A stretch of 64,000 nt of DNA from the NCBI GenBank assembly GCA_964612665.1, contig CAZTCI010000001.1, positions 508,896-572,895 of the forward strand, read 5' to 3'. This document shows positions 1 to 64,000 of the stretch, one piece after another. Source of the DNA: an uncultured Planctomycetales bacterium (GTDB taxonomy: Bacteria; Omnitrophota; Gorgyraeia; Zapsychrales; JAHFFX01). The translations under genes and the position numbers were made by a program. The notes beneath the pieces are model-generated. The model did not search any database and was not told where the DNA came from. It saw nothing but the letters and a program-made list of their open reading frames with translations. Numbering within the stretch: the stretch's first letter is position 1; each line of letters opens with the position of its first letter.

Positions 1-3000
1 ATGCAGCACACTTCCTAAACTGTAGTAATTGGGAAGCGGTCGCGTTAAAACAGCGGTCAAGAGACCTTCGACCCAGGCGAGGCGAATGTCGACGTGCTCT
101 GTTAAAGAAGTGATTTGATAACCAGGCTGGCTTTTAATAAATTCCCACTGCTGCTTGATTTGACGCACAAATGAAACGACGCGGTCAAACACCGACTTGA
201 TTTCGCCAGCTATATTGTCGTGCTGTCTTTTAATTGTTTCGTTGATCTCTTTAATTAAGTCCATTAGGTTTTCATAACTGAACTCTTCTTTAATGGCCAA
301 TGAACTTTCTCTTTGAGTGGCAGCATCAGTTATCTCATCCCAATAAGACTGCACAGTTTCAGTAATAAGCTCCAGGGCGTTTCTCACATCATGCAAGCTG
401 AATAGCATTACTGCTTCAGTTTCTTTACCTTCTTCTTTATTCTCCGACGGAGGGATCTCCTCTCCAAAAAGACCGGCCACCAAATTACAGAGTCTTTCTC
501 GTCCAGCGATCTTCGGAATACGGATGACCTTACCTTTATAATCTTGGTTAGGTTCAACTTCAGTCCAGTATAAAGAATCTGTAATACCATACCCTCTAAA
601 ATCATAAGCCAGGATATCGTCGTCTTCACCACTTCGAATGATCATGGGATTAGGGAATCCGATTCTTTTCATTTCCACAATCAATTCAATGCCCGCATTA
701 TTCTTTCCCATCTGATTATCCGTCAACAATAAGTCAACGAGTTTTCCTTCTGCCAAAAGCTGATGATACGTTGATAAAGCCTTTTCCTTGTTGGCAGCCG
801 TATATACTTGATAACCTCTTTGTATTAAATCATTGGATATTGTCTCAAGCACGTCTTCGTCGTCGTCAACCAGCAAAATTAAGCGTTTATACGCCTGAAC
901 ATTGGGAGTTAAAATGGATAAAAGAACAATCATCATTAACCAATCTAACGACACAAAAATGCCTAATGTGGCTCTGGACTCCACTCGCGTTGAATTCTCC
1001 AACCCATTGAACCACCGTTCGACAATTAGCTCGAAATTCCGCAGTTTCGGATCGAATTGCGCTCTCATTTGGATCAGAAGCGATTGGATTTCCTCAATAT
1101 CTCTGAGCGAATTCATTCTAAAATCGGCTTCAAGAATTTTTCGTAAGGAATCAATTAGATATTGTTTCCCATCGGGGATAAAGGCCTTAAGTAATTCTAC
1201 GATTCTGGTCCTCGAGAATCCTCTATTCATCAAGCGCAAAACATGTTGGTTATTTAAAAAGGCCACAATATTAATTGCCGCAAGAATGTCGACATCTTCT
1301 AGGAGGAAAAGCATTTCGTTTAGTGAAATAAATTGCCCGGCTATTCTTAAATGCCAACTGAAAGAAGTCTTAAATTCTTCTTTTCTCGGCAGGCGATCCG
1401 CTTTATTTACAATCCGCATAAAACGCGCCAGCGAATTGATGCCCATTAGATAACCATCAAACGGTCCTTGTTTTAAGAGTTGCATTGCGAATATATCAGT
1501 CAAAAACTGCGGCGTAAGATCCTTTGTGTCCGTCGTCGAATAAAGTGGAGAGCTACGATTGAAAAGCTCTCGAAGGAACTCATAATAGGACAACACATTT
1601 TTCTGAATGTCCTGATAATCAGAAACTCCCGCATCAACAGCCAGCGCCACGGCCTGGCCAAGCAAAGCCAAGTACTGCGGCTGGCTGATTCCGACGGGTT
1701 CAGTGAGTCTCCATAAATCAGAAATTAGCGTGTCGACACTTACTGGAATATTATCTACCCCAATTATGTGCTTGAATCGATTGAAGCTGGCAGCGACCAG
1801 ATTCTCATCGTTCCTAGATTTATCCAACCAAACTTTCTGCCACTTTTCAACCGATGAGAAGAATTCCACCTGAACAGCCGCAGGTTGTCCAATATCAGCA
1901 TCTAAATTCTCCTCGAGAATACGACCGTTGCTCAACACCAAATAATTAACAGGAAGCATTCGGATATAATCCAAATACATCAAACGATCCTCATCCCTAA
2001 AATCTTCAATCGCCGGTTCGATGAGAATGATTTGGATCGGTACTTTGAGACCAAACACCGCCTGCATGAGGGCAATAGCAAACTTCTTAAAAATGCAGTC
2101 AAATGCGGTACTGCCGATCAAAAAGACAGTCAATTTCTTGGAGTCTCGCTCTTGATTTTCAATTAAAGATTTCAAAAACTGGGCGGTTGAATGTCGCGAA
2201 TTGCTTGCGTGCCAGCGCTGAATTATGCGGTCAGGGCCGACGGGAGGATTCTCCGATTCGATGGCCGAGGAGAGAATTTTGCAAGGTTGCTGTGCCACTG
2301 AAAGTTCTTTCACGTCAACCGTTTTTTGATTCCACAAAATGGAACGTAAAAGATTGCCTGCTATTTTTGCGGCACTTCCTTTTGGCGAAGCCGAATAATC
2401 ATTAACAACATCGATTCCAATGCCCCGTACCGCCGCGATAGCTCCTACTGATACGAACAAGCCTGTCACAGCGCTTAAAACTGTCGGCAAAATCTGCGCC
2501 AGCATCCATAGGAAGAAGGTTAGAATATCACCGTGGGGTAAAACGATCATTTCATAACTTTCTTCATCCGACGACATAAATAGTTCTTGACCTTCCAACT
2601 CTTCTTCTAACGATGACAGCCCTTGAAACTCCTGCGTCAGATGTTCCCAGCTAAGTGGTATCTGTCTTTCTTGTGCCTGTATCATGACCAACTTTGCTTT
2701 TTCTTCATCCACACCTAATTGTTGAGCCAGGGCTTTGGGATTATTAATTAGCTCGTACCATTGTTTTTCTGTTACTTGTTTTTGCAAACGCCAGTAGCGA
2801 AGTAATTCTTGGGAGTGACCAAATTTCGCTTCCAATAAGCGTTTAACCACGTTTCTAAAAACAGCTATTACCATGTTATAAGTTAACGCGCCTAGGGCCA
2901 TGAGATAAAATGAGAAATGGAAAGAATAAACTGCTTTTGCTTTTGCTTTTGCTTTATCTTTATCCATCTTGAACTCTGCATCGGTAAATGCCAGCAAATC

Positions 3001-6000
3001 TGTGAATATAGAAATTCTGACTTGCCATTGACTGGAAAGTTTATTCCACGCTGTTGGCTTGCCATCAAATGTAATGATTGATGGCAATTCGTAAGATTGG
3101 CCCTGGACTTCTGAAATCCAATATTGTCGTATCCGGGATTTACCGAGAAATGTTTCGTCACTTCCAACAACAACGAGTTCTTCGATCAGTAATATTTCGA
3201 TAAAAACTCCCTTATCTTTCGCATAATCCATAATAATAGCGGCGGCATTCAAGAGACAATCGCCATATTTCCCGCCGAGCAGAACAACCTGAATACCGTT
3301 TTCTTGGAGAAGGAGATCTAAGAATTTATAAATACGCTGACGGTCTTCTTTAGAAGATTCATGAATTTTTTCGGGCTTGGGTTCTTCTAATTCTTGAACT
3401 ACGATCCCACGCTTTTTTAATAAAGTAACCAAAGATTTAAAAATCGGCTGCATCTCTCTTCCCAAATCACCAGAAACGCTACGATAATCCCTAACTTCGA
3501 AAATTCCAATTGTGAGAGACCTGATTCGATTTATAGCTACAAAAGATTCTTGAGATGATGTGTATTGATTTCGGCGTTTTTGTCGTTGAATAATAATAAA
3601 CTTGCCAAATTCAAAGATAACTATGCCCAAAATAATACTAACCATTCCCACAGTAAATCCCAACATCCCGGCCGTTTCTTTGGTGGCCTTTAAATAAATA
3701 ACATCCGCCGATAAATCTTTATGACCACCCACATTGATAATCATCTGCTGTTCATACGCTAAAGAAAGCGCGGCCGCTTCGTTGATTTCAAATCCGGCGG
3801 ATTTGACCTGAGCGATCAGTTGGTCTTTAAGTTCGCCGAGCGGACCAAAGGATTCTTCAATCATTTCACCATTGAAGGAGACGAGATGTTTAGTTGCCTT
3901 AATAATATGTATTTCACCTCCATGGGAAAGGACGTTATAAACCTCAGATAAAACTATGGACGGCCTCGTCGATTCAAGCACGAAACTAAGCAAGGCCACA
4001 TCAAACGTCTCTGGCGCAAACGACAAATGCTGGGCGTCTCCATTCACCCAGAGACCATCGCTTACTGTGTGTTGCACGATGCGTATCTTTGAGAAATTAT
4101 TATCTAATCCAACAACGACATTCCCCTGTCTTCTTAACTTACCGGCGATGCCGCCGGAACCAGTACCTACATCCAAAATACGATGACCGCTCCCAATTTC
4201 CTGCAGATACCAAAACGAGAGCATAAAAGAATTATTAATAGTGTGCCGCAACAAATCCTCCAACGTTATGATGATGGGCTTACGCACGGCGGCAACAGAG
4301 ATCATTACTACAAGCAGCATCCATTTTATTAATCCGACGAACCAGATCATCGAAATCAAAGAATAAATATCTACATACAGCGAATTATATTGGCCTTGTT
4401 TATAATGTTCATTCGCACGCCTGATCAATTCTTCATGGATCCGATCACCAATCGGAATCATCCCTCGCCGGTGATTATCGGCCAAATATCCGAGCGCCTC
4501 TGCCAATGTTTGCGCGGCGATGCCGAAAAATAGGCGGACATCATTTGTGCCCATTATGCGGGCCGCGGGATTGGGCGCTGGGGGTTTTTCACGCGCGATA
4601 AACTGGCGGATTTCTTCCAGGACATTGAAGACTTCGGTGAGTTGTTTGAGTGTCTTGACCGATAAATGCGGTTGCGGTTCAACAAAGACAATTGAGTTGA
4701 CCAAGGCCAGCAGATGGTTTTGAATTTGATATGCATAATTATCCAGGTCTTTTATATTGGTCTGCTCGGCAACATGCATTTCATAATCTAAATCTTGATT
4801 AGGAAGATCAAGGATTTTGATCGACAACAGCCCTTTGTGTTGCATCTGTTCCAAAGCCGTGTACAAGGCGGCCATTGATTCCATGAAACCTTCACCCGAC
4901 GGAATATAAGTTTGATTCTTTAATTTCGGACCTTCGCTTCTCTTATCTTTCTTGGGCACAGACTCTTTCTGCGTGTAAGGTAAGAAAACGGCGCCTAATT
5001 TTTGGTTGTCTTTCTTGCCATAAAGGAAAAATTCAATCGCCAGCTGCGGAAAGACCCGGACCGTTTTGGGCAAAGCATCAATAGAAAATCTTTGTATTGT
5101 GACGTCCGCTTTCTTAATCGAGACATACTTGGGGTCCTTAAAGAAAATGACCGCTTCTCCATAATCCGTTGAAATCAGGAACTCAACCTTTTCGCCGGCT
5201 GCAAGATTTTGCTCAACCGCTTTCAAATTGATCGTCAATTCAGACTGGGAATTCTGTTCAAGTACTTCTTGTTGGGAGATCGGCTGTCGTCGAGGATGAT
5301 AAGAAGCAACGTCGAATGAACTTCCTTCCAGCAGCATAAGGATAGTTACGACCAAATAGATATTTTTGAAAAGTTGGAATGAAGATTTAAAGCGCGACGC
5401 GAAAACAGCAATTAAAACTAACACCGCGATAATTACCCAAAACTCTTGTGAATGAATAAGGGAAAAATTACTTCCCTCATCAACAGCATTCAAATCTCCA
5501 TTCTTGGCTCGAACTTCCCAAGTTTTATCAGCTTGTTGGTAAGAATTCTTTTGAATCGCCTCTCTAACTCTTTGAGTCAAATCATTTTCGTCGATGCCGC
5601 CAACGTCGATCCAATTCACGAAGGCAGCAATAATATGCTCCTGAAATTCCTCCGAACTTGCCGACATCCTCACTCCGATTTCCATAAATTCTTTGGCCGC
5701 CCTTTTGAGTTCTTCAATGGCTTGACTGCGTAATGACAAATCCTCGATGCTTCTCGCCAGCGTCCATCTCAGCTGATTGTTTAAATACCGTATGAACGTC
5801 TTTAATTTCTCCATATCTCCCTCGAGTAACTTAATTTTCCATAATTGATTGGCCAGCCGGCTGATCGTTTCAAATGCCTTTTGCCAGGTCTTTTCCGACG
5901 ATGAAAGCGAAAGACGCTCTGCCATTAAAAGCAAAGTCTCATCCAAATATTTCAACTCATTCGATGGATAAAAAAATAAATAGCTATCGTAATCATCCAT

Positions 6001-9000
6001 GCGTCCCATTGCGTGGCTATGATAAAGATCTCGCTCGGGAACAAGGGCGATATTCAAAACATAATCTCTGAACGGTGCTTTTTCATAACTGCAATTTTTT
6101 TCGTATCTAAGCCAACCATCGAGATTTTCCATCGCCATTGAAAAAGATCCACGAAGTCCCGGGTTCGCCCTCCAAGCAACGATTTTCAGTAAGAGCTCTT
6201 TCAGTTTGTGATTTTCAAGTAACCGGCCCGTCGCTTGTCCTTGCCAGTTTAGTTCTTCCACATTAAACAACATCTGCGCCAAATATTGCGGAATCGAATT
6301 TAGTCGCCCTTCGGTCCCCCAAAGATCCAGGGCATTTGTTGACTGAGGATCGTTCGAGATCGCAGGATCAAATGTTTTGAAGTCCAGCGCCTCTTTGAGC
6401 ATCCATAACGTTAGATCCTCATAAGTAAAATCGGAAAATCCGCCATTACGCAAAGACAACGGCTGCTGTAATTGTTCACTCATAACAAAATAAAGTCCGA
6501 TCAATCGTCGGAGGCCTTGAATCAGCGGCGGGAAGTCAATCGGATAAGTTCTTTCTTTATCAAAGTGCATTCCAATTGTTCGCACATGCAACAAAAAGAA
6601 TATCGATGTCCAGGCGGTTAACCATTGTTCTTTCAGTTGTCCACCTGCCCAAAACCACATTCGTCGGGTTCCTATTTCAAATGGTTCGACATCCTCAAGC
6701 GAAGCCAAGCGCACAATATCCTGATTGGGATGACCATACTTTGATAACCAGCCTCTGGCTTTCCAATACCGACGCAGACAATCGCCGATCAATGAAAGCT
6801 CTTGCTCCGAAAGTGGGAGCAAATGACCATCTCCTGTCTCACTATCCATTCTTTCAGAAGTAGCATTCACAATTAGATAACCTAAGAGCTTTGTGAAACG
6901 TTGACTCTCGTGAGTGAGAGAATCAAAAATGGTTGAAGCATTAGCATTATGCAGGCTATACAAAACATATCTTCTCTGCTTTTCGTTATAATGTTCCGTA
7001 TTCAAATCTATCTTAGAATCTAACGTAAATTCCCACGCAGGTGGAAGTAACATGCCTTGCGAATTGATATACCCTAGTTGAACAAGATCATTAAATAACT
7101 GTGGCAAGTCTTTGTCAGGAACAATCCCCTTAAAACTTTTCAAGCTTACCGCATCATATTGATCGAGGAGGTTTGTCAGTGTTTCGATCCATTGCGCAAC
7201 GGGCCGCGATGTATTCTGAGCATTGGAATCAGTTAAAGTAACTTTCTGCTGTCTGACTGAGAGACGACGCCAGAAACTCTCTCCCCATGACAACTTCAGC
7301 ATCATCAAAATCCCGAAGACAATCAGCGCAAGCCATCCCCAACTTCCTTCCGCACCCGTCGTTGGCCAGAGAATCAGATGGCTGCTCAATTCATTTCCCG
7401 ACGCTGATTGAGCACTCAACATCACGATCCCCATCGCAGCGGCAATCATTCCGCCGCGCAGGCGTCCCCAAAATCCTCGTACTAAGCGAATTGCTAACGT
7501 AACAACGAGACCCGCAGTAATGACGGTCAATAATCGATTGAGAATAGATTGCAAAAGGTTTGAAAAAATAGGGTTGTGCTGCAGGAAGGAAAGAAGCGGA
7601 GTATCTTTTTTGCCGACGGGCGGGGCGTTGGGCTGCATCTTAGCATAGTGCCACACAATCAAAATACTAACGCCAATTAAAATCAATAGATATTGCACGA
7701 GTGAGTAGGTGTCCATGTTGAAAATGTTATTTGTTTTAGTCTCCCGATCAAAACCTCCATCCCGTTCGGCGAGCATCAGAAAAGCCGTCTCGGCGATGTG
7801 CATGTCGCTGATGCCGTGATGCAGATAGATTTTATGCACGCTGCGCGTCGAAAGACCGTTTCTGACGAGGCCCAGGTCCCAAACGCCCTGTCCTAACCGC
7901 AACCGATCACCGATTCCAGCGAGAAACTCCGGCGATGCATCCGCGACGGTAACAACCGGGGTGAACTTCCGTTCAGTCTTTGGAATTAATTTTTCTAATT
8001 GTTCGAATAGATTTTCTCTTCCTAACCGTCCAAGAAGAAGATTGGGGCTCGTCACCACAATCACATTGGCGTAAATGGGATAATTTTTATGAAGTTTCAA
8101 AAGCTCGTCGGACGCGGACAAGGCGGCCTGGACCATAGGACCGATGGCGACGATGTTAACCACATTGTCATCGGGATGGTAATCAGGAAGATGGCTGTAA
8201 TCGACGAGCCGGTAACCGCCTTTGAGAATTTCTGGGCCGAGACGCTTGATGGCGGCGGGTTCATTAAGGCCGGAATAAGTTTTCTGTTCCCGCAACCGCC
8301 GGAACAATCCGCTGCGTTCAACCAACAGGCTCGATGCGCGGATATACACGGCGTTACGCCCGTGGTCATGGCCGGTCAACATAAGTTCAAAGGTTTTTTT
8401 CAATATATAATCTAACTCGTCAAGAAAAGCCGGTTCCCACATAACCGTGTTGGGCATCGCCCGGCCGATGTCCGCCGAGACACTCGATTGATGTTGAGCA
8501 CCGTCGGTGGCCAGCGTTGGGCCGGACGGTGTTCCGACAGCAATAAATTGTGAACCCCAGTACTGGGCGTAAAAAAATTGATCCAGCGCCCGGCGGAATA
8601 AAAACATATCATAGATCGTAACAACCGGAATCAAACGCACGCCAAACAAATCATAAGCCTTGCCAAAAGCCGCCGCCAAGGTCACGGCGTTCATTTCTGT
8701 AATGCCAATGCGTAAATGATTTCCCGCAAATGAATCGGCGCTGACAACACCTTGAGTGGCGCCAGGAGCAATCATTCCCGTAGATGATCCAACATCCGGA
8801 GAAATCGTGACCAACCGCGGCGCTATTTTCTGCCAGAAGCGATCGTCTTCGGAAAGGTCCGCCGCCGCCGATTGACTGAGTAGACCTTTCACCCTATTAA
8901 TCGACATACCCAGATATGTCTGCGTTGGAATTCTCCCGCGGGCCGGTGAATAAAGTTTTTCCGGCCAGATTTGATTCTTTAATTCTGCTTCAAACGCCGC

Positions 9001-12000
9001 GCGGTTTGCATCGATCATTTGCTGCGCTTCGGCGGCTTCATGATCTAAACGTGAACGGACATTCTTAAGTGTCTTAAACTCGACGGAAGTTTCATTGAAA
9101 TTGGGGAATGGATTATCTTGCGGCATGCCTAATTCGTTACGGACCTGCGCCAATTCTTCGGGAGTCAATAACTGCGAATGGTTTCCTTCCTGACCAATCA
9201 TCGGTCTTAGACCCCAGCCTTTGATCGTATGCGCAATAATTACCGTCGGGCGATCGCTGGCGCGGGCTTCGCTCAAGGCTTTGATTAACTCAACCAAATC
9301 ATGGCCGCCCAAATCGGTAAAGAGCTCATAGATTTTTTCATCGCTGTATTTCTTCAAGAACCGCTTTATTGGCCTTTTCCTTTCCAAAGAGAGTTTCTTA
9401 TTCTTATCATCCAAGGGAAAAGGCCTAATATTGACTTTTGTTTCTTCCTTTGGATTCACAAAAGTCAATAAAGAAGAACGTTGTTCGATCATCCAAGCGC
9501 GGATTCCGGCGCCGTTTTGAGCGGAAAGATTTTGGTAAACTTTCTGGTCGATTGTTTCCATAACTTTCCTAAAGACACTTCCCCCTCGTCGGGCAAAAGC
9601 CGCTTGCAATTTTCGGCCCCAGCGCAGTTCAACGACTTGCCATCCAGCCGCCGCGTACATTCCGCGCAGTTGATCCAATTTCCAGTTTTCGGTATTTCCG
9701 TCGAGTGATTGGCGGTTGTAATCGACAATATGCGTCACGCGGTCCAAGTTAAATTCTTTCACTAACGTCAGAATCTCCCGCAGGTTTCCTTCTTCAGATT
9801 CAGCATCACCCAAGACCGCGAAGAAATGCGAATCAGAAACCGCATGGCCATGCGCCTTGAGCCATTTCCAAACAACGTTAAGTGCTAAGGCAACCGCCGG
9901 CCCTATGCCAACCGAGCCCGTCGGAATTTTGACGCCGTCCGGGTCCGCCATTCCCGGATACGCGTGCAGGCCTGGTTTGTCTAATTCATCCGTGTTGACT
10001 TCCGGATGCTTGGCGATGAAGGCGGCTTTTAATTCTTCAAGTTCTTTTAAGACTTCTGGCGCAAGACGGCCCCTGATATCTTCAGCCCTGAAATCAACCG
10101 GCAGCCGGACAGCGTTATCACGCAAACGATAAAGTGTATCGACGGGTAATCGACCTAAAAGATATTGAATGGCATGATACACCGGCGCGGCGTGCGGTTT
10201 GTGGGCGACAAAATCATGACCGCGCATGACAGCCAGCTCGAGGGCGATCATAATGTGCAATGCAGACGCGGATGCAGCCTGGTGCCCGCCGGTTTTAGGC
10301 AGTTCATATTTAATTTTATTGGCTTCATCAATTTCACCGATTGAAATCCCAAGCGCCCGACGGGCGATGCTTTCTAAAGCTTCGATGTCCTTCGGTGCAA
10401 ATCCTTCCGGAATTTTATCATTTCTATTTCGGGGAGGCCGGTGTCCGGATGAGCTCATTGCAACAATCATCATCGTGGACAAGAACAACGCAGCCACATG
10501 TCCACCTACGAAGTAGGACACAGCCAATAGTCCATCCAGTGCCAGCGCGATGAGGACAAGCGCAGTTGCAAATACGGTGGAGAGGTTTTGATCTGAGCAT
10601 TCTTTTATTCCATTTTTTGTTTTTTTGGTTTCCTGAGCTGAAAACTTTTTCCACCAGGCAAACGTTTCACTCAAACCCGTCCCAATATTCTTTTGTCGTC
10701 TCAACTTGTTGACAATCAAAATGATTAATGTTATGTTGGCGTCGAAAAGATCATTGATCAATAATTGCGTGGCCCTCTTTGAAAGATGGGAGAATCGTAA
10801 GTGAAGATCTGGGAATTTGAATGGGACAACTGGAATATTGAGCATATTGCTAAACATTCCGTAAAATCTCAAGAGGTAGAAGAAGCTTGTTATCGCCGCC
10901 ACGTCGCTAAGAAAACTAAAGATGACATTTATCTTGTCTATGGTCAAACGTATTCTGGCCGTTATCTTTTCATCGTTATTAAATATAAATCTAAAGGAAT
11001 TGTTTACCCTATAACCGCTCGAGACATGACTGATTCTGAGCAGAGATTCTTCCTTAAACGGAGGTAACATATGATTAAGAAGTCTTCTGTAATCCCAAAA
11101 TTTAAGAATGTCGCCGATGCGGCTGAATTCTTCGATCAACATGATACGACCCAGTTTCTCGACGAATTGCAACCAGCGCATCTTAAGTTCCCTAAGCCCA
11201 AGCATCTTTTGATCACCTTGAAACCTAAACAAATAACGAGGCTCAGACGCTTGGCCGACAAAATGGGTAAACCTTCCGATCAAATTGTTGAGCAATGGAT
11301 CACCCAAAAACTTGCCGAAGGGTAATGATCTGCCCAATGTGGCACGGCTCAATTTCTTTACAATCTCTTTAAAAACGCCTTTCGCTTTATCTGAGGATTT
11401 GGTTCGAATCGTCAGTATCAACAGCAACACATCAACGGCCAACACAAGGAACATCAAATGTAATCCCGGTCCCGGAACAAAATATCCTTTAAACACAACC
11501 ACCGGACGTTCCTCATCAGGCAGAAAACCTAATTCCTCGCGGATCTCCTCGGGAGATATTCTTAAAATATGTATGGGCTGAGGATGATCTTCAAAATATT
11601 TTAAGAACAGGCTTGTAATCGTTTGTCCGTTATCAGAAGCAATATGAAGACGGCCCAGAATAAAAAACGTGTCTTTAGCAGCTTTTCGGCCGCGCGATAA
11701 GATATTGATCATATTGGGGAACATGAATGGTTCCCTTAGGTCAATAGCGAATCTAAAGTTCTCCGAGACATTGATCCCTTTCAAAATTTCTTGAACAGCG
11801 GGCTCGGCCTGGCCGACGACATGATTTTCGCGTTTGGCTCTGGCCATGAGGGCTTTTATAAAAACAACAGTCAAATCACGCCAAGTTGTCAAGTCTTTAA
11901 GCATGTCCGCTGAGTTATCCGGGGGCAATGTTACGATCGCGGAAAAAACGAGACTGTTCCGGGTGTTGTAATAAAGAGAAATGCGTCTGTATAACGTTGT

Positions 12001-15000
12001 AACAGGGTGCATATAGCCGGGAGGTAACCATTGGGCCAAATCCTGCCACGTGGGAAGGATGAACAAATTCAACGCAGAATGAATAAATCCTCTTTTTAGC
12101 GATTGCAGTTTATCTAAAGAAACCTTCGAAGGGTCGGACAGCCATTGTTCATATTGCAGATAGTCATCTAATCGGGTGGCCAATTCATAACTCAAAATCT
12201 CCTCGACGCCAAACAAATGTCCTTTGGTACTACGGTTAAAATGGGTCGACACATACCACAGTTCGTCTTCTTTAAACCGGGCCACTCCTTCGACACCCGC
12301 AAAGATTTTCTTGCGTGCGGCCAGGAGATGGATCTCTTCTCTAAATAATTCATGCTCGGGATTGGTATGGTTTTCCCCGATTAAAAACAATCGCGGTGCG
12401 GATTCGGGTTTCAGGCGGACAGCGAGGAAAATTAATGTGCTCAATAAAAACGTCAGGTTTAAACTATTATCGAAACCATGGACGGCAATAAAGAAGCTCT
12501 TGAAATTTTCAGTCTTTTCCAATTTTCTTGACGACAATTCTTTATTGATCTTGTTGCGTTCTGATGACACATAGGCCAGGACAGCATCCAAAAATTTTCG
12601 ATGGATTGAATCTGTGGGTTTTACAATACGGCCATATTCCGCATATAACGATACAGCTTTATCAAAGGAAACTTCCCAACGGAAGCTGACAGTCTTTTGC
12701 CAAACAATGATTTGGCCCCGCCCGACAGATGACAAGAAGGCATTGGCTTTCTCGTCCGACGGGTTTTTCCGCGCCTGCAGCAAAACACACTCTCCATTAA
12801 ATGGAGGATAAAGAACCATCCGGTAAATAAAACCCAAATCACCCCCAAATTTTTGTTTCCTAAATAAATTTTCCAGTGCCTTGAAATGATGTTGTCGGTT
12901 GGAAATATCTCCCCCTCCTTTAGGAAGATATCCGGCAGCAGCATTAATCTTTGACCAAATTGCTTGAACGGCTTTTTGTTTGACATTAAATCTTTCCGCT
13001 ATCTGTTGATCACTTAGACCTTCAACGAAACCATATAAAATATTCAATTGTTTTTCCGTAAATACTGGTTTTGCCACATCGAATTTTGGAAACGGAGGCC
13101 TCCGGTCGACAAGTCCTAACTTTCTCGCTTTTTTGATAAGTTCCCTTCGCTCCGACGTCACAGCCAACACTTTATAAAGTCTCGAAATCTTTGAGCGTAT
13201 ATTGATTGCCGGTGAACTCAGCGCCTGGCCGATCTCAATCGTAGTATTTCCTTTATTAAGCAATCTTAAGATATGAAGTTCAAGCTCACTTAGGATGAAC
13301 GCATGTTTTTTTGCGAAAAGTTGTTTAGGTTTAACCAGCCGCTCAGACGATCCGAAAATCGCCACGCGGTATTCTTCATGCTGATTGAAAAATTTCCAAA
13401 GAAGATAAGGGTAATCATTATTAAAGTCGCGGGGTCCGCTTTTAATTTCCAGATTTAAAAGTTGATGAATTTGGCTCCTTGACTTGCGGATGGTTTCGGA
13501 CCCTGTCTCAAGCTGAGCGGCAATGTCCTTGTCATTTAATCCAGCATAAAGGCCTTTTAGAATGGCTATGTGTCGCGAAGAGAGTTCTTCGACGGACGCA
13601 CAAGATTGAACGCTGCGCGCTATGGCCGCGAGGACAGCGACAAAGATAAAACTGAAATTGGATAAATAATCCGATGGATTTGTAAGGATAAAAAAGTTAT
13701 GCTCTCGCTGCAACCCTGGCAAAAGACTTTGATTATCTCTTTTACGAAAGACTTCAAAGGGTTGAACAAACATAAACTGCGCGCCCGCTGTTCCCCTGCT
13801 AGTTTTAAAAACTTCACTTTGCCTAATCTGATTATTCAACGCATCGAGCGCTTCTTTAAGCGGTTGCGAGGTAATCAAATCTTTCCAGCCTCTTAAGAAG
13901 CCTATCTGTTCGAGCGCGCCAAAGATCCATGGTTCTTCATCAAACACAATAATGGTATCACTAGACCTTAAATCCCTTAATGTATTAAGCAGCCTAACCA
14001 CGACTGGTTGATCGATCCAAAAAGTTCCTTTTAGAATAACAGTCACACTTTCTTGTCCAGCTCGACGTAGAAATTCGACAATATCATCCAGCGCGTTGTC
14101 GATGTGTAACGTTTCCTTAGGGTAAATTCTATTTAGCAAAATTTTTTCTGGCTCCATAAACTGATTCACGAATGATTGCAGCTCCTTATAAGCTCTTTGC
14201 CGGTCTTCATGGTCATAGAGCCGGTCAATTCCGAGGACCAATTGGGCCGGCAGCTCCGCCACAAAAATGTCAACGCCTATTGCGGGATAAATCCGATACG
14301 GTTTTAAGAGACCAACCGCCGCTAAGACTTCTAACTCTCGCCGCCAGGCCTCGGCCAATGGCCCATAATCAACGCTTCCCCGCGATGCCAACCGTCTGCC
14401 TTGTTCTTCAACTATCATGGAAATCGCTTGAATCTGCTGGAGAATTTCTTCTTCGGAAATTATTTTGCCTCCGGTCCGTCTTGTGCTCTTTCGTAACGCT
14501 CGAACCAAAAATATAACCAGCGCGCTAATTGAAATTAGAGCAGCTGCGGCATAAATAAAACCAGTATCAACTAACATCGACGATGATTCTGGATATTTCG
14601 CGTCATAAGTTTTCGCTAATTGATACAACGTCCGCTCTACACGGTCTTTAAGACGGAGGAATTGCCTTTCTGATAGGGTCAATGTCACCATTATCTCTGG
14701 CCAGGAGCATGTCAGAATATGATTATTATTGTTTTTCTCAGCGAAATCACTTTGGCTTGTATCACTGACCGCATCCATAAGGACTTCCAGTTCTAATAGC
14801 GCTTTGACAATTATCTGACTTGTTTCTTCACCTCGACGATAAACATCGGTCATATCTTGTTTGGTTGGCTCCAACCTTTCATCCGTTGAAGGTTCCGGAA
14901 CATTTTCAAGTTCCGTCTCAAAATCAAAAACTTGCTGCTCCAGTTCTCTTCCCTTCTTAACAGCCCAATCCAAGACCGACGCTTTATAAAACAAAAGTAC

Positions 15001-18000
15001 AAATTTCGGCCCGCGCAAATTATGCTTTAAAATATTTAAAATCCTTTCGGCTTCTTCTTGCATCTGGACATAAGAAATCTGGTCTTCATAAATCTGACCC
15101 ATGAGTATCTCAATCAGCTTTCGTTGATCTACATTTATTCTTTCCTCTCTCCAAATTCTCTCGAGGATTGAAGATGTTCCCGACAACTGGACAACCGGCA
15201 TCAGAGTCTCATAAAATTGAAACACCCTCTTTATCATTTCTGATATTTTTTCTGTTCTTTGTCCTTCATGCTGAGGCTTGAACCAAATATCGACTTCCGA
15301 CGTCACAATAAAATTCTTCATCTCTTCGTAATTGGTATTGATCTTTTCTCGAAAACTCTCAATCTTTTCTAATATAACGTTAAAGACTTTGTCCCACCCG
15401 ATTTCAGCTTCGGTTTTGTTTTCATCGGCCGATTTTGTGTCTCCCTCTCGATCCCCTGCTATGCCTTCCGAATGATTTTCAGTGACGATTACCACTATCA
15501 CTGCTCCCACCCACAACATAAAAGAAATGACCGAGAGATCTAAGAAGGAATGCTCATTGTTCCGGTTTCTGTTTCTGAAATTTCTCCTCCGGCCTGATGA
15601 ATTAAATCTTTCTGTCAACCGCCGTAGATCCTCTAAGTTTGCACTCATGCTCAAACCGTAGTCATTAAAAATATCTCTCAGCGTTTCGGTGACTTTGGAA
15701 ATTCCAGAAAAATCGACCTCTTGGCTCAATGAAAGCATTTCCAAGTTATATTGCCGCAGCCAGCCCTGAAATTCCGCGGGGGTGATTCCACGGGATTCCA
15801 AAGCCTCCCAAAGCCGGAGTAATACAATTCCCATTTCTTCGATTGTTTCCGATTGCTGCCGTTCTATTAAATATTCTCCGCTTGTCGCGGGTTCTGGCAA
15901 TCTTGCCGGTTTTTTTCTTGTTTTTTCCGGCCGGGGAATTCTATGGCGAGGAAAGGCATTGTAAACAGCGCGCTGTATATTTACGAGTTCAGTCACTCCG
16001 CTGCTGATGGCATTTTCAGCCGCATGCAATGCCTTTGTGAATTTACTCCGGCTGGAATTGAAAGACTCGAGGAGCCATGGAATAACTTGTTGGTTCAAAA
16101 TTTCTTCACCACGGCGTCTGGCTTCTTCGCTTAAATTAACCTGATGGGATAAAGAAATTCTCTTATTCATCCAGCGGTCTGCGACGACTAATCCTAAGAA
16201 TTTATATTCAGGATACTCATAAAGATAAACACTGTAACGCGGCTCGTCTTCATTCAATTCGACTAACCGGTATGACCTGCCTTCGCCCCGAAAATCTTCA
16301 TAAATTCCTTCACCCAAATCTCTCAAAGAAAACCAGACAAACTCTCCATCTCTAATCTTGAAGATATCCTCCAGCCATCTTCTTTCTTTTGTTATCTGAA
16401 CGAAATACTTTCCGGCCTGCAATTCTTTGGGGGTGGAATTTTGGGGATTAGGTTTCCGGCGTGTGACTAATGTAAACCACAGCCATTCACTCTGATCGCC
16501 GCGTGCCGTAACGATTTTGGCTTTCAGGGAAACATAACCTCGAGTTCCCCATGAATACCAAAGATCAGCGAATCCGCCTAAATACGCGTCTCCGACGTAA
16601 ATTTTATCTAAACGGTAAAGACCTGTAGATACTCTTGGGTCAACAGCTTCAATCCCTTGGCCTTTCTTAATAATCATGTCGAAACCCTTGCGGTGAAAAT
16701 CAGCGATGTCTTTTCTCACATGACTACTCCGCGCTTTAAGCAGCTTTTGTTGCTTTCCTTGAATGCCCCAATAGTGAAGAATCGGGGAACGTTGTAATTT
16801 TCCGCCGATATTTTCTTCAAACCATACCGCAACATACTCGGAATAAACTGAAGACCAGCGCAGCCCTAAGTTTCCATAACGCTTTCGGACTGTAAACGTC
16901 GAATATCTTTTTCCAAAGAGCGGAATCTTTCCGTCGGCGGTAGTTTTAACATTCTCAATCTTAAGCAATTCATATCCTTGGGCAGACCATCGCTGCGCCA
17001 GTTCAAGACTAATGACACTGTATTGGCCCAAATTTTTTTCACGTTGTCCTTCGCGTTTCGATCCTTTAACGACCAGAATTAAACGCTGTTGACGATCGAC
17101 CTCATGCAGCACCATTTCCTGCTTCACTCTTCTCCATAATTTTGTCCACAACCGTATCCAATCTCGACGGCGCGGATAAATCCGTCCAATTTCAATATCA
17201 TTAATAACTCTGGCACTAATGTCTGCCAAAAGGCCGGCGTCTTTTTGGGACATTCCTAATGACTCCCGCACGGCTTTTAATCTCTTCCCTGGTTCTTGAT
17301 AGAAGTGATCCAACAATATCTTCCAGTCTCGCACCCCCCATCTTACCCGTGCCCCTTTTTCTAATCCCTTAATTTTGAAAGGAGTGGTATTGGATAAGTC
17401 AGCGATTTTTTGCGGCGAGAGTTCTAATATATTCCTGAATAACTTTAACTCTCGTCGGGCTTCTTCATACATTGTATTCAACAATAATGCCAAATCATCG
17501 GCTTTCCATCTGGCATTCTTTGACTTTAAATCATTAATTCTATTTCTACTGATATGCGCAAGAGCCGCGAGTTCTTCTGGCGACATTCGCAAAGCTTCCC
17601 GCAATATCTTTAATTGCCGACCGGCCTCTTTATGCAGTTTATTCAATATAATATTCCAACGGTCAACACTCTCCCTAACATGACCATTCTCTAAAGCACT
17701 AATGCGTCTGGCCCTAACCTTGCTCAAAGCACCAACATCTTTTGCCGTCATTCTCAAAGACTTTCTTAATACCTTTAATTGCCGATGGGCCTCTTCATGC
17801 AGGTCCTCGAAGTTCCATAATTCCGATCGGGACATGTTGAGTAATTCTCTGGATCTCTCTAACAGTTCAATCGATTTTTTATCATCTTGCCCCTGTCTTT
17901 GGGAAGAAGCCGCCATGCCAAGAATCACTAAGGATAAAACGGAGTATACCATCCATAAATTGCTTATAATTTGAACAACCGTTAAGATAATAATCGTCGT

Positions 18001-21000
18001 CGGTAAAATGATCAAGATTTGGGCAGATGAGGTTTTGTCGCGATAAGTCTTTTCAAATTTTCTAAGTGATTTCTCGGTTTTAGAAAGGACGTCATTATAT
18101 GAAACAACCATGAAGACCGCTGCTGATACAAACATCAACAACGGCAAAACAAAATGCCCAGTTCCCCGGACACTTTCCCATCCGGTAAAGATCGGCACCA
18201 GAAAGGAATTTTCCACCTCAACATCGGAAGTTGAGGTCATTTTGCTCTGATTTTGCAGGATCCGAGCTATCCGGGAAAGATAGAGAACATAAATAACGCT
18301 TGCGAAACCAATAAGCAACGTGAACAATTCTCCATTGAAAGCAATCATTCCGAAACCAAACAACTTTGTACGATCTTCCATGAATGTTTTAAGGAAATCT
18401 CTCATCTTTTCTTGAATTTGAGATCGAAAGATATCCTGAACCCGGCGAGGCATAATATTCATACGGGTGCCCGCTTGTTTCCATGCTTCAAATTTTTCTT
18501 TGGTGAATTCTGCCATGAGCCATTGATCTTCTTCGATGGTCTTCAACATGCCACCTTTTTGGGGGTCAAACATTTCACCCAAAACTCTTGAAAAGTCATT
18601 CACATCAAAAGCGACCATGCGACCCAGCTTTCCATCATGAGAAAATGTCAGACCGTAATTTTCTCGCCAATTATGAAAATCGCGATCAACCAGTCCATAT
18701 GTCCAAATCCGACGCGTCAAATTCGAGAATTCGTTTTGAATGTGCCGAAGCTCCATTTGCAAAGCACTCACCTCATCCCACTGTTTATGTTTCTCAGAAA
18801 TCTTTATACGACGGGCAATGGCATCCAGCACTTCTCCAACGGGATGCACGCGTTCTTGAACAATCACATAAGGGAAACTGGTAAGTTTCTCATCCACGAC
18901 AATCGTCAAGTTATTTAAAATAGTCAACGTCATGGCAAAAAGATGGCCCAAATGTTCTTTAACCAATAGGTATCCAGGCAACACTTCTCTCTCGAAGTCC
19001 ACGTCGGCCTTCGGGACCTTGATAATAAGATTTGGAAACGCATAGGAGTAATATGCTTTCATCAGCCCGCCTTGGTCCAAATAATGAAAGGTATGACCTC
19101 GTAGAATACCTTCAACGGTGGTGATTCGAATGTGGTCAAGGTGTTCCTGTAAAACAGTATCCTCTATTCCCATTCTACGCCCCCATTGCATCAACCTTTC
19201 AGGCCAGCCCTCCATATAATTGTCCAATAGCGCTTCCAGAAGAGCATCTTTTAAATTGTTCCTGATCCGACGTGATATAGGTTGGAGGTGGCGTTGAATT
19301 AGTTTTTGATATAACCATCTGAGTATTAATATTAGAGTAACAGCAGTAACTGCGATCAACACCCCTACACGCCACCCATGCATCAGCTCGCTAGAAATAA
19401 GCTGGGCGTTGGATTTTTCCGTTGTTACATCAACCTGCGGGGCCGAAACAGATGAAAACATTTCATCCACCAGCCGTTTGGCTTCCTTGGCCGCATCCAT
19501 GCTTGAACTCATTTTTCCCGAAAAAATGGAAATCTCTCGCGGACTTAAATGCTGAACCGTCGTCGGCCGCGCCGCATTCTGAACCGAACTCACCAGAAAA
19601 TCTTTGAGGGTAAAGATCGAACCAATATGGATCGGATTGAAATCGTGGAAGAATCGATGAGCTTCTTCTTTGATTTGGTCAAATGCCGTCACCGTTGGAT
19701 TCCAGATGATATCGCGTCCCAGTAAATCTTTATACTCATCGGGAATTTCTGGAAATTTGCCAACGTTGAGATGATGAATCGAGTGCTTCACATGAGCGAT
19801 AAAGTGCGCATTATTGCCTAAAGGATTGATCCCGACAAACGGCCCGTCCATAATCAAAATACTTTTGCCCCGGAATGCCGGAGGAAGAAGGACGACAGGC
19901 AACTCAAAAACTTCGAATTGATAGTTTTGCTGATTGGCCGGTTCCGCAATGAACCGATTAATATCGCTGTAAACGGCGTAGACAACGGCATCATAGTTCT
20001 TTAATTTTTCCGGAGTTGCCTCCTGAATGAGCACCTGCACATTGAATTCCTTAAGTTTATCAACGGAGATCTCCGCCAGCTTGCGGATGTTCATAAAGTC
20101 TTCCCCAACAAGCAGCGATAATCCCACAGAATTTTGTTTTAACACCTCCGGATACTTTGTCTCGTAAGGCAAATTAAAACGATTTAATAAAGTCAAATAC
20201 TGCTCGGGCGTAACCGCGCTTCCTTCCGCGGCGATTGCATAGTATTGTTCCAAACTCAAAACCGCTTCACCGAAGACACTCAAAAAGCTTTCACGAGAAT
20301 TAATGACTTCTTGGACAGTTTCTGGACTGCGCGGGTGATGATAGCCGCGATGCAAGCGGCGATCCCAATTGCCGGACACGCCGCCGAAGAGTTTGTTGCG
20401 TTCATACAAAGTCACATCGTATCGAGAATCTTGAGCAATAAACCATGCGGCCGTGATCCCGAAGATTCCGCCTCCGATGACAGCGACTTTGCGTTTCGAT
20501 GGAGCAACAAACGCAGAACGGGACGCCGAAGGAGGTATCCCGGCATCGGCACTCAAATCGAAATCAAAGTATGGCTCCTCAAGCATGTCATCCAAATCGA
20601 TTCCCTCGAAGACCTCTCCCGAATTATCATTAGATTGAACAACTTTAGGATTCACGGGTTCTTCATCTTTCCAATTCCATCCGCCCGCTGCGATCTTTTC
20701 ATCAAACAACCGATGCGGATAACGCATAATGACCGCGTTGACGCCGGCGAATCCGCCCATGCCGTCGTGAACATCGTAACGGCCGCGGATGATGTATTCG
20801 CGATTCCAACGCACCGCTCCGTTTTTCTCGTGATAGCCTTGCGCCGCGTCGGGACTGTAGGTCAGCAATTCTTCCAGAGCATCGCGCCAGGCTTGCAAAG
20901 CTTGAATGTAAATGACCGCAGTGCCGATCCCGCCGACTTGCTTGCCTCGCACGCGATAATGATCGACCCGCGGATGTTTGGCCACAGCCAAGACCGATGG

Positions 21001-24000
21001 AATCGGCGCTCCGACGGAAAAATTAAATCTGACATTGCCATCGTTGTCCTGGATTCCTTCTCCAGCGAGCGTAAAGCGATTCGTCAGCGTCTGAACGTGT
21101 TCCAAAAATGTGCCTCGAAATTCCTGCGCGTCACCATGCTGAATCAAGTCGATCATCTCCGGCGTTAGTTTTTTCTGAATGCTCCAGATCACCGCGCCGA
21201 TGTAACGTCGAGTCACTGCCGAGCGAATCATTTTCCCATCGGCATCCAACGGGTGTTCGAAGACCTCCGCGACCACATGTCCCGTTGGGTGATTCAGAAT
21301 CATGGAACGAATTTGACGCGGACGGATCTGTTCGTAGGGCTGATTGACCCACGCGTCGTTATGAACCTGATAAAGTTCAAGGACATTCTCCAACGTCGGC
21401 CAGCGATACACAATCGTAATCCCCTGCTCCGGACGCTCCTCGCGCACGAACAGCGCCAGGTCGTCCAGCGGAATCTGCTCTATATTAGGAAAGAAGCGCT
21501 GCAGGGCATGATTCAATGTCGTGGGGATGTCTTGCCTTTGGAGCGCCAGCGGCGACGGAGCGGTGGACTCAAAATTCTTGATGCGGAATTGATAATATTC
21601 ATCTAAGGTGCTAAACCACGTTGAGAGCGGATGGCGATTGTTCTGGCGCCGAGCCGCTTCAAGAAGGCGGGAAGTTGAGCCAGAGAAGAACATCGTCGTC
21701 AAATGGCCGTTCAGATGGAGAGCTCTGGTATGAAGGATGGATACAACAAGGACTAAAATAATAGCCAAATTCAAAATCATCATCCATCCCCTGTCGTCAA
21801 AACCGTGGATGGCGAGGAAGTAGGTATGGGTGTTAGAATCGGCCGGACGAGTTACATAAGAACTCTGTCTAAGGACGGTCGCAATCAAAGCGAAGGCAAC
21901 GACAATGTATATATTAGAGAAGATACCTCGAACCTTTTTCTGATCTCCTCCGAACGCCTGCTCCATCGTTTTAGTCTCGAGACGGCCGGGATTGAATGGC
22001 GTCCGATCTTCCATCACTTTCCTTAGAATTCTCAACCGCCCGCCCAAGGCCAGTTCGCGGGATTGTCTGGCCGTAATGACATCCACATCCTGATCCGTAA
22101 ATCCGCGGGTTTGGAAATTGGAAATAGGATGCGCGTTAAAATTCTTGAGACGGGAATATTGTGCGTCGGTCAACCGGGCCTTGGCTTCATCCACATAACG
22201 GCCGGACGCAATCATTTGATCGGCTAATCCTTGAGGAGCAAAGACCCCGAATCGGGTCGGATGCTCCCAAACAACAATGATCACTCCCATTGGAAGACTC
22301 GCTAAAAATTCTTCTGTCCATCGCCGCGTCGATTCCAAGGGCGAAATGGTTCGATCGAGTTTGCGCGTTAGCCAAATATAAATATATTCATAAGCAAATT
22401 TTAAAAACACAACGTCCGCCGGCTTTATGTCTCGAACAAACGCTCTCATTTCATCTCTCGACATCAAATCACTCATATGATGATGAAGAGGCGCCAACTT
22501 TTCCAATCGCAGAATCGGATGACCGACGATCCCGACCAATTTTTCTTTCAGTCTTTTAAAACCCATCGTGATATCCCACTCACTCAGCCGATTGTCCACA
22601 GTTGTCATGGACGAAACATAATAACCGGCAAATAAATCAATCCCGGAAAGGATGTTGTGGAGTTGCGTATTGTTACGATTGAAGATCCCGATGGCGGAAA
22701 GGAGTTGTAATTGCAGGAAATAAATTCTGACTTTGATCGGAATCACGCTGTGTACGGTGAGCTGATCCTCACCGAGCCGAATCTGCTCTTCAATTTTACT
22801 GAGGATTTTTCGAACCGATTTTAGTGAATGGAGGAATTTAAATTTGAAAATGGAAACGACCATGAGTAACACGATGGCCAAATTCAAAATCATCATCCAT
22901 ACCCCGTCGTCAAAACCGTGAGTGCCGAGAAAATAGGCTTTGGTGTTGGAATTAGGAACCATGCACGGCATGTTCCACCCGATCATCATGTATCGGTTAA
23001 AAACAGCGATATCATGGTTCCCATCAGGTTTGACACCTCCAGTCATGTGTGTTATTCTTCCTTCACCGGAGGGGGACAACCAATGCATAAACGAAAGGAT
23101 AAAAACATGAACGCCATCAACATGACGGACATCGTCCGCAAGTCGATGCAAGAACTTGTTGTCCCTGAGTTGAAAATCTTGCAGGGTGATGTTCAGAGTC
23201 TCTAGAATGACAATCTTGAGATCAAGGCTGATCTTCGGATCCTCAATAACCGTGTCGACAATCTGGAAAAATCTTTGAACAGCCGGATGGATTCTCTCAA
23301 CAGCCGGATGGACTCCCTCGAGAAAAGGCTGGATAACTTGGATAAAAGGGTTGACGGCCTTGAAAGGCAAATTCATAGCATGCGCGAGGATTTTAAGCTC
23401 GCGCTCGATATTCATGAGCGGCTCACTGCGCTTGAAGTCAAAATTTCTCATCATAATTAGGCAGTGGTTTTGTTGACGAATCATCGCCGGGCCGATTTCC
23501 TCAAAGTTATATAAAGGAAATCGGCCCGTTGTTTTTTGGTTGCTGTATACGATTTTATAGAACGCCGTCACTGTCGAATCCCAGATCATATCGCGCCTAA
23601 GTAAGTCTTTATATCCCATCCCACCGGATTGACCATACCAAATGAAATAAACCAATGCCCATAAAACCAAGGCCACATCAATTCCAACCATGTATGATAA
23701 ATATGCCGATTGAACGCTGTTTTTATTTTGATCTGGCTCAAACGCAAACAAGCGCACGGACAGACGCGAATTCATATTCCTTAAAAGTTCATTTTGCTCA
23801 TTTATGATTTTTTCCAAATTCAACCGTCTCGCGATGGCCGCCGCGCCCACCAGTGCGACAATAACTTGGATCTCCCGTTGACCGGGCAGCCAGTTTTCCT
23901 GAAAATGCAGACGATTCATCTTCTTGATCAATTCTTTCTTCAAATTTAATTTTATTGATCGAATTTTGCCGGCCCGGGACGACAGAGGCACGTCAAAACT

Positions 24001-27000
24001 TTTGACTTCCACAAAAACTAATCGGTGGTTAGAGTCGATCAACACAGCGTCGATTTCGAACGACTTGTTTTCTCGATGGGGATCAGCGATTTCTTTATTC
24101 AAACTCACTACTTTGAAATGAAAATCCATCAGCAACTTGTGTACCGCCCGCAACTCATTGAGCGTGCCAAATCGTAACCCTTTTTTGATGCGGTAAAGAG
24201 CTTTCTCGATACCGTCCTCATTTAGGAATCTTTCCACCAACGAGGCCTCATTCACATTCAACGTCGGTTTCACCTCAGACCAAAGTTGTTGAATGTACGT
24301 TCGCCTGTCTTTCTGATGCTGTTTCCAAACCCGCTGATAAAATCCGCCATCAATCCATCCGTGCTCTAACGATAATCCCAGCCATCGCTCTTGTTTTTCC
24401 CACCGAGAAAAGATAAGCGGCTGGAAGAATTCTCGCGCCTGCAAAAAGGCCTGCACATCTTCATTGAGAAGCTCGTCGGAGTTCTTTAAAGGAGAAACAG
24501 CGCGGCTCAATTCATGCCGCAACAATAGCTTGAGCCATAACCGGCCGGTGCCAGGTTGCAATTTATTGAACATCTTCACAATCCTCTCGACCTGCCGGTG
24601 AATCAAAATGACGTGGTGTTGCGGATCATAGTCAGACATCAGGTCGATCAGTTCTCCCGTTGCTAATGGACACAGAATATGGTCTGCCCACAAAACCGTT
24701 GTAACCTTGGCCAAACGACTGTAATCCAAATTAAAGCTCTCAATGTCTTTAACAGCGATATCAAACCTTTCCGGAAAGTAAAACGCCTTCCCGTCGGAAA
24801 ACTTCAATGTAAAATGTTCTCGCCAGTTTCCTTCGGCCAATGAAACTCTCTGCGTATCTTCGTCGGTTGACGATGATAAGGCTTGTTGAATGTCGTTGAA
24901 CAACGCGTCCGTCGCTCGCAGCGACGGGCCTGATGGCGTCTTTAAATAAACCCCTTCACCTTCTTTAATCAACTCCGGCGCAACAGCCTCAGGCCATATC
25001 GCCCAGTGCCGATGAGACATCTGCACAGCCGCCGCAAGAGCGGCAGACATCAAAACAAGACTTACAATGCCAGCCCAATGCCAAACAATCATTACAACCG
25101 CCACAATTAAAATAATCCCCATGAATAAACTTTGATTTTGGTCTTCGTTCTTTTTATCGACGGATGCGCAGGATGCGTTATGACCGTTGCCATCCGCCAA
25201 AACCAATTTGTGCCGGCGCCAAAATTCATCGAGCTTCTCGGGATAGTTCACGACCGTTTTTACATCCAGCAGTGAGAATTCTTTGAATAAACTAAAGGCC
25301 ATATTGACCAATTGCTGTTCCGTGACTGGAAGTGACGGTTTATAAAAACTTAAAACCGCGTGTTTAAGCATCCCTTTTTTGCCGTCGGTCGCAAATCCGG
25401 ATTTTTTCTTCATATCCGTCAGCGCCTTGCGGATCGCCCAAATTAAATCCTGGTTGTTTTCAAAAGCCCTGGCTTCTTCCGTCGATATAAATACAGCCTC
25501 CTGAATAGGAACGATGATTGTTCCATCACCGTTCTCAAAAGGTCCTGTCAGTTTAAACAATTTCCGTTTTTGATCGACCTCATAAACCCTGGCCATCGCA
25601 TAAATATTCGTCATCACATAAATTGCCCATTGCCGGCTAATCAAATCTAAATCTTCCGCTGACAACCATAAATGAATAGGGAAAGACGGCTTATGTTCGT
25701 GGTAGCCCATCGAAATTTTATTGGGATTGCTTCTGCCTAGGATAGCGGCCGCTTGTTTATGGGTGATGCCGGGTAAAAAGGCTTTAATCAAACGGAAGCG
25801 CTCACGCATCCCCATCCATTTATCTAAGACCCTCAACGACGGCTGGCCGCTTGCAGCTCGTCGCTGGTTAATTTCCACCACCCAGTGTGCGATTGTTCGT
25901 TTAGGAATATTTGTCATCTGCGCGAGCTCTTCGGCCCAGGTGATGGTCAATTGTTCAGCCATGGATTCAACTAACTCTTGGCCCTGGGCATGTGTTGTTT
26001 GTGGACGTCTTTGTGATTGCTCAACCCATCGCTCTAAGAAAGCAGTATCCTCGGCGCTTAAGGTAATTTTTAAAATAGACAACAGGTTTTGGACAGCTTG
26101 CGGTTTCGGAATAGTAAAGCCTCTTTCCCATCGGTCGTATCTTGCTTTGCGGATTTCCATTCCGGGCATAGCATTGAGCATAAAGTCAAGCTGACGTCTC
26201 GATATAGTTTCGTCCTGGCGTTCTTTCTCGATGAGTTCGAAGACGCGTTTCAGGAAATCTCTGTATGCCGCATCCCGGGTCCACGGCAAGTTGCCGCGCG
26301 TCAATTCCACAACAGCCATTACCCAAAAGATACCAAGCCCGAGCAGTCTAACGCCCCAACCGCTCCCCAACGTCTCCCATCCAATCACCGCCTTCGCTTC
26401 ATGATCGGATTTTCTTTCATCGGAATCAACCGGCGAAATTGAAAAATGATTGGCGTTTATCGATGGGCCATTTTCAAAATCCAAATACTGAATAAACTGT
26501 TCAAATCGCTTCCAGAAAACAATGGTGACATCTATATTCTTCGTCGGATGATTGGCTTTGATAGTCCAGAATCCGAAGGCCGTGGTCCATTTCAATGACT
26601 CGATAATTTTAAAATCGCGGGACAAAACATGCTGCAAATGGTAGGCATCTTCCATAGAAAAATGCGCCATTTTTCCAAACTGATAAATGGGCCCTTCAAA
26701 CGGCAGATGGAATTCCCAATGTCCTTCGGAACTTTTCGGCAAATTCGCAAAAAGATCCGCCATTTGCGCACTCAAACATAAGCTATTATTACCGCCCACC
26801 ACAATAACATGGTGCGCGTAAGGCCATAGCTCGTCGGTTAAGTACTCTGATTTATAACCCGCATGACTTAAATAACTATCATCTCCGTTCAGATTCTCAC
26901 TGACATTTTCAAAAACGGCAGTGATCCTGGGATTCTCTAAAAGCTTATTGATAGACGAAGCGGCTGTCTTCAAAGGATCAAACTCTTCGTTAGTATGAAC

Positions 27001-30000
27001 GATCACCAACGTCCATGGGTTAGGAACTTTTTTAGACAAATGCGCGGACAAATGATCTGAAATGGTTTCTTCCAGCGCACTCTGCCAGATATATCGTTGA
27101 GAACGACCGGCAAGAAGTTCGATTCTTCTGGATGAAGAAACGATATTTATATTAAGAAAATCAACATTCTGTTGCCTGTGGATTTGCTGTGCCGCCAGCT
27201 GGACAACGCTATGTAGGATAAGGCCGGCTAACGCGGGTTGATTGTTCAGTTTCAAAAGACCGACGACAAATCTGCGGGGAAGATAAATGACGGGGCCATT
27301 GTCATTCCATTCCGTCGCAGCGACAGCCACATGACGCCAGTTGTCCGCATAAAGGAATGGTTGGCTCTCATCTTCGCGATCGCGAACCAAGATCAATTGA
27401 CTTCGAAGAAGGATGTCAAACAAATCGCTCGCCGCGACGAAATCAAACAATCCTCCCCGAATTTGATCCCACGGGATATTCATCAACGCACTTAAACTCG
27501 CGTCGAGAATTGAGCGATGCAACTCCATGTGAGTTAATAACGGTTCAACATAACGTTCATTCCTTCGACGAACTTTGTCGATTAGTTCCTGGATTTTCTT
27601 GTACTCTATATTCCATGCCTTCACTAACCTGCCGTTCTCATGATTTGTCATGACACCTGCGGCGGCCATCAGCATGAGGGAAGCCGTCACCGCAATGAGA
27701 CTAAAAGACCAACCACCGCCGAGCTGCTCCCATCCCAACAAAGCCTTCGCTTGATGATCTTTGTGATTAAATCTTTTATCGTCTGAATTAACCAGGGGCG
27801 TAATATCTTGAGCCATGGGCAGCGGCTCGATATGATTTCCGTTCGTGGATTTTTCTCTTGGCTCCCGTAAAAGTGAAGCCTCGTAGCCAATACCTCGATC
27901 TTTTCCATTATTTGGCCATAAACGATATTTCTGCAAGAACGAAGGGTCCTTAAGACTCTTTTTCAAATTTTGAATCATGATTCGACTCTTTATATCGCTT
28001 TTGAGAAATTCATTCCTTAACCTCAGAATGATATTCACAAACTGCTGTTGAGTTACAAGGACTCTTGTTTCTTTAAGCATCTGGTGTCCATAATATTTTA
28101 TGGCCATGCTGATGAGTTGCTTGATATCAGACTTTCCACCGTATGAATTCTCACTATATTCCTCAATAACTTTTCTGATCGCTTCGATCAAACCTGGATC
28201 ACCTTCCACCCGTCGATATTCTTCTTCTGTGATATAAACTGCATTCTCCTCGGGAAGCAGCATGACATCACCATTCGCAAACGGGCCTTCTATTTTTAAA
28301 AGACCGTCCCGCTTGGCTATCACGTGGCCAACTTTATAATAACGGTGTTCGACATATAAAACATCATTCTTAACGGGGTTAAAGCGGCGTCCAGGCATTT
28401 GAAAACGCCACAGAGGATATAAATTCTTTTCCAATTTTGAGATGATCTTAAGACTTATTGGATAGAGCGTATTCTTGCGAGGCAATCTCGCGCCACGGAT
28501 TTTCGCAACGGAAACTTCACATATCTGAACAAGACGCTTATCGGAGATCTCCATTATTTTGGGATTGTCCATAAGGCGATTGAGCGCTTCGCGCGCCTCG
28601 ATGAGTTGTTTAAGCACCGGCCGCATCTTGGCGATCACGTTTTCAGATGGAGTGGCTTTTTGTAGACGATATAGCTTGGCATCACGAGAAACTTTGGAAC
28701 GCTGATTGATCTCTGAATCCGTAATGCCCAGTTGGTTGGCTTGCGTGAGCAGTTGAACCAGTTCTATTCGAAGTTTTTTGAGATCTGGCCTTTGTTCTTT
28801 GAAATATTCCGTCAGGGCCATAAGCAATTTAGAGATAGTCGATGCGTGCGGCAACGTCCTATTTCCGGCTGCAATCATACTGATCGTGGTCTGATCCACC
28901 CCAGATAATTTTGCCAAACTCTCCTGATTTAATCCTTGCTCAAAAGCGTTCGTCATCAAGACGAGTACACTTCTAAATTGTTCCGCCGGAGATCCTGCCA
29001 TAGGCAGTCGATCCAATTTACTTTCAATCGATGCAATCGTATCTCGCCTTAATTGCGCCGGAGCCTCTCCTAATATTTTGCGCAGCGTTTTGTCATCAAT
29101 ACCCAATCTCGCCCGGATGGCCCGTCCCGAATATTGGCCTTCCTTATTAAGTCTCTTGATGTAATTCTGAAGGTCAACGGGAAGAATCACCATCACAGCC
29201 AATCCCGACAGGATTTTTAATACAATTATTATTCCTTTGAGGCCGATCAAAAGCCACGTGGATTCGAGGGTGATCGAGGAGAGTTTCTCCGTGTTTTCGT
29301 TTGAAGATTTTTTCCCAGGTTTGTCTTCATACTGCGCCACTTCTTTTAATTTCGACGCCAAACGATCAATATAGTCCTGAGCCTCGTCGGTGACGACGTA
29401 ACCCTGAGCTTCCAGGACATCCAAAACTTCCAGCACAAAAGCGGCCATCATCAAATAATGAATCAAATTTCTACTTTTCCAAGAAGACCATTCTCGAGGA
29501 GAATTTTCTTCTACATAGATCGGTTGAGGAATCGTTTCAACACGGCCTCCCACTTCTCTCAATTGCGAATGAATATTCTCAATCTTAGGAAGATAATCAA
29601 CATACCGCCACAACACATTTTCTTCTGTCTCGATATCCACCCCTTCGCGGAAATAATTCCAGGCCGTCACGATCATTTTCTGATCATAATCTCGCTTTGA
29701 AACGATTCCTTCCCGTCGAAAAACGTACTCACGATCAATCGTGCCCGAAATCATATGCATATAATACAGATCAATATATCGTCGGCCGCCGTTATTCCAT
29801 GGTTTTAAGTCCAAGTTGAATCGTTGATTGGCCTGGAAAATAACCTCGGGGTTAATCAATGTTCTATACAATAGAAGTTCCGTACCAATGGAATCGATGG
29901 TTCTCGTATCCGTGTCGATGAGTATAATTCGGTCTGTTTCCGGAGATAAAATCCCCTCGTCGTGCCAGTATTTGACAAAAAGGACCGCTTGAAGTGAATC

Positions 30001-33000
30001 TTGCCGAACGGCTTGGTCATTGTGCATTGTCGCCCAAACACTATGCATGCGCTCTTCAGGAAATTCTTCTGTAATTCTGGTGTAAATCTTTGACATTTCA
30101 AAAAGCGGTTCGGCTCCTGCTCGCAAGAACACAATACGCGTGTTCTTCCGGTATTGCTTATTCTCTTCGTGGGATCGAGGATATTCTTTGATACGCATGA
30201 ATACGTGTTGTATGAAATCCATCAATCCCAGTCTGCGCTCGGCGCCATGACCCAAAAATGTCGTCAAATGTTTAGTATCCAAATAGTGTTGATACGCTTT
30301 GGCAAACATTGCTTGATCCCCCGCAGAAAAGATTCGTCCGAGGGATTGAATACTCTGATTACGCGCGCGAACATTATCTTCATGTAATCTGAGTCGATTT
30401 AATCTAACCGAGGCAATGGCCGCAAATCCTGCCAGGATTTTAAAGATCAGCATTACACCCTTGATGCCGATTATGATCCACGCGGCGTCGAGGGTGAGGG
30501 CGGGAAGCTTTCCAACATCAGATGTTGGAAAGGGCGGGTTCAACCTGCGGGGTTGATGTCCGTTGGCATGCTTCTCTTGCGGATGGGTGAACTTTTCCGA
30601 GGAAAACTTCTTTATATCTTGGTCGCTCCACTCTTCTCCAAACACCTTTTTTAAATCCGATTTATTTCCGTTCTTTCCGTTCCTCTCCTTCTTTGCCAAA
30701 TCGTCATAGAATTTTTTCATGATCTCATCTTGCCGACGATCGAACTCCTCGGCGGAGAGAGACCAGTCATCTCGCTCTCGTTTGTATGCTTCCTCCGGTT
30801 TCCGATTCTGATTTAACCAAACGTCCTTAAGAACATCGTAGAGATTACACAACATGCGATTCCCCGCAAATTGCCTTAATCCCTCCCGATTGTCCTTATT
30901 CTTCAATATAATGCGGGCCATTTTAGTCTTCTCGAGATCCTGCTTGAGAAGGTGAACTAGGGCTTCATGGCGTCCGAGGTTTATTTTGGCCTCCCCGAAC
31001 ATGTCTTTCACAATTTGAACAAAAAGCTCAGGACCGATCTCCCTCATCGATAGCCAGGCATGCAAGACGATTTCTACTTTTTCTTCCTCGCTTTGAATAC
31101 GATGATGCCAAATCCAGATTTCATCAGAATTTTTGAGACCGCCAGAGGCATGGGAAGATCGAGAAAGGTCCCCATAGATCACACCGACGACGAAGAAGAC
31201 CACGATCAACATTTGTATCGGCGAGAGAACCGTCGACTCCACTCCCAATCCCAAGGCATTCATGGCCGTTGGTTTCCCGGGCCCGCGGAATGCTGTGAGT
31301 TCATTCAACCTGCGGGGTTGATGCCCGTCGGCAATTTCATTCGAAGACTTGATGTGGCGGAATCCTCGGTCGGAGATGTTCAATGTGAACCCATCCTCAT
31401 CAGAGAAACTACTGTAAAACAAAATCTCCCGGGCCAAATACGTTTCGTTAAACTCGATGACCAGCGCCTCACGCTTTTGGCCCATCTCCAACAGATCGTT
31501 CCACAAGAATGTTCTTGAAAAACGAAGTTCGCCAGCACCGATACGAAACGTAATGATGATGTCATTTCCGATGAGCCGGCCTTTCACAAAATAGATCCCT
31601 TGATCTTCCGTCACAATCCGGATTCTGGAATGTCTCAACAGCGTTGAAATCGGCAATTTGATTACTTCTCTGATATGATAAACTTTCTGGAGGGAATATT
31701 CGGCGTAGAAGGACAGCTCGTCTGCATCTGGAAGATGAAGGATAAAGTCATGAATCGGCGGCAATCCGCAGGCGGAATTGGTGAGCATGGCCATGATCAT
31801 AAAACGGATCAGCGTCGGGCTGCGAGTGAAACCAGCGACCTTAAGCCAGAATAGCCATACGATCATTGCCGTAATCAAAACGGCGAGGAAATATGCTAAG
31901 AAAGCAGCTGATAATTTCTCCTCAGAAGACGTCTTCCACCAGGTATATTTTTCCTTCATCTCATGATAGGAATTCAAAATAAGATTTAACGTTCCCTTCA
32001 CGCTTTGTTCCGTTGTCCCCCGCTCGGTGCTGATGTCTTGAATCGTCCATCCATTTAAGATCAGCGTAATAATCTCGCGCTGCGGCGGCGACATTTGATT
32101 CAATAGGGCCCGACGATGTGGATCCAATGATTGAGAATCGCGGATAATTTCGCCCAGGATTTGTTTCCGTTGAGAAGCACCCGCGCCTTGGAAATGAATG
32201 TTGATGCCTTCATGCAGCGGATATAATTCATCGCACCTTTCTTCCCGTTCAATTTGTTCTCTTAGGGGTTTCAAAGACAATTCGTTCTTAAGATCACGGT
32301 ATCTGAGTAATCCTCGACGGGCGGTGATGATCACCGTAGTCCACTTAATCTGCAATAGTCGGGCCACATCCGCCGGATGATAACCTGCAATGGCAAACGG
32401 AAGAATTTCTCGCTCCTTTTCCTCCAGCTGATCAAAGATCTCTCGATGGTCCAAGAGAAAATCTTGTTTAACCTCTCTGAGAATATTGATGAATTCTCGA
32501 CGGTTGGGAGATTTCAGGAAGAAATTGAATTCCGCATCTCGATCGTTGCGGATAACCATCATGGCCAACATGCCGGGTAAAAGGAGTATGACCAAAAAGT
32601 AAAGGCCCTGTATTTCTATAAAAATGATCTGTGTAAACGCGATCAAGACAAGCACGGACGGGAATACGGCGGAAAGTTTTTCCACCTTCCGATCTTGCGA
32701 TGTGGGGGCCAACTCTTTCTCAACAAGCTCCCCACGATATACCATCCGCTGAACAAGGCCCATCGGATAATTGATTTCTTTTAAGTCACCCTTATAGGCT
32801 TCACGCCGGATAACTTCATTGAGCAGGCGAAGTTTCTTTTTGATCTTTTGGACCTGATCTTTTTCTTGCGCACTTAAACTTTGATGATTAACGTATTTTT
32901 TGTGAAGTGTATAATCGTAAACGCTGAGCGAGATCGTCTGTTGTTCTTCTCCAACAATAACGACATTACCTTGATCCCCGGCTGGTTCGATGAAGAATTG

Positions 33001-36000
33001 ATACACAATTCCCTCAGCATAGAGATAATATTGGATTTGTGCATGGCTGTTATTAAAAATGCGGATATCATCAACCGAAAGATAATGCGGCCCATCAGGA
33101 TGATTGTGCAGGTCCAAATAAACGAGGGGATAATCTGGATTTAGTTCCGGACCGACGGAATCCTTATCGCCTTTGACGATACTGTAAAGGTCCCCTTCCA
33201 AGGATTGATGGGAAACTTCAAAAGGTAAATATCCAGAGGCGACGGTGTAAAAACGATCAATCGCGCGCCAGAACTCCGGCGTCCCGACGGCCGCGGCAAA
33301 TGGTCGAGCGCTGTAGCGTGTTCCTTCCTTCGCACTAATAATATCCTGCTTTATCTGATCGAGCGTCATGACTGGCCGACGCTGGATCCGGGAGATAAAC
33401 TTCCGACGGATGAATTCCTGGGCTTCCAGTTCATGGACGGCCATACCGATTATCGCGACCGCCGTCAGGCCGAGCAGGCTAAGCCAATCGGTATAGGCGG
33501 AAAGTTTTTCCACCTTCCCAACCCCGGAGGTTGGGGAGGATAATAATTTTTGGCTAAGATCTGCAGCCACATCCAAGTTTTCCAACACTTTCGTCGCATC
33601 TTTAGAACTTTTAATAAAGACAACCGCCTGAGAAACCGCCGCCGATATTGTTTCTATTTCGCCGATCATCGGAAAACTTCTCTTCCAAATAGCAAACTGG
33701 TGATTCCACGCAGCCAAACGCAGTTTGATGGCCAGATACCTCTTATCGGCCCATAACTCCTTCACTTGATCTCGGGCATGGACCATCGACGGGATTCGGT
33801 CCAAGGACAGGAGCAATCTTTCCTGATTTTCCCGTCGTTGTGCTTCCTGAAGTTCCCGTAATTCTTTTCTAATTTGCTGTAGTTCTTTTAAACTATGGAA
33901 CAATTGCTCAGTGGACGGGCCTTTAAGGACCGTCCGCGACATAGCTGCTGCCATTGCCCCCATCCCAGCAGAGAGCAATATCTTTCCGACGGGGATTCCA
34001 AACCATAACGCGGTCCCCCCATCTACACCTACGAGGTAAAGATGGATCCCCACTCCATACAACGCCAGTGCAATCATGACGGATGGAAATATGGCGAAAA
34101 GTTTTTCCACCTTCCCAACCCCGGGGGTTGGGGAGGATCTGAGGATCACCGCCAGCATTTCAATTAGTCCAACCAATCCCTTAAACACAATCCAAATCCA
34201 CACGGCTTCGATCGTGACGGCGGAGACGTTCTCGATGGGATTGTGATCGAATTCTTCTAGCGCATCGATTTTTCCGTATAAATATTGGGCCAAATGGCGG
34301 ATATCTTTTCGATAGTCGTGCGTCTTAACCAAATCCCAGAGGTTCAATTGTTCCCATTGATCGCCGGCAGCTTCGAGAGCTGCTTGGATTATCTTTAACC
34401 ATTCCTTCGCATAGAATTCTCGATGACGGAAATTGGACGCCACAATCCAGTGCAGTAATTCTTCTTCGGAAGATGTCTTCAACATCTCAATCGCGGCCCG
34501 GCGTTTGGCTGGCGAAGTGACCACCAAATCATTCATCCGCAAATGCTCGTTGAGAATGTGCTTCAGGCGCCGAGTCCTGGCAGAATTCGCCAAGCTGGTT
34601 TTATTTGTGAAGTCATCAAGAGAATTGAACGGATTGTTTAGCTTGCGAACCATCACCACAAATTCGGTCTGCGTCATTGTAAATCCACTCAAAAGAAAAT
34701 CCACCTCATCAGCGTAATTAAGGAAATATAGAATTTGTTTTTTGGTGTTTTTCGGGTGCTTCTGCAATTCTCGACGATGTTGCTCCGCATTTTCTTTCTT
34801 CTCTTTTCGTCTTTCGTTCTCTTTCTCTAAATCCGCCCGTGCCCTTTCACGAGGATTCTGAAATAGAATCTCTCGACGGTTTTCGGACGTTCGTTCCCAC
34901 GACATCGCAAAGACAAAGATATATGCCAGCAACATCCACGGACTGAACAGATAAGTACGAACTCCGGAATGATGGACGATTTGTTTCTGTGGAGTTTCTT
35001 CTTTAGTTGACAAGCCAACTTTCAGGGCTTGGGCGCGGCTGGCGGAGAGGTAAATCAACCGTTGAACAAACATGCCCGCGATCATCAGCACCGTAAAGAC
35101 ACTCATTCCCGTCGATAAATCGATCGTCACGGCGCGGTGTTTTTCGATATCAGAAGAACGACTTGGTGTTTTATCTTGTGCATTCAACCTGCGGGGTTGA
35201 ATGGACATCCTGTTCCCCTTCACACCTCCGAGGCGCGAAAGAGCATTATTTCTTAGCTTTTTACGAATACTTATAATTTTTAACACTGAACGAATATGCC
35301 ATTCTCTTAGCCCCAACCGCTCTTCCCGGATTTCTAATCTATCCCCAGGATATTTTTCAAAATCTGCAGTCACAATTTCGATAAGCCGTTCCCTTTTTTC
35401 TAGCTTTTCTCTTAAACGCACTCCCGCGGCTTTCTGCTTTAAGAACGTTAAATCATAATCCGGCCATATTTTGCTAATAATGTAATTCGACACTTGTTCA
35501 ATGTATTGATGCGATGATCCCATCTGTTCGACAATGATGCTTGATGATTGATCCAAAGCTATTTTGCGGACTAACACTTCTTTTTGCGGGAGCGTTAGTC
35601 CATACCTATCTCCTATATCGTTAAGGGTCCTTACAAGTCCTTCTTTAGTGATGGCATAGCCACTACTCTCCATAATGTCGCGAGCAAAACTTACTCTATT
35701 ACCATGCTCCATCGCTGTCTCCTGAGACGATAGAGAAGATCGGTATTCCTGGATCCCTTTTTGGCGATCTCGGTTTCGCGCATATGTATTTCGTTCGCCT
35801 CGAATTTTTAAATTAATTCCATTAACGACATATGTCAATAAGCCTACGCCATTGCGCCGATCAAATTTGATCACACTGCTGCGAATAGTTTTAATGAAGT
35901 CATCTGTTCTTTCCTTTAGGAAGGATCTATTCCATCTCTGTTTAACTAAGGGCATTTCTGTCAGACCGGCGATGAGGACTTCCATCGCCAAACCATCTTT

Positions 36001-39000
36001 CTTATCTTGAATAAGGTCAATTAAACGGCTCTGTTGCTCACGGCTTAAATATCCTCTGGAATGACGTGGCATGCCCAAGATCGTATTGACAGCGGCTTCA
36101 TCTCTTTGCTGAGGAGCCCAAATAATTTTAAGTTTAGACTCTTTAATAACCGGCACAGGAGGATTCAGCCCGTACCATTTCTTCATTTCATAAAGAATTT
36201 CTACTGAGCTTTTTCCTTTTAGATCGTGATTTTTTGCCCAGTTCAGCAGAAGCCCCTCTAAACATTTTCCTCCAAACCCTGGAATACCTGTATGAATAAT
36301 ATCGCCCACTTTTAAATCTACTATCTTCCCTGCACGGCGATGATTGGCTAGATGTTGAAGGATCGCCCATTGCAACCGCTCTTCAAGTTTGTCCCAGGAG
36401 AATTTCCTCGCCCGTCGGAATTGATCCAATACCGTTTCCAATTCTTCAAGGGTTACTGGTTTTTCTTCTGCCATCGTCATAAGAACAGCAGATGCGCAGA
36501 GGACTGCTATCCACGCTTCCGCACCTACGAGGTGCTGATGGGTAACCATGGCGACGAAAGCGGCGGAAATGATGATAAAGCGGAAGACTCCGTCGAGGAA
36601 ATCATTCAGTCGGCTGGGTTGAACAAATACAATTCGACGCAAAATGGAATTCACATTGTCTTGGCCGACATACGCAAGCGCCGCCGCAATTCCTACCAGA
36701 ACAAAAATCCATAAGGATGGACCAACGGCCATCAGTTTTATCTCTCGATCCCAAAACTGACTTGGCCCACACCGGCGGACAACAAATTTCTTTTCCAAAT
36801 CCTCTTTGACCGTCGTCACATCTTCTTGGACGATCGCGTCCGCCACACGTAAAGAAAATCCCATTTGCAGGGCCTGACGGCCGGGCATGGATGGGCTATA
36901 TCTCAAGCGAAGCCCCTGAATCAACGCGCGATAGGGCGCTTCCTGTCCCCGGAGAAACTTAAGGAAGGCAAACTGTTTGATTTCTTTGGTGGATACGGAG
37001 GTTTCAATATTATTTCTAAGATACGCTAAAAATTCTTTGTAATAACTGACCCAGTGCTCAAGGATTCTTTCCAGCCCCAACTCATTTAATTGTTTGTTCA
37101 AACGATTTGTGTTCCCAAAGACCAAATCTGTCGGTTTAAATTTATCAAATGTATCGGAGGTAATAGGACTCAATAAACAGCGCTCATTTAACGTTGATAC
37201 ACTGAGCTCATGCTTTTCGCCCCCGATTCTGACCCACCGCCCCAATCCCCGTCGGGCCAGGGCAATGAGATATTCGGGTTCGATATCAAATTGATCTTTC
37301 CCTTGATAATAAACGTGAATGTCCAGGTCCTTGATCATGGACCACAATGGGATTTGATTTTCGCTAAAAAGATAGGTCGAGGAGCCGGTGACCGTGATGA
37401 TCGGAGCCTCCACAATGGATAACGTAGCGACTTGCTTTAGAAGTTCGATTAAATCGACCGGCGGTAAAGCTGGATTGTCTGGCTGAACAATAAACTGGCG
37501 CTCAGGACGATAGTAGGAAATGTGTTCATCTTGGTCCACGATCAAAACAGGCCAATGCACTGTTTGGACCGCCGCCAGTAATATCAGCGCGTAGACCGCC
37601 TCGTTCAAACCGATCAGATCTCCGTGGGCCAAAAGACCGGATAAAGCCGCGAGGATGGCGATAGGGCGGAAGAGTTGTGCGATCAACCTGCGGGAGTGAA
37701 CAGACTTGATAAAGCGGAAAATTCCGTCGAGGAATAACATCACCCTCTCCGACGGCGGCGAAGTCTTGAGAAATTCGTAAAACGCGCGGAGGTTTTCAAG
37801 GATGACGCGGGATTTGGAGATTAGAACAGCGGCCATCAAAACAATAATGAGAATTTCCGCGAGGTGAAACACATTATTCGACGAAAAATTTGATTTTCTC
37901 GTCGGTCTTATCCGTGCAGTCGAAAGGAAATCGATTCGATGGGCGTTCAACGTCGCGGCATCTAATAATTCAAACCCTGGGAATGTTTGATCGACGATAT
38001 GTTTAATCAAATCCGCCAACTGATCCGCAGGGATTTTGATTAGATATCCTGGAATTCGGTGCATCTGCTGAGGACTAATTTCCCTCATCTCTTCTGCAGT
38101 CAAAAATTGAACCGCGGCCATCGATACAACCCGGCCTTCTAATCTGTTGACAGTCCATTTTCGCGACATTATACTTTGAATCGAAAAGGAGATAGATTGA
38201 TGACTTCTCTTCAAGATGCTATGAAAATCATTAAACCGCTTCAAAACCGTTTCAAGAAAAGCCATAAGTCCAGAAGAAAAACGAAGATTGCCGACGATCT
38301 TTTGGGTGCGTTCAAAGGTGCGACCGAAGGTAAATCTTCCAGTCAATGTGTTCGAGAATTGAGAAATTCTTCTTATGGTAAGTTTAAATAACCCTTCCTT
38401 GCTCTTGGACTCCGATGTCCTTGTCAGCTGGTTGACGCTCGAAGAAGATATTCTTACCCATAAAAAGCTCTGGGAAGCTCCCCACAAAATAATGACAATG
38501 GTTGAGGAAAATTCTTCTCTCGGTTGTTCAACGATTATCAATCTTATGGAAATCAGGTTTGTGTTGCGTGCTAAGAAGAAATTCAGTGAGCATAAGATTA
38601 CATCTTCTCTTAATAAACTCTCCGAGATTCTGAAGCTATTCATTCCAGATGAAATCAACCTATTAAAGGCGAATGAACTCCAGTCCAAATATCTTTCATT
38701 ATCGCCAACCGACGCTATCCTTCTGTCTGTGGCCACAACCCTAGACAATGTTGTCCTAATCACCCGCGATCGAGAATTATTGAAAGCTGCCTCAAAAATT
38801 GTCTCCGCATCAACTCCTGAAGAATTTCTGGCGAAACGCTGATCTCTTCTGTTCCAATAAAAATTCCCCACCAGCATTGCAATTAGCCCAACCACTCCCT
38901 TAAACACAATCCAAATAAAGCGGAAAATTCCGTCGAGGAATAACATCATCATCTTCGACGGCGGTGAGGTTTTAAGAAGTTCGTAGAACGCGCGGAGGTT

Positions 39001-42000
39001 TTCGAGGATGACGCGGGATTTGGATAGCAGAACAGCGGCAACCAAAATAATGATTAGAATTTCCGCGAAGTTAAAGGAGTTATTCGTTGGAGAATTCGAT
39101 TTACCCGTCGATCTCGTGGCGAGAGCTCTGCTGTCCTGAGATCTTCTTTCTGTGGTGACGAAAGTTCCTACCCTTCTTAAAATTTTGATAACTCTATCCC
39201 TTCCCTGAAGGTTATTAGAACTCTGTCGAGATTGGGGTTGTTCAACGATCGGCAAAGTGACGAAAAAGCTGGCGCCCTGGCCCAACTCGCTCTCCACATC
39301 AATCTCTCCATTGTGCGCCGTAATAATGCTTTTCACAATGTAAAGTCCCTGGCCGGTCCCGTCTTTTCCTTTCGTCGTGAAATATGGCTCGAAGATTTTA
39401 GAGACCAGCTCGGGCGCGATCCCGGGGCCATTGTCTTTCACCTCGAATTGCACGAGGGGCGCATTGTCGATTGGCGTGACGATCAACTCAATCTTTCCGT
39501 CTGGTATCTGCGCTAAGGTATACACCGCATTCTTTAGGAGATTGATAAACGCATGCGTCATCTGAATTTGTTCGACATCGATTCTAATCCCGGCGGCAGC
39601 GGAAAAATCAATCTGAAGTTGCTGTGGATCGAAGAGAGCGAAGATCTCTTCAAAATGTCCTCTAAGATTAGTCAAGAATTCCTCGACGGAAATGACTTTC
39701 TTCTTACCTTTCCCGGAATAACTGAGATAAAAATCAATGATTATTTTAAGCCGGTGGGTAACGCTGTGGAGGGTTTTGAGGACTTCACGCTTGGCTTTAG
39801 GCTCAACGATACCTTGATCGATATTTTTGTCTTGCGGATGCTGGCGGAAATCTTTGACGAGCTGCTTCCAGGCGCGATGAAACTTTTTCAGTTCAGGTAA
39901 ATCATCGAGAAGGATTTGCAACGCCAACATAATTAACCTTTCGCGCTGTTCTTGTGTAAACGGTTGGGCATAATTTTCAAGCACCTGTTGTAATGCCGGA
40001 TTGAATAACCCACCTATTGGCCTTTTCTCTCTTAAAGATAAGGTTGTTCTGTCATGCTCGGGGAGAAAAGGCCTAATACTAGACTTTTGCAATGCAAAAG
40101 TCAGTAATAACTCCGCTCGCTGTTCTCCTGTAAGCAGCTCAGCATATTTTTCAAGCATCGCCCGTTTTAATTCTGGGTTTGATAATGACTGAATATCGAC
40201 ATAAGGTTGATCAGATGCGGCATGGTTGCGAAGAATCTTCAAATCATTAATTTTCTCGAGAAGATTTAAATCCATAATATTCTCACTCAAAGATTGCATA
40301 GCGGATTTGAATGGTTCCGGCAAAATATCGGCATTACCGTTTGCCGGATCAAAGAATAAAGTAATCACGGTCAAATCATTGCCGATTTCATGCAGGAAGA
40401 CCGGCCCCAAATCAGCGATGATCCCCTGCCAATAATCTTCTTTTGGTATCCGCATTACCATAACGACAACCATCGATAGTCCCAGCAGCCAATTGAACGG
40501 CATAATGTATACGGCGTTTCTCTCGGTTGGGAGCTTCATAAATACATATTCCCTTCTGGCCACTGTCTGAATTTCAAGACCAAGCGGCTTTCGGTTTAAC
40601 GTTTTGAGCATTTGGGTGATAAAGTTTATCCGCCGCAAAACTGATGTGATCGGCATGCTGCTGCCATCACCCAACGTCGTCCCTGGTTTTTCTTCCAGCA
40701 GCATCTCCATGGTCTGCCCAATAACTGTCAAGGCCCCGGACAGATTTATGACGACGGGCCCGTCTGTAATAGAATTTCTAAACGCCGTCCCCATCACATT
40801 GCTTTTCCGCACTAAAGCGATCAAATCCTTGGCCTTTGGTGTCGTATCATTGCCAAACACAGGGTCGGATTCTGCCTCCTGCTTGACGTTTAGCATTGCT
40901 TCCAAAATCAATCTTGCGGACTCGCGTGCCCGTGTCGGATCTCCTAACGCTTCGCGTTGGCCATTAACAAATTTAACGAACTTAACCAGCTCCGTGCGCA
41001 GAGCCTTAATCCATTGCGGCCATTCTAGGTAATAAAATAATTGTTCCAGGACTGCCATAATAAGGAGCGTGCGTTCTCCGACGGGTTGGATTGGATTTCT
41101 AGATATTTGTTCTTCTTTCTGTTCAATGTCTAGAATCAAATGCCAGACTGGCTCTACAAATGCTTTCCTCTCAAGCAAGCCCCTTGTATATTTGAAGAAA
41201 TCATTCTGAGATTCATGATGACGCAATACTCGACGGGCAGCCAAACGGGCCATGGGATATTTCATGGAGCCGATTAAATCAGTCAACGTAAGATAATTTT
41301 TTACAAAGCTGCGCAATCCTGGCTCTTCAATCAATCCTTTAAACTCAATCAGCTCGGAAATAAAACGGAAATAGAAAACAAACCGTTCTCCGCCGGCCTT
41401 ATAAAGGATCCGTTTCCTTCCCGTGGCGGAAATAGGCCTATCATTTAAAACTTCGATCAGCCAAGCAGCGATCAAAAGTCTTAATGCCTCCATGTCCTCA
41501 TCCTCAACCGGCCCACTTAAAATCCACGCGCGTTTTTCGTCGGTGGAAAGGGCCAGGAGATTATCGAGACCAGTATACTGGCCGCGCACCGCCATCAAAA
41601 ATACCGGAGCGCTCAGCAACATCAAAGACATTCCCATCCATAAAACGGTTTTGATGGCGAGTATAACCAACATCAATCCGCCCACGGCGCCGACCAAGGC
41701 GATGGAATGCAATTTCTCCTCGAGCTGCGCGATTTTATTTTCTATTCCATTTGTCTTTTCAGATTCTTGGTCTTTCTTCCCGTTTCCATTCAATTCAGTG
41801 GAATACGCTGTCAGAGTGAATAATTCTTTTAAGTCCTCTTCCCATTGCTTATGAAAAGGAAGGCTCTCTGCATATTCCTGGAAGAGACCTGCGCGCAGCT
41901 GACGCCACACCATATGGTCGAGCAAGACCTGACCATTGATGACAAATGCCTGCGCAAAGTGTCTTAATTCCTCGACGTAGGCCGGATATTTCTGTGAGAT

Positions 42001-45000
42001 CTTTTGTAAAGAAGACAATTCCTCGGATAGAGAATCTTTCTTAAGCAAAGCATCCACGTATTGTTCAATCTGTTGGCTTTTAGCATAGTCATGGTCTTGC
42101 GATAAACGGATACGTTCTTCAATACGATCCGTGGCTGTTTCAAAAGCAATGATCCAATCGGCATCAGAACCGGAGAATTCCGAGACATAGCTTGATACCC
42201 TGGACTTTAATAAAAGCCTGTGCGTCGTCCCGGCCTCACCGTTACGGGCGATACGGGCCATGATTTGTCGCATATCACGTTTGGAAAAAAGAACGTTGTA
42301 AAGAACAGCCACAACGCCGGAGGCAACATTGGTCAAAATATTCACCCCTCGGCCTCCCATGGGACTGGTAATAAGAATCGTAATCTGTAAGCGGCCTTTC
42401 TGGTTAATAACATAACCGGCCTTTTCAAATTGACCGGCTTCTTCCCTGCGCTTTTCAGGATTTTGATCGATCCCTAAAACAGTCTCAATCTTGATATCAT
42501 TGTTGGGCCGGCCTCTTTCCAAGATGGCGTTTAATAGTTCCTTGACATGATGGGCCGAAGCGATATCTTCCGTCGCGATAAAAACCGGCCTTCCTGACAA
42601 TAAAGCATTCATAACAATTTCGATTAAGCTTTGGTCCATCTCTTCCACGGTCTCATATCCGATGGAGGAATGATCAACCCGGATGGATTTGATATCGGAG
42701 GGTTGAACATACACTTGCATGTTCAATCTTTTCTTTAAATGCTGTTCAATCGTCGGACTCATCTCTGAACCACTGACCGCGGCATAGCCATGTCTATACA
42801 ACTTTAAAAGGGAGTGATACGTCAAGGCCGCCAAAAGCCGGCGCGGATTCTTTTCATTGTCGATACCGGAACGCGCTTCTATCATACGTTGTACCTCGGG
42901 AGAATAAACACGCAAAATGTCCGGGCGTTTACTATCGTCGGGAATAGGCAATACATTTTCACGTTTAGCATCTAAACAAAAATCATGATCCTCTTTAAGG
43001 TTCCAGCCAATCACCGCAAAGTCCGCCAGCTGACGCAAATGCGCATCAGAGATTTCATCTAATTCCCGACGATTTCTAAGAAATTCCATAATCTTCCGCG
43101 GGTCACGCCAAACCACTTGTCTTCCCTGATCGGAAGAAATAATCTCTTCGGGATTCGTAGCCCAATCTTTCAACAAAAAGAAGACGTCCTTATCAAAACG
43201 ATGCCACGCTGTATAGGCTGCGATAATTCTCTTCACTAATTCTTTATCCTTACCGTTGACGATGATGTCGATCGACAGAGTATTCAAGACGGAGAAGATA
43301 TCCCAAAGATAATAATCCGCCTCATCCAATAAAGCCCGACGATCAATGGTCAATGGTTGTTCTAAACTTTTTCTGGTCGAAATTTCTCGCGCCAGGGCTG
43401 TTAAAGAAATATATCGGATCTGTGCTTTGCCGGCTTCAGCCCAGAGAGAGGAACCAAAAAATCTAGTGAACCTTTTTGACTGGCCCGGAATAAGTAGTGT
43501 ACGGGACCCTTCGGTGATGCAGCTTACGGAATGCCCCAAAGAAGCCAAAATCCCGGCCTGACTGTTAAAGCCGTCTTGGGCCAAATGATCTGTCGTGGTG
43601 ACGATATCCGTTGATACACCCATTTTCTCCAGAGCATCGGCCGCCATCGACAAGGCCATGGTTTTTCCGGCGCTGGTATCAAACTTGACAAAATATCCCC
43701 GCGATCCGTCTTCGGTCCTCGGTTGCATCAAGAGTTCAGCAGTTTTAAGTTGTGCGGGGCGGCGTTGATACTTAATCATAATATTCTTATCAGCCATCCT
43801 TCGACGCGCAATGACCTCAAATTCCTCTAATGATTCCCTAATTACGTCGGGAAAATATTCGCTCAAGGATAAAGGCAGATCGGTCCACGCCACGCCATTT
43901 TGTATCGATGTTTTAATAATTTCTTTTTGTTCACTGAATACGTTCAGTTGAGGGGTGGGAGTCTCGTCGATCTCCCCAATGATATTCGCGGGCGTAGATA
44001 AAGATTCCATCTGAAGTCTTTCTGCCTCCTCTTCCAACGGCGAAACTTTTTCCGGACGCTGGAACTCAAACGACATCTCGGGTTCAGGAGGCTGAAAAGC
44101 AATTCCAAAATAATGGGCGAGATGATGGACTGACTTAAAGAATCTTTCCATTGATATCTCAAATCTTCCTTGTTCATAATTCTTCACTGACGACTGGCTT
44201 AATTGTAGAATTTCGGCAAATTGAGTTTGAGATAAGTCCAGCTCCTTACGAAGATGGGTTAAATTCAAGAGATATTTTTTCAGTAAAGCATTCTGTTGGC
44301 TGTTTGGAGAGGATTTCGCTTCTTGTTGAACATCATTGATGAATTCTTTCACTTCCGTCGGGACCTCACTGGAAACATTGTCCATTAAGAAATCTATAAC
44401 CTTCTTCATTGACTTTGCGCTAAGTTTCCATGCCTTGGCAGAACTTGCGTGATCTACAATATATTTTTGCCCTCCCATCGACGCGATCATTGTCTCGACA
44501 GAGTATCTCTGCTTAAAACGATTTAGTAAATGCTTAATCGGCTCGCTCAATCTCTTAAAAATTTCGCGTCGTTCTTCTCTTGATGCACGCAAAGCTTGTG
44601 CATACAAAAGCTGTATCTGCTGCTTCCACTGCTTAATGTCTCGAGACCACTCACCAATGGGCTGAACATCCTCATTCTGCCCACCGAAAGTAGAGATGAT
44701 GATAGATTCATCGATGAGCTGAACATTCTCATTCTGCTCAAAAGCGATAGGAATCTCGTCCGCCTCTTGTAATGAAATCAAGCTAGAGATTGGCTTTTCT
44801 TCTTCAATGAACTGAGTATCCTCATTCTGCTTACCGATCAAACTTTCATCGACCTCAGGCAAAGTTAATTCAAAAGTCGTTTCTTCATCGCTTTCTGGAG
44901 TAAGGATGATGATAGATTCATCGATGAACTGAACATTCTCGTTCTGCTCAAAAGCGATAGGAATCTCGCCCATCTCCCCAATTCCATTCGTGGGCGGAGA

Positions 45001-47013: not shown

Positions 47014-47061
47014 TAGCTCATGGAAAAATTCCTTTGTGTCTTGAACGATGACCTTCCAACT

Positions 47062-50000
47062 CAGCCTGGTCCTCCATGCCCGTTTCCACTCCATGACCAA
47101 GATGAGGAATTGAATCAAAATAATCAGGCCTGTTACGATTGTGATGACAAGATCGGCCGTCGGTGAAAGTTCCTGTTGGGGCACCACATAGGCCGCCTCG
47201 GTCAAGCTTGGCAGAATCCCCTGCAAAAACAAAACGCCGGCAAGCACCAACAACAGCGCAATAGCCACGAATACGAAATCAAAAATTCCTGCTACCGTTA
47301 CCAGATCTCCAAATCTCTCAGAAAACTTCGAAGATAAAATCCGTGCATTCCAGCCAAACGGAGAAACGAGGCCTTCATCCCCTAGGTGGATTTCCGGTAA
47401 ACGTCTCAAATCCAAAATCAAATGATCCTGGCCAGCCACTTGGCGTTCTTTTATTTGGTAAATTCCTCTGAAAAAGTCATTGTTCCGTAAGAGAAGATAA
47501 TCAAATTGGGCGGCTAATGTTTTAAGGAAATTGTTTTCTGGTTTGAAGAAGTCCCGCGCTCGACGGTACATTCTTTGTTTGGCCTGCGTTTTGTTCAGTC
47601 CTTCATGTTTTTGATAATAGGCGCGCACGGCCTCGTGGTTATATCCGGCCATATGATAGACGCCGAGCTTAACGATCCTTTCGTTGAAATAAAGCTCAAG
47701 CGATACGAGACTTGACTCTTTAGATGATCCGAATAGATCAATCGAGACAAGATTTAAATTTTCATTAACCTCAATCTGTTGAACACCGTCCCAATCGTGA
47801 GTTAATTCCAAAACCCATTGCTTGAAGGATTCTGATAATTGATCATCATTAACAAATCGCATCGATGCCAGCGTCGAAGAATTTTGGTCCATCATTCCCG
47901 CGGTAACAAAAATCATCGCCCACAACACCCCGATTCCACCTACGAGGTGGAACGTGGTCCAAACGGCGATTAGGAAGGAAGGTATAACGGTGAAGCGGAA
48001 TAATTGATCGAACAGCGGCGCCGAAATCTTCGCCGGGACTTGGGTACGTTTGGCGGTATTTATAATCAACACAATAATGACAACCGCCAGCGCCAACATG
48101 GTAACAGCAAGAAATTTCTTATTTGTTGATTCAGGATTGCTTTTTTGGACCGATGGTAAGGATGTCCACGGCATTAAGACTCCATCGACTGAGAATCGCG
48201 CTGCCAAGGCTTCCGGCGACACGACGTAATTTTGCGGGAGAAATATATCCGCCAGAAAGTTCGGGTCTTTTTGACTTCGACCTTCTGCAGTTTCTACTCT
48301 GATCAGTAAAGAAAAGACATAAACCTGAAGAGGTATGACATTTATATCTGTCTTTGCGTCTTTCAAGACGGCTCCGATATGATGGAAACTAACAATCTTA
48401 TAAATTGTTTCATCATCAGAAAAAGCAGCCGTATCGTGGAGAACACCCGCCAACCATTCTCCATAACCGATACGCTTTTGAAGGTCCATGAGATGCTCGG
48501 ACCGGATGCCTCCAGCTTTCTCATATTTAATATCTTTGATATACCCTGCCCCTTCCATTCGCATAATTATAGCGGCCATCACTTTAATAAAGTCGCCAAA
48601 TAAAGTATGCGCCAAATCCTCCGACGGAATATCAGATACATTTCGAACACCTTTCTGAGCGTAATGTTCCAGTATGCTAAAAAAGGCCTTACGACCTTCT
48701 CTCAATGAGCGACCGAGATAAGGAAATTGAGTTAAATAATCGGCACCCGCCAGTTCCTTGACCAACATGCCAAGAAGAATCGTCTTTAAAATCTTGCTTT
48801 CTTCGCTCGAATCCTTTGTATAACGAATTAAAACAGGAATAATCCTCGGATTAATTAGAAAATCAAATTCAAGATATCCTTCACTGTTGATTGCGAATCC
48901 TTGATCTGTCATCTGGGGAACAATCGCGATGGGTGATTTGGAATCTCTGGGAAGAAAATCAAACTTACCGGTCATTCGCTTTAGGATTTCAGCCCAGCGC
49001 CGTTCGCGCTCATCGGAAGAATGAGCCCATTGAGCGGCTGTTGTCTGGAAAAATTGTCTAATAACCCGTTTAATTTCTTCGGGAGAATCAGGTAAAGATT
49101 CCTTTTCCTTGCGGGAAACAGCAGGAACGGAATTCGATGGTGCGGCAAATATGAGCGTTGATGTAAAGAGGAAATGAACGGCCGTCAGAAGAATCAAGAT
49201 CTTCTTAGAAATCGGCGGCGGTGAATTCTTCTGACGTTCAAAATAGCGTCGAAACTCGCTTAGACTCATCAATCCGCCGGCGAATCTTCTCCCAATAAAT
49301 ATAAGCATTACAACAACCACGCCCAGAATCGCATACCCATCTACACCCCGGAGGTGTAGATGGGTAACAGGATTTTTCTCTGACTCAAAATCACTTTCAG
49401 CAAAAGCACCTTCCAAAAGTGCGCCGACACGTTTCAGCCAAACATCAAAGTCAATCGCTTCATGCTGTGCCAACCACATAATGGCCTGCTCGAGCACTTT
49501 CACATGCCGAGGAAGTGCTTTTTGTTTCCAGGCCGGTAACGCGTTATAGGCCATGACATCCACTTGGACGCGGGCCGTTGTCCAATTTTCCTGTATGAGC
49601 AATGCGCGTACACTGCGCAAGACGTCTGCGCAATTTTCTATACCAATCGCATCAGTGAGAAATATGTCGATGTGCGTTGCATTCTCTTCTTGGGCTTCTA
49701 CCTTGGCCCATACATGAACAGCCGAAAGGTCGCGGTATTCAGCGACGACGGAATTCACCAGATCAATCAACGCGCTGCGGTCGTCGCGGTGCATGGTCAA
49801 TGCAATGTCCTGATTTTCCAAAACATCTTTGAGATGAAGCAGGAAGCTTACAACTTTATACGTGCCGGCCTGCGCAGCGAGTTCGATGCCTCTGGAGACA
49901 ATTTCCATGCGGACAACTGGATTGCGAAATTCAACAGCTGTCAGACCTAAAAGATCGTTGAGCGCAACAACGCTCGGTGATCTGTGAATCTCGTCGGATA

Positions 50001-53000
50001 ATTGATTCATAACAGTCAAGACACGATCCATTTCTTCTGTTTGAGCTTCGATAGCCGCTGACAAACCGTTAAGTATGTATAAAATCCAACGGAATTCTGG
50101 ATTATATTGCTTAGTCATCGCTGATACTATTGCCTTCGCCTGTCGAAGCGGCGCTCGAGCCAGATCTATTTGATCATTTGAATAGTGACTCCAGGCCAAG
50201 TACACGTAAGCAGCCACTTTTTGCGGTTCTAAAATATTTAATGATGTGATCGACGTCCAGCGTCTCACAGCTTCATCATATTCTTTTTGTTCAAAACTAA
50301 TTCTAGCCTGAGCGATTGCGGTCAAAGACAACACGCGGCCCTTTATGCCCAAATCGGAATACTGCTGGCTCCATGCTTTCAGAAGCCTGATTCTCTCGAC
50401 GGCAGATTCGAATTTCTGTTCCGTAATATCTATGATGATTCTGTAATAATTGGCCAGAATGTCCAACTCGATATAGCTAAAGTGGGGATGAAACTTCTGG
50501 GTCAGCATTGGCTGATAATGTGTCACATACCGATTGTTGATAGCGAGCGCCTGCACAAACGCTTGATTAGCTTCTACATAATGTTGCTGATCAAAATGAA
50601 TCATGCCTTTAAACAACGTAAACCATGCTTGTTCCAAGGAATCATCAGGGAATTTTTTGATCGCTTGATCGGCGGCCTGCAAAGCGGCTTCAAATTCTTC
50701 AAAAAGGGCCAAATGTAAGACCTTTCCAGTCAACTGCACAGACATGTCATCATCTTTTTCTGTCCTTTGTACCAAAACGCTCTGTTCCTGACGTGACAAC
50801 CATATCTCGACGGCATTTTGCACTTTCGCGACATCCAGGTTTTTCACTCTCGTCGCTTTCGAAAGAACAGCGCGTACCGTCGCTTCGTTTTGAATGCCAG
50901 CGACCAATGTTCTTAACTCCTGATCACTCGGCTGACCGCTTGGCAGATTCGGCAAAACATTCCGCAAGGCTCGACGCAGAGACGCATAATCTGTTTTGGG
51001 TCTGCCGGATGATATGGCCATGGCGAATATGAACATCAACAAGATAACCATCTCTAAAGACACAGGGTGGGCTTGCATCTGGTTGTTACCGTCGGCCAAT
51101 CGCATTGATCGGTTGTGTTGCGGATGTTTTGTTGCCAGGTTATTCTTTTGTGGACTGCCACTGACGACTTGTTCTGCCGCGATAAGACATTTCGTTCTGT
51201 CTTCTTTAGGTAGATACAAACACTTCACAACCAAATCAAGATACTGTCTGGCCAGCTCTGGATTATCAGAATTACTGCTCATTTGTCTAGTACGCTCGAG
51301 TACTATCCCCGCGAGAATGAGGGTTCCTTGTGGCCCTGTCCATAGAATGCGTCTGGCTTCCACGTTTTCTAATCTTTCTTCCGGTCGGAGAATTTGCCGC
51401 ACAAGAAAGCGGCCGGATTCAATCCAATCCAGCTCATCACGATTCCAGGCAATACTGCCATCCGCCGCCGCGTTCACGGCCCGGTAAGCGCGATTAAATG
51501 AGGTGTCTTTGCTATACCAAGGAATATTGCTCAAGATAATTGACCCGATGAAAAACACAACAACAGTCCTGCCGGTCATATTCAACAATCGTCTTATCGA
51601 TTCTCGCCATGACCATCCTAGCATCGTCGAGGGCCTCGCAAATTCCCGATGACTTTCGAAGTAATCAGAAAGCAGTAACCACACAACAAAAACCACAAAC
51701 AACCAAACACCATAGTGCTCAAAGAACGGCTGTATCAACTGTATATCGAAAAGATAATTCTTGTTTTCGACAACTTTGAAAATCTTCCAATCATGAGTTG
51801 AATAAGATCCTAAAGGATCTGTGCCGATAGACCCTTGGGCCACTTCTACCAATTGCCGTCGGGCTTTGTTAAGCAGTGTATTTAATTGATGCAGGTAGAC
51901 CTGAGTATCTTGCCATTCGATTGAAGATCTTTCTCCAGTTTGTTTATCGGTAACTTCCTCATAGTGCGTATACCATCCGACAATAAAATAACCGTTTAAT
52001 CTTAATATCCGCGCGATTGAATCAAGCATGCGTCTTTTAACGTCTTCCTTAATATAAGGACTCGAAAAAATGCTCATGGCAACGATTACAGCCACTGACT
52101 CTTTGCCTAACAAACTGTTTTCAAAATAAGCTTGAGCCCGTGGAAGGACCTGGAGTTTAGGCTCTCGGGCTGCACGGTTCTGCCAAATTTCATGGGAATT
52201 AATTTCTAGCGGATTGGCATCGGAATCATCGGAGGGTTGATAGATGATCAATTGATCGATGTGACAAAGAAGCATATCCTCCCATGGGATCTGATAAAAG
52301 TCTGACGGATTAGCGCTGGGTCCGATTGAAACCGCCCGCTCCCATCTGGATTTTTCAAGAGCGTTAATGGCGTTTCGCGCCCGCTGATAATACTCGGGGA
52401 CAAACCCGCTCGCCAAAAGTTCGCGTATACGAGTTCTCCTCTGCATTAGATCAATCCGCCTTTGCCGTCGAATTTCTTCCTGAAACTCTAAAATTGAACC
52501 TCGAGGATGTGCCCCTGTTATCCGTGCCCAAATATAATTCGCCCCAAGAACGAGGAAACCAAACACAATAATCAGGATTATTACTGCGGTTGAGTTATCA
52601 GGGATAACATTCTGCTGAATGAGAACATCCGTGATCGCTCCGGATGAGATGGCGCGATTAACTTGGGCGGTACGAGGAGAAGGAATCGGGATAATCTGCT
52701 CGCGCCATGCCATCAGCGGTTGATTAAACTCCACATTTGGATTTCGGAGTTGGACGGCTTCCCACATCATCTGTCTGATCTCTTCCTGCCTAAACTGACC
52801 ATCAAAATAATTATGTGAAATACCGTTGAGGTTATGAAGCCGCAATAAGGCGTTAACAAAATTCATAAATAAAGAGTTGTTACCTTTTATCATAAGGTTC
52901 ACGGCACGATTATTCAGATGTCTAGAAGAACCGATATATCCATTGATAATAAAATCAACGATTTCAGCCAATCTCAAATCGGAGGCTTCCGGAGTTAAAA

Positions 53001-56000
53001 TAGGAATGAAACGTTGCCAGATGGCTGCCGATAGTTGTAGAGAGAATTCTTTGGGATAACGTGTTGTTCCGGCGACGAAGCGGATGGAGCGTTCGTCCCG
53101 CTTTTGGGCGCCGATCATGGTGGGGGTGATGTAGTATGAATCGCCCAGTCCGATGATAACAATTTTGTTCAAGTACCGGAACCATTGCAGAATGTCTTCT
53201 GGACTGCCGATTGTTCCTTCGTTTTGTGCCAGAATCATCTTTAGAATTTCTGGCCTTACAGTTTTCTGATTTTTCCAGTAATTTTCTTGGTTGGGTGTTT
53301 CGGGCCTAATTTGACGTTCAGGAAGTCGAATAACTTCGTTCCAAGGCACCTCCAAGGCCTTTGTAAAATTAAAATAAGGGAATGCTTCTTGGAATCTCTT
53401 CGCCAGATTTTCATGGTCTTCTGCAGAATCCCCCGCAACACTACCGACGGCAACCGCCAATGCCGCTGCCCAAACCCAAGCGCCGGACAATCCGGCCGTC
53501 CATAACTTAATCAGTGCCATGATTACAGCAGTCACGGCAACCGGCCCTGCGCGAAGTTTGATTGTCAGGACGATAATCGCCAGAATAACGAGGAATCCGC
53601 CGATGAGATACGCCGATGATTCTTCTTTTTTGCTTGAAGTATTTTGAACGAGACTCGAAATCGATTGTGCCTTCTCTTCTTCCGCTTCCTTGCGCAAGCG
53701 TTGCCACATCCTTCGAGTTTGTGTTTGAAATCTGGGAGTTTGAACTCGTCGATATAATTTATTCAAAATATATTTGGCTTCCGATGATAACTGATGAGAT
53801 TGCTGCACCAACTCCCCTTGACGCAGGTTCAGCACATACTGCAAATCTTCTTCTCCTAATAAAAATGCAAAACGCAATTCTTGCAATAAAACATGCGGGT
53901 GGGCATGCATTTCTTCATAGTACCGTGACAGTAATCTCATTCTAGCCGCTCTTCCTCTTGACCAAGAAGGATTGAACACCTCATTCCAAATATTTCTAAA
54001 CGAATCAGAAATAATTTCTCTCCACGTTGTGCGATACGATAACTCCAGAATTCCGTTTCCGCGATAGCGCGTGTGATCGTAAACCATCTCAAATAGCTCA
54101 TGGACAAATGCAGCCTTGTCCCTATTGGGCGACGTCGGTTTGGGTTTCTGGTAATAGAATTGTCCCGATCTGAGGAATTGATTTTTGAGCGCAACCCAGA
54201 CTTGGCCTCCCTCAGTCACATAAAACATGTCACTCAAAAATGCGTACTCGGGTCCTTCCAAAAGAATGGCCCCTAACGTTTGGCCGAATTCATCGAAGCT
54301 CATCGCCTTGATCTCGTTGATCGTGCCCAGCCGCGCAATACGCAGCCAGGCCTGGTGAATCAAACGATCATCGTGGCGTTTCATTGGCCGATAATCTCTA
54401 AAGTACCAAAACAATAGCTGTGTCACGGATATCGCCAGAATATTAACGGAGAAAGGATAATTTTTAATTTCTTCCATAAGCAACGAAGCCATCGTCATGA
54501 TGATCGTCGGCGCGGTTAGGTGCGTCACACCCACTACGACGATGATGATAAGAATCGCTATCGAACAAACCCATAACATTCCATGCAGTTCCTGCTCGGA
54601 GGAATTTGTTTGAACCTTCTTCGCATTGGCGTTGAATTGTTTTCCAAACACCTTCTCCTGCGCCTCTTGAGCAGAAACTTTGTCGGCGCGCAGATTAATA
54701 TATTCGAGCGCGAGATCTATTTGATGACCACTCAATTCCCACGCGATGCCGGCGAGGATCAGGCCGTAGGCTTCTTCGTGATTTTCGATATCGTTCAGCA
54801 CCTTCTTAATGACGGCTTCCCGTTGATCCACATCTCTGATTCCCGCCAAGGTCATGGCGGTCTCAATTAACTCACGGTCTTCTTCCGGTTCGATTGTGTT
54901 CAATCCATCAATGGCCATCCATTGCACATATGTACGGGCATGCTTGTAGGGATCCGTGATCTCCTGCGCCCAGGAGACTTTGCTAGACAACACAAAGGTA
55001 GCAATTAGAAGTAGCAATTCTCGACGATGAAATGCAGATCTATTTTTTGTGCTGATAGAAGATGTATTCGTGATTGTAGTTGATCGGGTGTAAGATTTGA
55101 GGAGCCAAAGAAGAAGGACAATCAGCAGGAGATCAATACCTAACGAAACTATCCAGACTTTTTGTTTTAATAAATCTTCAAAATCCGAAAGACCATCATC
55201 TTCCTCATCAATTTCTAAATTATTCTTACTTCTCGCCATCGAGATCATACTCATCGTTTGGTTAAACAATACCTCTGATCTCCGCTCTTCCTCTTCTTTC
55301 TGTGTCAAAACTTTGGGCCGCAGTTGCTGCTGTTCGGCGATCGCCATTAATGTTCCAAAATAAATCGGATAAAGTGAAGATGATTCTCTAAGAATCAGCA
55401 TGCCGTGACCATCATGGAATTCTCTATTTTTGAGCTGCTGAATCTGACTTAATGTTGCCAGGGCATTCATCGCTTGAACAGTGAACGGCTCATCGTATTC
55501 AATCGCCTGTTGAACAAATTCTGCCTTCAAAATTGGACTGTCAGCGTACGCATGAGGATTCGGTAAAATGATCTCAACTTGGATATTACTTTCTGCATCC
55601 TGATAAATAAATCGTGTGGCTCCATCCACTATCTCCTGAGTTAACTGATCAAACCTGATGTCATGACGCAGATTTTCTGTCGTATAAATCATGACATCGT
55701 TATAAAGGGTGAGGACGGCTCTTGAGATTTGACTGAGCGCATAACGGCCCCCAATGTCATCCATTTCAAGATCAGACCCATCCAGAACTTGAGTTTCATC
55801 CGCATCAGATCGTGGAGCATTAAATTCAGCGATTAGACTTTCTATTCCAAACTTTACCATTCCGAAAATTTCATCCAAATCCGCCTGACGAACTTTCACA
55901 TCAAATTGGCGTCCTGAAGAATATATACTTGAGGCTCTTTTTAAAAAGTAATCGATAAACTCTTGCTTATCAACTCCTGTATTTAAATCTTCAAAATTTT

Positions 56001-59000
56001 CTTTCCTATTAAGAAATACTTCCCAGCTGTCTTTAATAAAAGAATTCATCTTCTTGATTAATGAAGGTAAGGTCAATGTAGAGCTTGACCATATTTGGTG
56101 AGGATAAAATTCCGTATTGAAAAATTCTTTCCGATAATCATTCAAATATTGATTTAAAACAGGGACACTTAAAACGAGGCCATTGCCACCTAAGACTTTG
56201 CGCAAAATATCATGGATAATCCGCCCGCCGTTATTTTCTCCCATTTTTATAAAATAAATGTCTCTAAAGGTCGGCGGTACATTGTGGTTTGTGTAATTCA
56301 TATTCATCAGTGTCAACAAGGCACGAACTCTAGAGATTGTTTCTGCGCGACTTTGATTTTTTTCTAGCGCCGGTAAAAATCTGCTGGCGAGGTTCGGATA
56401 ATTCATGATTCCATCAAAAGAACGTTTACCAGCAATGGACACTTGAAATGCAAAATGTTCACTGGTCATAATCATCTTTCGAATTGCGTATCCCTTGACG
56501 AACCAATTTTGTTCAATCAGTTCTTCTCGAGCCGGAACATAAACAATTAACATCTCAATGATCAGTTCAGCCATGGCCAAATTCTGTTCAAACAAAGCAT
56601 CCTGTTCTGGATACATCCGACGGGATAGAATGACAGTATGTTGCAGCGCTGAAAGAATTCTAACGGCCGGCCAATGATCGATGCTAAGCAATGCGGTTCT
56701 CAATTGCCTGACCTCCTCGATCAAATTAGACAGATAAGACATTTTTGAAATTTCTGGATATTCTCCGACAATCGCTTCCAACTCCTGAAGAAGCGGCTCG
56801 ATGAATTCCGGGATAACATAATACCGTTCGTAGGTCGGTTTATTCTTCGTCCGCGTTAGAGTCACCATCCGTTTCTCTTGCTGGCGCTGTCGCTGTCTTA
56901 AATGATTCACGATCGGACCGTAGTCATTTTGAATTCCTTTAAAACGAGAGACCGTTTTGGATGAAAGGGGCGTCGTCGTTTCTAAGGTCACGACAGCGTC
57001 GAGAATGGATTTCAAACTCTCTAATACATGTTCGGTCTGCGTCAAAACGTCCGATTCCTCGGCTTCAAGCTTATCGGCCTCAGCCATTAATTCTTCAACC
57101 TTATAGGCTGGAGCCCTATGCGTTTTTAAAGCTGCCTCCATGTGAACCATTCTCGTCCTGGCCGCATCAATGAGTGCGATGGCTCGTTTTTCTGAAACCT
57201 CTTGCATGTATTGGGTCAATGTCTTCCCGAGTGCGTCCTGATCACTGGCTAATGTTTGTAATTCATTCCGTCCTTCCTCGGAAATCTTGGATTGATGAAC
57301 GGTGATGGCACTGATCGTCAGCGCTGCTTTACTCACATCATCCGTCATCGTCTTAAGCCTCTGATAAAGATCATTAAACTCCGTCAACAAGACGCCCATA
57401 TTATCATCACTGACGATTAGTGTCTTCTTTAGATAAGTGGCTACGGATGCATTGATCTCTAAAGACACAACGTTGCGCATCTGCGTCAATCGATCCTTCG
57501 TTTTTTCCATTAAATCTTCGAGCGTAATAAATCGATGACCAGCTTCAAAAGAGTCCTGAAGCAAGATCATTTGCGTCTCTTGCGTTCCTTGATAGACATT
57601 GCGGGTCTCCTCAATCAGCGTCTCAATGGATTGAGGATCTTGCTGCAGAATTTGGGCCGCTCTTCTTATTTCCGCCACGGCCAGCGTCCAGAGATCCTCG
57701 TCGGCCTGATCCATCAAACGTTGCGCCCAAGCGATAAATTCAAATTCCATCAACTCTTGATTCCAAGACGAACTCAATTCGTGAATCAATTTAATCGTTT
57801 CAAATTCGGGAGACTCTTTTAAATAATCTCGTCGAACCATTCTTAAAATACGTGCCTCGATGACATCGAATTCATCCCAATTAGAAATTTGTCGATCAAT
57901 GAGGAACTCGGCGACCTCATCCAGCGTTTTGAGTTTTACGATCGCCGTCAACAATTCTCGCTCTTGTTTCGATTCTGTCTTCTCTTCTTGTTGCAAGTTT
58001 TCGTTCGATTCTCCGTTTGCACGGAAAAGTTCGTTATGCTTTGCAGATCCTTCTTCGATCGATTCGTTAATGGCATTCGCCAATACTCGTCGGGTGTTTG
58101 GATCAAAAGCCACATTGTCCGGGAGATCTCTGCGCATGCTAAAGTAAACAAATAATATTTCGCGCCGTTCTCCTTCCCGCCAGCTATATCTGAAAAAGAT
58201 TCGATATGGTTTCCAATGAAGTTCTTGTAAGTTCAAGTAATTAATTCCAAATCCCATAATCACCTTGCCCAACGCCTTCCCATGCTCAATTTGCGATGCC
58301 GACGTCATCCATCGATCGATCTCATCCAGTAAACGCTTCTTTTCTTTCTCGTTGAGTTCGGATATGTTTTCATAAAATTCTTCCGAGGCCCTAGCTCGTA
58401 AACGTTTCAATGATGTGCTGCCATTGGCATAAATTGCTGTGCCGACAATAATGCCAAGGATAAACATCCATGAAAACGACGTGTCGATCATAATCCCCAC
58501 CACCGCTCCGATGAGAATCATGCGGAAGAGGTGATCCGCCGTGAGATGGTAGAGATGACGAAGGACGTAGGCGGAGACGCCGATAAAGAGGATGCTAATG
58601 AGCAACACTGGCGAGATCGCTTTGAGATTATGATGTTTCGACGGGTTTAACTCACCAGCCTTCTCATCCAAATGCTGAGTGATGTCTTCAACGGGAATGG
58701 CAAGACCATAATAACGTATAATTTCTGATAAATTGACAAAAGTGGTTTGGGCTTCATCCCATTGTTTCAGAGTTTGAATCTGTGATACCTGTTGCGCCAG
58801 TTGATGAATCTCTTCGACCATAACATCATGCAGCGCGTCTTTCCGAATGGCTTGACGGCGAGATTCAATCTCGTCGATCATCTCTTGGAAGGTCTGACGA
58901 TAAGCATCCAGAGCTTCCTTTGTCGATTGATATTGATCATCCAGCAAGGATTGCTGTTTTTGTAAACGCGACTGCAACAATCGTACGCGCTCAAGGGGAT

Positions 59001-62000
59001 CTTGAGGATGACGTCGCTTCGCCTTCGCTTTGGATATCGTTTTCCGCCCATGAGGATATCCTACAAATTTTTGATCACGAATCACGCGCCGGACGGCTTT
59101 CCCCTGCGTTTCTCCTCGCTGATTCTTTCCGGTGATGAACTGAATCGCACTTCGCCTTTTATTCCAGATGTTATCCGAACTGATTTCAACCGGCAAACTG
59201 ACTCTGATGGCACTGTTGGGCCAGATGCCTTCGGAGGTATCAATTCCAAAAGACAGCCGGATGATTTCAGCGGCCGCCGAATCTTTCCCTTGCAACTCCG
59301 CATATCTTAAACGCATCGCCTCAGCCTCGGGAGTATCGATCTCACCGCGGAAAACCTTTCTCAATTCCAAATCTCGCGCATTCAACACGACCGCTTTTTG
59401 CTTAATCGCCAGAACCTCCTTTTTCCTGGCCTCAGGCAGAAGCAAGATGGTTGACAACGGAACATTGAAAGCTGCGGCAAATTGAGGCAACGCACTGATC
59501 GAAAGCGTGCCGTCTCTCATTTGCTTCTGAAGATTTTGATAAAACATCCCGATCCGCTTGGCAAAATCTTCTTCGGTTAAATCGCGTTCCAGGCGAAGGA
59601 CCAGAAGATTGGCGAAGATTAAGCGTACAAATTCTTTTCCATCCGTCGGGCCGATGAACGGATACTCGGCTTCGTCTAAATTATCCAAAAAGAAAAGCAA
59701 TGGATTTCGCTGCAAGATATTCGCTATCTGGACAATTTTCGCCACCTGCGTGAATTGCAAATTATTTTCAATCCGGCGAATAGAATTCCCCGACATTCCC
59801 AGTTTTGTCGCGAGCCCTTGACGGGCTAAATCTGATGACGATGCTTCACGATATTTTTCAACCTGAGCGCCCACCCATTGACCATAGCGTTCAATTTCTT
59901 CCAATTTCTCGGGAGTGAAAATACTCGTCCTCGACTTCCTATCCACTCTGGCCATCCCGGCGAGGAACATCAGGTTAAGACCAAGGGCGGTGAGGGATAG
60001 CGATGAGAACAACATCCCCATTCCCGTCGATAATCCGGAAATGATTTTGGCGAGGGCGAGAACGGTGATCACAACAGGGGTCAATGCGACAAGGCTCAAA
60101 CGGCTTTCGGTGATCGATGGAACTGGATCGAATCTCGCTTCTCGCCGCGGAAACTTTTTGCGCAATTTCTCTAAAATCGATTCCAGCGTTTCATTCTTCG
60201 GTAATCTTTGGATAGTAAGGCAAAGGCGGCCTTCCTCAACTCCTTTTAATACCTCGACGAGGTAACACGCGGAGGGTGGCTTGAGGATCTTTCTTAAAAT
60301 GAATGGGAGTCTTTCTTTATCTGATAACGTCAGGCCGGGCGCCGCTTTAATCTCCTGTAAAATTTCTTCGAGCGTGCCCTGGAATTTGAAGGACTGAATT
60401 TTGAGGTGTGGATTTTCTTGTGTCCCAGCATCCGGCGCAGAGGTTTCGAGATAAACATTGATAGAACTATCATTGGAAGGGACCATCGCGGATTCGTTCG
60501 GCACCGTGACAAGGAAACGAACAACCGCCGCATGCAGTGCTAAACTCAACATCAACGCCAGGATATTCACTTTGCGGTCGGATAAAATTCTCAACGAAGA
60601 TGCAAAGATACGCGACATCCGCTGCGTCGGTGACCGGATCATGCCCGCCACAAAATACAAAACGAGGAACAATCCGATGATAAGGATGCCCGCCCAAGAA
60701 AGATTATTGAATCCTTCTCCAATGAAATAGGCCTTCAGTTTTTCCTGCTGGGCTTGATCCAAATTCGATTCTGATCTCACGCGGATCGGCAACAGATTTT
60801 CATGCTGGGCAATTTCCTTGAGCATGCCCAAGGCAGCTTCTGATTCGACTGATCCCTTCTTTAGTAAACCATCTTCACCTTGCAGTTCATTGTGCTGATG
60901 AAGGAAAAACATTTGATAAATCGTCCCGGCAAACAAAGCGCGCTGAGTAAACTCTGGATGCATCGTGGCCGCGGATTTAAATATGCGCTGCTCTTCTGTT
61001 TCTTCAGACTCCGATGAAGGCGATGAATCATCGCGGGAAACTTGATAGGCTCTCCAATCTTCCACAATAAAGCCGACATGGACAAATTCGTTCTCAAAAT
61101 AAAATCGCGTTGACTTACCGTCGGAGTCTGAAATTTCTATGTCCTCATACTTGACACCCAAATGCGGTCGCAACATATAGTGTTGTACCTGGACGTAAGT
61201 ATCAATAAGCACTCTGACAACCTTGAGTAAATTCTTTCTGGCTGTAAGAATTTCCAATCCAGCCAGATCGCCCTCACTTTCCATCTTTGCCTGCAGTTTC
61301 GCAATGGTTTCCCCCACACCTTCTTTCTTATCCAGCATATTTTTGGTTGTATTCAGGATAATTTTTCTATTGTATGGATAACGTAAGTGCTTTTTGAATA
61401 CCTCAAAGCCGTTGGGGACCAATCCAGTCTTGTTGTAATCTTCAATAAATTCGTGCCATATTGCAAGGGCCTCATTAATCACCTCCGGAATTTCATAACT
61501 CGACCGCGGTCTTCTAACATGCGGCAGATTCTTATTGCGAAAGGCGGACAAAATTCCAGTCTTTTTCTTTTTTAATTTTGGATCAACCCACTCCAACTCT
61601 GGGAACAGTTGCAATCGTTTTAAAAAGAATAAATAAATGCTCATCATAAATGGACCAAGATCCATATCGTGATAATAGGAGGTAATCAAAACCATAGGTT
61701 CAATGCCAAAAATGATCATGGCCATTTCTCGAGCAATAAATCTGGCTCTATTTAACTGAGTCGCCAGATTTTTATTAAATGTCATCGCTGGTTTTAATAA
61801 ATTTGAAATATTAACTCTACAATAAATCAATGCTTCAAATTCTTCATCTGTAGAAATGGTCTTTATTTTTTGAATGATCCCAACGTTGATTTTCTCCGCT
61901 CCCTCAAAACGAACGATTCTCGCTCTCGCCATGGCATATTCTTGAAGCATTTCCACAGCCAGCATGGATATGGCGATGCGGCCACTTAGCTCATCTAGAT

Positions 62001-64000
62001 ATTCCTGTAGCTCAATGCCCTGGCTAATCGCTTGCTTTTCAAGTTCGTTTCTTACTAAAGGATTGATTTCATCGAGAGTCTTAAATTTCTGTTCAATAAC
62101 ATCATCATCAAATCCAAGGAAATACAAGATACGCTCCAAAGCAGCACGCAAAACGTCAAGAGGGGCAAATGAATCTGCATCGTCGAGATGACGCAGCGAT
62201 TCTCTAAAATCCTCAACGTCAATGAATAAATTCATCGACGAAGAGAAGAGTGTCAGTGTGGGGGCAAACCGGATGGTGTCTTCAATGACCTGAATGGCTT
62301 CTTCGACCAATGGAGGAATGGAATAATAACGATCAAAACTGGACTCATCGGCGACTTTCTTCTTTTGAAGTTGATTCAACTTAGTCGTGAAGTCTTTTTG
62401 CTGGGCCTTGAATTGTGCGGCGAGCTCTCCATATTGTAATTCCAAAGTGTTAATCCGGGTTTTGGTGGCATCAGAAACCTTTTGTTGATCTTGCTTTATG
62501 ATATTTAATAATCCTCGGCTCCATCGCATCAAAACTTCGCATTTTTCCACAAATCTTTTCTGCGATTCAATAATGGCATTCACATCTTGTAAATCTGTTT
62601 CGGTGATTGTCGGCTGACCATGTCTCAAAATTATTAAGAACTGGCCTGCTTGCATTTCAAAAGCTTCAATTTCCAACGCCACGATCGCTTCATACCCGGC
62701 GGTGATGACTTGTTGAACAGAAGCGGTCAACTGCGCAAATTCATTTTGAATGACAGAAATATCTTCGGTCCAGCCATTCTCAATCCCCGTCGCAATTTCT
62801 TTTAACAAAGCAACCGCGTGGCCGATTGATTGCAAATGATTCTTAACTTCTGTCTGCCTCCCTTCGATCACATCCATTTGATCCAAAACGTCTTTTTGTT
62901 CGCTCCAGGGCTTTGTCGGATCGATATGGCGTGTCAGCTGCACAACAGGCCAGCTGGCCACGACAGTGGATAACGTTTGAATTTCCGTCTGAGTTCTTGC
63001 GATCAGTCCGGAAATTGAAATCTTTTCTTGTGACTCCAAACGAAATGGATCTCTCACCAATACATCCATATCCTTCGGTTCCGACGGATTAGCCGCCTCC
63101 AACGCTTCTTGAATCAACGCGCTCACCGCGGATTCATCCATTTCCAGAATTTTTCCGGCTTCTTCAATTTCCAACGACGCCACGGCGATCAAATCTGAAT
63201 CCCCTTCGGTATTTTTATAACTCAACAATCGGCTGCCCCATAATGTAAATTCATGTTCAATCAGCGTGCTTAAAAAGATCGACTCGCTGTGATCGATGAT
63301 GGATTTTAGACGTTGGAATTCCGATGAGCTCGGATTGCGAAAGGCCTCGCGAATGCGTTTGGCGGCGCGTCGTTCAACAAATGCGGCTTCTTCACCTTCC
63401 ACATATTGCCTGAGGAAGAACTGTTCGACATCCTCAATACTCTGCATGGCCTTGACGCTTTGAACCAATGCCTCAGATAAATTCGCATTTGGCATTGAAT
63501 CTCCATTGGTCTCAGAGATATCTTCAACCTGGATATATCTCAACAACCGCTCATCCAATCGACGAATCATGTCGACTTCACTCACGGGATCGAGAATATC
63601 CCCGAGCACTCTCATAAGAATATCATTTATTCCTATCTTGGCGCGGGGGCTGTTAATGTCTTTCCTAAGCGTGTAATACAATAAAGTGATCTCCCGTTGG
63701 CGCCATTCGTATTGGAAAAAAATGCGATGGTCGCTCCACGGCAATTCCTGAATATGAGTCTCTGCGAAAATACTTGTGAACGCCTTTCCGATACTTTTCG
63801 GCTCGATCATCTGATTAACCCCACTGATCCAACGGGCGAGTTGATCCAAAATTTGATTTGTTTGATCGGCTGTCAATTCGTTAAACATCTGGCGATAAAA
63901 CGCAAGCGAATACCGCAGGGTTAATGGTAGAATCGCCGTCGTTCGAATCTCCGACGATTCATGGACCTGACCATTTCCATTATTTTTGATCGATTCTTTT
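47062..64000 (-). CDS. Giant ORF-A, 5'-partial: the N-terminus lies beyond 64000 and the ORF ends at TGA 47062-47064. It is in the same frame as ORF-B and may be the same gene if the TGA is read through or recoded. At least 5,646 codons lie in the window.
   Basis: Aligned-frame scans at 47.1-47.4, 50.0, 52.0, 55.1, 58.1, 61.6, 61.7 and 63.66-63.96 kb found no stop. The translation is protein-like, with TM helices, an XRE HTH at about 59.7 kb and coiled-coil segments. The C-terminal peptide before the stop reads ...LIILIQFLIWSWSGNGHGGPG*. Confidence 0.75.
59700..59830 (-). other. XRE-type HTH in ORF-A.
   Basis: LARQGLATKLGMSGNSIRRIENNLQF. Block 59761-59820 was translated directly. Confidence 0.5.

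Follow-up and report, generated by a model that had tools for sequence, protein, structure and literature searches.

Can a stretch of 64 kb of bacterial DNA lie entirely within one gene? Inspection of its sequence had led to the prediction that the stretch analysed here (the window; 64,000 nucleotides) is essentially free of stop codons in one minus-strand frame. A six-frame stop count found no stop in the 21,333 consecutive codons of that frame, which is in register with plus positions 3k+1..3k+3 (plus 63997-63999 being one such triplet). This result is slightly stronger than the original prediction, which had allowed a single TGA at 47062-47064; the plus strand carries CAG at this position and reads in frame as CTG (Leu), and the TCA found beside it at 47061-47063 is out of frame. 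Each of the other five frames contains 849-1,344 stops, with longest open runs of 114-326 codons, and the other two minus-strand frames hold only short ORFs, as had been proposed, with none of at least 150 aa in the window. At the per-codon stop rate of these two frames (~6%), a frame of this length would remain stop-free by chance with a probability of ~10^-573. The scan for in-frame stops every few hundred codons, named at the outset as the result that could overturn the proposal, thus returned none. The ORF (1..64000, minus strand, as are all features below) is an internal segment, with its start and its stop both beyond the window; residue i of its translation corresponds to window positions 64000-3i..64002-3i.

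The frame is not only open but coding and under purifying selection. Samples of 500 codons are all alike in codon-position GC (GC1 ~0.51, GC2 ~0.35, GC3 ~0.48), composition shows no break along the window, codon bias and GC skew are even, Ka/Ks is 0.19-0.61 on four internal paralog pairs, and the spacings of nine out of nine DNA repeats are multiples of 3. Cysteine makes up 0.16% of the translation, a depletion similarly extreme to the 0.10-0.39% of the giant-gene fragments compared. Errors of assembly and polishing readily affect giant genes (West-Roberts et al. 2023), and the window sequence has no match, and no close relative, in GTDB representative genomes, IMG/VR or JGI metagenomes, as might be expected if the one ORF were only mimicked by a sequence that is chimeric, frame-corrected or synthetic. 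Such errors, however, break ORFs and do not create them, and an artefact would also have to account for the improbability of the open frame, for duplications that are in frame, for catalytic motifs kept in domains as diverse as SecA, E1 and kinase, and for a cassette 48% identical to a natural protein. Because composition is even, Ka/Ks is below 1, repeat spacings are in frame and motifs are intact, the artefact reading is unsupported, and we regard it as extremely improbable. The window is an uninterrupted piece of a real bacterial gene of at least 21,333 codons, whose ends lie outside it.

Nothing resembling a gene boundary was recognized within this piece, in agreement with the initial impression that promoters, terminators and intergenic space are lacking. 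Over 1-60 kb, promoter-like matches are at shuffle level (36/26/28 observed versus 35.7/28.3/31.6 expected), so are terminator-like matches (30/21/20 versus 21.4/22.3/19.0), and the window contains no tRNA gene and no Rfam match. These results bear on the idea of a polyprotein or "stop-less operon", in which once-separate genes would yield products that act apart, either after proteolysis by a self-encoded or partner protease or from internal starts, the giant chain being a precursor. Chance-level promoter-like sites argue against it, as does the finding that a Shine-Dalgarno-like core precedes only 2 of 523 in-frame ATGs, below the out-of-frame control. The suggestion of a "gene or gene pair" of more than 21,000 codons holds for the single ORF; the pair is superfluous within the window, because no stop interrupts the frame. 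West-Roberts et al. (2023) call a gene large from 10,000 aa upwards and giant from 30,000 aa; the piece, one ORF without a break, falls into the large class. Ranking it with the very largest giant genes known from bacteria was an overstatement, given that the secured minimum is 21,333 aa. Among published bacterial giants, that of V. archaeovorus has 39,678 aa and others measure 85,804 and 147,155 aa. Omnitrophota are the best documented phylum, and just 18 samples have yielded a catalogue of 3,650 proteins with 10,000 aa or more (Nielsen & Lui 2026, bioRxiv 10.64898/2026.06.07.730766). Since far larger proteins of this sort, and numerous ones, are already published, the novelty is lower than first estimated.

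What, then, does such a gene encode? The encoded protein is a mosaic without repeat structure, made of soluble cassettes set between TM-type helices. At a threshold of 2.0, 49 TM-like segments were counted against 8.5±2.2 in identically processed shuffles, and at 2.3 there were 28 against 2.4±1.6, these calls being those of a hydropathy scan rather than a dedicated topology predictor and including at least two false positives (the SecA P-loop and a Rossmann fold). About 50-75 TM-type helices are predicted overall, single or as hairpins, at roughly one per 300-400 aa, and the soluble cassettes between TM-like segments measure ~100-1,200 aa each. Tandem repeat arrays are absent from the window: TRF reported one trivial 21-nt repeat, and self-BLASTP only ~10-20 paralogous pairs. 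Pfam and NCBIfam recognize at least 11 distinct domain types in the window, whereas ~85-90% of the protein has no recognizable domain; one attempt at structure prediction gave a pLDDT of 41. The real domains claimed for positions 1-13,800 are borne out by both collections (Response_reg, Methyltransf_11, Transketolase_N/Transket_pyr/PDH_E1_M and three GerE units), and the recognizable cassettes are all cytoplasmic-type modules with intact motifs.

In-frame duplication of segments accounts for at least part of this length, and old as well as recent events can be told apart. One recent event is a tandem duplication (residues 6111-6347 and 6441-6681; 43957..45669) detected by self-BLASTP and as DNA repeats, whose copies share 75% identity over 241 aa and 87% nucleotide identity, with a Ka/Ks of 0.61; repeats D1/D3/D7 within it are spaced by 1002/990/999 nucleotides. 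Each copy carries an Xre-type helix-turn-helix (HTH) matched by Pfam HTH_3 and HTH_19 (residues 6240-6309, 45073-45282; residues 6574-6642, 44074-44280).

Directly downstream of the duplication lies a divergent SecA-type ATPase motor (residues 6764-7345; 41965..43710; Pfam SecA_DEAD and P-loop_SecA), followed by a TM-like segment at about residue 7435. Like canonical SecA, it has an NBD1 Walker A (DTSAGKT), a DEAD-box Walker B and an NBD2 that align to solved structures (PDB 1m6n, NBD2, E=7e-9). Unlike canonical SecA, it is embedded in a chain exceeding 21,000 aa, and searches of the motor region detected neither a helical scaffold nor a wing nor a C-terminal domain, Pfam giving no SecA_SW match there. 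Identification as a SecA orthologue was rejected: NCBIfam secA scores the region at E=1.5e-10, with 40 bits against a full-length cutoff of 800. Over its full length (~600 aa) the motor aligns at 23-25% identity to those of three giant-gene fragments, P0001, P0013 (an NCBI MAG protein annotated as Candidatus Omnitrophota) and P0033 (a TM-rich JGI fragment); canonical SecAs of many phyla, at 21-26% identity, score about equally against it. Being about equally distant from SecAs of many phyla, the motor carries no taxonomic signal.

The most numerous recognizable modules are DNA-binding HTHs, of which there are ~13 (~9 Xre-type, three GerE and one sigma-70 region 4). Besides the two duplicated copies, Xre-type units occur at residues 1374-1435 (59695..59880; Pfam HTH_3 E=1.5e-6, HTH_26 E=0.009), after which a second, weaker one is found at about residues 1464-1519 with an HMM made from the HTH copies of this ORF; at residues 11677-11741 (28777..28971; HTH_3 E=6e-7); and at residues 12584-12650 (26050..26250; HTH_3 E=3e-5), the last two also being matched by this HMM. 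Residues 15398-15634 (17098..17808) form a tandem array of three to four such units, covered by Pfam HTH_31 in two stretches (E=1.4e-17); the HMM places units at residues 15406, 15457, 15568 and, weakly, 15517, and self-BLASTP gives 36% identity. The sigma-70 region 4-type HTH spans residues 10631-10671 (31987..32109; Sigma70_r4_2 E=2.5e-9), and three GerE/LuxR-type units occupy residues 16805-17015 (12955..13587; GerE E=5e-16 in three stretches). A histidine-kinase core, consisting of a DHp-like region and HATPase_c (residues 8062-8263; 39211..39816; Pfam HATPase_c E=2e-22), has its N, G1 (DNGPGI) and G2 (GTGQGL) boxes all present and matches PDB 8u4x (E=1e-17) and, at the domain level only, NCBIfam AtoS (E=2.5e-29). 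A response-regulator receiver domain (residues 21041-21141; 577..879; Response_reg E=3.5e-10) contains the acidic pair in LLVDDDED, and the Asp of LLLTDNQM is its candidate phospho-acceptor.

A complete E1-like thiamine-diphosphate (ThDP) enzyme cassette (residues 17863-18749; 7753..10413; Transketolase_N/Transket_pyr/PDH_E1_M) sits between TM-like clusters at residues 17809-17848 and 18764-18906. It is 48% identical over 894 aligned positions to its closest relative, P0152, a free-standing MAG protein in an ordinary gene neighbourhood, spans from about residues 5-11 to about 894 of its 926-aa homologs, and matches E. coli PDH E1 (PDB 1l8a, E=2.4e-28) with a ThDP/Mg motif, LGDAESEEGN...VDYNRQSLDG. 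A full-length AceE (TIGR00759) identity was tried and did not hold, NCBIfam aceE giving 158 bits against a cutoff of 860; the cassette is a distinct E1/transketolase-like subfamily that retains the ThDP motif. Its relatives are free-standing in 81 of the 81 cases examined (80 of 80 metagenome relatives, plus P0152), and because the cassette stands alone everywhere else it was found, a whole, once-independent gene appears to have been fused into the giant ORF. Here the polyprotein idea finds a foothold: an entire free-standing protein lies exactly between TM-like clusters, the kinase, receiver, HTHs and methyltransferase are likewise normally separate proteins, and West-Roberts et al. (2023) suggest that giants may be cut by C39 or S8 peptidase domains situated close to their own N-termini. 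Yet no vestigial start is present at the E1 junction, and neither Pfam nor NCBIfam detects a peptidase domain in the window. Taken with the promoter and start-site results, this makes separately acting products unlikely, and we favour translation of the ORF as one polypeptide.

Three smaller cassettes complete the inventory. A class I SAM-dependent methyltransferase (residues 19934-20042; 3874..4200; Pfam Methyltransf_11 E=1.5e-14) bears motif I, ILDVGTGSG. An FAD/NAD(P)-binding Rossmann motif (residues 14504-14566; 20302..20490; Pfam DAO and NAD_binding_8) is recognizable at its dinucleotide-binding N-terminus only (PDB LkcE, E=2e-4 over 48 residues), and TPR repeats cover residues 4430-4623 (50131..50712; Pfam TPR_2, TPR_16 and TPR_14, with NCBIfam PEP_TPR_lipo sub-threshold).

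To which kind of giant gene does this mosaic belong? For the regions queried, protein collections contain no close relatives; in an exhaustive search of 1.84 billion representatives the best match had E = 1.5e-11, and homology to known giant proteins beyond generic domains is confined to the ~600-aa motor. Missing homology is nevertheless a weak criterion, because 80% of the catalogued long proteins are sequence singletons (Nielsen & Lui 2026). Architecture is more telling. The nearest counterparts are the TM-only, multi-enzyme and signal-transduction (Pfam Module 1) proteins of Omnitrophota described by the same authors, in whose long Omnitrophota proteins PF08241, PF02518, PF00072 and PF07517 recur and whose TM-only giants have up to one helix per 370 aa (331 in one of 122,534 aa). 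The window shares with them a non-repetitive tiling of many Pfam domains, the same four families (methyltransferase, HATPase_c, receiver and SecA_DEAD, respectively), about one predicted TM helix per 300-400 aa, cytoplasmic domain types and singleton status. It differs in its uncommonly high number of HTHs (~13) and its complete E1-like ThDP enzyme, which are absent from that paper's main text, and in that no GNAT, HAD or HD domain and no sugar-metabolism module was detected in this partial gene.

A second point of reference is the archaeovorins, which take their type sequence, 39,678 aa long, from Velamenicoccus archaeovorus LiM (West-Roberts et al. 2023; Seymour et al. 2023, PMC10066038); Omnitrophota giants have numerous TM regions and a divergent SecA_DEAD without scaffold and wing (West-Roberts et al. 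2023). The window has the same kind of motor and TM richness, together with methyltransferase, HATPase_c and TPR, and its domains are similarly few, divergent and poorly conserved. Sequence similarity is limited to the motor (23-25% identity to an Omnitrophota fragment). In the visible part of the gene, Pfam and NCBIfam find no glycosyl transferases or hydrolases, NUDIX, HEAT or peptidases, nor was a beta-helix filament detected, and the domains present suggest cytoplasmic regulation rather than extracellular cell-wall degradation. With repeat-type giants (Chlorobium chlorochromatii adhesins, RCC1-type Oscillospiraceae giants) and NRPS/PKS megasynthases the window has only extreme gene length in common, as it contains no tandem repeat arrays and no adhesin, RCC1, condensation, KS or AT domains. 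By these comparisons, the architecture matches a published kind of giant gene, described mainly in Omnitrophota, and is not a new kind.

The most likely source is accordingly sought among Omnitrophota or PVC-type bacteria. A real gene from another lineage, such as a different PVC phylum or Actinobacteriota, would undo the analogy with predatory or episymbiotic Omnitrophota, and it is a possibility of some weight, though the less probable one. The window has no taxonomic marker genes, and its motor is no nearer to the SecAs of one phylum than to those of another; moreover, proteins of at least 10,000 aa also occur in Elusimicrobiota, Verrucomicrobiota, Planctomycetota, Actinobacteriota, Myxococcota and Margulisbacteria, and some Actinobacteriota giants combine SecA_DEAD with CheY-like domains (West-Roberts et al. 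2023). Against this, in published catalogues TM-rich mosaic giants bearing SecA_DEAD are by far commonest in Omnitrophota, and one full-length relative of the motor (P0013) is annotated as Candidatus Omnitrophota. The GC content of the window, 44.7%, is also untypical of most Actinobacteriota.

As a whole, the evidence is best explained if the 64 kb lie inside one real giant gene on the minus strand that encodes a TM-tethered mosaic of enzymes and regulators, a reading in which we place considerable confidence. The polypeptide would be threaded co-translationally into the cytoplasmic membrane, possibly aided by its own SecA-like motor, and its enzymes and regulators would stay on the cytoplasmic side, where they would form a signalling and multi-enzyme scaffold tethered to the membrane. 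A role in a host- or prey-associated lifestyle is probable by analogy with its Omnitrophota counterparts. Rather improbable is that it constitutes a regulon in one polypeptide, with its ~13 HTHs (sigma-70 region 4 included), kinase core and receiver strung between membrane anchors, so that either chromosomal DNA is tethered to the membrane or transcription factors are freed by regulated proteolysis on host contact. If true, no such signalling architecture has yet been described for giant proteins, whose usual interpretation is as extracellular adhesins or cell-wall degraders.

The minus-strand frame on plus-strand codon positions 3k+1..3k+3 contains no stop in 21,333 consecutive codons and is open at both ends of the window; a six-frame count finds 849–1,344 stops in the other five frames, whose longest open runs are 114–326 codons. 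Window GC is 44.7%. If stops were as frequent as in the other minus frames (~6% of codons), a frame free of them would arise with a probability of ~10^-573. The original prediction of a stop-free giant minus-strand ORF is thus correct, apart from its lone TGA at 47062–47064, a misreading of plus-strand CAG, which is an in-frame CTG (Leu) with the adjoining TCA out of frame. As TAA, TAG and TGA are all absent in frame, stop-codon reassignment is irrelevant. Besides the giant frame, the window holds no minus-strand ORF of at least 150 aa, no tRNA gene and no Rfam family, and the earlier statement that no promoter or terminator is visible agrees with Sigma-70-like promoter and intrinsic-terminator matches at shuffle expectation across 1–60 kb. 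Terminator-like hairpins in window 1–20000 number 30, compared with 21.4±5.0 in shuffles (~1.7 sd); they lie on both strands, none is strong, and the excess is not considered significant. Antisense plus-strand ORFs of 157–307 aa lie opposite the giant gene (window 20245–21168, 902–1453, 50996–51487 and 25721–26194) and have no Pfam or other family matches. We regard them as shadows of that gene's frame; plus frame 3k+1..3k+3, which shares the codon boundaries of the minus ORF, has the lower stop count expected of such a shadow (849, versus 906 and 1,222 in the other plus frames).

Several independent lines establish that this frame is truly coding. Codon-position composition is uniform (GC1 ~0.51, GC2 ~0.35 and GC3 ~0.48 in every 500-codon sample along the ORF), and four internal paralog pairs have Ka/Ks values of 0.61, 0.28, 0.29 and 0.19, which implies purifying selection on it. 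Measured start to start, the DNA direct repeats are spaced by a multiple of three in all nine cases, catalytic signatures are kept in domains of unrelated families, and an 887-aa stretch of the product shares 48% identity with a free-standing natural protein. Each of these observations also counts against an assembly-made sequence that merely resembles one ORF, the chimeric or frame-corrected artefact raised together with the original prediction. GC content stays between 0.42 and 0.48 and GC skew is uniformly negative on the plus strand, with no discontinuity marking a chimeric join; moreover, assembly errors break long ORFs rather than make them (West-Roberts et al. 2023). An artefact is therefore extremely improbable.

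The product of the ORF is non-repetitive: Tandem Repeats Finder reports a single trivial 21-nt repeat, and sensitive self-BLASTP detects ~20 pairs of paralogous segments, which are mostly old (for example residues 20–626 versus 1861–2463, ~24% identity; residue i corresponds to window 64000-3i..64002-3i). Together with all domain scans, these searches rule out repeat-adhesin and NRPS/PKS readings. Hydrophobic helices recur throughout the sequence, alone or in hairpins, with soluble stretches of ~100–1,200 aa between them. TM-like 19-mers with a mean Kyte-Doolittle value of at least 2.0 number 49, versus 8.5±2.2 in identically processed shuffles, and 28 versus 2.4±1.6 at a threshold of 2.3; the resulting density in the hydropathy scan, ~1 helix per 300–400 aa, includes false-positive calls inside the SecA P-loop and a Rossmann fold. 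Because of such calls, and of HTH domains at both parities, an assignment of sidedness from TM parity was dropped. Pfam and NCBIfam together recognize only ~10–15% of the sequence, and an AlphaFold2 model of the N-terminal module (residues 1–640 and its paralog), which has no recognized domain, reaches a pLDDT of 41 and a pTM of 0.28, too low to be usable. Cysteine is extremely depleted in the minus-frame translation (35 of 21,333 residues, 0.16%).

The domains that Pfam and NCBIfam do recognize, all on the minus strand and with coordinates checked by back-translation, begin with an Xre-type HTH (residues 1374–1435), a TPR region (4430–4623), two further Xre HTHs (6240–6309 and 6574–6642) and a SecA-type motor (6764–7345). 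These are followed by a histidine-kinase DHp+CA core (8062–8263), to which histidine-kinase structures align from the DHp region onwards and which contains N, G1 (DNGPGI) and G2 (GTGQGL) boxes, by a Sigma-70 region 4 (10631–10671), by two Xre HTHs (11677–11741 and 12584–12650) and by a FAD/NAD Rossmann motif (14504–14566). Towards the C-terminus come three to four Xre HTHs in tandem (15398–15634; window 17098–17808), three GerE HTHs (16805–17015), an E1-like ThDP enzyme (17863–18749; window 7753–10413), a SAM methyltransferase (19934–20042), whose motif I reads ILDVGTGSG, and a receiver domain (21041–21141), in which an acidic pair and a candidate phospho-acceptor Asp can be read from the sequence. 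The ~13 DNA-binding HTHs together are the most distinctive local feature of the window. An Xre-type HTH normally works as a dimer of single HTHs, and the head-to-tail units at residues 15398–15634 are an unusual arrangement in a membrane-anchored protein.

The SecA-like region, which aligns with NBD2 of solved SecA structures (E=7e-9), combines the Walker A motif DTSAGKT with a literal DEAD box and is followed by a TM-like segment; neither a SecA scaffold nor a wing domain was detected with it. A word-indexed search of 5.8 billion proteins gave no match to this region, and the motor profile retrieved three matches, all canonical SecAs. Exhaustive HMMER comparison with 1.84 billion representatives yielded only weak SecA-family matches (best E=1.5e-11, 24% identity). 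Full-motor matches include P0001 (1,932 aa, from Logan), P0013 (5,059 aa, NCBI MFA5339993.1, a partial protein of a Candidatus Omnitrophota bacterium) and P0033 (6,657 aa, from JGI, with 25 TM-like segments preceding its internal motor), with many canonical SecAs scoring about equally. As these three nearly fill their contigs, they count as giant-gene fragments; their homology to the window protein is confined to the motor, and the order HTH-then-SecA is not found in them. They share its cysteine depletion (0.10%, 0.14% and 0.39%, respectively). A genome scan with the motor alignment recovered only canonical SecAs, from many phyla and at 21–26% identity over the full motor, so that the motor says nothing about taxonomy. 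When the first and last 1,500 aa were joined as one query, GTDB r232 representative genomes, IMG/VR and JGI metagenome contigs gave no match, and the source contig is thus absent from these collections.

The E1-like cassette sits exactly between TM clusters at residues 17809–17848 and 18764–18906. It matches E. coli PDH E1 (E=2.4e-28), keeps the ThDP/Mg motif LGDAESEEGN…VDYNRQSLDG, and corresponds to essentially entire free-standing homologs (residues 11–894 of the 926-aa protein P0153 and 386–1237 of the 1,428-aa protein P0152). The latter is its closest relative (48% identity) and carries a signal-like helix at the N-terminus and an extension of 385 aa; its gene lies in an ordinary multi-gene neighbourhood in a MAG. 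Scanning JGI metagenomes with the subfamily alignment gave at least 600 relatives, and every one of the 80 retrieved from these lies in an open frame of normal length (median 818 codons, maximum 1,268). The family is seen as widespread free-standing genes of ~820–950 aa (JGI metagenome loci L030–L110). Its scores fall far short of the aceE, 2-oxoglutarate dehydrogenase, transketolase and Dxs cutoffs; its function therefore appears uncharacterized. Since the relatives are free-standing and the cassette is full length, a normally independent enzyme gene appears to have been fused whole into the giant frame; no vestigial start was found at the E1 junction.

A second trace of growth is a recent in-frame tandem duplication of ~1 kb (residues 6111–6347 versus 6441–6681; window 43957–45669), located directly upstream of the SecA-like motor and carrying an Xre-type HTH in each copy, with 76% amino-acid and 87% nucleotide identity and a Ka/Ks of 0.61; a repeat of this kind could be collapsed or expanded by assemblers. 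Taken together, the fusion of a whole E1 gene and the in-frame duplications indicate that the giant gene probably grew by gene capture and segmental duplication. On a smaller scale, a 46-nt motif occurs three times (window 32668–32713, 33496–33541 and 34093–34138; 74–96% nucleotide identity), contains an internal palindrome (coding strand CCCAACC[C/T]CCGGGGTTGGG) and encodes SSPT[SP]GVGKVEKL[SF]A, immediately followed by a TM helix. The paralogous protein sequence flanking it is only ~30–37% identical, a contrast that may reflect local gene conversion or a constraint on the nucleotide sequence or an RNA hairpin.

The single open frame is thus coding and under selection, and its product combines numerous hydrophobic helices with cassettes of cytoplasmic type whose motifs are intact. 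We infer that ribosomes would make a single polypeptide from the gene and that it would enter the cytoplasmic membrane during its synthesis; there the embedded SecA-like ATPase may plausibly help to insert or export its own chain, a role that West-Roberts et al. proposed. TM helices and hairpins would then tether the enzymes that depend on ATP, SAM, ThDP and FAD, along with the DNA-binding and two-component modules, to the cytoplasmic side of the membrane, forming a scaffold. Internal translation starts were rejected, as there is no enrichment of Shine-Dalgarno sequences with ATG: a Shine-Dalgarno-like core precedes 2 of 523 in-frame ATGs, a fraction below the out-of-frame control. That the product is instead a polyprotein, cut post-translationally into separate proteins, is possible but unlikely; that its HTH, kinase and receiver content turns it into a regulatory hub tethered to the membrane, or into a polyprotein from which transcription factors can be released, is improbable. 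By analogy with V. archaeovorus, the biological role of the protein may lie in host or prey interaction.

Giant ORFs have been described in Omnitrophota (Seymour et al. 2023, PMC10066038), and proteins are known of up to 85,804 aa (West-Roberts et al. 2023) and 147,155 aa, the latter in a set of 3,650 proteins that come from 18 samples and have 10,000 aa or more (Nielsen & Lui 2026, 10.64898/2026.06.07.730766). In the 916-protein domain-architecture catalogue of Nielsen & Lui, TM-only 'membrane-anchored cytoplasmic-domain' architectures make up 46%, TM density reaches 1 helix per 370 aa, PF08241, PF02518 and PF00072 recur, and PF07517 defines a 20-protein architecture cluster; the window has all four families. 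SecA_DEAD and CheY-like domains occur in some Actinobacteriota giants too (West-Roberts et al. 2023), so that for the window an origin in Omnitrophota is likely rather than certain. In a wider set of 5,761 long proteins, 80% of sequence clusters are singletons (Nielsen & Lui 2026). The main text of either giant-gene paper makes no mention of HTH domains or an E1/transketolase module and, unlike 'archaeovorin', the window does not show carbohydrate, peptidase, NUDIX or HEAT content. In every architectural respect that can be tested, the window agrees with known giants: a length of 10,000 aa or more, numerous TM segments, a SecA motor lacking scaffold and wing, and a non-repetitive mosaic.

In summary, the gene is a new sequence-orphan member of a now well-documented giant-gene kind, and opens no new category, as proteins of this architecture with 10,000 aa or more had been catalogued in their thousands by 2026. 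Genes of more than 60 kb strain the limits of transcription, translation and membrane insertion. This one is a clean example of an entire enzyme gene, free-standing elsewhere, that has been joined in frame between membrane anchors; like the recent in-frame duplication, this bears on how giant genes grow. Its recognizable content is cytoplasmic regulation and metabolism throughout, which supports, for some giants at least, a membrane-anchored cytoplasmic scaffold over an extracellular adhesin or degrader.

Follow-up and report, generated by a model that had tools for sequence, protein, structure and literature searches.

A stop-free frame of at least 64 kb encoding a predicted membrane-threaded string of enzymes and regulators and spanning two antisense toxin-antitoxin operons

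The stretch of DNA analysed here (64,000 nucleotides, referred to as the window) is probably an internal fragment of a giant, membrane-threaded multi-domain gene of the class described for Omnitrophota, with a predicted product that is fused, single-chain and tethered to the membrane. A single minus-strand frame, open from end to end, specifies mostly unrelated enzymes and regulators set between hydrophobic anchors, and it remains open across two toxin-antitoxin (TA) operons coded on the opposite strand.

Results

The open frame

All 64,000 bases were scanned in six frames. One minus-strand frame contains 0 stops in 21,333 codons (codon i corresponds to window positions 64002-3i down to 64000-3i), against 849-1,344 stops in each of the remaining five. 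The frame runs past both ends of the window, which thus holds an internal fragment of a gene of more than 21,333 codons (>64 kb). An initial annotation, made from the sequence, had described a polyprotein-like string of modules over positions 1-47013; since the frame runs off both window ends this range is too short, position 47013 falling within a mid-frame Leu codon, and was replaced by 1-64000 (Table 1). The four peptides quoted there as module starts all lie in the frame (aa 18762, 19894, 21022 and 8352/8754). GC1/GC2/GC3 are near 0.51/0.35/0.47 throughout, the codon-usage signal is strong and uniform save over the two nested cassettes, and the dN/dS of internal duplicates is 0.19-0.61. 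Over roughly 1.2 kb, at aa 8387-8608 and 17560-17733, the frame reads the complementary strand of genes coded on the plus strand.

Neither end of the window was matched exactly in genome or metagenome contigs, and no close relative of the window was found in the public collections searched. A word-seeded homology search with aa 5001-10000 was empty. Scanning for Rfam families and tRNAs gave empty or trivial results, and the only DNA tandem repeat detected in it is trivial.

Table 1. Features of the window (positions are those of the 64,000-nucleotide stretch)
Feature	Position	Strand	Evidence or remarks
Giant open frame, 21,333 codons	1..64000	-	Stop-free; all Pfam domains fall in it
Response-regulator receiver	577..879	-	Response_reg E=6e-10, 39.7 bits; VDDDED and LLLTD present
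Class I SAM methyltransferase	3910..4176	-	Methyltransf_11 E=5e-14; motif ILDVGTGSG
Complete E1-type thiamine-diphosphate enzyme (predicted), aa 17863-18749	7753..10413	-	Transketolase_N, Transket_pyr, PDH_E1_M
brnTA operon	10709..11325	+	Predicted promoter 10709-10737; brnT 10801-11067; brnA 11071-11325
LuxR/GerE-type HTH	13450..13587	-	GerE E=1.6e-14, 2 stretches
FAD/NAD(P) Rossmann start, oxidoreductase-like	20302..20490	-	DAO E=1.6e-9; NAD_binding_8 E=1e-8
Family of seven related hydrophobic anchors	29101..39180	-	All-vs-all comparison of anchor neighbourhoods
Sigma-70 region 4 HTH	31987..32109	-	Sigma70_r4_2 E=2.5e-9
JAMM-like motif HNHPDGPHYLSVDD (the 'JAB' of the initial annotation), candidate only	33067..33108	-	Regex match, aa 10298
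vapBC-like operon	38147..38842	+	Predicted promoter 38147-38175; antitoxin-position ORF 38200-38391; PIN toxin 38375-38842
Histidine-kinase-type ATPase, aa ~8070-8251	39247..39792	-	HATPase_c E=2e-22, 80 bits
Divergent SecA-like ATPase, aa ~6747-7345	41965..43761	-	SecA_DEAD 24.9 bits (cutoff 24.6)
Duplicated XRE-HTH block, aa 6111-6347 and 6441-6681	43957..45669	-	Self-BLAST E=3e-89
Further XRE HTHs	17149-17604, 26059-26232, 28813-28941, 59701-59856	-	HTH_3, HTH_19 and HTH_31 matches

Anchors and cargo

About 50 hydrophobic anchors, each of 1-4 helices, separate some 47 cargo segments with a median length of 242 aa that are mostly unrelated to each other. Individual transmembrane (TM) candidates numbered 55-84, or 1 per 270-390 aa, as estimated by a hydropathy scan only and with at least three false positives. 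Self-comparison of the chain gave an internal paralogue for only about 10% of residues, and related pairs among the 47 segments were only three; on these values the chain is not a repeat protein of a single family. Repeats of one family would, according to the initial annotation, have refuted its reading. Helix counts from one cytoplasmic-type domain to the next were even in some cases only, with a parity that depended on the threshold used.

Several members of the family of seven related anchors are preceded by a GKVEKLSA-type junction (four occurrences against 0.23 expected). No junction motif common to anchors outside this local family was found. Iterative HMM extension from two near-identical anchors returned no further copies, whereas the small-database all-vs-all comparison found more.

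Pfam searches of the frame confirmed, of the domains proposed earlier, HTHs, SecA-like, HATPase_c, GerE, FAD, E1, methyltransferase and REC, and also placed Sigma70_r4_2 in it, with the receiver (577-879) and the kinase ATPase (39247-39570) at the positions first given for them. Together with the low self-similarity, this content bears out the description of a heterogeneous string in which membrane anchors separate enzymes and regulators read in one frame. About 10 domain types are present, the commonest being the XRE HTH with approximately 8 copies (HTH_3/19/31, at least 8 sites); the two copies of the duplicated XRE-HTH block are 75% identical, with a dN/dS of 0.61. The kinase module shows the N, G1, F and G2 boxes and has a possible DHp helix upstream. 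The DAO and NAD_binding_8 matches cover only the first 65 profile positions, and a GGGIFG...YE motif is present. Several of the cargo segments look like intact domains from proteins that are normally cytoplasmic.

The SecA-like module

The assignment of this module was supported by P-loop_SecA (22 bits) and by a match to a SecA of the PDB (E=1.3e-8). It keeps the ATPase motifs SAGKT, LLDEAD, SGS, GGRGVNI and RIARNGEAG, that is, the NBD1/NBD2 set of Walker A, DEAD-type Walker B, GRG and arginine finger. The helical scaffold, wing and C-terminal domains are missing: the alignment stops after NBD2, and a TM anchor follows within about 90 aa of the last ATPase motif, so the module is read as a SecA-like motor and not as a canonical SecA. 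A word-seeded homology search with the region was empty; an exhaustive HMMER search of 1.84 billion representatives gave weak matches only, the best of them 24% identical. The nearest homologues include long TM-rich proteins, for example P0036 (6,657 aa, 37 TM candidates).

The E1 module and its relatives

As read from the alignment, the E1 module is a complete AceE-like three-domain enzyme with predicted activity. It matches E. coli AceE with E=2e-28 and covers 94-95% of stand-alone E1 proteins; it is bracketed by TM anchors, at which the homology ends. The thiamine-diphosphate motif (GDG-x25-30-N) has the form GDAE...N in the module; it pairs with GDGE...N of E. coli AceE, and GITE pairs with GINE. 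The motif and the pyrimidine-binding domain's catalytic Glu (in GITE) are retained and are invariant in the family alignment.

The nearest relatives of the module (46-48% identity) come from Omnitrophota MAGs and from two MAGs labelled Planctomycetales. Embedded relatives sit in ORFs of 1,459, 1,862, 4,636, at least 4,870, at least 4,969 and at least 7,587 aa, and the modules that flank E1 differ between these ORFs. The same clade occurs as a stand-alone gene of about 1,060 aa in Acidobacteriota, and every one of the remoter relatives from metagenomes stands alone; a metagenome scan with the E1 alignment found no relative closer than 34% identity. For E1, at least, the earlier expectation that modules have stand-alone counterparts thus holds, since it is a separate gene in other lineages. 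The tetranucleotide profile of the window correlates with that of the Omnitrophota loci carrying E1 relatives (r=0.79) better than with those of other phyla (0.48 and 0.65). By the neighbours of this one module and by composition, an Omnitrophota-type bacterium is the likeliest source of the window, in which no marker gene lies.

The relatives and the window together form a gradation that begins with a stand-alone gene and passes through ORFs of 1.5, 4.6, >7.6 and >21 kaa. This series is direct comparative evidence that giant genes appear to grow by the fusion of complete genes between anchors.

Two antisense operons within the frame

The vapBC-like operon coincides with the deepest dip in codon usage of the giant frame. 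Its toxin matches the full Pfam PIN profile (E=9.5e-9), is 35% identical to an annotated VapC and has the PIN acidic residues; no PDB sequence match to this ORF was found. The antitoxin was assigned by position and overlap only, the ORF having no family match. The predicted promoter, TTGACA-17-TATACT, agrees with the consensus at 11 of 12 positions, and AAGGAG precedes the ATG.

In the brnTA operon, brnT matches BrnT_toxin with E=9e-7 and 29.5 bits, below the cutoff of 34.5, and shares 39-43% identity with annotated BrnT toxins at a length coverage of 91-94%. The match of brnA to CopG_antitoxin (E=5e-9) scores 37.2 bits (cutoff 28). The operon has a predicted promoter of its own and a GGAGG at the coupling junction. 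NCBIfam models applied to the nested genes added nothing beyond a weak BrnA match, and no plasmid match to the BrnA ORF was obtained.

In a blind ranking by codon usage, only the three TA genes were found to code better on the opposite strand. In synonymous resampling, 4.4 and 3.1 stops were expected over the two cassettes, and the frame came through without a stop in just 0.6% and 2.8% of the trials. An earlier candidate statement, that an open frame opposite the cassettes is 'astronomically unlikely', was rejected on these values of 0.6-2.8% per cassette; at such frequencies an insertion filter, or few synonymous changes, would suffice. Neither 10.1101/2023.11.21.568195 nor 10.64898/2026.06.07.730766 describes nested antisense genes. 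As a separate observation, one related Omnitrophota ORF likewise has nested antisense genes with the frame kept open.

Discussion

Probable origin and translation of the giant gene

The reading that we consider probable runs as follows. The gene would have grown through the fusion of once-independent genes and through internal duplication, and one uninterrupted chain would be translated, its start codon lying upstream of the window, with selection holding the frame open even over the two reverse-complement TA stretches. At each anchor the chain would enter the inner membrane during translation, possibly with the help of its own SecA-like motor, and its enzymes and regulators would thereby be tethered in a row to the membrane. 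The modules might be cut apart afterwards, but nothing in this window supports this.

A true polyprotein, made as one chain and then cut by its own or other proteases into anchored modules, is an unlikely alternative. Intact-looking enzymes such as E1 are bracketed precisely by anchors, the cargo is heterogeneous, and for other giants C39 and S8 peptidase domains close to the N-terminus have been put forward as the cleaving enzymes (10.1101/2023.11.21.568195). A JAMM-like motif lies in this chain as well, and aa 10298 fits the strict form H-x-H-x7-S-x2-D; the JAB protease announced in the initial annotation amounts to this motif alone, however, the segment having no Pfam match even at E<=1 and an AF2 pLDDT of 41. 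Pfam returned no peptidase family in the 21,333 aa at E<=0.01. The lack of a junction motif across anchors, beyond the one local family, also speaks against cleavage, as does the low specificity of a Met before a helix.

That cue had been taken to mark independent N-termini, and it did not survive its controls, while the heterogeneous string in one frame stood. Met was found near the start of 31 of the 84 TM candidates (22.6 +/- 4.0 at random positions) and at the mirrored position, the helix end, of 36; among helices that begin a cluster, 18/47 have Met in the start window. Met is found near helices because it is twice as frequent inside them (4.8% vs 2.5%). A disguised operon, in which modules are translated separately from internal starts in a stop-free frame, is very improbable: several modules do start near a Met and E1 does have stand-alone homologues, but composition explains the former, and Shine-Dalgarno-like motifs are not enriched upstream of in-frame ATGs in the giant frame, being rarer there (5.5%) than at random positions (8.5%). 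Separate synthesis, moreover, would leave nothing to hold the frame open over 64 kb and over antisense operons.

That the frame is no gene at all, and results from assembly, consensus polishing or chance, or is a patchwork to which both strands contribute ordinary genes, is scarcely credible: the two real operons on the opposite strand and the want of a close relative in public data would suit such an origin, but chance alone would give about 900-1,300 stops, the codon-usage signal is interrupted over the two cassettes alone, the blind ranking singles out just the three TA genes, more than 10 Pfam families match in the same frame, and independent MAGs show the same build.

Continuity over the nested operons

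The absence of stops from the giant frame over both nested operons suggests that its unbroken translation is selected for. The continuity could also reflect the survival of rare frame-compatible insertions, and not ongoing selection at each site. More broadly, we propose tentatively, and with somewhat more doubt than confidence, that giant Omnitrophota ORFs routinely carry functional antisense TA operons across which the frame is kept free of stops. If so, selection would act on the passage of ribosomes through the whole gene and would imply a single-chain product, which bears on the one-or-many question; West-Roberts et al. (2023) pose the choice between one chain and cleavage as open for Omnitrophota giants (10.1101/2023.11.21.568195). 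The cassettes might then be addiction modules that guard long, recombination-prone genes against deletion or, alternatively, insertions specialised for 'transparency' in one antisense frame. The nested operons provide a sequence-only test of selection for frame continuity that is applicable to hundreds of published giant ORFs. They also warn that parts of giant 'proteins' can be antisense read-through and not protein domains.

Comparison with known systems

The nested operons resemble known type II TA systems in gene order: antitoxin first with overlapping genes, as in VapBC, and toxin first with coupled genes, as in BrnTA, each with its own predicted sigma-70-type promoter and Shine-Dalgarno sequence here. 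They differ in lying wholly inside, and antisense to, another stop-free ORF. Viral polyproteins (picornavirus, flavivirus) share with the giant frame the arrangement of unrelated modules, some of them membrane-anchored, in one frame; the window differs from them in that neither a protease module nor a recurring cleavage site was detected, and in its 10-fold larger scale and cellular context. RTX, Bap and Ig-like adhesins have one anchor and repeat a single domain family, or a small number of families, in tandem. Their extreme length is shared, whereas their repetition has no counterpart in a chain with so few internal paralogues and some 50 anchors.

The architecture itself is already known for Omnitrophota giant proteins (10.1101/2023.11.21.568195; 10.64898/2026.06.07.730766): by its predicted domains the window matches the published giant or 'multi-enzyme' long proteins, and its sequence is unique. 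The published catalogue threshold is at least 10,000 aa, 'giant' being used for >30,000 aa (10.1101/2023.11.21.568195; 10.64898/2026.06.07.730766), and at least 21,333 aa are contained in the 64-kb window. In common with the 'Archaeovorin'-type giants it has a huge single ORF with numerous TM regions, a divergent SecA DEAD-type domain without scaffold and wing, a methyltransferase, and domains little similar to their ordinary homologues (10.1101/2023.11.21.568195). In contrast to them, glycosyl hydrolases and transferases, NUDIX, dockerin, TSP3 and beta-helix content are not seen in the window, where DNA-binding HTHs and parts of two-component systems are plentiful instead (10.1101/2023.11.21.568195). 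The chain is tiled, as in the Class 1 'multi-enzyme' long proteins, by many different Pfam families of which none is dominant, and PF08241, PF02518, PF00072 and PF07517 of co-occurrence Module 1 (signal transduction/regulatory) are all in the window (10.64898/2026.06.07.730766). Nielsen and Lui (2026) reported a TM density of about 1 per 370 aa and 80% singleton clusters; the TM density, the unique sequence and the near absence of nucleotide tandem repeats are shared, the difference being that the window is a fragment (10.64898/2026.06.07.730766). With its unique sequence and its many regulators, the window is a further example of a class of bacterial genes that was recognised recently. Proteins made whole from such genes would be among the largest known. 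Beyond cataloguing, it contributes the graded series of E1 and the opposite-strand operons that spare the giant frame.

Results

Six-frame translation of all 64,000 bases gave one minus-strand frame, the giant frame, with no stop in 21,333 codons, against 849-1,344 stops in each of the other five; being open at both window ends, it was absent from the ORF listing. The entire window is an internal piece of a single ORF. The initial annotation had placed a 'polyprotein' at 1-47013; the single frame was confirmed, with all four of its example peptides, and the bounds were not, as 47013 lies in a mid-frame Leu codon and the frame covers the whole window. GC by codon position (about 0.51/0.35/0.47) was steady over the full length. 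Scans of the window for tRNAs and Rfam families found none, and tandem DNA repeats were essentially absent.

A hydropathy scan gave 55-84 TM candidates depending on the threshold, or one per 270-390 aa. At least three are false positives: a strand of the SecA-like NBD2, the Rossmann strand in the FAD module and a stretch of antisense read-through rich in F. About 50 anchors (groups of 1-4 hydrophobic helices) separate 47 cargo segments, which range from 72 to 1,109 aa (median 242). Overlapping 1,000-aa tiles of the giant frame were searched against Pfam (Table), and the domains and coordinates read initially agreed with the matches, except for the JAB protease: a strict JAMM motif is present at giant aa 10298, its segment had no Pfam match even at E ≤ 1, and a single-sequence structure model was unusable (pLDDT 41). 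The N, G1, F and G2 boxes of the kinase ATPase, the acidic pocket and acceptor Asp of REC, motif I of the methyltransferase, GxGxxG of the FAD module, and GDAE...N and the catalytic Glu of the AceE-like E1 module are intact, and the SecA-like ATPase keeps SAGKT, LLDEAD, GGRGVNI and RIARNGEAG.

Features of the window and of loci holding E1 relatives
Feature	Position	Strand	Giant aa	Evidence
XRE-type HTHs, about 8 sites		-		Pfam
TPR		-		Pfam
SecA_DEAD with P-loop_SecA		-		Pfam
HATPase_c		-		Pfam, 80 bits
Sigma70_r4_2		-		Pfam
DAO/NAD_binding_8		-		Pfam
GerE		-		Pfam
Transketolase_N/PDH_E1_M/Transket_pyr triad		-		Pfam
Methyltransf_11		-		Pfam
Response_reg		-		Pfam
E1 module	7753-10413	-	17,863-18,749
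Seven related anchors	29101-39180	-	8,274-11,633
Duplicated HTH block	43957-45669	-	6111-6681
Domain-free paralogous segments	1-3186; 55282-58400		1-1062; 1868-2907	E=7e-29
vapBC-like cassette	38147-38842	+
PIN toxin	38375-38842	+		Pfam, E=9.5e-9
brnTA cassette	10709-11325	+
BrnT	10801-11067	+		Pfam, E=9e-7, below cutoff
BrnA/CopG		+		E=5e-9, above cutoff
Mild codon-usage dips	~50874-51324; ~19000-19449		~4226; ~14851
ORF at mild dip, 163 aa	50996-51487	+		No family match
L006 open frame	L006:3-6554	+
L016 open frame, at least 4,870 aa	L016:3-14612	+
L016 nested genes	L016:3236-4843	-
L008 open frame, at least 7,587 aa	L008:2-22762	+
L008 ParE/Gp49-type candidate	L008:8562-9061	-		E=3e-4, below cutoff

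Only about 10% of the residues had an internal paralogue (E<1e-5) and just three pairs of the 47 cargo segments were related; the cargo is therefore heterogeneous rather than built from repeats of a single family. Recent internal duplicates had dN/dS of 0.19-0.61. One of these, a block with an HTH directly upstream of the SecA-like module, is about 240 aa long and has copies with 75% aa identity, dS 0.21 and dN/dS 0.61. Two large domain-free segments are distantly paralogous, with 22% identity across about 600 aa; neither matched Pfam, and they may belong to a family found only in such proteins. Seven anchors form one family; a GKVEKLSA-type junction precedes several of them (4 exact-pattern matches, 0.23 expected) and L[DE]xxWxxIxxKG occurs in three (0.04 expected).

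Pfam searches covered first the six longest off-frame ORFs and then every off-frame ORF of 70 aa or more (90 in total), and three had a match. They belong to two plus-strand cassettes, both wholly inside the giant frame and antisense to it. In the vapBC-like one, a near-consensus promoter (TTGACA-17-TATACT, 11/12 matches) is followed by an AAGGAG SD and an ATG at 38200; the ORF in the antitoxin position (63 aa) overlaps the PIN gene by 17 nt. The PIN domain is full length, with its four acidic positions apparently all conserved by eye, and shares 35% identity with an annotated VapC. In the other cassette, which precedes the E1 module by about 130 codons in the giant frame, a promoter (TTGACA-17-TG-TATGTT) precedes brnT, and brnA lies four bases downstream at a GGAGG-TAA-ATG coupling junction; over 91-94% of its length, BrnT is 39-43% identical to annotated BrnT toxins. 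The vapBC cassette is flanked by the two most similar family anchors (78% identical).

Codon usage of the giant frame dips most deeply over vapBC (0.06-0.11 versus 0.26 ± 0.06), where its GC1/GC2 pattern is inverted and its translation is F/S/R-rich, and a second dip lies over brnTA. When all 71 plus-strand ORFs were ranked blind by their own minus the giant-frame score, the top three were exactly these toxin-antitoxin genes. With real genes on the plus strand, about 1.2 kb of the giant 'protein' is thus antisense read-through. Off-frame ORFs at two further, mild dips had no family match.

The giant frame has no stop across either cassette. After synonymous codons were resampled by host usage with the toxin-antitoxin protein sequences fixed, the opposite frame stayed open in 0.6% of trials for brnTA (4.4 stops expected) and 2.8% for vapBC (3.1). 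TTA, CTA and TCA, stops on the other strand, are absent from the three genes that overlap the giant frame codon for codon, and brnTA contains none of them.

A Met lay near the start of 31 of the 84 helices (22.6 ± 4.0 at random positions), and 36 of the 84 had one at the helix end, in the mirrored position; Met was twice as common within helices, and only 18 of 47 cluster-initial helices had one in the start window. SD-like motifs were rarer upstream of in-frame ATGs (5.5%) than at random positions (8.5%). The Met-before-helix cue, first read as a sign of independent N-termini, is therefore unspecific, and the Met-position and SD tests gave no evidence of internal starts in the giant frame.

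No exact match to the window was found in the genome or metagenome collections searched, and word-seeded searches found no protein homologue of the SecA-like region or of giant aa 5001-10000. With the SecA-like region as query, exhaustive HMMER searching across 1.84 billion representatives returned only 166 matches at E ≤ 1e-3, the best 24% identical; they include long proteins, one of 6,657 aa with 37 TM candidates and the same build, and the NBD2 insertion of the window's module is common to these long homologues.

The E1 module covers 94-95% of stand-alone E1 proteins, and homology ends exactly at the flanking anchors. In a genome scan the closest relatives (46-48% identity) were in Omnitrophota-labelled and two Planctomycetales-labelled MAGs, followed by two further Omnitrophota MAGs (38-39%), an unclassified MAG (37%) and Acidobacteriota (about 30-36%). 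The clade is embedded in Omnitrophota-type MAGs, whereas Acidobacteriota and others have it as a stand-alone gene of about 1,060 aa (loci L003-L016 versus L009-L082 and L083-L162). The gene is on its own in Acidobacteriota and at each of the 80 metagenome loci, where open frames do not exceed about 1,530 aa; in Omnitrophota-type loci the frames holding it reach 1,459, 1,862, 4,636 (complete), at least 4,870, at least 4,969 and at least 7,587 aa. These frames are themselves heterogeneous in Pfam content, with no module detectably shared with the window beyond E1 and one HATPase. The Omnitrophota contig of L006 is a single open frame from end to end, with two E1-type copies in succession (aa 73-872 and 918-1645). 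At L001/L013 (GCA_964583975.1, CAZOXU010000009.1), in a MAG labelled Planctomycetales, a 1,428-aa relative groups with the Omnitrophota copies; two genes for T2SSE-type secretion ATPases are located about 1.6 kb away, with a single helicase gene in the interval, which recalls the closeness of giant genes to type II secretion genes that has been reported.

The tetranucleotide profile of the window correlated best with Omnitrophota loci (r=0.79, versus 0.48 and 0.65 for other phyla). Together with the E1 relatives, this points indirectly to an Omnitrophota assignment.

Nested genes were also seen in a relative. The stop-free frame of L016 (Ca. Omnitrophota nzgw316) has on its opposite strand, at a codon-usage dip, a DUF433/DUF5615 pair whose ORFs overlap (E=6e-21 and 5e-18) and an ORF for a retropepsin-like aspartyl protease (E=7e-14). 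In a third MAG, the L008 frame holds a weak toxin candidate, abutting an upstream 81-aa ORF and likewise at a dip; the off-frame ORF set that includes it also gave a DUF5678 match (E=6e-7).

Discussion

Most likely the window is part of a single very long gene, of the type already known from Omnitrophota. Such a gene would be translated as a single chain, threading into the membrane at every anchor and bearing intact enzymes and regulators in a row; its SecA-like motor might help to insert the chain itself, as proposed by West-Roberts et al. (10.1101/2023.11.21.568195). The E1 gene, alone in some lineages and embedded among unshared neighbours in others, supports growth by fusion of complete genes, with neighbours then shuffled or diverging fast, and the graded series from stand-alone genes to ORFs that range from 1.5 kaa to beyond 7.6 kaa suggests that fusion was stepwise.

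That the chain is a polyprotein cleaved into its modules, as initially proposed, is possible. The heterogeneous, non-adhesin protein string of that proposal was borne out; cleavage found no positive support in the window, which has no protease family, no junction motif common to the modules and no special Met signal. The frame stays open across stretches without plausible protein function, which argues that ribosomes must pass through them; this continuity counts against separate internal initiation and is neutral on later cleavage. An artefactual open frame is very unlikely, because the coding signal is uniform, many domains share the frame and the same build recurs in independent assemblies.

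The nested antisense toxin-antitoxin operons appear to be the new part of the observation and merit systematic survey: neither giant-gene preprint (10.1101/2023.11.21.568195; 10.64898/2026.06.07.730766) mentions antisense or nested genes, and a full-text search found no description.

The architecture itself is already described in these two preprints, and the window is therefore a further, sequence-unique example of an Omnitrophota-type giant gene. West-Roberts et al. (2023, 10.1101/2023.11.21.568195) reported ORFs as long as 85,804 aa in Omnitrophota, all with numerous TM regions and most with divergent SecA DEAD domains lacking the scaffold and wing domains, and explicitly left open whether the product is a single chain or is cleaved. 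Nielsen and Lui (2026, 10.64898/2026.06.07.730766) catalogued 916 proteins of at least 10 kaa and defined a 'multi-enzyme' class, whose chain is tiled by many Pfams; PF08241 and PF02518 form the centre of one co-occurrence module, PF00072 and PF07517 are likewise recurrent, TM helices occur about once per 370 aa, and singletons make up 80% of sequence clusters. With this published class the window agrees in every feature testable on a fragment.

Follow-up and report, generated by a model that had tools for sequence, protein, structure and literature searches.

The reading frame and its domain content

The window, i.e. the whole stretch of 64,000 nucleotides that was analysed, is an internal part of a giant gene. 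A six-frame count revealed no stop codon in frame 1 of the reverse complement, while the other five frames contain 849-1,344 of them, and this single minus-strand frame (nt 1-63999; 21,333 codons), to which every detected Pfam domain belongs, is stop-free across all 64,000 nt. It is open at both ends of the window, so that the ORF comprises at least 21,333 codons. Residues are numbered along its translation, residue i occupying plus-strand coordinates 63997-3(i-1) to 63999-3(i-1). Because the frame without stops spans the window, an ATP-binding domain of the histidine-kinase type (HATPase_c, or CA domain) and a CheY-like receiver (REC) belong to one and the same ORF. A local profile search at maximum sensitivity detected exactly one of each in the 21,333 aa, the receiver being located 12,790 residues C-terminal of HATPase_c; the preliminary description, which had placed it about 38 kb (roughly 12,800 aa) downstream in the same ORF, was right on this point. 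An orthologous giant gene or a close relative was not found in any collection searched.

Related to the rest of the chain, hydropathy alone gives 88-94 hydrophobic segments (roughly 80-90), one per 230-270 aa, a count obtained with a crude predictor that includes false positives such as the β1 strand of a Rossmann fold. Roughly 55-60 of these segments lie between the CA domain and the receiver, together with over ten unrelated domains, among them several of the XRE-type HTH, σ70 region 4, LuxR, a flavoprotein Rossmann fold, a transketolase and a methyltransferase. A σ70_r4_2 match (E 1e-8) and a weak PhyR_sigma-like match were obtained with Pfam in the giant ORF. One XRE unit of 198 aa, whose start reads MS(K/E)PIKHLL, is duplicated, and it is one of several parts of the chain that look like whole genes captured in frame.

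Upstream of the kinase, residues 6766-7224 form a SecA-like ATPase (PF07517, E 8e-6; PF21090, E 1e-4), a region where Pfam gave no match to SecA_SW and where the best match of an exhaustive phmmer search reaches only E 1.4e-11. MFA5339993.1, a partial protein from Omnitrophota, matches this region weakly (E 3.6e-6); ordinary SecA proteins score equally.

The kinase module

Module A (residues ~7821-8262) is built, to judge from its sequence, like a small histidine kinase with a membrane anchor. M7821-KLPTERN, with AAGGGA upstream of the Met, precedes a hydrophobic anchor at residues 7829-7851 (nt 40447-40515, minus strand; Kyte-Doolittle 19-aa mean 1.94). The CA domain occupies residues 8144-8251 (nt 39247-39570, minus strand) and matches PF02518 with an E-value of 8.8e-22 (78-82 bits vs a cut-off of 26.4). 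Its N box (FINLLKNAV, nt 39523-39549), G1 box (VKDNGPGI, nt 39418-39441), F box (IFEPYFTTK, nt 39370-39396) and G2 box (GTGQGLY, nt 39340-39360) are intact, and the query, aligned to 31 ordinary histidine kinases, keeps all 15 invariant columns (alignment A1: N305, N309, D341, G343, G345, F355, P357, F359, T361, G366, G368, G370, L371, G383 and G394). Since all the invariant ATP-binding residues are kept at an overall identity of only ~30-35%, selection on nucleotide binding is argued for. The 1,465 sequence matches of the domain are histidine kinases without exception, as are the matches in the PDB, which reach E 1e-17, and its AF2 model has pLDDT values above 90. A canonical HATPase_c with its four boxes had already been recognised and is indeed present; the span attributed to it, 39.24-39.96 kb, covers the CA domain and at its upper bound also includes DHp-like helices.

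These helices form a hairpin adjoining the CA domain at residues 8016-8095 (nt 39715-39954, minus strand), for which AF2, Foldseek, BLAST and MAFFT were used. AF2 places them at model residues 168-205 and 219-247 with moderate confidence (pLDDT 58-76). Homology to other kinases extends ~70 aa upstream of the CA domain, into DHp helix 2 and the X-region, and Foldseek superposes the model of module A on complete DHp+CA structures, HK853 among them (TM-score 0.66-0.70, ~247 columns). The top Foldseek match is LvrB (PDB 8vc9), and 25 of the kinases that module A retrieved have the order REC-DHp-CA. Where the phospho-acceptor canonically stands, ~110 aa ahead of the N box, the BLAST and MAFFT alignments contain Leu/Asp and no His, the H-box of the homologues lying opposite 'ILLDDL' or 'LQQVLEN' of the query.

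A candidate phospho-acceptor, His7870 (codon nt 40390-40392), is found further upstream in H-box A (FLHEIGNDL, nt 40372-40398, minus strand; FLHEIGNDLTVI). This is the best H-box PSSM site in the whole 21,333 aa (18.4 bits, equalled in 0 of 200 shuffles), and it is also selected by a DHp profile. It lies 19 residues after the hydrophobic helix and is displaced ~170 residues upstream of its normal place, 285 aa separating H7870 from the N box vs ~110 aa (105-115) in ordinary kinases; AF2 gives the segment no confident structure (pLDDT <50). H-box A is separated from the CA-proximal hairpin by a helical insert (nt 39928-40179, minus strand; AF2 helices with pLDDT 55-73), where inspection of the sequence reveals two related units, NPELKRAMLEKYAELLTGEQRAELLL (nt 40102-40179) and NPALQQVLENYAQPFTQEQRERLIM (nt 39928-40002). 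No homologue covering nt 39928-40179 was found among the aligned kinase homologues.

Searches of isolated segments with the HisKA, HisKA_2, HisKA_3, HWE and H-kinase_dim profiles gave no match at E<=10, and neither HisKA, HPt nor other phosphotransfer profiles matched anywhere in the window in 1,000-aa tiles at E<=0.05. Pfam gave no match to HPt (PF01627 or related) in the window, and the two matches of the motif H.[LIVMF]KG, one of them within the transketolase domain, are at chance level. A search for an H-box or HisKA upstream of the HATPase, and for HPt domains between the two signalling domains, had been recommended: an H-box was found, at H7870, while HisKA and HPt profiles had no match.

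The receiver and the hairpin that follows it

The receiver (residues 21041-21141; nt 577-879, minus strand) stands behind a hydrophobic anchor at residues 21009-21034 (nt 898-975, minus strand; Kyte-Doolittle mean 2.36). Both module A and module B, which contains the receiver, begin 7-19 residues from a strong hydrophobic segment. The domain matches PF00072 in Pfam (E 3e-9 to 1.3e-10; 37-42 bits vs a cut-off of 30.2), aligns in sequence to PhoP and YycF of the PDB and superposes as a model on solved receivers including CpxR, KdpE and YycF (Foldseek, TM-score 0.75-0.81). The AF2 model comprises β1-β5 and α1-α4, with pLDDT values of 86-97 over β1-β4 (model residues 11-90) and of 50-69 over α4-β5. 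The acidic pocket D21045-D21047 is kept after β1, the acceptor D21094 (codon nt 718-720) lies where β3 ends and falls in a column without variation (D65 of alignment A2), and S21123, within MIIRSGE, is aligned to the T of LLTG and terminates β4 in the AF2 model. The domain is most closely related to the receivers at the C-termini of hybrid kinases.

The conserved Lys is less clear. The REC profiles (Pfam and local) end before the Lys of β5; the corresponding column (CheY K109) holds Q or W of the query in the MAFFT alignment, and β5 of the AF2 model is DSLY followed by W, which puts Y/W and not K at the end of the strand. One BLAST alignment places K21157 (DYKGKV) opposite the Lys of KP, after an insertion of ~12 aa. 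Taken together, sequence and model lean towards a receiver without a clear conserved Lys. The canonical receiver announced at 0.6-0.9 kb is confirmed in its position and in its DDD, Asp and Ser residues, and not in its Lys. The two domains do not both lack catalytic residues, the CA domain being intact and the receiver keeping DDD, the acceptor Asp, which had been singled out for checking, and the Ser of β4.

A helical hairpin follows the receiver at residues 21190-21289 (nt 133-432, minus strand) and is a candidate DHp by DHp profile, MAFFT and AF2. The profile matches residues 21203-21279. An H-box-like motif, LHDVRNALE (nt 370-396), contains His21203, which MAFFT aligns with the His that is invariant in 17-22 REC-HisKA-HATPase proteins, and AF2 builds long helices at model residues 161-202 and 213-260 (pLDDT 48-66). 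The assignment is tentative because the PSSM rank of the H21203 motif is only 4 to 59, varying with width; Pfam gives no HisKA match here either. After the hairpin, MAFFT places no Asn at the aligned N-box position, with low confidence over the ~45 terminal residues, and the chain exits the window where the CA domain of module B would begin. A hairpin with an H-box-like motif behind the receiver suggests a REC-DHp unit cut by the edge of the window. For the same reason, the receiver seems, from sequence and model, to provide the input to a second REC-DHp unit and not to be the terminal acceptor for the upstream kinase.

The order of module B is that of REC-DHp-CA kinases such as Leptospira LvrB (PDB 8vc9) and of the REC-HisKA-HATPase proteins of ~385-415 aa (P0111, P0018 and others), which share with it the succession of receiver, linker of ~50-60 aa, H-box helix and second helix, and many of which are also among the homologues of the CA domain of module A. 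Unlike these kinases, module B is placed behind a membrane anchor inside a giant chain; it has a degenerate H-box (HDVRNAL, without Pro) and a receiver with no clear Lys, and the N-box Asn is missing where the CA domain should start, at which point the window stops.

Known giant proteins and the relation between the two modules

The architecture agrees with that of the giant membrane-anchored proteins known from catalogues of Omnitrophota, in which the two domains have already been described as common: PF02518 is present in 136 and PF00072 in 105 of the 779 Pfam-positive giant proteins of at least 10 kaa (bioRxiv 10.64898/2026.06.07.730766). These chains are described as predominantly TM-anchored and cytoplasm-facing, and ~80% of them as singletons (bioRxiv 10.64898/2026.06.07.730766; bioRxiv 10.1101/2023.11.21.568195), with a class 1 of 'multi-enzyme' proteins of TM-only topology (Nielsen & Lui 2026, bioRxiv 10.64898/2026.06.07.730766). 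Like them (West-Roberts et al. 2023; Nielsen & Lui 2026), the chain studied here exceeds 20,000 codons in one ORF and has hydrophobic segments at intervals of 230-270 aa, which agrees, by hydropathy only, with the Omnitrophota type of ORFs >10,000-30,000 codons and about one TM helix per 250-370 aa. It also shares a highly divergent SecA_DEAD/P-loop_SecA without a scaffold/wing match, many cytoplasm-type Pfam domains, including PF02518, PF00072 and PF08241, which are catalogued among the commonest, internal diverged duplications and a near-total lack of sequence relatives. On the other hand, this stretch is unusually rich in DNA-binding HTH modules (XRE, σ70 r4, LuxR), none of which the accessible text mentions for the catalogued proteins, and its 21,333 aa contain no glycosyl-transferase, peptidase, dockerin or NUDIX content. 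The giant gene encodes a further mosaic protein of an already described type, without close relatives found, and marker genes are absent from the window.

On balance, it is probable that the two signalling domains are separate modules of a mosaic giant protein, each behind its own anchor. The product would thread the membrane by its hydrophobic segments, with unrelated cytoplasm-type domains hanging between them, and modules A and B would be signalling units independently acquired or retained. Module A probably binds ATP and, on the residues that it keeps, may autophosphorylate on H7870. Module B (residues ~21009 to beyond 21333) would run from anchor to receiver to hairpin, following the REC-DHp(-CA) order of LvrB-type 'hybrid response regulators', and its receiver would most likely regulate its own downstream helical unit rather than act as a dedicated partner of module A. 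The closest homologues of the CA domain and those of the receiver are not the same proteins, and nothing therefore points to a shared origin.

The kinase core and the receiver might instead be cognate partners in a phosphorelay in cis, from His7870~P to Asp21094 and possibly on to His21203. Both domains reside in one polypeptide, each the sole one of its kind, the CA domain and the acceptor Asp pocket are intact, the H-box is significant, modules placed directly behind anchors could meet at the membrane surface, and the receiver resembles those of hybrid kinases. Such a relay is nevertheless rather unlikely, as the modules show no sign of a common origin and stand 12,790 aa apart, numerous anchors and unrelated domains lying between them, HPt and HisKA profiles have no match, the Lys of the receiver is missing or displaced, and other partners may exist where the chain continues past the window; moreover, PF02518 and PF00072 fall into different co-occurrence modules in the Omnitrophota catalogue (bioRxiv 10.64898/2026.06.07.730766). 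It is unlikely, too, that one or both domains are non-catalytic relics (a pseudokinase without a usable His, a pseudo-receiver without Lys) with a structural or interaction role and no phosphotransfer. Leu/Asp at the canonical His position, the lack of a HisKA match, the ~170-aa insert between H-box and CA-proximal hairpin, REC profiles that end before the β5 Lys and the Y/W of the AF2 model would fit this explanation, whereas relics would hardly be expected to keep all invariant CA residues at such low identity, an H-box far above chance and the DDD, D and S of the receiver, and the alternative alignment gives K21157 a 'DYxxKP'-like context.

The possibility that the HATPase_c belongs to another GHKL class outside two-component signalling (anti-sigma-factor Ser kinase, MutL, GyrB or Hsp90-like) was also considered, given the σ70_r4_2 and PhyR_sigma-like matches in the same ORF and the missing HisKA match. 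It is disfavoured and most improbable: sequence and PDB matches are histidine kinases only, the F box and the G2 lid match the kinase type, homology continues N-terminally into DHp helix 2, complete DHp+CA structures can be superposed on the model, and Pfam gave no match to HATPase_c_2.

The complete sensory relay proposed in the preliminary description is not demonstrated: both domains are genuine, share one frame and keep most catalytic residues, but the gap, the lack of HisKA and HPt matches, the canonical acceptor position without a His, the unclear Lys of the receiver, its own helical hairpin and the lack of any sign of a common origin speak against it, and the appearance is that of two signalling units, each with its own anchor, in a mosaic protein. 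Hybrid kinases carry the receiver C-terminal to the CA domain and within tens of residues of it, and their relay is completed by an HPt domain or protein. The present chain resembles hybrid kinases and phosphorelays (ArcB, BvgS, RcsC/RcsD type, DHp-CA-REC-HPt) in joining a kinase core and a receiver in one polypeptide, and differs from them in its 12,790-aa gap, in the absence of a detectable HPt and in a receiver with its own downstream helical unit.

Histidine phosphotransferases of the Spo0B/ChpT type combine a DHp with His and a degenerate CA-like domain that does not bind ATP. Module B is like them in that a His-containing, DHp-like hairpin precedes sequence without the N-box Asn (~45 terminal residues, low confidence), a likeness that found no profile or structural support in the ~45 residues within the window. 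A membrane-tethered His-Asp-His relay in cis, leading from module A to D21094, then to H21203 on a Spo0B/ChpT-like DHp without ATP binding and finally to partners outside the window, is very unlikely. If it were true, it could control the many membrane-tethered HTH, σ4 and LuxR modules that this polypeptide carries, and it would constitute a self-contained regulatory network in one protein.

The giant minus-strand frame

Six-frame translation of the window revealed no stop codons in reverse-complement frame 1 across 64,000 nt (21,333 codons), and between 849 and 1,344 stops in each of the remaining five frames. The listing of open reading frames gave nothing long because frames that run off the ends are left out of it. 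The window is an internal part of one giant minus-strand gene and, as this frame is open at both ends, the full gene must be longer than 21,333 codons. A reading as artefact or non-coding DNA was rejected, given a 64-kb stop-free frame with in-frame domains. Residue i corresponds to plus-strand coordinates 63997-3(i-1) to 63999-3(i-1), and all features described here lie on the minus strand. The GC content of the window is 41-51%, the GC skew of the plus strand is negative throughout, and cysteine makes up only 0.2% of the residues of the frame.

The presence of a HATPase_c domain and a CheY-like receiver about 38 kb apart in one frame, as the preliminary description had it, was borne out: Pfam recognises both with scores above the curated cut-offs, and 12,790 residues separate the ATPase from the receiver on its C-terminal side. 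Local profiles built from homologues, run with all filters off, found exactly one ATP-binding (CA) domain and one receiver (REC) in the 21,333 residues.

The kinase-like module

The CA domain belongs to an anchored kinase-like unit (module A, residues ~7821-8262) and occupies residues 8144-8251 (nt 39247-39570; Pfam E 8.8e-22). It carries an N box (FINLLKNAV), G1 (VKDNGPGI), F box (IFEPYFTTK) and G2 (GTGQGLY). Aligned with 31 ordinary kinases, to which its overall identity is ~30-35%, the domain keeps all the invariant columns, and constraint on it is evident from the sequence. It is modelled by AF2 with pLDDT >90, and sequence searches against solved structures matched histidine kinases only (E ~1e-17). 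The model of module A superposes on entire structures comprising CA and the His-bearing helical hairpin (DHp), with TM-scores of 0.66-0.70 to HK853, and its top Foldseek match is LvrB, a Leptospira kinase of REC-DHp-CA order (PDB 8vc9). That the ATPase comes from another GHKL class was rejected on the grounds of these kinase matches and of the superposition on DHp plus CA, and such an origin is very improbable.

Homology with ordinary kinases reaches ~70 residues N-terminal of the CA domain, covering DHp helix 2 and the X-region. As regards an H-box or HisKA domain upstream of the HATPase, which the preliminary description had raised, a candidate for the first was recovered at a displaced position but the second was not: no HisKA-type profile was matched in Pfam searches, at E<=10 on isolated segments or on 1,000-aa tiles of the frame. 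The canonical phospho-acceptor position has no His, the H-box of the homologues falling opposite ILLDDL or LQQVLEN (BLAST, MAFFT). A DHp profile made from 87 homologues selects instead FLHEIGNDLTVI (H7870), located 285 residues from the N box, a distance of ~110 in ordinary kinases. With a core H-box PSSM this site ranks 1st of ~21,300 positions (18.4 bits, a score reached by 0 of 200 protein shuffles), a significance obtained only with core versions of 9-19 columns; with 28 columns the score stayed within the shuffle maxima. A regular expression counted two H-boxes in the frame against 0.03 expected, although it was built after both sites had been seen and is not relied on. The phospho-acceptor arrangement of module A is atypical. 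Two related units, NPELKRAMLEKYAELLTGEQRAELLL and NPALQQVLENYAQPFTQEQRERLIM, lie in the extra stretch between H7870 and the CA-proximal hairpin, which is helical. The segment around H7870, the putative phospho-acceptor, has no confident structure (AF2 pLDDT <50).

The H7870 site is found 19 residues past a strong hydrophobic segment (residues 7829-7851). The module starts with M7821-KLPTERN followed by this hydrophobic helix, and AAGGGA is present 10 nt 5' of the M7821 ATG (nt ~40537-40565 for this start region). The whole bears an anecdotal resemblance to an in-frame fusion of a small gene for an anchored kinase. AAGGGA and Met7821 may represent a ribosome-binding site with its start codon, either vestigial or internal.

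The receiver module

The second unit (module B, residues ~21009 to past 21333) combines an anchored receiver with a helical hairpin. The Response_reg match (residues 21041-21141, nt 577-879; Pfam E 3e-9, improving to 1.3e-10 when the segment is scanned by itself) begins seven residues past a hydrophobic segment at 21009-21034. Conservation of the acceptor aspartate, on which the signalling reading partly depended, was confirmed: D21094 falls in an invariant column, and D21045-D21047 and S21123, which ends β4, are also retained. The AF2 model includes β1-β5 and α1-α4, with pLDDT 86-97 up to β4, and compares with solved receivers at Foldseek TM-scores of 0.75-0.81. The conserved lysine is doubtful, judging from alignments and model alike. 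The receiver profiles end ahead of its position, the MAFFT column there holds Q or W, and β5 is modelled as DSLY followed by W; one BLAST alignment pairs K21157 (DYKGKV) with the lysine of the KP motif, past an insertion of ~12 residues.

The motif LHDVRNALE (H21203) appears 62 residues beyond the end of the Pfam receiver match. Residues 21203-21279 align to DHp profile positions 25-100, and MAFFT aligns H21203 with the His that is invariant in 17-22 REC-HisKA-HATPase proteins. Ranked by PSSM alone, this position comes between 4th and 59th depending on width, none of these ranks being significant. For the region after the receiver AF2 gives one long helix at model residues 161-202 and another at 213-260, with a pLDDT of only 48-66. 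At the aligned N-box position there is no Asn (LLTAVLTR), and the window stops there. H21203 is therefore best described as a candidate second H-box. The most economical reading of module B would be a REC-DHp unit, possibly continued by a further domain, of the LvrB type known as "hybrid response regulator", with which it would share the REC-DHp order. Among the kinases that module A brought up as homologues, 25 are ordered REC-DHp-CA. It is more likely that the receiver belongs to its own downstream unit than to a dedicated relay.

Two proposed modules in a mosaic chain

The preliminary description had also suggested that the gene encodes a complete sensory relay. This was supported in part: the components are genuine and for the most part intact, but they fall short of demonstrating a complete relay of dedicated partners. 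No HPt or other phosphotransfer profile was matched by Pfam in 5,000-aa or 1,000-aa tiles of the frame, so the search for an HPt domain between the modules came out negative, and HPt-like motifs occur at chance frequency (two, one of them within a transketolase domain). The modules are separated by several unrelated domains and roughly 55-60 hydrophobic segments, as counted by simple hydropathy, which miscounts (one Rossmann strand was called transmembrane). A parity count of such segments, meant to tell if the two modules share a membrane face, was set aside as unreliable on this account. The proteins most similar to the CA domain are not those most similar to the receiver, and a common origin of both modules was rejected for this reason. 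A phosphorelay in cis between A and B, for which the intact acceptor and ATP-binding residues would speak, is consequently unlikely. Slightly less likely again is that the kinase and receiver domains are non-catalytic relics: the missing canonical His and the doubtful lysine would suit such an origin, and the invariant columns kept in the CA domain and the conserved D21094 would not. What is somewhat favoured is that two independently anchored signalling modules are carried within a mosaic giant protein of Omnitrophota type.

Close relatives were not encountered. Searched against a word index of 5.8 G proteins, the kinase region retrieved ordinary kinases only, with identities no higher than 52% and confined to the CA domain; the receiver region gave two weak matches and a SecA-like region (residues 6766-7224) one, with nothing close. 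A scan of one genome per GTDB species also gave ordinary kinases only, with no close relative, and two JGI metagenome scans gave no relative. Exhaustive phmmer against 1.84 G representatives reached a best E of only 1.4e-11 for the SecA-like region. The matches include a few long fragments; one weak, long match is a partial Candidatus Omnitrophota MAG protein (MFA5339993.1), and ordinary SecA proteins score equally.

In the available text of two preprints (10.64898/2026.06.07.730766; 10.1101/2023.11.21.568195), the architecture of giant Omnitrophota proteins agrees with that of this chain: reading frames of tens of thousands of codons, transmembrane helices every few hundred residues, divergent SecA_DEAD domains without scaffold or wing, and a 'multi-enzyme' class with transmembrane helices only and cytoplasm-facing domains. 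In the same available text, HATPase_c and Response_reg fall in separate co-occurrence modules and ~80% of the giant proteins are sequence singletons (10.64898/2026.06.07.730766), while HATPase_c is among the top-20 domains of giant proteins and CheY-like receivers are noted (10.1101/2023.11.21.568195). The occurrence of both domains in giant genes has thus already been recorded at catalogue level, where both are common, and the window adds a residue-level analysis, which the available text does not contain.

Giant bacterial genes are a class recognised only recently and poorly understood. The constraint on the CA domain, the atypical phospho-acceptor and the apparent membership of the receiver in its own REC-DHp unit together argue for giant chains as series of gene-like modules, each with its own anchor, and against their being integrated pathways. 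A cis relay, if true, would be a new way to wire signalling. As it stands, the chain is mainly a well-characterised orphan example that offers H7870, D21094 and H21203 as mutational targets.

Between modules A and B there are a σ70 region 4 (Sigma70_r4_2, residue 10631, E 1e-8), XRE-type HTH domains (residues 11687, ~12600, 15463 and 15571), a DAO/NAD(P)-binding Rossmann fold (residues 14504-14565, nt ~20300-20490, E 2e-9), a weakly matched UbiA-like membrane segment (residues ~15214-15374), a LuxR/GerE domain (residue 16805, GerE E 1e-14, three stretches), a transketolase/PDH-E1-like domain (residues 18014-18535, nt ~8400-9960, E 1e-23) and a SAM methyltransferase (residues 19934-20038, nt ~3890-4200, E 5e-14). 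Upstream of the kinase are the very divergent SecA-like ATPase (SecA_DEAD plus P-loop_SecA, nt ~42330-43700), further XRE HTH units and TPR repeats.

Diverged in-frame duplications also occur within the chain. The clearest is a tandem XRE-HTH unit of ~198 aa (43957-44550 and 44959-45549; 77% aa identity), both copies of which start with MS(K/E)PIKHLL; it looks like a captured whole small gene, to judge by this sequence, and had no relative in the JGI metagenomes. A pair of hydrophobic segments follows directly after the kinase module (residues 8296-8362 and 8698-8764, nt ~38910-39110 and ~37700-37900; 78% identity), and paralogous pairs occur at residues 13683-13724 and 14054-14095 (64%) and at 15390-15492 and 15493-15603 (36%). 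These repeats support a chain that has grown as gene-like units were duplicated and added in frame, and the view of modules A and B as separate units agrees with this. A transmembrane motif, W-(I/L)-x-(I/V)-x-x-K-G, is repeated at residues 8358, 9928, 11168 and 11576. Over the whole chain, with its ~80-90 hydrophobic segments, at least 10 DNA-binding HTH modules were found (types including HTH_3/19/31), among them those at residues ~1382, 6248, 6581, 10631, 11687, ~12600, 15463, 15571 and 16805 (nt ~59700 to ~13450), and so many membrane-tethered DNA-binding domains are odd.

Follow-up and report, generated by a model that had tools for sequence, protein, structure and literature searches.

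Toxin–antitoxin cassettes lying antisense within a giant bacterial gene, with no stop codon placed in its reading frame

Introduction

How can a complete toxin–antitoxin (TA) operon lie on the opposite strand of a giant gene, wholly inside it, and leave the reading frame of that gene unbroken? The question is raised by a stretch of 64,000 nucleotides (hereafter ‘the window’, meaning the whole of the DNA analysed), in which a first-pass annotation placed a BrnT/BrnA pair within a minus-strand giant open reading frame (ORF) and claimed that codon choice in the pair is selected in a phase-specific manner. The reading that we favour, at a probability of roughly three in four, is that giant genes can host such TA cassettes and yet remain uninterrupted; what the cassettes do there we only infer. 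No description of nested antisense TA cassettes of this kind was found in the literature searched. By term search, antisense or nested genes are mentioned neither by West-Roberts et al. (2023; 10.1101/2023.11.21.568195) nor by Nielsen and Lui (2026; 10.64898/2026.06.07.730766), and where these two papers mention TA systems, which is seldom, they do so in other connections, such as genes beside giant loci.

The giant reading frame

1–63999, minus strand: giant ORF, 21,333 codons or more, in which enzyme and regulator domains form a mosaic and about 65 segments are transmembrane-like

The minus-strand frame with codons at positions 3k+1 to 3k+3 contains no stop in any of the 21,333 codons of the window, and thus passes through both TA genes as the first-pass annotation had stated. 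Both of its ends lie beyond the 64,000 bases, i.e. the gene is longer than 64,000 bases; the longest open stretch in any other frame of the window is 325 codons. Pfam matches along the frame comprise Transketolase_N, Transket_pyr, Methyltransf_11, GerE, Response_reg, HTH_3, DAO, HATPase_c, and Sigma70_r4_2, together with two weak matches below their cut-offs, to SecA_DEAD (E = 2.6e-4, 20.8 bits, cut-off 24.6) and P-loop_SecA (E = 6.4e-4). The transmembrane-like segments were called by a Kyte–Doolittle hydropathy scan, which is not a topology predictor (65 hydrophobic 19-mers with a mean of at least 1.8, approximately one per 330 aa).

Outside the nested cassettes, codon usage in the giant frame is normal and domains are recognisable. 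The window has a GC content of 45%. TTA and CTA make up 20% and 5.5% of the Leu codons of the giant frame, TCA makes up 16% of its Ser codons, and the three together account for 3.98% of all its codons. The near-absence of these codons, which the first-pass annotation had named as the sign of a compositional by-product, is therefore not what the window presents.

Relatives of the giant-frame flanks were sought by protein patterns in GTDB representative genomes, where none was found and where a 50-mer had no exact match, and 880 aa of flank plus cassette-crossing segment matched nothing among 5.8 billion proteins; these searches yielded no orthologous giant gene, with or without a cassette, that could serve as an ‘empty site’.

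The BrnT/BrnA cassette

10519–10575, minus strand: transmembrane-like segment VFATALVLIALALDGLLAV on the C-terminal side of the cassette in the giant protein (Kyte–Doolittle mean 2.48)
10709–10737, plus strand: sigma-70-like promoter, TTGACA, 17 nt, TATGTT, with TG ahead of the −10 hexamer (10 of 12 consensus matches)
10732–11325, minus strand: ‘shadow’ segment, in which about 198 giant-frame codons run as the reverse complement of the cassette and the codon-usage score collapses over brnT
10788–10792, plus strand: brnT Shine–Dalgarno sequence GGGAG, 8 nt ahead of the GTG start (read from the sequence)
10801–11067, plus strand: brnT toxin gene, GTG start, 88 aa, TAA stop, phase 0 relative to the giant frame
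11060–11064, plus strand: brnA Shine–Dalgarno sequence GGAGG, within the final brnT codons (read from the sequence)
11071–11325, plus strand: gene of the BrnA/CopG-type antitoxin, ATG start, 84 aa, TAA stop, phase 0
11407–11463, minus strand: transmembrane-like segment LHLMFLVLAVDVLLLILTI on the N-terminal side of the cassette (Kyte–Doolittle 19-mer mean 2.69)

The two genes are separated by 3 nt (CAT), and their assignment to BrnT and BrnA, proposed in the first-pass annotation, holds, albeit with one formal shortfall. The antitoxin matches Pfam CopG_antitoxin (PF12441) above the cut-off (E = 5e-9, 37.2 bits against 28) and the NCBIfam BrnA equivalog model weakly (E = 4e-4, 20.4 bits, below the cut-off of 60), whereas the toxin, despite an E-value of 9.2e-7 over positions 1–77 of the 77-position BrnT_toxin profile (PF04365, DUF497), scores 29.5 bits and so stays below the gathering cut-off of 34.5. 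BrnT matched no NCBIfam model, nor did its sequence profile match PDB sequences, and fold comparison was used instead. The AlphaFold2 model of BrnT (pLDDT 93.5, pTM 0.83) gave only two significant matches in a Foldseek search of the PDB, 7vd7_A and 3u97 (Brucella BrnT), both at probability 1.00 and with TM scores of 0.69–0.77; sequence identity to the solved BrnT toxins is 17–18%. Homologues of the toxin (43–66% identity) carry PF04365, which is precomputed for P0001–P0004 (43–65% identical), NCBI naming P0002 ‘BrnT family toxin’. An 84-aa BrnA homologue occupies the same position in the metagenome contig L001, and free-standing TA pairs exist among the homologues of BrnT and BrnA.

Expression signals recur as well. 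No more than three plus-strand sites in the window, the BrnTA promoter among them, have a perfect TTGACA with a 17-nt spacer and, farther downstream, a Shine–Dalgarno sequence and an ORF. The GGGAGAAT..GTG arrangement at the brnT start is also found in a second contig, L008, and the motif AAACGGAGGTAA at the brnA Shine–Dalgarno sequence is nearly invariant over five cassettes, with a single substitution in L008 and in L010. Judged by these features and by predicted fold, 10801–11325 is an intact type II TA pair of the BrnT/BrnA kind with its own predicted expression signals.

At the edges of the cassette in the window, direct and inverted repeats amount to short, chance-level matches only; the L001 cassette is flanked by AGCGGCGAGGCGGCG repeats. 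Relatives of the cassette were absent from viral contigs, Rfam returned nothing over 10000–12000, and the exact BrnT and BrnA proteins, looked up in assemblies, are not on record. In the giant protein, the VFATALVLIALALDGLLAV segment is followed by a transketolase/PDH-E1-like domain (Transketolase_N and Transket_pyr at approximately 8395–9960, Pfam).

Further cassettes in the window

38147–38842, plus strand: second nested cassette, consisting of a promoter, a 63-aa antitoxin-like ORF, and a PIN toxin, antisense to the giant frame
38147–38175, plus strand: promoter TTGACA-17-TATACT (11 of 12 consensus matches)
38200–38391, plus strand: antitoxin-like ORF of 63 aa, phase 0, overlapping the PIN start
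38375–38842, plus strand: PIN toxin gene, phase 1, one base out of register
23030–23460, plus strand: probable third nested cassette, with promoter TTGACA-17-TATTCT, Shine–Dalgarno sequence GGAGGGGG, and ATG at 23083

The second cassette lies approximately 27 kb from BrnTA and, like it, sits between transmembrane-like segments. Its toxin matches PF01850 above the cut-off (E = 9.5e-9, 36.4 bits against 23.6), and across 14 sequences the catalytic residues D12/D14, E59, D113, and D132 do not vary. The antitoxin has no match in Pfam or NCBIfam; a 58–63-aa ORF overlapping the PIN start is conserved in all four homologous loci. The probable third cassette encodes a 40-aa ORF that ends in TAG at 23203–23205, beyond which a coiled-coil reading frame continues in the same frame; its Pfam matches are generic coiled-coil ones only, and none of its 27 Leu and Ser codons is TTA, CTA, or TCA.

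Other long plus-strand ORFs of the window (902–1453, 20245–21168, 25721–26194, 31060–31518, 50996–51487, and ten more) have no family matches and are treated as shadow ORFs of the giant frame, as is the in-register ORF 20191–21168 (325 codons), likewise devoid of family matches. A codon-score signal at 52261–52680 (plus strand, phase 0) was set aside, as no ORF underlies it.

Absence of antisense stops from the nested genes

The starts of brnT and brnA both equal 1 modulo 3, which places their codons exactly in register with the antisense codons of the giant frame. In this register, antisense stops come solely from TTA and CTA (Leu) and TCA (Ser), and synonymous choice can therefore hold the giant frame open at no cost to the TA proteins. 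The 175 codons of the two genes contain none of the three, the promoter region of the cassette is likewise free of giant-frame stops, and the first-pass annotation was correct that the longer interval 10561–11340 (260 codons) is open too.

How improbable this is depends on the null. At the 3.98% rate of the giant gene, the probability of an open frame is 8e-4 for the 175 codons and 2.6e-5 for the 260, which agrees with the value of about 1e-3 given in the first-pass annotation; with the proteins held fixed and synonymous codons redrawn from giant-gene usage, a stricter null, 4.4 stops are expected and the probability for this locus alone rises to 0.009 (0.0069 analytically). The comparison between registers bears out the claim of phase-specific selection: TTA, CTA, and TCA take 0 of 33 Leu and Ser codons where the genes are in register (BrnT, BrnA, PIN-associated antitoxin) and 12 of 46 (26%) in the out-of-register PIN gene (Fisher p = 9e-4).

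Related cassettes in other genomes

Five further BrnTA cassettes without an in-phase antisense stop (toxins 50–66% identical) were found, in four metagenome contigs and one public metagenome-assembled genome (MAG); the metagenome scan with BrnT used a three-sequence alignment, a six-sequence alignment being too divergent. Four of the five (L001, L008, L009, and L050) are enclosed by a long open antisense frame, which, most of these contigs being 1–3 kb long, is visibly long and open but not necessarily giant. In L001, L008, and L009 (BrnT 64–66% identical), one antisense frame is stop-free over the entire contig (1115, 1588, and 1061 nt, respectively) and the other frames hold 8–40 stops. In the MAG (L050; NCBI GCA_964402785.1), BrnT and BrnA are again 3 nt apart and in codon phase, inside a complete gene of 6,735 aa, and a full HMMER search with the two shadow peptides retrieved nine proteins, the longest of 6,735 aa, in which a homologous cassette is read through. 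Counting the window, in-phase stops are absent from all six cassettes (P = 0.002–0.008 each), against 2–10 such stops in each of ten non-nested BrnTA homologues.

The association of cassette and open frame is not absolute, as two loci attest. The cassette of L010 is stop-free, but its antisense ORF is bounded by stops and only 247 aa long, being the middle one of three consecutive minus-strand ORFs; it begins with a signal-peptide-like helix and covers the cassette only. L011 belongs to the same clade as the nested cassettes and yet has three antisense stops.

The PIN cassette has a similar distribution. In its homologues L043/L044, L045, and L046 (PIN 51–56% identical), the antisense frame is open over the whole contig (1267–2934 nt, GC 0.37–0.38), whereas in the control L049, a PIN homologue in an ordinary operon, it is not; the closest PIN homologue, P0006, was left out of the DNA-level comparison. 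Relative phase is constant within each family (0 for BrnTA, 1 for PIN), and the flanks of homologous cassettes have no detectable mutual similarity in any contig compared.

As independent homologous cassettes show the avoidance too, it is by selection and not by composition that the giant frame stays open; by this sequence comparison, the stop-free cassette is maintained by selection against truncation of the giant ORF.

What the giant frame preserves across the cassette

The shadow segment comprises roughly 200–260 residues between two transmembrane-like helices (it includes the stretch LPFGKFLGDPLLNNLIGR...). Over 10801–11040, the codon log-likelihood score of the giant frame is 0.9, against a window mean of 20.9 ± 6.3 (1st percentile 4.7). 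Comparison of the window with L001 gives identities of 65% and 43% for the TA proteins and of 31.6% for the giant-frame translation of the same columns. Identical giant-frame columns number 54 of 171, against 49.6 ± 4.7 expected from TA constraint and stop avoidance (P = 0.20). In this one pair compared, synonymous sites are saturated, yet both sequences lack stops.

At the amino-acid level the TA frames are conserved, and across the overlap the giant frame has no constraint beyond that imposed by the TA genes. An antisense overlapping gene pair in the strict sense, with purifying selection on the amino acids of either frame, is thus not what the cassette and the giant gene form. As its identity equals the expectation under TA constraint, the frame is kept readable, not kept as a particular protein sequence: on these comparisons, it is constrained to stay open and free of amino-acid constraint. 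The earlier proposal that both strands are under coding constraint thus survives in full for the TA strand and in a minimal form, stop avoidance, for the giant strand.

Proposed explanation and alternatives

In the explanation that we propose, an intact type II TA cassette is wholly contained in a giant gene of 64 kb or more, on its antisense strand, and the giant frame reads through it in codon register. Synonymous choice in the TA genes avoids every TTA, CTA, and TCA, since truncation of the giant ORF is selected against. Ribosomes would translate the giant mRNA across the cassette, with the shadow as a tolerated spacer, and the TA pair would be transcribed head-on from its own promoter to yield an ordinary BrnT ribonuclease neutralised by BrnA. 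The cassette lineage would persist in giant genes because copies that break the frame or carry stops are lost from them.

As to benefit, it is plausible, by analogy with chromosomal TA loci that stabilise gene arrays, that the cassette protects a long and costly gene from deletion; antisense interference with giant-gene expression is a possible alternative role. More speculatively, and in our view rather doubtfully, TA lineages such as BrnTA (phase 0) and antitoxin–PIN (phase +1) may have become specialised residents of giant genes, ‘transparent’ to the antisense frame and perhaps mobile between giant ORFs, where they would act as guards against deletion or as stress-responsive antisense promoters that throttle costly expression.

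Two alternatives we consider highly improbable. One holds that the antisense frame is open by chance or through a genome-wide rarity of TTA, CTA, and TCA. In-register antisense frames do tend to stay open, as the 500–600-nt open spans in the high-GC homologues L017, L018, and L035 illustrate, and the BrnTA locus by itself reaches a probability of only about 0.007–0.009; but in a window of 45% GC these codons account for 4% of the giant frame and 26% of the Leu and Ser codons of the PIN gene, stop-free cassettes number six against ten stop-bearing non-nested homologues, in the one pair tested (the window and L001) the openness outlasts saturation of synonymous sites, and an open frame of 64 kb is impossible by chance. 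The other takes the TA-like ORFs themselves for non-functional shadows of the giant coding sequence, in the manner of the 325-codon ORF at 20191–21168. Here, conservation runs in the opposite direction, with TA frames at 65% and 43% identity and the giant frame at 32%, the value due to TA constraint alone. The same is argued by the free-standing TA homologues, the confident BrnT model matching solved structures, the invariant PIN catalytic residues, the promoters and Shine–Dalgarno sites, and the collapse of the giant-frame codon score over brnT.

The remaining alternatives concern how the arrangement arose and what the open frame is for. The giant ORF may have grown around an existing TA locus through fusion of flanking same-strand genes and purging of antisense stops, a course that we regard as unlikely though well short of negligible. 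The giant frame does resemble a chain of modules like former genes, each with a transmembrane helix ahead of its enzyme or regulator domain, and the segmented L010 locus with its consecutive ORFs could represent the state before fusion. The conserved phase and the 3-nt spacer are, however, properties of the cassette lineage, and the dissimilarity of flanks between homologous cassettes fits cassette mobility better, an argument tempered by the report that giant-gene sequence diverges very fast (Nielsen and Lui 2026). Somewhat less probable again is that the frame is kept open for the movement of ribosomes rather than for a protein, ribosome cover guarding a long mRNA against premature termination or decay, and the cassette peptide being irrelevant or processed away. 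This proposal accords with the lack of amino-acid constraint on the shadow, and in L050 the shadow is flanked on either side by a peptide motif, GARL, which occurs 20 times where 0.2 would be expected and could mark sites at which the shadow is processed away; peptidase domains have been suggested to cleave giant proteins (West-Roberts et al. 2023). In the giant protein of the window, by contrast, no GARL-like repeated junction motif is enriched, and the normal codon usage and recognisable domains outside the cassettes likewise count against the proposal. Retention of the frame for ribosome movement would refine the explanation proposed above, in which TA cassettes leave their giant host genes uninterrupted, and is not an exclusive rival to it.

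Comparison with known systems

The first cassette shares with the BrnT/BrnA systems of Brucella abortus (BrnT, PDB 3u97) and Salmonella (complex, 7vd7) the order of toxin first and CopG/ribbon–helix–helix-type antitoxin close behind, as well as the PF04365 and PF12441 matches and the predicted fold. It differs from them in the low identity of its toxin to the solved ones and in the score below the Pfam gathering cut-off, and its lineage differs from free-standing homologues, none of which is antisense inside an ORF, has a fixed 3-nt spacer that keeps one frame, or lacks TTA, CTA, and TCA. The second cassette resembles VapBC in that a small antitoxin ORF overlaps a PIN toxin with four conserved acidic residues; its antitoxin without a family match, its nested antisense position, and its conserved +1 phase, the latter two shared with its closest relatives, set it apart.

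Frame-preserving insertions have a precedent in the Rickettsia palindromic elements, reportedly described by Ogata et al. in 2000 as selfish DNA that enters protein-coding genes in frame and is translated along with them. These are short non-coding repeats, of which only frame-preserving, stop-free copies persist. As there, a foreign segment in the window lies inside an ORF, leaves the frame unbroken, and adds a stretch of peptide; the passenger here, in contrast, is an operon of two genes, complete and apparently functional, which occupies the opposite strand and has a promoter of its own.

Antisense overlaps that have been reported usually involve a short, poorly conserved antisense ORF within a conserved gene, and it is when the two strands are in codon register that long antisense ORFs arise most readily. 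The cassette and such ‘shadow ORFs’ are alike in that two ORFs share DNA on opposite strands and in codon register. In the window, however, it is the nested genes that are conserved and well characterised; their overlap with the giant frame is complete, stop avoidance is all that constrains the host frame, and the arrangement recurs across lineages.

TA cassettes are known to stabilise chromosomal gene arrays such as superintegrons, where integron cassettes lie between attC sites in a non-coding context. The window similarly holds promoter-bearing TA cassettes, at least two in 64 kb, in a long, costly, and deletion-prone locus; they differ in lying inside a reading frame, and a stabilising role for them is hypothetical.

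The host gene itself resembles the giant genes of Omnitrophota (West-Roberts et al. 2023; Nielsen and Lui 2026) in its ORF of more than 64 kb, its many transmembrane-like segments, its homologue-free sequence, and its methyltransferase, HATPase_c, and response-regulator domains; the weak SecA_DEAD-like stretch may correspond to the divergent SecA DEAD-like domain of these genes. By this architecture the window would come from an Omnitrophota genome; no marker genes lie in it.

Implications

Giant genes have only recently been discovered in bacteria and are poorly understood; both their translation into single products and their survival against mutation and deletion are debated. Two or three complete antisense cassettes threaded stop-free through one giant gene, together with related cassettes arranged likewise elsewhere, constitute strong sequence-level evidence of ongoing selection for an uninterrupted frame, and shadow peptides in proteomes, together with transcription measured per strand, provide handles for testing giant-gene translation. 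Gene callers that accept the giant ORF suppress nested genes, and such cassettes are therefore systematically missed in annotations. TA biology gains an unreported genomic niche, and the study of overlapping genes a clean natural example for measuring which way, and in what manner, each strand is constrained. If TA lineages should indeed prove to be transparent residents of giant genes, they would represent a new mode of coexistence between a mobile or selfish module and its host gene, and would add a new layer to the biology of giant genes.

The giant frame

One minus-strand frame runs without a stop over all 64,000 bases of the window (21,333 codons) and past both of its ends; the longest open stretch in any other frame is 325 codons. 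Its Pfam domains are transketolase/PDH-E1-like, methyltransferase, GerE, response regulator, several HTH_3, DAO, HATPase_c and Sigma70_r4_2, with weak matches to SecA_DEAD and P-loop_SecA, and a hydropathy scan yields ~65 transmembrane-like segments (~1 per 330 residues). Omnitrophota giant genes have been described as containing SecA-like domains and many transmembrane helices (10.1101/2023.11.21.568195), as well as methyltransferase, HATPase_c and response-regulator modules in mostly unique sequence (10.64898/2026.06.07.730766); the frame agrees with these genes in its domain mosaic and its transmembrane segments, and its SecA-like matches are weak. Assignment to Omnitrophota is inferred from this architecture. 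The GTDB representative genomes contain no match to the window, and a search of 5.8 billion proteins with 880 residues of giant-frame flanking sequence found no homologue.

Entire modules are tandemly duplicated, and diverged, inside the frame:

17149-17604, minus strand: around four Xre-like HTH repeats in a row
21733-21789 and 22846-22902, minus strand: near-identical transmembrane segments, ~1.1 kb apart
44134-44253 and 45145-45258, minus strand: HTH_3 modules, ~1 kb apart

The longest plus-strand open stretch (20191-21168, 325 codons) is in giant-frame register and locally GC-richer (~50%); it has no family match and no promoter or Shine-Dalgarno signature, and is therefore probably a shadow ORF.

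Nested toxin–antitoxin cassettes

Two toxin–antitoxin (TA) cassettes, BrnTA and PIN, lie antisense to the giant frame, each with transmembrane-like segments of the giant protein on either side:

10709-10737, plus strand: promoter-like site, TTGACA/17 nt/TATGTT with upstream TG
10801-11067, plus strand: brnT, 88-aa product (BrnT_toxin PF04365, E = 9e-7, slightly under the gathering score)
11071-11325, plus strand: brnA/CopG antitoxin, 84-aa product (CopG_antitoxin PF12441, over the gathering score)
38147-38175, plus strand: promoter of the PIN cassette, TTGACA/17 nt/TATACT, 11/12 matches
38200-38391, plus strand: conserved 63-aa upstream ORF, antitoxin-like, without family match
38375-38842, plus strand: PIN toxin gene, all catalytic acidic residues present

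The first-pass annotation had proposed a BrnT/BrnA pair, and the Pfam and structural matches bear it out. PF04365 is also present in BrnT homologues that are 43-66% identical (one is named BrnT family toxin), and the confident AlphaFold2 model (pLDDT 93.5) has only two significant PDB matches, 7vd7 (a Salmonella toxin-antitoxin complex) and 3u97 (Brucella BrnT). The genes are separated by the 3-nt spacer originally reported. Because both gene matches, a promoter-like site and Shine-Dalgarno sites ahead of both starts are present, the cassette looks autonomous and intact at the sequence level. The transketolase/PDH-E1-like thiamine-diphosphate enzyme domain, an unusual thing to find in a membrane-threaded giant protein, lies directly downstream of it in the giant frame, past two transmembrane-like helices (8395-10250, minus strand; Transketolase_N, E = 4e-22; Transket_pyr; PDH_E1_M).

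A probable third nested cassette has anatomy like the other two:

23030-23460, plus strand: promoter TTGACA-17-TATTCT, Shine-Dalgarno GGAGGGGG, ATG at 23083

Its 40-aa ORF ends at an in-frame TAG (23203-23205), after which 84 codons of coiled-coil sequence follow in the same frame; a Pfam search gave only generic coiled-coil matches, and possible explanations of the unit are a pseudogene, a pair of ORFs or read-through. Only at these three plus-strand sites in the window does a perfect TTGACA occur with 17-nt spacing ahead of a Shine-Dalgarno site and an ORF.

Phase-specific stop avoidance

The brnT and brnA codons are in exact register with the giant frame, so antisense stops can arise only from TTA, CTA and TCA, and none of the 175 codons is one of these. 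When synonymous codons were redrawn with both proteins fixed, 4.4 stops were expected and the probability of an open frame was 0.009; under a codon-frequency null it was 8e-4 for the two genes and 2.6e-5 with the stop-free promoter region added. A general absence of the three codons, which would make the open frame a compositional by-product, fails as an explanation because they are frequent in this region (together 4% of the codons in the giant frame, TTA being 20% of Leu and TCA 16% of Ser codons) and are used by the PIN gene. That gene, one base out of register, is a decisive internal control: it has TTA/CTA/TCA at 12 of 46 Leu and Ser positions, versus 0 of 33 in the in-register BrnT, BrnA and PIN-associated antitoxin genes (Fisher p = 9e-4). 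The avoidance is thus codon-phase specific, as had been claimed.

The same annotation had both strands under coding constraint, which holds for the TA proteins and for the openness of the giant frame, and not for giant-frame amino acids. When the window is compared with L001 (a metagenome contig of 1,116 nt), identity is 65% for BrnT, 43% for BrnA and 31.6% for the same alignment columns translated in the giant frame; the last value cannot be told from that expected under TA-protein constraint and stop avoidance only (P = 0.20). Conserved residues share codons as often as expected for saturated synonymous sites, and the giant-frame codon-usage score over brnT falls under its first percentile. 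On this evidence the primary coding sequence is that of the TA genes, and the giant frame opposite is maintained in a readable state rather than conserved.

Homologous cassettes at other loci

Homology between the window and other loci is limited to the cassettes; the flanks of homologous cassettes could be aligned with the window neither as DNA nor as giant-frame translation. In the protein database, the BrnT homologue nearest to the window's is that of L001, where the 3-nt spacer and 84-aa antitoxin recur and one antisense frame is stop-free end to end, with 13-30 stops in each of the other five frames. A metagenome scan for BrnT homologues returned 35 loci. In the two closest (L008 and L009, 64-66% identical) the antisense frame is open over the whole contig; in contig L010 (58%) it is open exactly over the cassette; and homologues at ≤50% identity have ordinary antisense stops. 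A full HMMER search with the giant-frame shadow peptides (the segments reverse-complementary to the cassettes) of both window TA cassettes gave nine predicted proteins, the longest 6,735 aa, in which a homologous cassette is read through. One of the nine is encoded by a complete gene (L050, in the public MAG GCA_964402785.1) with Complex I genes on either side; its opposite strand encodes BrnT and BrnA, codon-in-phase and 3 nt apart. The six BrnTA cassettes (window, L001, L008, L009, L010 and L050) have zero in-phase stops (P = 0.002-0.008 each), versus 2-10, with variable spacers, in ten non-nested homologues. Nested cassettes mostly group in a neighbour-joining tree, with the non-nested L011 inside the clade and the nested L050 outside it.

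The closest PIN-cassette homologues (44-66% identical) are almost all on short contigs. Where DNA was compared (four contigs, three independent), the antisense frame is open contig-long in 4/4, and GC is 0.37-0.38; no such frame is present in a less closely related homologue from an ordinary operon. Each family conserves its own relative phase (BrnTA 0, PIN +1).

In L010 (1-3503) the stop-free BrnTA cassette lies opposite a separate 247-aa antisense ORF (1517-2260) that starts with a signal-peptide-like helix and has as same-strand neighbours a 392-aa ORF and an open frame that extends past the contig end. Nesting is segmented in this contig, which shows that the arrangement has further states; the 260-aa protein P0037 is similar in appearance. 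The closest homologues of both cassettes (P0001, P0006-P0022) are almost all on very short contigs (0.6-3 kb), for which the gene caller listed the small TA genes and not the open antisense frame; annotation is therefore inconsistent, and it is easy to overlook nested cassettes together with the ORFs that host them.

Some shadows are flanked by repeated motifs. The 6,735-aa protein of L050 (3001-23208) contains 20 copies of G-A-R-L-[S/A/T] (0.2 expected) with varying synonymous codons, and two of them, at 2218 and 2455, bracket its BrnTA shadow (aa 2281-2421). Such copies could be markers of junctions between modules or sites of protease processing, and their placement hints at excision of the shadow; no GARL-like enrichment was found in the window's giant protein. 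In L001, direct repeats (T/G)(C/A)A(C/G)CGGCGAGGCGGC at 125-140, 191-206 and 848-863 lie on both sides of the cassette, and in the open antisense frame they read AASP(L/V). Motifs of similar form, (A/G)(A/S)SP, border the shadows in contig L009 and the proteins P0034 and P0036, and no counterpart of the L001 repeats turned up in the window.

Interpretation

The evidence best supports a lineage of 'ORF-transparent' TA cassettes resident in giant genes. Because the TA genes are in register, an open host frame requires no more than the right synonymous codons for Leu and Ser; the fixed 3-nt spacer holds brnT and brnA both in that register. On this reading, selection against truncation of the giant ORF preserves the stop-free state over long divergence. 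The shadow would presumably be translated as a spacer between transmembrane helices, and the TA pair transcribed head-on to the giant gene. As to insertion versus engulfment, the non-homologous flanks appear to favour a mobile cassette.

The gene components are known families. Term searches of 10.1101/2023.11.21.568195 and 10.64898/2026.06.07.730766 turned up neither antisense nor nested genes; TA systems are named there only a few times and in a different connection, for example as neighbours of giant loci, and full-text literature searches for antisense TA nesting in a giant ORF returned nothing relevant. As far as could be determined, what is new is that TA operons predicted to be functional are nested antisense and in full within a giant ORF, together with a conserved, phase-specific stop avoidance recurring across metagenomes. 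Purely as a hypothesis, such cassettes might stabilise the giant gene against deletion or exert antisense control over its expression.

Follow-up and report, generated by a model that had tools for sequence, protein, structure and literature searches.

Among transmembrane regulators, BcrR carries an XRE-type helix-turn-helix (HTH) domain. RodZ possesses one N-terminal XRE-type HTH, which binds MreB, together with one transmembrane (TM) helix and a periplasmic domain; its HTH was reportedly described by van den Ent et al. in 2010. [quoted passage not shown]

Multi-TM, SecA-like giant proteins have been described only lately, and the roles at present proposed for them are prey adhesion, cell-wall digestion and metabolic clusters. 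We compared the locus studied here with the Omnitrophota giants of West-Roberts et al. 2023 (bioRxiv 10.1101/2023.11.21.568195) and Nielsen & Lui 2026 (bioRxiv 10.64898/2026.06.07.730766). According to both studies, these giants are overwhelmingly sequence-unique and fast-evolving.

A giant membrane protein of the Omnitrophota type

The window, the whole 64-kb stretch of DNA that was analysed, is spanned by a fragment of a giant gene encoding a polytopic membrane protein (1..63999, minus strand, as are all features below). This reading frame contains no stop in 21,333 codons, as compared to 849–1,344 stops in each of the other five frames. Neither end of the frame lies within the window, and the protein is therefore longer than 21,333 residues. 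It contains 73 hydrophobic, membrane-type regions (Kyte-Doolittle mean of at least 1.6 over 19 residues), 15 of which fit two helices by length. A first-pass annotation of this DNA had described a membrane giant protein, and the uninterrupted frame and hydrophobic regions bear this out. Crude hydropathy, together with the positive-inside rule, underlies the topology; TM predictions for Omnitrophota giants differ from program to program (West-Roberts et al. 2023, bioRxiv 10.1101/2023.11.21.568195).

An artefact, in which the locus is an assembly chimera or the frame is not one translated chain and the HTHs come from small genes of their own, is extremely improbable. The start and end of the gene lie outside the window, and no copy of the locus occurred in the public collections searched, as might be expected of an artefact. 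However, neither chance nor gene joining can produce 64 kb free of stops where each other frame has about 850–1,340, and proteins built in this way are known from complete genomes (bioRxiv 10.1101/2023.11.21.568195; bioRxiv 10.64898/2026.06.07.730766).

The chain is laid out as beads on a string: a few tens of residues at most separate each TM hairpin or single helix from the soluble domain that comes after it, and these domains are of kinds that normally work in the cytoplasm. One such bead is a divergent SecA-like DEAD ATPase (aa 6766–7224; 42328..43704) that scored 24.9 bits against SecA_DEAD (cut-off 24.6) and 22 bits against P-loop_SecA. In alignment, the GKT of its Walker A motif and its DEAD residues are invariant. 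Pfam gave no match to SecA_SW or SecA_PP_bind, indicating that the domain lacks the scaffold and wing domains. A histidine-kinase core (39247..40407) comprises an H-box-like FLHEIGNDL followed by HATPase_c (80 bits), in which the N, G1 and G2 boxes are recognizable. A response-regulator receiver domain (aa 21041–21141; 577..879; Response_reg, 40 bits) starts 7 residues past a TM segment and has the acidic residues of DDD and LLLTD. Further beads include SAM methyltransferase, transketolase-like and FAD-binding domains. The Pfam tiles revealed no peptidase domain in the 21,333 residues, and glycosyl-transferase, glycosyl-hydrolase, NUDIX and dockerin domains were absent from the fragment.

An ORF of more than 10,000–30,000 codons, numerous TM helices and a divergent SecA DEAD-like domain match this protein to the giants of the Omnitrophota ('Archaeovorin'-type, 'multi-enzyme cluster' class). 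Those giants also have ORFs of tens of thousands of codons, a divergent SecA_DEAD without the remaining SecA domains, and domains that are far from their families and without close sequence relatives. The methyltransferase (PF08241), HATPase_c (PF02518) and receiver (PF00072) domains of the window are recurrent in them. TM density is about one region per 290 residues in the window and about one per 370 in the published giants. By contrast, HTH, LuxR, XRE and sigma domains, all present in the window, are absent from the text of West-Roberts 2023 and Nielsen & Lui 2026, and the accessible part of their supplementary text contains no HTH accessions. As far as these sources extend, HTH domains in such giants are previously undescribed.

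No orthologue of the giant emerged from the collections of genomes, metagenomes and proteins that were searched, and the window contains no marker genes. The 1,651 residues spanning the fourfold XRE and threefold LuxR arrays had no match in genome contigs, metagenome contigs or 5.8 billion proteins. The SecA-like region returned one ordinary SecA. An exhaustive HMMER search with aa 6100–7299 yielded family-level matches only, namely soluble multi-XRE proteins, ordinary SecA and two long SecA-like proteins. A SecA-like profile matched 30 genome loci, the best 22 of 30 all being in ordinary frames of 620–860 residues rather than in giants. The same profile matched two metagenome loci, one of which, L031 (JGI contig Ga0082335_1000071), was informative.

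The membrane protein encoded by L031 has 6,657 residues and combines methyltransferase and SecA-like modules with a sigma-70 module at its C-terminus. A candidate second example, P0036, proved to be the same gene. Like the window, L031 specifies many TM segments, a SecA-like domain (23–25% identical to that of the window) and very little cysteine (0.39%), and has a similar GC content (43.5% versus ~44%). Unlike the window, the L031 protein carries Sigma70_r2 (45–48 bits) together with a weak region 4, is much shorter and lacks XRE and GerE domains. In ending with a sigma-70 module, this single independent example indicates that transcription-type domains recur in such SecA-like membrane proteins. 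Used as a query, its SecA region returned ordinary SecA only and not L031's own protein; giants seem to be beyond the reach of the protein database searched in this way.

HTH arrays of three families

The chain was scanned with Pfam in tiles of 1000 residues and then unit by unit against the curated gathering cut-offs. Some 14 HTH units, belonging to three families, were found at seven places: four tandem XRE units, three GerE/LuxR units, two sigma-region-4-like units, two XRE units in a 1-kb repeat and three single XRE-like units. Together, they account for ~4% of the chain. Eight units exceeded the cut-offs (two GerE/LuxR, five XRE and one sigma-70 region 4). A further six or so fell slightly below them, some being backed by profile–profile comparison or internal homology. 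The first-pass annotation had placed HTH multiplets at six sites, subject to their significance against GerE and HTH_3 profiles. The tiles contained GerE, HTH_3/HTH_31/HTH_19 or Sigma70_r4_2 at each of these sites, and the HTH families were significant in the unit-by-unit scans.

One array comprises four tandem XRE-type HTHs (aa 15400–15630), as identified by Pfam HTH_31/HTH_3, hhalign and internal BLAST. It begins 36 residues past a TM hairpin, has a period of ~56 residues and extends over 17110..17802, rather than 17180–17840 as first annotated. Units 2 and 4 scored 28.2 and 31.2 bits against HTH_31 (cut-off 27), while units 1 (HTH_3, 20.3 bits) and 3 (HTH_31, 15.4 bits) remained under the cut-off. 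According to hhalign, the four-unit profile matched the canonical XRE profile with 97.5% probability (E=6e-12), and the weak units 1 and 3 did so on their own with 94% (E=1e-7). Internal BLAST of units 1+2 against units 3+4 gave E=9e-15.

Three XRE-like units occur singly. That at aa 11675–11740 (28780..28977) scored 34.7 bits against HTH_3. The unit at aa 1376–1440 (59680..59874), which begins 28 residues past a TM hairpin, scored 28.3 bits against HTH_3 in its tile, and 23.6 (HTH_31) and 20.3 bits (HTH_3) as a short piece. A weak XRE-like HTH at aa 12588–12655 (26035..26238) scored 24.4 bits against HTH_3 in its tile and 19.4 as a short piece; it had not been listed in the first-pass annotation. 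Overall, five units belong to the XRE families (PF01381, PF13560, PF12844) at 28–37 bits, namely units 2 and 4 of the fourfold array, the 28780–28977 unit and the two units of the 1-kb repeat, XRE-A and XRE-B. Units 1 and 3 of the fourfold array and the units at 26035 and 59680 are under the cut-off. HTH scores in the window are about half those of ordinary XRE domains (20–37 bits versus ~53 bits per unit in the soluble protein P0002).

The LuxR/GerE array spans 12910–13593, slightly more than the 12930–13560 first annotated, and its three units align with the C-terminal output HTH of NarL/FixJ-type regulators. Unit 1 (aa 16803–16858; 13426..13593) and unit 2 (aa 16901–16960; 13120..13299) belong to Pfam GerE (PF00196), with 27.8 and 24.0 bits, respectively, against a cut-off of 23.5. 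Unit 3 (aa 16977–17030; 12910..13071) scored 22.2 bits (E=1e-4), only slightly under that cut-off. In NCBIfam, unit 1 aligns with the output domain of FimZ/MctR/FixJ/NarL-type response regulators; unit 2 matches the C-terminal HTH of MadR/UvrY/MalT, and unit 3 residues 151–186 of NarP. Single-sequence AlphaFold2 models of the threefold LuxR and fourfold XRE arrays were too poor for use (pLDDT 48.9 and 40.1, respectively). The sole part of the former to reach pLDDT 74–86 was LuxR unit 3, in which a three-helix pattern is visible. Assignment as a NarL/FixJ-type response regulator was rejected: a hydrophobic segment, not a receiver domain, precedes the LuxR units, and the sole receiver lies ~4,000 residues downstream of the GerE HTHs.

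A sigma-70 region 4 type HTH (aa 10628–10685; 31945..32118) scored 34.3 bits against Sigma70_r4_2 (cut-off 25.7) and stops 10 residues ahead of the next TM segment. Its neighbour (aa 10522–10580; 32260..32436) is a weak sigma-region-4/GerE-like HTH (GerE, 15 bits, E=0.02; Sigma70_r4_2, 13 bits). NCBIfam aligned this unit with the C-terminal end of sigma-factor and NarL models at E of about 1e-3 to 2e-3, far under the family cut-offs. The Pfam tiles gave no match to Sigma70_r2 anywhere in the 64-kb window, and the absence of region 2 beside region 4 rules out a sigma-70 family factor.

HMMs built from the window's own HTH units revealed no additional copies in the chain, and phmmer found no significant match among PDB sequences. 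Two extra HTHs hinted at by NCBIfam beside single units (aa 11616–11663 and 1461–1492) were without Pfam support and were rejected. Genuine LuxR/GerE-, XRE- and sigma-region-4-type multiplets lie amid TM segments in one continuous chain, as the original structural reading held.

Duplication and divergence of the arrays

The tandem order and internal homology of the units suggest that the arrays arose via duplication in place. Most of them appear to be old duplications, with 17–39% amino acid identity among units, and one appears to be recent. The recently duplicated unit is ~330 residues long, with one XRE per copy. Repeat unit A (44935..45669) has a core of ~245 residues containing XRE-A (45085–45270; HTH_3, 37.4 bits) and is followed by acidic sub-repeats; repeat unit B (43945..44679) contains XRE-B (44080–44268; HTH_3, 36.8 bits). 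Two repeat units of roughly 1 kb, each with an XRE and acidic sub-repeats, had been recognized at the outset; we found a direct-repeat spacing of 990–1002 nt and identities of 87% (85–90%) in nucleotides and ~75% in amino acids.

Between units A and B, dN/dS was 0.63 overall and 0.86 in the HTH, with dS of about 0.2. The dN/dS values indicate weak constraint, and dS indicates that the pair is not under homogenization. Nor did the old arrays, at 17–39% identity, show the concerted evolution for which a check had been proposed. The turn and helix 3 differ between XRE-A and XRE-B at 7 of 13 residues, as compared to 49 of 224 elsewhere (Fisher P=0.015), an excess that is not unique, as the same count occurs in four 13-residue windows. 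Across all units, the residues of the recognition helix differ (first residues RAR/SRN/TPF/SAR/SRW/SQS/DQT/SGN) and the hydrophobic HTH scaffold is conserved. The first-pass annotation had proposed differences at DNA-contact positions as a sign of distinct targets.

The weak constraint on the recent duplicate raises the prospect that the HTHs are relics of gene accretion, derived from fused or duplicated ordinary genes and now serving as spacer kept open for downstream translation. Small XRE/LuxR regulators are among the commonest genes, the ~4% of the chain taken up by HTHs is estimated to be close to the proportion of regulators in a proteome, the HTH scores are low, and the giants are described as sequence-unique and fast-evolving. 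However, retention of the HTH hydrophobic core at 17–39% identity requires purifying selection on the fold, and the apparent tandem duplication in place suggests a selected gain in copy number. The intact catalytic motifs of the neighbouring kinase, receiver and SecA-like domains also argue against a chain of dead relics. On balance, we consider relics unlikely.

Membrane placement and possible function

Six of the seven HTH arrays begin 20–60 residues past a TM region (background fraction 0.21; binomial P 5e-4), a placement common to all domains of the chain and hence not specific to HTHs. The TM flanks that precede the arrays mostly contain 4–7 Lys+Arg per 20 residues, that of the LuxR array containing only 2. 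Such Lys+Arg-rich flanks fit the positive-inside expectation for cytoplasmic loops and support a cytoplasmic location of the arrays. Moreover, XRE-A and XRE-B share a TM-free stretch (aa 6050–7218) with the SecA-like ATPase; with its GKT and DEAD motifs, this domain needs cytoplasmic ATP, which would place the two XREs in the cytoplasm. From these features of the sequence, the HTH arrays probably face the cytoplasm.

XRE-type HTHs on the cytoplasmic side of a TM helix are also found in RodZ, and the HTHs of the giant might be protein-binding or structural modules of that kind, docking partners or parts of their own chain at the membrane. The tile containing the fourfold XRE array reached 27 bits against HTH_25, which we take to be a Pfam HTH family that includes RodZ-type HTHs. 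The units are very near the membrane, score low against DNA-binding families and, in several cases, have a net charge of 0 to −1, being neutral or acidic. Taken per unit, however, HTH_25 gave 17.6–17.8 bits, below both its cut-off of 24.6 and the same unit's HTH_3/HTH_31 score; these values, and the tandem arrangement C-terminal to TM hairpins, led us to reject identity with RodZ. Some units are strongly basic, with several at +7 to +8 in a chain whose mean is −0.1 (sd 3.9). A common nucleic-acid function also accounts more readily for the joint occurrence of XRE, GerE and sigma region 4. A protein-binding role therefore strikes us as doubtful.

The first-pass annotation had offered two functional readings, the first of which was that regulators sequestered at the membrane are released by processing. 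In this scheme, a polyprotein or regulated proteolysis would free XRE, LuxR and sigma-like factors to act on the chromosome, so that transcription would respond to the assembly or activity of the giant. That membrane-held regulators can be controlled through regulated proteolysis is established (PMC7593790), and TM hairpins between beads would permit excision. C39/S8 peptidases are reported near the N-termini of Omnitrophota giants, a region that the window excludes, and these giants have been suggested to be cut into smaller polypeptides (bioRxiv 10.1101/2023.11.21.568195). By contrast, the 21,333 residues contain no peptidase domain, no repeated cleavage-site motif was seen beside the arrays, and fragments were not resolved in published proteomics (bioRxiv 10.1101/2023.11.21.568195). 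Furthermore, sigma region 4 without region 2 could not work as a sigma factor. Release is, in our judgement, quite unlikely.

The second reading, a DNA-anchoring scaffold, fits the probable cytoplasmic location of the arrays, their multiplicity and the positive charge of some units, and it comes near to the reading that we favour. By analogy with known regulators, we tentatively propose that the arrays are cytoplasmic, remain attached to the membrane and bind DNA, the tandem copies replacing dimerization; this is a real possibility, if somewhat short of probable. Free XRE and LuxR regulators require dimerization to bind repeated half-sites. In a rare, membrane-locked giant, encounter with a partner would be unreliable, and covalent tandem copies would supply two to four HTHs in cis. 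The arrays, still tethered, would bind DNA from the membrane in the manner of ToxR, CadC, ChiS/TfoS and BcrR. Inputs may come from the kinase and receiver modules of the same chain, and the effect would be to control transcription locally or to anchor chromosomal loci at a giant-protein platform. The prevalence of multiplets (arrays of 4, 3, 2 and 2) favours DNA binding in cis, and soluble proteins with 3–8 tandem XREs indicate that an in-cis solution exists; the three single units are a misfit with this idea.

A 17-bp palindrome, YCAAC-N7-GTTGR, occurs in seven copies inside the gene, mostly closely upstream of TM-coding segments. That these palindromes, the sole candidate sites, are targets of the HTH arrays is pure conjecture. 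A more far-reaching version of the in-cis proposal, and one we hold to be improbable, is that the giant is a membrane platform that organizes or regulates DNA, its arrays holding chromosomal sites, perhaps including the palindromes of its own gene. If so, the platform would represent a new class of DNA–membrane tether. Binding would make the giant a self-tethering transertion device that links transcription of its own gene to translation and membrane insertion, or signals of its own kinase and receiver would be passed directly to DNA.

The ~14 HTH units, kinase core and receiver point to a cytoplasmic, DNA-directed role for at least part of the chain, outside the present proposals for such giants. 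The fourfold XRE and threefold LuxR arrays are small, expressible pieces whose DNA binding is testable without the whole giant. If the anchored arrays do bind DNA, the notion of the transmembrane regulator would come to include covalent multi-HTH arrays, and the arrays would offer a handle on the expression and insertion of giant genes.

The protein combines DNA-binding-type domains and TM segments in one polypeptide, as do the transmembrane regulators ToxR/TcpP, CadC, ChiS/TfoS, VtrA and BcrR, whose DNA-binding domain is covalently joined to TM segments. These regulators comprise a few hundred to ~1,100 residues, have one, usually N-terminal, DNA-binding domain and act as oligomers; by contrast, the chain in the window exceeds 21,000 residues, and its HTHs, of three families, form seven arrays that each follow a TM hairpin on the C-terminal side. 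In database searches, the XRE units of the window were matched best by soluble proteins with 3–8 tandem HTH_3 domains, and the similarity is at the family level (34–41% over about 50 residues). The soluble multi-XRE proteins P0002, P0005, P0006 and P0021 (5, 6, 8 and 7 HTH_3 units, respectively) share the tandem XRE arrangement of the window, and some have acidic linkers, as do repeat units A and B. They differ from it in their length, 271–703 residues in the set scanned, and in their canonical scores of ~53 bits per unit.

An open frame with recurrent transmembrane segments

Stop codons were counted directly: one minus-strand frame had none in its 21,333 codons and the other five frames had 849-1,344 each. 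From end to end, the window thus represents an internal piece of a single giant gene. Across the 64 kb, a conventional ORF listing, which omits frames open at both ends, gave six ORFs of 150 aa or more. In the numbering used here, residue i of the chain, counted from 0, corresponds to window positions 63997-3i to 63999-3i. The GC content of the window is 41-51%, and the plus-strand GC skew is negative throughout. The chain is rich in Leu and Ile and contains only 0.2% Cys.

According to a Kyte-Doolittle scan, the chain contains 73 hydrophobic regions, of which 15 span 39-73 residues and probably hold two or more helices each. Between these regions, Pfam matched TPR repeats, a divergent SecA_DEAD domain with a P-loop (42328-43704, Walker A GKT and DEAD intact), HATPase_c (80 bits), DAO/NAD_binding_8, UbiA (weak), the transketolase N-terminal and pyrimidine-binding domains, a SAM methyltransferase and a receiver. 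The transketolase-like (TPP-binding, pyrimidine-binding), FAD/NAD-binding (DAO) and weak UbiA-like segments lie on the minus strand within 8371-9960, 20300-20490 and 17878-18360. A histidine-kinase core (39247-40407, minus strand) comprises an H-box-like FLHEIGNDL directly after a transmembrane (TM) segment, a ∼270-aa insert and HATPase_c with N, G1 and G2 boxes; the receiver (577-879, minus strand) has an acidic pocket, DDD and LLLTD. With the NarL-type helix-turn-helix (HTH) domains described below, all parts of a two-component pathway occur in one polypeptide, thousands of residues apart.

For six of the seven HTH arrays, at most 60 residues separate the start from the preceding TM region (background fraction 0.21, P=5e-4, with the threshold picked after seeing the data). 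The methyltransferase and the receiver are placed in the same way, at 28 and 7 aa, respectively, so this placement is a property of the whole chain and not specific to HTHs. Judged from its sequence, the chain reads as a string of TM-hairpin-plus-domain modules. In most TM regions preceding arrays the HTH-side flank is rich in Lys and Arg, and both flanks are rich in hairpin-length regions. In addition, the HTHs of two ∼1-kb repeat units, XRE-A (unit at 44935-45669) and XRE-B (43945-44679), share one TM-free stretch with the ATP-dependent SecA-like domain. From these flanks and this shared stretch, we infer that the HTH arrays are cytoplasmic.

HTH units of three families

Pfam was run on 1000-aa tiles and then on every putative unit alone, with the Pfam curated cut-off as the passing score. 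The tiles matched HTH families at all six places where the first-pass annotation had named HTH domains, and eight units exceeded the cut-offs. In the LuxR array (12910-13593), GerE units 1 and 2 scored 27.8 and 24.0 bits (cut-off 23.5) and unit 3, at 22.2 bits, fell below. In the fourfold XRE array (17110-17802), units 2 and 4 passed as HTH_31 (28.2 and 31.2 bits, cut-off 27), and units 1 and 3 fell below (20.3 and 15.4 bits). One unit of the sigma-r4 pair (32260-32436 and 31945-32118) passed as Sigma70_r4_2 (34.3 bits) and the first fell below, at 15 bits. The single XRE at 28780-28977 (HTH_3, 34.7 bits) and both XREs in the ∼1-kb repeats (37.4 and 36.8 bits) also passed. The XRE at 59680-59874, with 20-24 bits alone and 28.3 bits in its tile, is listed below the cut-off, as is an additional weak XRE at 26035-26238.

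Profile comparisons extended these assignments. A profile of the four XRE units matched one of 47 canonical XRE units (97.5% probability, E=6e-12); the match persisted with only units 1 and 3 (94%, E=1e-7), and the array's two halves, units 1+2 and 3+4, were homologous to each other (E=9e-15). Against NCBIfam, all three LuxR units aligned with the output domains at the C-terminus of NarL/FixJ-type regulators. Both sigma-like units aligned with region 4 at the C-terminal end of sigma-factor models, the first of them weakly and below the family cut-offs. NCBIfam also hinted at two extra HTH partners, for which Pfam gave no support. A search of the chain with HMMs derived from its own units yielded no additional HTH copies, and a PDB sequence search gave nothing significant. 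Single-sequence AlphaFold2 models of the LuxR and fourfold XRE arrays were unusable (pLDDT 48.9 and 40.1, respectively).

The chain thus carries real HTHs of three DNA-binding families, mostly as multiplets, in a TM-rich context with intact signalling and ATPase modules. The Pfam units, the 73 hydrophobic regions and the uninterrupted frame bear out the earlier description of HTH arrays within a TM-rich giant, and we consider an artefact very improbable. Free XRE and LuxR regulators reach two to four HTHs by dimerising. We tentatively favour, at somewhat less than even confidence, a reading in which the arrays face the cytoplasm and would bind DNA from a membrane tether, the tandem copies supplying two to four HTHs in cis and replacing dimerisation. 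By analogy with RodZ, the HTHs might instead bind proteins, which we regard as unlikely. Liberation of the HTH regulators by proteolysis appears more doubtful still: the window encodes no protease, although the N-terminus lies beyond it.

Duplicated units and a recurrent palindrome

The first-pass annotation had described two repeat units of roughly 1 kb with acidic sub-repeats. These were recovered, with a spacing of 990-1002 nt and 85-90% nucleotide and about 75% amino acid identity. It had also raised concerted evolution, which the other arrays do not display: their units are only 30-39% (fourfold XRE) and 17-26% (LuxR) identical and are therefore old duplicates that are not undergoing homogenisation. 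The 1-kb pair (dS 0.20; dN/dS 0.63 overall and 0.86 in the HTH) is a more recent duplication.

DNA-contact positions, which that annotation had proposed to compare, differ between units. The start of helix 3 is distinct in every XRE unit (RAR, SRN, TPF, SAR, SRW, SQS, DQT and SGN) on a common hydrophobic scaffold, and the LuxR recognition helices are likewise dissimilar (TIRKSRSQI, NIRSKISRL and AVQAIWSKI). In the 1-kb pair, 7 of 13 residues of the turn and helix 3 have changed, compared with 49 of 224 elsewhere (P=0.015), by 10 nonsynonymous changes to 1 synonymous; this excess is only suggestive because three other 13-residue windows equal that count. The low HTH scores and the weak constraint in the recent duplicate are what would be expected if the HTHs were relics of gene accretion, but the HTH fold pattern has been kept through deep divergence and the motifs of neighbouring domains are intact, and we give this explanation a low probability.

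Growth of the chain seems to have proceeded by duplication of TM-hairpin modules. Paralogous TM modules occur at aa 8296-8362 and 8698-8764 (window 38914-39114 and 37708-37908; 78% identity), aa 13683-13724 and 14054-14095 (22828-22953 and 21715-21840; 64%) and aa 11164-11196 and 11572-11604 (29412-29510 and 28188-28286; 42%), and a TM motif, W(I/L)xIxxKG, recurs. Two pairs of long, old internal repeats carry no Pfam annotation: aa 20-299 and 1861-2132 (63103-63942 and 57604-58419; 27% identity) and aa 3536-3733 and 5746-5938 (52801-53394 and 46186-46764; 32%).

The ORF is also enriched in short inverted repeats (arms ≥9 nt, spacers ≤6 nt), with 10 compared with 2.6±2.2 in codon shuffles. The 17-bp palindrome YCAAC-N7-GTTGR occurs seven times (18218-18234, 30512-30528, 30540-30556, 31305-31321, 33518-33534, 34115-34131 and 35184-35200; 0.22±0.48 expected), with some arms reaching 9-11 nt; it has no copy in metagenome locus L031 and almost none in the other loci compared. 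Three copies are the identical 17-mer TCAACCCCGCAGGTTGA (coding strand), encoding QPRRLN. The other four lie in another reading frame, encoding PT[SP][GD]VGK or STSDVEV, and among them a paired C..G to T..A change preserves the palindrome. The 12-mer CCCGCAGGTTGA has five coding-strand copies, one of them in a third coding context; outside the seven palindromes it is present at 19430-19441 and 37683-37694. Four of 18 RRL tripeptides use CGC-AGG-TTG (0.09 expected). The two reading frames, the reused codons and the palindrome-preserving change together point to a likely constraint at the nucleotide level. Each palindrome is located either inside the loop of a TM hairpin or 0-23 codons upstream of a TM segment, six of them gather at 30.5-35.2 kb around the sigma-r4 pair, and as RNA they form local hairpins (z-scores -0.8 to -3.9). 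Their role might be that of operator-like sites, of mRNA hairpins or of module junctions; a link to the HTH arrays is conjecture.

Relatives and published giant proteins

The locus and close relatives were absent from species-representative genomes, JGI metagenome contigs and a word-indexed protein collection. An exhaustive HMMER search with aa 6100-7299 returned 106 weak matches, among which the best for the XRE part were soluble proteins that carry 3-8 canonical HTH_3 domains in tandem, joined in some of them by acidic linkers; covalent XRE arrays therefore occur outside giants. Five of these (P0002, P0005, P0006, P0016 and P0021; 365-703 aa, 5-8 tandem HTH_3) resemble the giant's arrays in architecture. 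The linkers are strongly acidic in P0008 and P0021. We know of no study of such soluble tandem-HTH_3 proteins.

The SecA-like part retrieved ordinary SecA together with two long proteins, P0003 and P0036; the genome loci matched by its profile, judged from the 22 best of 30, were ordinary proteins of roughly 620-860 aa. Cys is scarce in both long relatives (0.1% in P0003 and 0.39% in P0036), compared with mostly about 0.5-1.6% in ordinary SecA-like genome matches. P0036 and L031 (2-13888, JGI contig Ga0082335_1000071) are the same gene. Its 6,657-aa product has many TM segments and carries, besides methyltransferases and a SecA-like domain, a sigma-70 module at the C-terminus, in which region 2 scores 45-48 bits and region 4 is weak, with a region-4.2-like GMTREGVRLLERKGIMRIL motif. 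The Cys content of P0036 and the GC content of L031 (43.5%) are close to the window's values. P0036 is in effect a fusion in which a membrane-anchored sigma factor follows a SecA-like ATPase, and it provides a single independent example of a long membrane protein that combines a SecA-like domain with a transcription-type one.

Neither giant-protein paper (West-Roberts et al. 2023; Nielsen & Lui 2026) mentions helix-turn-helix, HTH, DNA-binding or LuxR in its text; sigma is absent from the former and transcription from the latter, and the part of their supplement text available contains no HTH accessions. What is new here is that HTH arrays from several families sit in a protein of a kind that was recognised only recently and is poorly understood. 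Regulators that act on transcription while membrane-anchored are established (PMC11856585; ChiS preprint).

The window's protein corresponds feature by feature to the published description of such giants. Omnitrophota genes reach 85,804 codons; all full-length giants have numerous TM regions, most have divergent SecA DEAD domains without scaffold and wing domains, and their domains are highly diverged, with N-terminal C39/S8 peptidases and unreliable TM predictions (West-Roberts et al. 2023). A catalogue of 916 long proteins has a co-occurrence module around methyltransferase PF08241 and HATPase PF02518, with receiver PF00072 recurrent (Nielsen & Lui 2026). The transketolase-like, DAO and weak UbiA-like segments fit the published 'multi-enzyme cluster' class of giants.

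Follow-up and report, generated by a model that had tools for sequence, protein, structure and literature searches.

Why do the same short strings of DNA recur just ahead of membrane helices in a gene whose successive domains are otherwise unrelated? The window analyzed here is a 64-kb stretch of DNA that a stop-free minus-strand frame spans entirely, running past both ends, and no other long open frame is present. The original prediction had placed recurring peptides at module boundaries within this frame and offered two readings of them, as proteolytic processing sites or as recombination 'splice' sequences that shuffle modules. Using Kyte-Doolittle hydropathy, the scale on which all TM and topology calls rest, we predicted about 94 TM helices in the giant ORF, which also had profile matches to HTH_3, Sigma70_r4_2, GerE, HATPase_c and DAO, and a weak one to SecA_DEAD. 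Neither a sequence relative of the gene nor a related genome was found in any database searched, and the gene is an orphan of Omnitrophota type, with its taxonomy and membership putative.

1..63999, minus strand: giant TM-rich ORF of at least 21,333 aa, a single stop-free frame containing all features listed here
29170..39114, minus strand: anchor-rich segment, aa 8296-11610, with about 11 TM-anchor junctions and blocks alpha, beta, gamma and delta

The recurrent strings were present and translated as predicted, with small coordinate corrections (the third site of motif 1 had been placed about 10 nt off). Motif 1, TTCAACCTGCGGGGTTGA (QPRRLN, block gamma), had exactly three copies, at 30539-30556, 31304-31321 and 35183-35200, which read S-IQPRRLN at aa 9601 and GHQPRRLN at aa 10894 and 11149. 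Allowing three mismatches added the previously noted HSRRLI variant, in the same frame at 37682-37699, and a match in a different frame at 19429-19446 (SAPQVD), for five matches against 0.04 expected. Motif 2 (block beta) was represented by two copies plus a 23-nt partial copy. Its 42-mer, at 33499-33540 and 34096-34137, was identical at 41 of 42 positions (0 expected), while its 21-23-nt 3′ part, GGCGGAAAGTTTTTCCACCTT, was found at 32668, 33496 and 34093; the translations were SPT(P/S)GVGKVEKL(F/S)A at aa 9956 and 10155 and APTSQDRKVEKLSA at aa 10431.

35183..35200, minus strand: gamma copy IQPRRLN, aa 9600-9606, extended into a 9-bp palindrome, CATTCAACC-CCGCA-GGTTGAATG (z = -5.05); TM helix next, at 35044-35133
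31304..31321, minus strand: gamma copy GHQPRRLN, aa 10892-10899; TM helix next, at 31162-31254
30539..30556, minus strand: gamma copy GHQPRRLN, aa 11147-11154, with 30 nt at 93% in common with the 31304 copy
37682..37699, minus strand: degenerate gamma copy HSRRLI, aa 8767-8772, 15/18 nt, in anchor T8698 directly after block delta
36604..36621, minus strand: degenerate gamma copy QPSRLN, aa 9127-9132, directly before block delta
34093..34140, minus strand: beta copy RSSPTPGVGKVEKLFA, aa 9954-9969, with two adjacent hairpins, CCCAACC-N5-GGTTGGG and GGTGGAAA-AAC-TTTTCGCC
33496..33543, minus strand: beta copy LSSPTSGVGKVEKLSA, aa 10153-10168, aligning with the 34093 copy over 46 nt at 96% identity (z = -3.47)
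32668..32691, minus strand: partial beta copy RKVEKLSA, aa 10437-10444, lacking the first hairpin, with 23 nt identical to 33496-33518
30508..30532, minus strand: diverged beta-like unit FPTSDVGKL, aa 11156-11164, 12 nt after the 30539 gamma copy, a perfect 11-12-bp palindrome, CTTTCCAACAT(C)-GATGTTGGAAAG (z = -4.33)

The predicted position N-terminal of TM helices held for every copy of both motifs, at 4-27 aa upstream. Mapping across the full translation, as had been proposed, gave the same picture: among 5-mers occurring at least three times, only QPRRL/PRRLN, KVEKL and EKLSA were TM-adjacent in all copies.

The two motifs are members of a larger set: four or more short blocks of 18-48 nt, whose copies are 85-100% identical, recur across about 11 TM-anchor junctions. 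The block peptides are IWIVFKGxVGLIxML (alpha), SSPTxGVGKVEKLxA (beta), QPRRLN (gamma) and FLDGxFRFI (delta).

34150..34197, minus strand: alpha copy IWIVFKGLVGLIEMLA, aa 9935-9950, the TM helix immediately upstream of block beta
38869..38916, minus strand: alpha copy IWIVFKGVVGLIAMLV, aa 8362-8377, aligning with 34150-34197 over 46 nt at 93% identity
38914..39114, minus strand: segment 'A' and block delta (FLDGIFRFI) of anchor T8296, aa 8296-8362, with a breakpoint marked after FRFI
37708..37908, minus strand: paralogous segment 'A' and block delta of anchor T8698, aa 8698-8764
36575..36600, minus strand: delta copy FLDGVFRFI, aa 9134-9142, 24/26 nt
29176..29307, minus strand: anchor T11572 (NTEKLSSITLESTWLLIGLKG..., aa 11565-11608), paralog of the TM part of the T11149 anchor (30400-30570)

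Anchors T8296 and T8698 were 84% identical over 200 nt (38914-39114 versus 37708-37908), and this likeness stopped sharply after FLDGIFRFI (aa 8362/8764), forming one clear breakpoint past which T8296 continued into block alpha, with T9925 as partner, and T8698 into gamma′, with T9601 as partner. Block order also varied, being alpha then beta in T9925 and gamma, beta′, alpha′ in T11149, while the gamma/delta order at 36604 (T9089) was the opposite of that in T8698. The match between the TM parts of T11572 and T11149 had E = 1e-10 in a small database, and a second, independent pair of anchor-only paralogs was located at aa 13683/14054. The cargo domains between anchors had no detectable mutual similarity (E > 0.04), and the earlier description of conserved junctions between unrelated domains was accurate in this respect. 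An HMM built from alpha-type anchors recruited no further members, so the 'family' is a network of shared blocks rather than one alignable domain. The prediction's own alternative, that the motifs are merely part of a duplicated larger domain, applies in part, in that the strings form parts of TM-anchor cassettes that recur. We would read the ~10 kb at aa 8296-11610 as about 11 repetitions of a TM anchor followed by an unrelated soluble cargo domain, in which the peptides of blocks gamma and beta (RR, K.EK) may give internal signal-anchor helices the positive charge on their cytoplasmic side that the positive-inside rule calls for.

Nucleotide identity in the resulting islands was 85-96%, and in-register flanks had identities of 0.18-0.38 (background, 0.26 ± 0.06). 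Identical amino acids within islands almost always had the same codon, the rare AGG and GGG among them, and codon sharing beyond the islands was near the expectation from usage; under independent conservation at the peptide level, the codon identity per block had P = 1e-5 to 1e-8. The differences inside the islands or at their edges were mostly non-synonymous (S/P, S/F, V/L, A/E), as expected of young, nearly neutral copies. Block alpha lacks a hairpin, and the nucleotide identity is therefore independent of RNA or DNA structure. Collectively, identical synonymous codons, background flanks and mosaicism point to recent short-patch exchange, not to selection at the peptide level, and from the nucleotide-identical islands, same codons, mosaic partners and breakpoint we infer that DNA has been exchanged between junctions, the part of the 'splice' reading that stands.

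The explanation that we consider best, and somewhat likelier true than false, is that the strings are the best-preserved patches of related anchor junctions and owe their identity, whether maintained or newly created, to recent short-patch exchange within the gene among nearby junctions. Either segmental gene conversion or template switching during replication would be the likely mechanism, possibly favored by the palindromic cores. Because the flanks are at background, classical homology-dependent gene conversion is left with an 18-48-nt island as its sole substrate, which is near or under the usual minimal lengths and counts against this candidate mechanism. Template switching has been documented as a source of new and perfected inverted repeats, coding DNA included (PMC8794818, PMC8604942, PMC7202029). 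The copies are in-frame direct repeats, 199, 255, 276 and 1293 codons apart, and any recombination among them would cause entire anchor-plus-cargo modules to be lost or doubled.

A palindrome shared in different reading frames is not something that exchange alone would predict, and it hints at a property at the nucleic-acid level. The strings might be functional mRNA or single-stranded DNA hairpins ahead of TM-coding segments, acting as translation pauses, mRNA processing or stabilizing elements, or protein-binding sites, with the peptides as by-products; we consider this unlikely. CAACC-N5-GGTTG occurred five times versus 0.21 expected, in both motifs and in two frames (QPRRL, PTSGVG), and both arm changes in a third-frame look-alike at 19429 give G-U pairs. 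CC-N5-GG hairpins whose stems had 6 bp or more numbered 11, versus 4.5 ± 2.1 in synonymous-codon shuffles, and all 11 were located between -35 aa and the TM end, a zone making up 19% of the protein. Stems were extended differently in each copy (9, 11, 13 and 15 bp; z = -3.5 to -6), the beta-like unit at 30508 retained its helix despite three double-sided changes, and the two differences between beta copies fell in the loop in one case and made a G-U pair in the other. However, this hairpin family was defined post hoc, the gene-wide excess of hairpins was modest, a pre-specified test for stable 36-nt folds upstream of the 52 first-TM starts gave no significant result (P = 0.087; counts, P > 0.6), and most of the strongest local folds of the gene were away from TM helices. 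Covariation in the second hairpin was at shuffle level across eight paralogs, and that in the first involved three sequences only (39/500 shuffles). Pairing was lost in the older copies at 37682, 36604 and 32668, blocks alpha and delta had equal nucleotide identity without a comparable hairpin, and neither an Rfam match nor a terminator-like tail was found. Perfect stems and 'compensatory' changes can, moreover, arise by template switching without selection (PMC8794818), and the evidence for hairpin function is weak.

Two further readings invoke site-specific recombination or mobile elements. As targets of programmed site-specific recombination, in the manner of a shufflon or cassette array, the strings would allow anchor-plus-cargo modules to be shuffled, deleted or inserted in frame, and the boundaries indeed carry recurring short imperfect palindromes with asymmetric spacers, all in frame, alongside a clean breakpoint and non-colinear block order. 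The right arm GTTGAAY also fits the loose, low-information integron core GTTRRRY, and the ORF contains a weak Phage_int_SAM_4 match (E = 3e-5, under the Pfam cut-off). Yet all copies are directly oriented, whereas a shufflon needs inverted sites, and the candidate sites, at 18-20 nt, are much shorter than attC; two distinct 'site' sequences and non-palindromic blocks give the same island pattern, and the motif 1 18-mer had only seven unrelated singleton matches in GTDB representative genomes, consistent with chance. The dedicated sites implied by the 'splice' reading were not supported, given that no candidate site had co-transferred flanks and no recombinase catalytic domain was detected across the 64 kb, and we regard such recombination as very unlikely. 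Also very unlikely, in our view, is the insertion, in frame, of very small palindromic mobile elements (REP-, MITE- or RPE-like) into linkers that tolerate them: the palindromic core, several identical copies, background-identity flanks and linkers tolerating arbitrary peptides would fit, and in-frame insertion has a precedent in Rickettsia palindromic elements (reviewed in PMC10969869), but every full copy has the same frame and orientation, known MITEs and RPEs are much longer than the strings (18-46 nt), the blocks without a palindrome show the same behavior, and copies were found in no other genome searched. Furthermore, paralogs without and with the first beta hairpin (PTSQDR and PTSGVG) are equally long, indicating substitution, not insertion.

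Proteolysis, the other reading offered originally, would make the peptides recognition sites at which a giant polyprotein is cut into membrane-anchored pieces, perhaps via the nearby JAB-like domain. The module-boundary position fits, and cleavage after translation is an open question for such genes, with no cleavage points known (10.1101/2023.11.21.568195). The predicted JAB/RadC-type domain survived as a pattern:

33067..33108, minus strand: putative JAMM/RadC-like pattern HNHPDGPHYLSVDD, aa 10298-10311, a pattern match only

Although HNHPDGPHYLSVDD is an exact fit to HxHx7Sx2D, the segment matched no Pfam profile at E ≤ 1 and no sequence in the PDB, and its AF2 model, at pLDDT 37, was unusable. 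Of roughly 52 TM-cluster junctions only six carry the motifs, every one of them inside aa 9600-11154, a span covering about 7% of the ORF. The motifs are also conserved at the nucleotide level while their residues vary (S/P, S/F, and H/I before QPRRLN). All this argues against cleavage sites, as does the absence of the peptide pattern, in any codon spelling, from JGI metagenome contigs. Compared by eye, they are also unlike signal peptidase, lipobox, double-glycine, sortase or prepilin sites, and we consider cleavage highly improbable.

The gene and the proposed short-patch exchange among its anchor junctions can be set beside several known systems. The gene resembles the 'Archaeovorin'-type giants of Omnitrophota, TM-anchored multi-domain proteins (West-Roberts et al. 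2023, 10.1101/2023.11.21.568195; Nielsen & Lui 2026, 10.64898/2026.06.07.730766), in its single ORF of tens of kb, dozens of TM helices, mostly unannotatable soluble segments, HATPase_c, weak divergent SecA_DEAD/P-loop_SecA match and many regulatory domains, and differs in that no sequence relative was detected in any database searched. Shared anchor junction blocks appear not to be described in either preprint; in term searches, that of 2026 gave no hit for gene conversion, recombination, palindromes or linkers, and that of 2023 none for 'hairpin'. Rickettsia palindromic elements (PMC10969869) likewise are palindromic repeats tolerated in coding sequence, where they add arbitrary peptide segments, but these are recognizable insertions of about 100-150 bp spread genome-wide, while the strings here are 18-46 nt long, in one gene, one frame and one orientation, and at least one unit arose via substitution. 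Template-switch (quasipalindrome) mutagenesis is matched by the perfect 9-15-bp coding stems, arms that change together and copy-specific extension; switching within one strand accounts for palindromes, whereas identical copies at several loci would require an inter-locus switch in addition. Segmental (mini-cassette) gene conversion, together with the concerted evolution of repeats within a gene, is exemplified by the pilE/pilS, vlsE and msp2 mosaics and by near-identical mycolactone PKS modules. Although no antigenic-variation context or silent cassette archive is evident here, donors and recipients lie within one ORF, and the tracts are 18-48 nt without flanking homology, the likeness to segmental gene conversion lies in short, sharp-bordered tracts of nucleotide identity within diverged paralogous segments and in mosaic combinations of blocks.

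The strings flagged at the module boundaries were recovered in our searches. Specifically, the first, TTCAACCTGCGGGGTTGA (encoding QPRRLN), was exact at 30539, 31304 and 35183, such that only the third copy's coordinates were corrected, and the inclusion of 3-mismatch variants at 37682 and 19429 brought the matches to five, against 0.04 expected. The second, a 42-mer encoding SPTxGVGKVEKLxA, was found at 33499 and 34096 with 41/42 positions identical, and 21-23 nt of its 3′ part were additionally present at 32668. The translations of both strings agreed with those in the original prediction, as did their placement N-terminal of a transmembrane (TM) helix, with all copies located 4-27 residues ahead of one predicted by hydropathy. 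In a census of 5-mers over the full translation, at least three copies, all adjoining TM helices, were found solely for QPRRL/PRRLN, KVEKL and EKLSA. The domains between junctions had been described as unrelated, and the soluble segments were indeed mutually dissimilar (best E = 0.04). Chance was rejected as the origin of the strings (3-5 observed versus 0-0.2 expected).

The strings lie in a single stop-free frame of at least 21,333 codons on the minus strand (1-63999), the start and end of which are both beyond the window, and ordinary genes are absent from these 64 kb. Along its full length, a 19-residue Kyte-Doolittle scan predicted 94 TM segments in approximately 52 clusters, a count based on hydropathy alone. 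Dispersed among the TM clusters were Pfam domains, comprising HTH_3/HTH_31, Sigma70_r4_2, GerE, one HATPase_c and a DAO/NAD-binding segment. Matches to SecA_DEAD (E = 7.8e-5, 22.5 bits versus a cut-off of 24.6) and P-loop_SecA (E = 7e-4) in the giant ORF were both under the Pfam gathering threshold; divergent domains of the SecA DEAD/preprotein-binding kind characterize Omnitrophota giants of the Archaeovorin type.

Examples of DNA-binding domains in the giant ORF.
31987-32109, Sigma70_r4_2
28813-28941, HTH_3
aa ~16805, GerE

One polypeptide strings many DNA-binding HTH domains (Xre-type, sigma-70 region 4, LuxR/GerE) between membrane anchors, an odd combination. Additionally, a tandem duplication at 43957-44679 and 44959-45669 (aa 6441-6681 and 6111-6347; period ~1002 nt, 75% aa identity) had exact runs of up to 46 nt and contained Xre-type HTH_3 domains but lacked a TM helix; it has the appearance of a recent segmental duplication of the ordinary kind. 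The sole long antisense ORF in the window (20245-21168, plus strand, 307 aa, TTG start), which overlaps the giant frame, has probably arisen by chance.

Pairwise comparison of TM-proximal segments across aa 7400-11650 placed the two strings in a network of short shared pieces, which we term blocks alpha, beta, gamma and delta.

Blocks shared among TM anchors: peptide, length and identity, and aa positions.
delta, FLDG(I/V)FRFI, 26-28 nt, 92-93%, aa 8354, 8756 and 9134
alpha, IWIVFKGxVGLIxML, 46 nt, 93%, aa 8362 and 9935
gamma, QPRRLN, 18-30 nt, 93-100%, aa 9600, 10893 and 11148
gamma (degenerate), HSRRLI, 15/18 nt, aa 8767; QPSRLN, diverged, aa 9127
beta, SSPTxGVGKVEKLxA, 46 nt, 96%, aa 9954 and 10153
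beta (sub-block), GKVEKLSA, 23 nt, 100%, aa 10161 and 10437

Since the junction strings are gamma and beta within this network, the junction peptides belong to anchor cassettes that recur. For instance, the anchor at aa 11144-11200 comprised in order gamma, a diverged beta (PTSDVGKLPA) and an alpha-like helix (LTLDAAWIIIGIKG...) whose paralogs are aa 11572-11604 and the alpha helices, and weaker versions of EKL(S/H)(A/S) plus a TM helix were present at aa 7428, 10693 and 11570. An HMM built from the alpha-type anchors did not recruit other anchors and gained no further members on iteration, and the anchors are best viewed as mosaics of blocks rather than one alignable domain. We also observed that 19429-19446 (aa 14852; TCGGCCCCGCAGGTTGA) matched block gamma at 15/18 positions in another frame (SAPQVD), 26 aa before a TM helix, with both arm changes still able to pair, as G-U, in the sense strand; it could be a chance match or a frame-independent copy.

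The mosaic structure was most apparent in the junctions named here by aa position. T8296 and T8698 were 84% identical across 200 nt ending at FLDGIFRFI, and then diverged abruptly. Past this point T8296 continued into block alpha, for which its partner was T9925, some 1,570 residues away, and T8698 continued into a gamma variant (gamma′) with T9601 as closest partner. Block order also differed: alpha preceded beta in T9925, while gamma′ lay ahead of delta in T9089 and behind it in T8698. In most cases the partners were neighboring anchors. A separate anchor-only paralog pair at aa 13683-13724 and 14054-14095 (22828-22953 and 21715-21840; ..HGFDDxxWMMILNLAI..), with 64% aa identity, identical over a core of 24 nt and flanked on either side by unrelated cargo, extends the pattern of shared anchor and different cargo beyond the flagged region.

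Nucleotide self-comparison of aa 7300-12000 showed the blocks to be islands, 85-96% identical in register, with identities of 0.18-0.38 in 60-nt and 60-120-nt flanks on either side, compared with a background of 0.26 ± 0.06 from random in-frame pairs. Simple duplication of a larger domain was therefore rejected as the origin of the islands, the flanks being at background, and applies solely to the 200-nt T8296/T8698 pair. Identical residues used the same codon almost throughout the islands (beta 13/13, alpha 12/13, and gamma 5/5 in each of three copies), while codon sharing outside them was near usage expectation. Under independent conservation at the peptide level, and given the gene's own codon usage, such codon identity has a probability of 1e-5 to 1e-8 per block, contradicting conservation of the peptide only. 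Of the few differences, most were non-synonymous (beta S/P and S/F; alpha V/L, A/E and V/A), which, together with the codon identity, marks the blocks as young copies and not old peptides under purifying selection.

Features expected of gene conversion were found, namely sharp tract borders, synonymous identity inside versus random outside, and mosaic partners. From these comparisons of sequence, we consider it somewhat better than an even prospect that related anchor junctions in this orphan giant ORF have recently exchanged short blocks and that the peptides form charged cytoplasmic flanks of the anchors. The junctions would trade short patches, with segmental gene conversion and template switching between loci as the candidate mechanisms. 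Every copy is in frame, and we infer that recombination between copies would delete or duplicate entire modules (199, 255, 276 or 1293 codons). Concerted or mosaic evolution of intragenic repeats is a known phenomenon; the host gene is what is unusual.

The proposal that the junction peptides are proteolytic processing sites fared poorly. The full motifs (three QPRRLN and three KVEKL) are confined to aa 9600-11154 and hence to 6 of ~52 junctions, and residues vary between copies while the cores have no synonymous differences; we regard polyprotein cleavage at these peptides as very improbable. By eye, we know of no protease site class that the junction motifs resemble. A Tat signal was rejected by eye, since 19-22 aa separate the RR and the helix, and a prepilin-like G|FTLIE was likewise dropped for having no supporting features. 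A JAB/RadC-type metalloprotease domain had also been placed at 32.9-33.3 kb. Its signature was borne out in that HNHPDGPHYLSVDD (33067-33108, aa 10298-10311) fits HxHx7Sx2D exactly, but neither a profile nor a structure match was recovered: the 236-aa segment at aa 10195-10430 had no Pfam family at E<=1 and gave only noise in phmmer against PDB, and its AF2 single-sequence model (pLDDT 37) was too poor for a fold search. A very divergent JAB-like domain around this signature is possible.

Palindromes were a further feature of the junctions. CAACC-N5-GGTTG was present in both strings (5 occurrences versus 0.21 expected), in differing frames (gamma CAA CCC CGC AGG TTG; beta CCA ACC TCC GGG GTT GG) and with a look-alike in the third frame at 19429, and block beta contained two adjacent hairpins. 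In individual copies the stems are extended.

Extended hairpin stems.
35181-35203, 9 bp
30508-30532, 11-12 bp
35215-35250, 13 bp with G-U pairs
49333-49372 (aa 4878-4889), minus strand, 15 bp, abutting the TM helix at aa 4885

The last of these is a near-perfect palindrome, TACCCATCTACACCT-CCG-GGGTGTAGATGGGTA, that encodes THLHLRGVDGY, has an RNA fold of -25.4 kcal/mol (z = -6) and has the apex ACCTCCGGGGT in common with block beta. A comparable 9-bp hairpin (~47935-47955, aa 5349) was seen where a further TM helix starts. At ~35206-35229 on the minus strand, a perfect Shine-Dalgarno GGAGGTG lies inside a 13-bp hairpin; AAGGGGA, 6 nt and an in-frame ATG (M9598) come next, directly ahead of the gamma copy at 35183. 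Seen at this junction only, the arrangement may represent either an internal start of translation or the fossil of a gene boundary. Fossil intergenic regions were rejected as the general origin of the junctions, given that Shine-Dalgarno plus ATG was evident by eye at one junction only. Also dropped by eye were -1 frameshift heptamers and intrinsic terminators at the motifs, which had no supporting features; no terminator or promoter signal was found at the motifs, and Rfam 15 returned no covariance-model match at gathering score across the 64-kb window.

The junction palindromes (CAACC-N5-GGTTG and its relatives, with stems to 15 bp) might themselves be a functional nucleic-acid signal, either a hairpin or a recombination site, with the encoded peptides secondary. 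They would then be in-frame recombination sites for adding, deleting and swapping anchor-plus-cargo modules, or alternatively mRNA hairpins by which translation is coordinated with insertion into the membrane or with the processing of a >64-kb transcript. CC-N5-GG hairpins with stems of at least 6 bp numbered 11, versus 4.5 ± 2.1 in synonymous-codon shuffles, and 11/11 were near TM helices, but this family was defined post hoc, the gene-wide hairpin excess is modest, and a pre-specified folding-energy test upstream of the 52 first-TM starts was not significant. A general rule that a hairpin precedes a TM helix was unsupported in that pre-specified window, with the strongest folds mostly elsewhere in the gene. 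For the first beta hairpin, the 30508 unit (the one diverged sequence of three) retains the helix despite three double-sided changes (39/500 shuffles), a covariation that is suggestive; that of the second, among eight paralogs, was at shuffle level. Moreover, pairing is lost in older copies, and blocks alpha and delta are equally identical without such hairpins. A slight sense-strand excess of G-U-containing hairpins is largely explainable by base composition. Replication template switching creates and perfects stems and mimics compensatory change (PMC8794818, PMC8604942, PMC7202029). With the post hoc family, the null folding test and this alternative, the hairpin evidence is weaker than at first sight, and we judge a nucleic-acid signal to be unlikely. 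The palindromes are real; they are possibly tied mechanistically to exchange, and any functional role is putative.

Recombination had been raised in the original prediction in the form of splice sequences for shuffling modules. The idea is supported in the limited sense of sequence exchange and one demonstrable breakpoint, but not in that of dedicated splice sites, as the copies are very short, all in direct orientation, and transferred without flanks. Shufflon sfx sites, in contrast, are inverted, and integron attC sites are bipartite palindromes of 57-141 nt, compared with 17-33 nt for the palindromes here. No recombinase domain was found in the 64 kb; inside the giant ORF there was a sub-threshold Pfam match to Phage_int_SAM_4. 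The strings TCAACCCCGCAGGTTGA and CCCAACCYCCGGGGTTGGG, candidates for REP-, MITE- or RPE-like mobile palindromes, were rejected as such since all copies share frame and orientation, and since T10155 and T10431 differ by substitution, not by indel. Nor, beyond chance 18-mer singletons, were copies of the strings found elsewhere in GTDB representative genomes or IMG/VR.

Database searches underscored the orphan nature of the region. No relative was found among 5.8 billion protein clusters for aa 9580-11250 or aa 8255-9584, nor among 1.84 billion representatives for aa 9585-10780 in an exhaustive HMMER search. The SecA-like region (aa 6720-7480) had one match in the 5.8-billion-cluster database, a protein (P0001) of 23% identity that has SecA Pfam domains. 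A protein-guided scan of JGI metagenome contigs returned no relative, and a codon-degenerate scan of these contigs, covering all codon spellings, did not return the PTxGVGKVEKL peptide. Neither the IMG/VR search nor BLAST against plasmids and phages recovered an orthologue or a paralogous giant gene. The first string's 18-mer had seven unrelated singleton matches in GTDB representative genomes, none within a giant ORF. One of these was in a groundwater MAG of an 'Elusimicrobia bacterium' (L001, JACQWV010000017.1, 44% GC), taken as a chance match because its ORFs are normal-sized with no giant frame.

Giant bacterial genes of 20,000 to >100,000 codons are a recent discovery, and their construction, evolution and product processing are open questions (10.1101/2023.11.21.568195). 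The locus shows a building principle, in which unrelated cargo is strung between anchors whose junctions have short blocks in common, identical in nucleotides, partly palindromic and combined as mosaics. Such a pattern is direct evidence that exchange of DNA is ongoing within a single ORF. Through the in-frame direct repeats, modules could be gained and lost, which is a plausible way for giant genes to grow and vary, and the pattern argues against these motifs as the missing cleavage sites of giant proteins. Practical value is modest for now. The likeness to described giants of the Omnitrophota, including the Archaeovorin type, is one of architecture, with sequence relatedness to them not encountered here. 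Giant TM-anchored proteins of this phylum have a like arrangement of TM clusters and scattered domains (10.1101/2023.11.21.568195; 10.64898/2026.06.07.730766), and the Archaeovorin type, like the ORF in the window, is a one-ORF protein of tens of thousands of residues with numerous TM helices.
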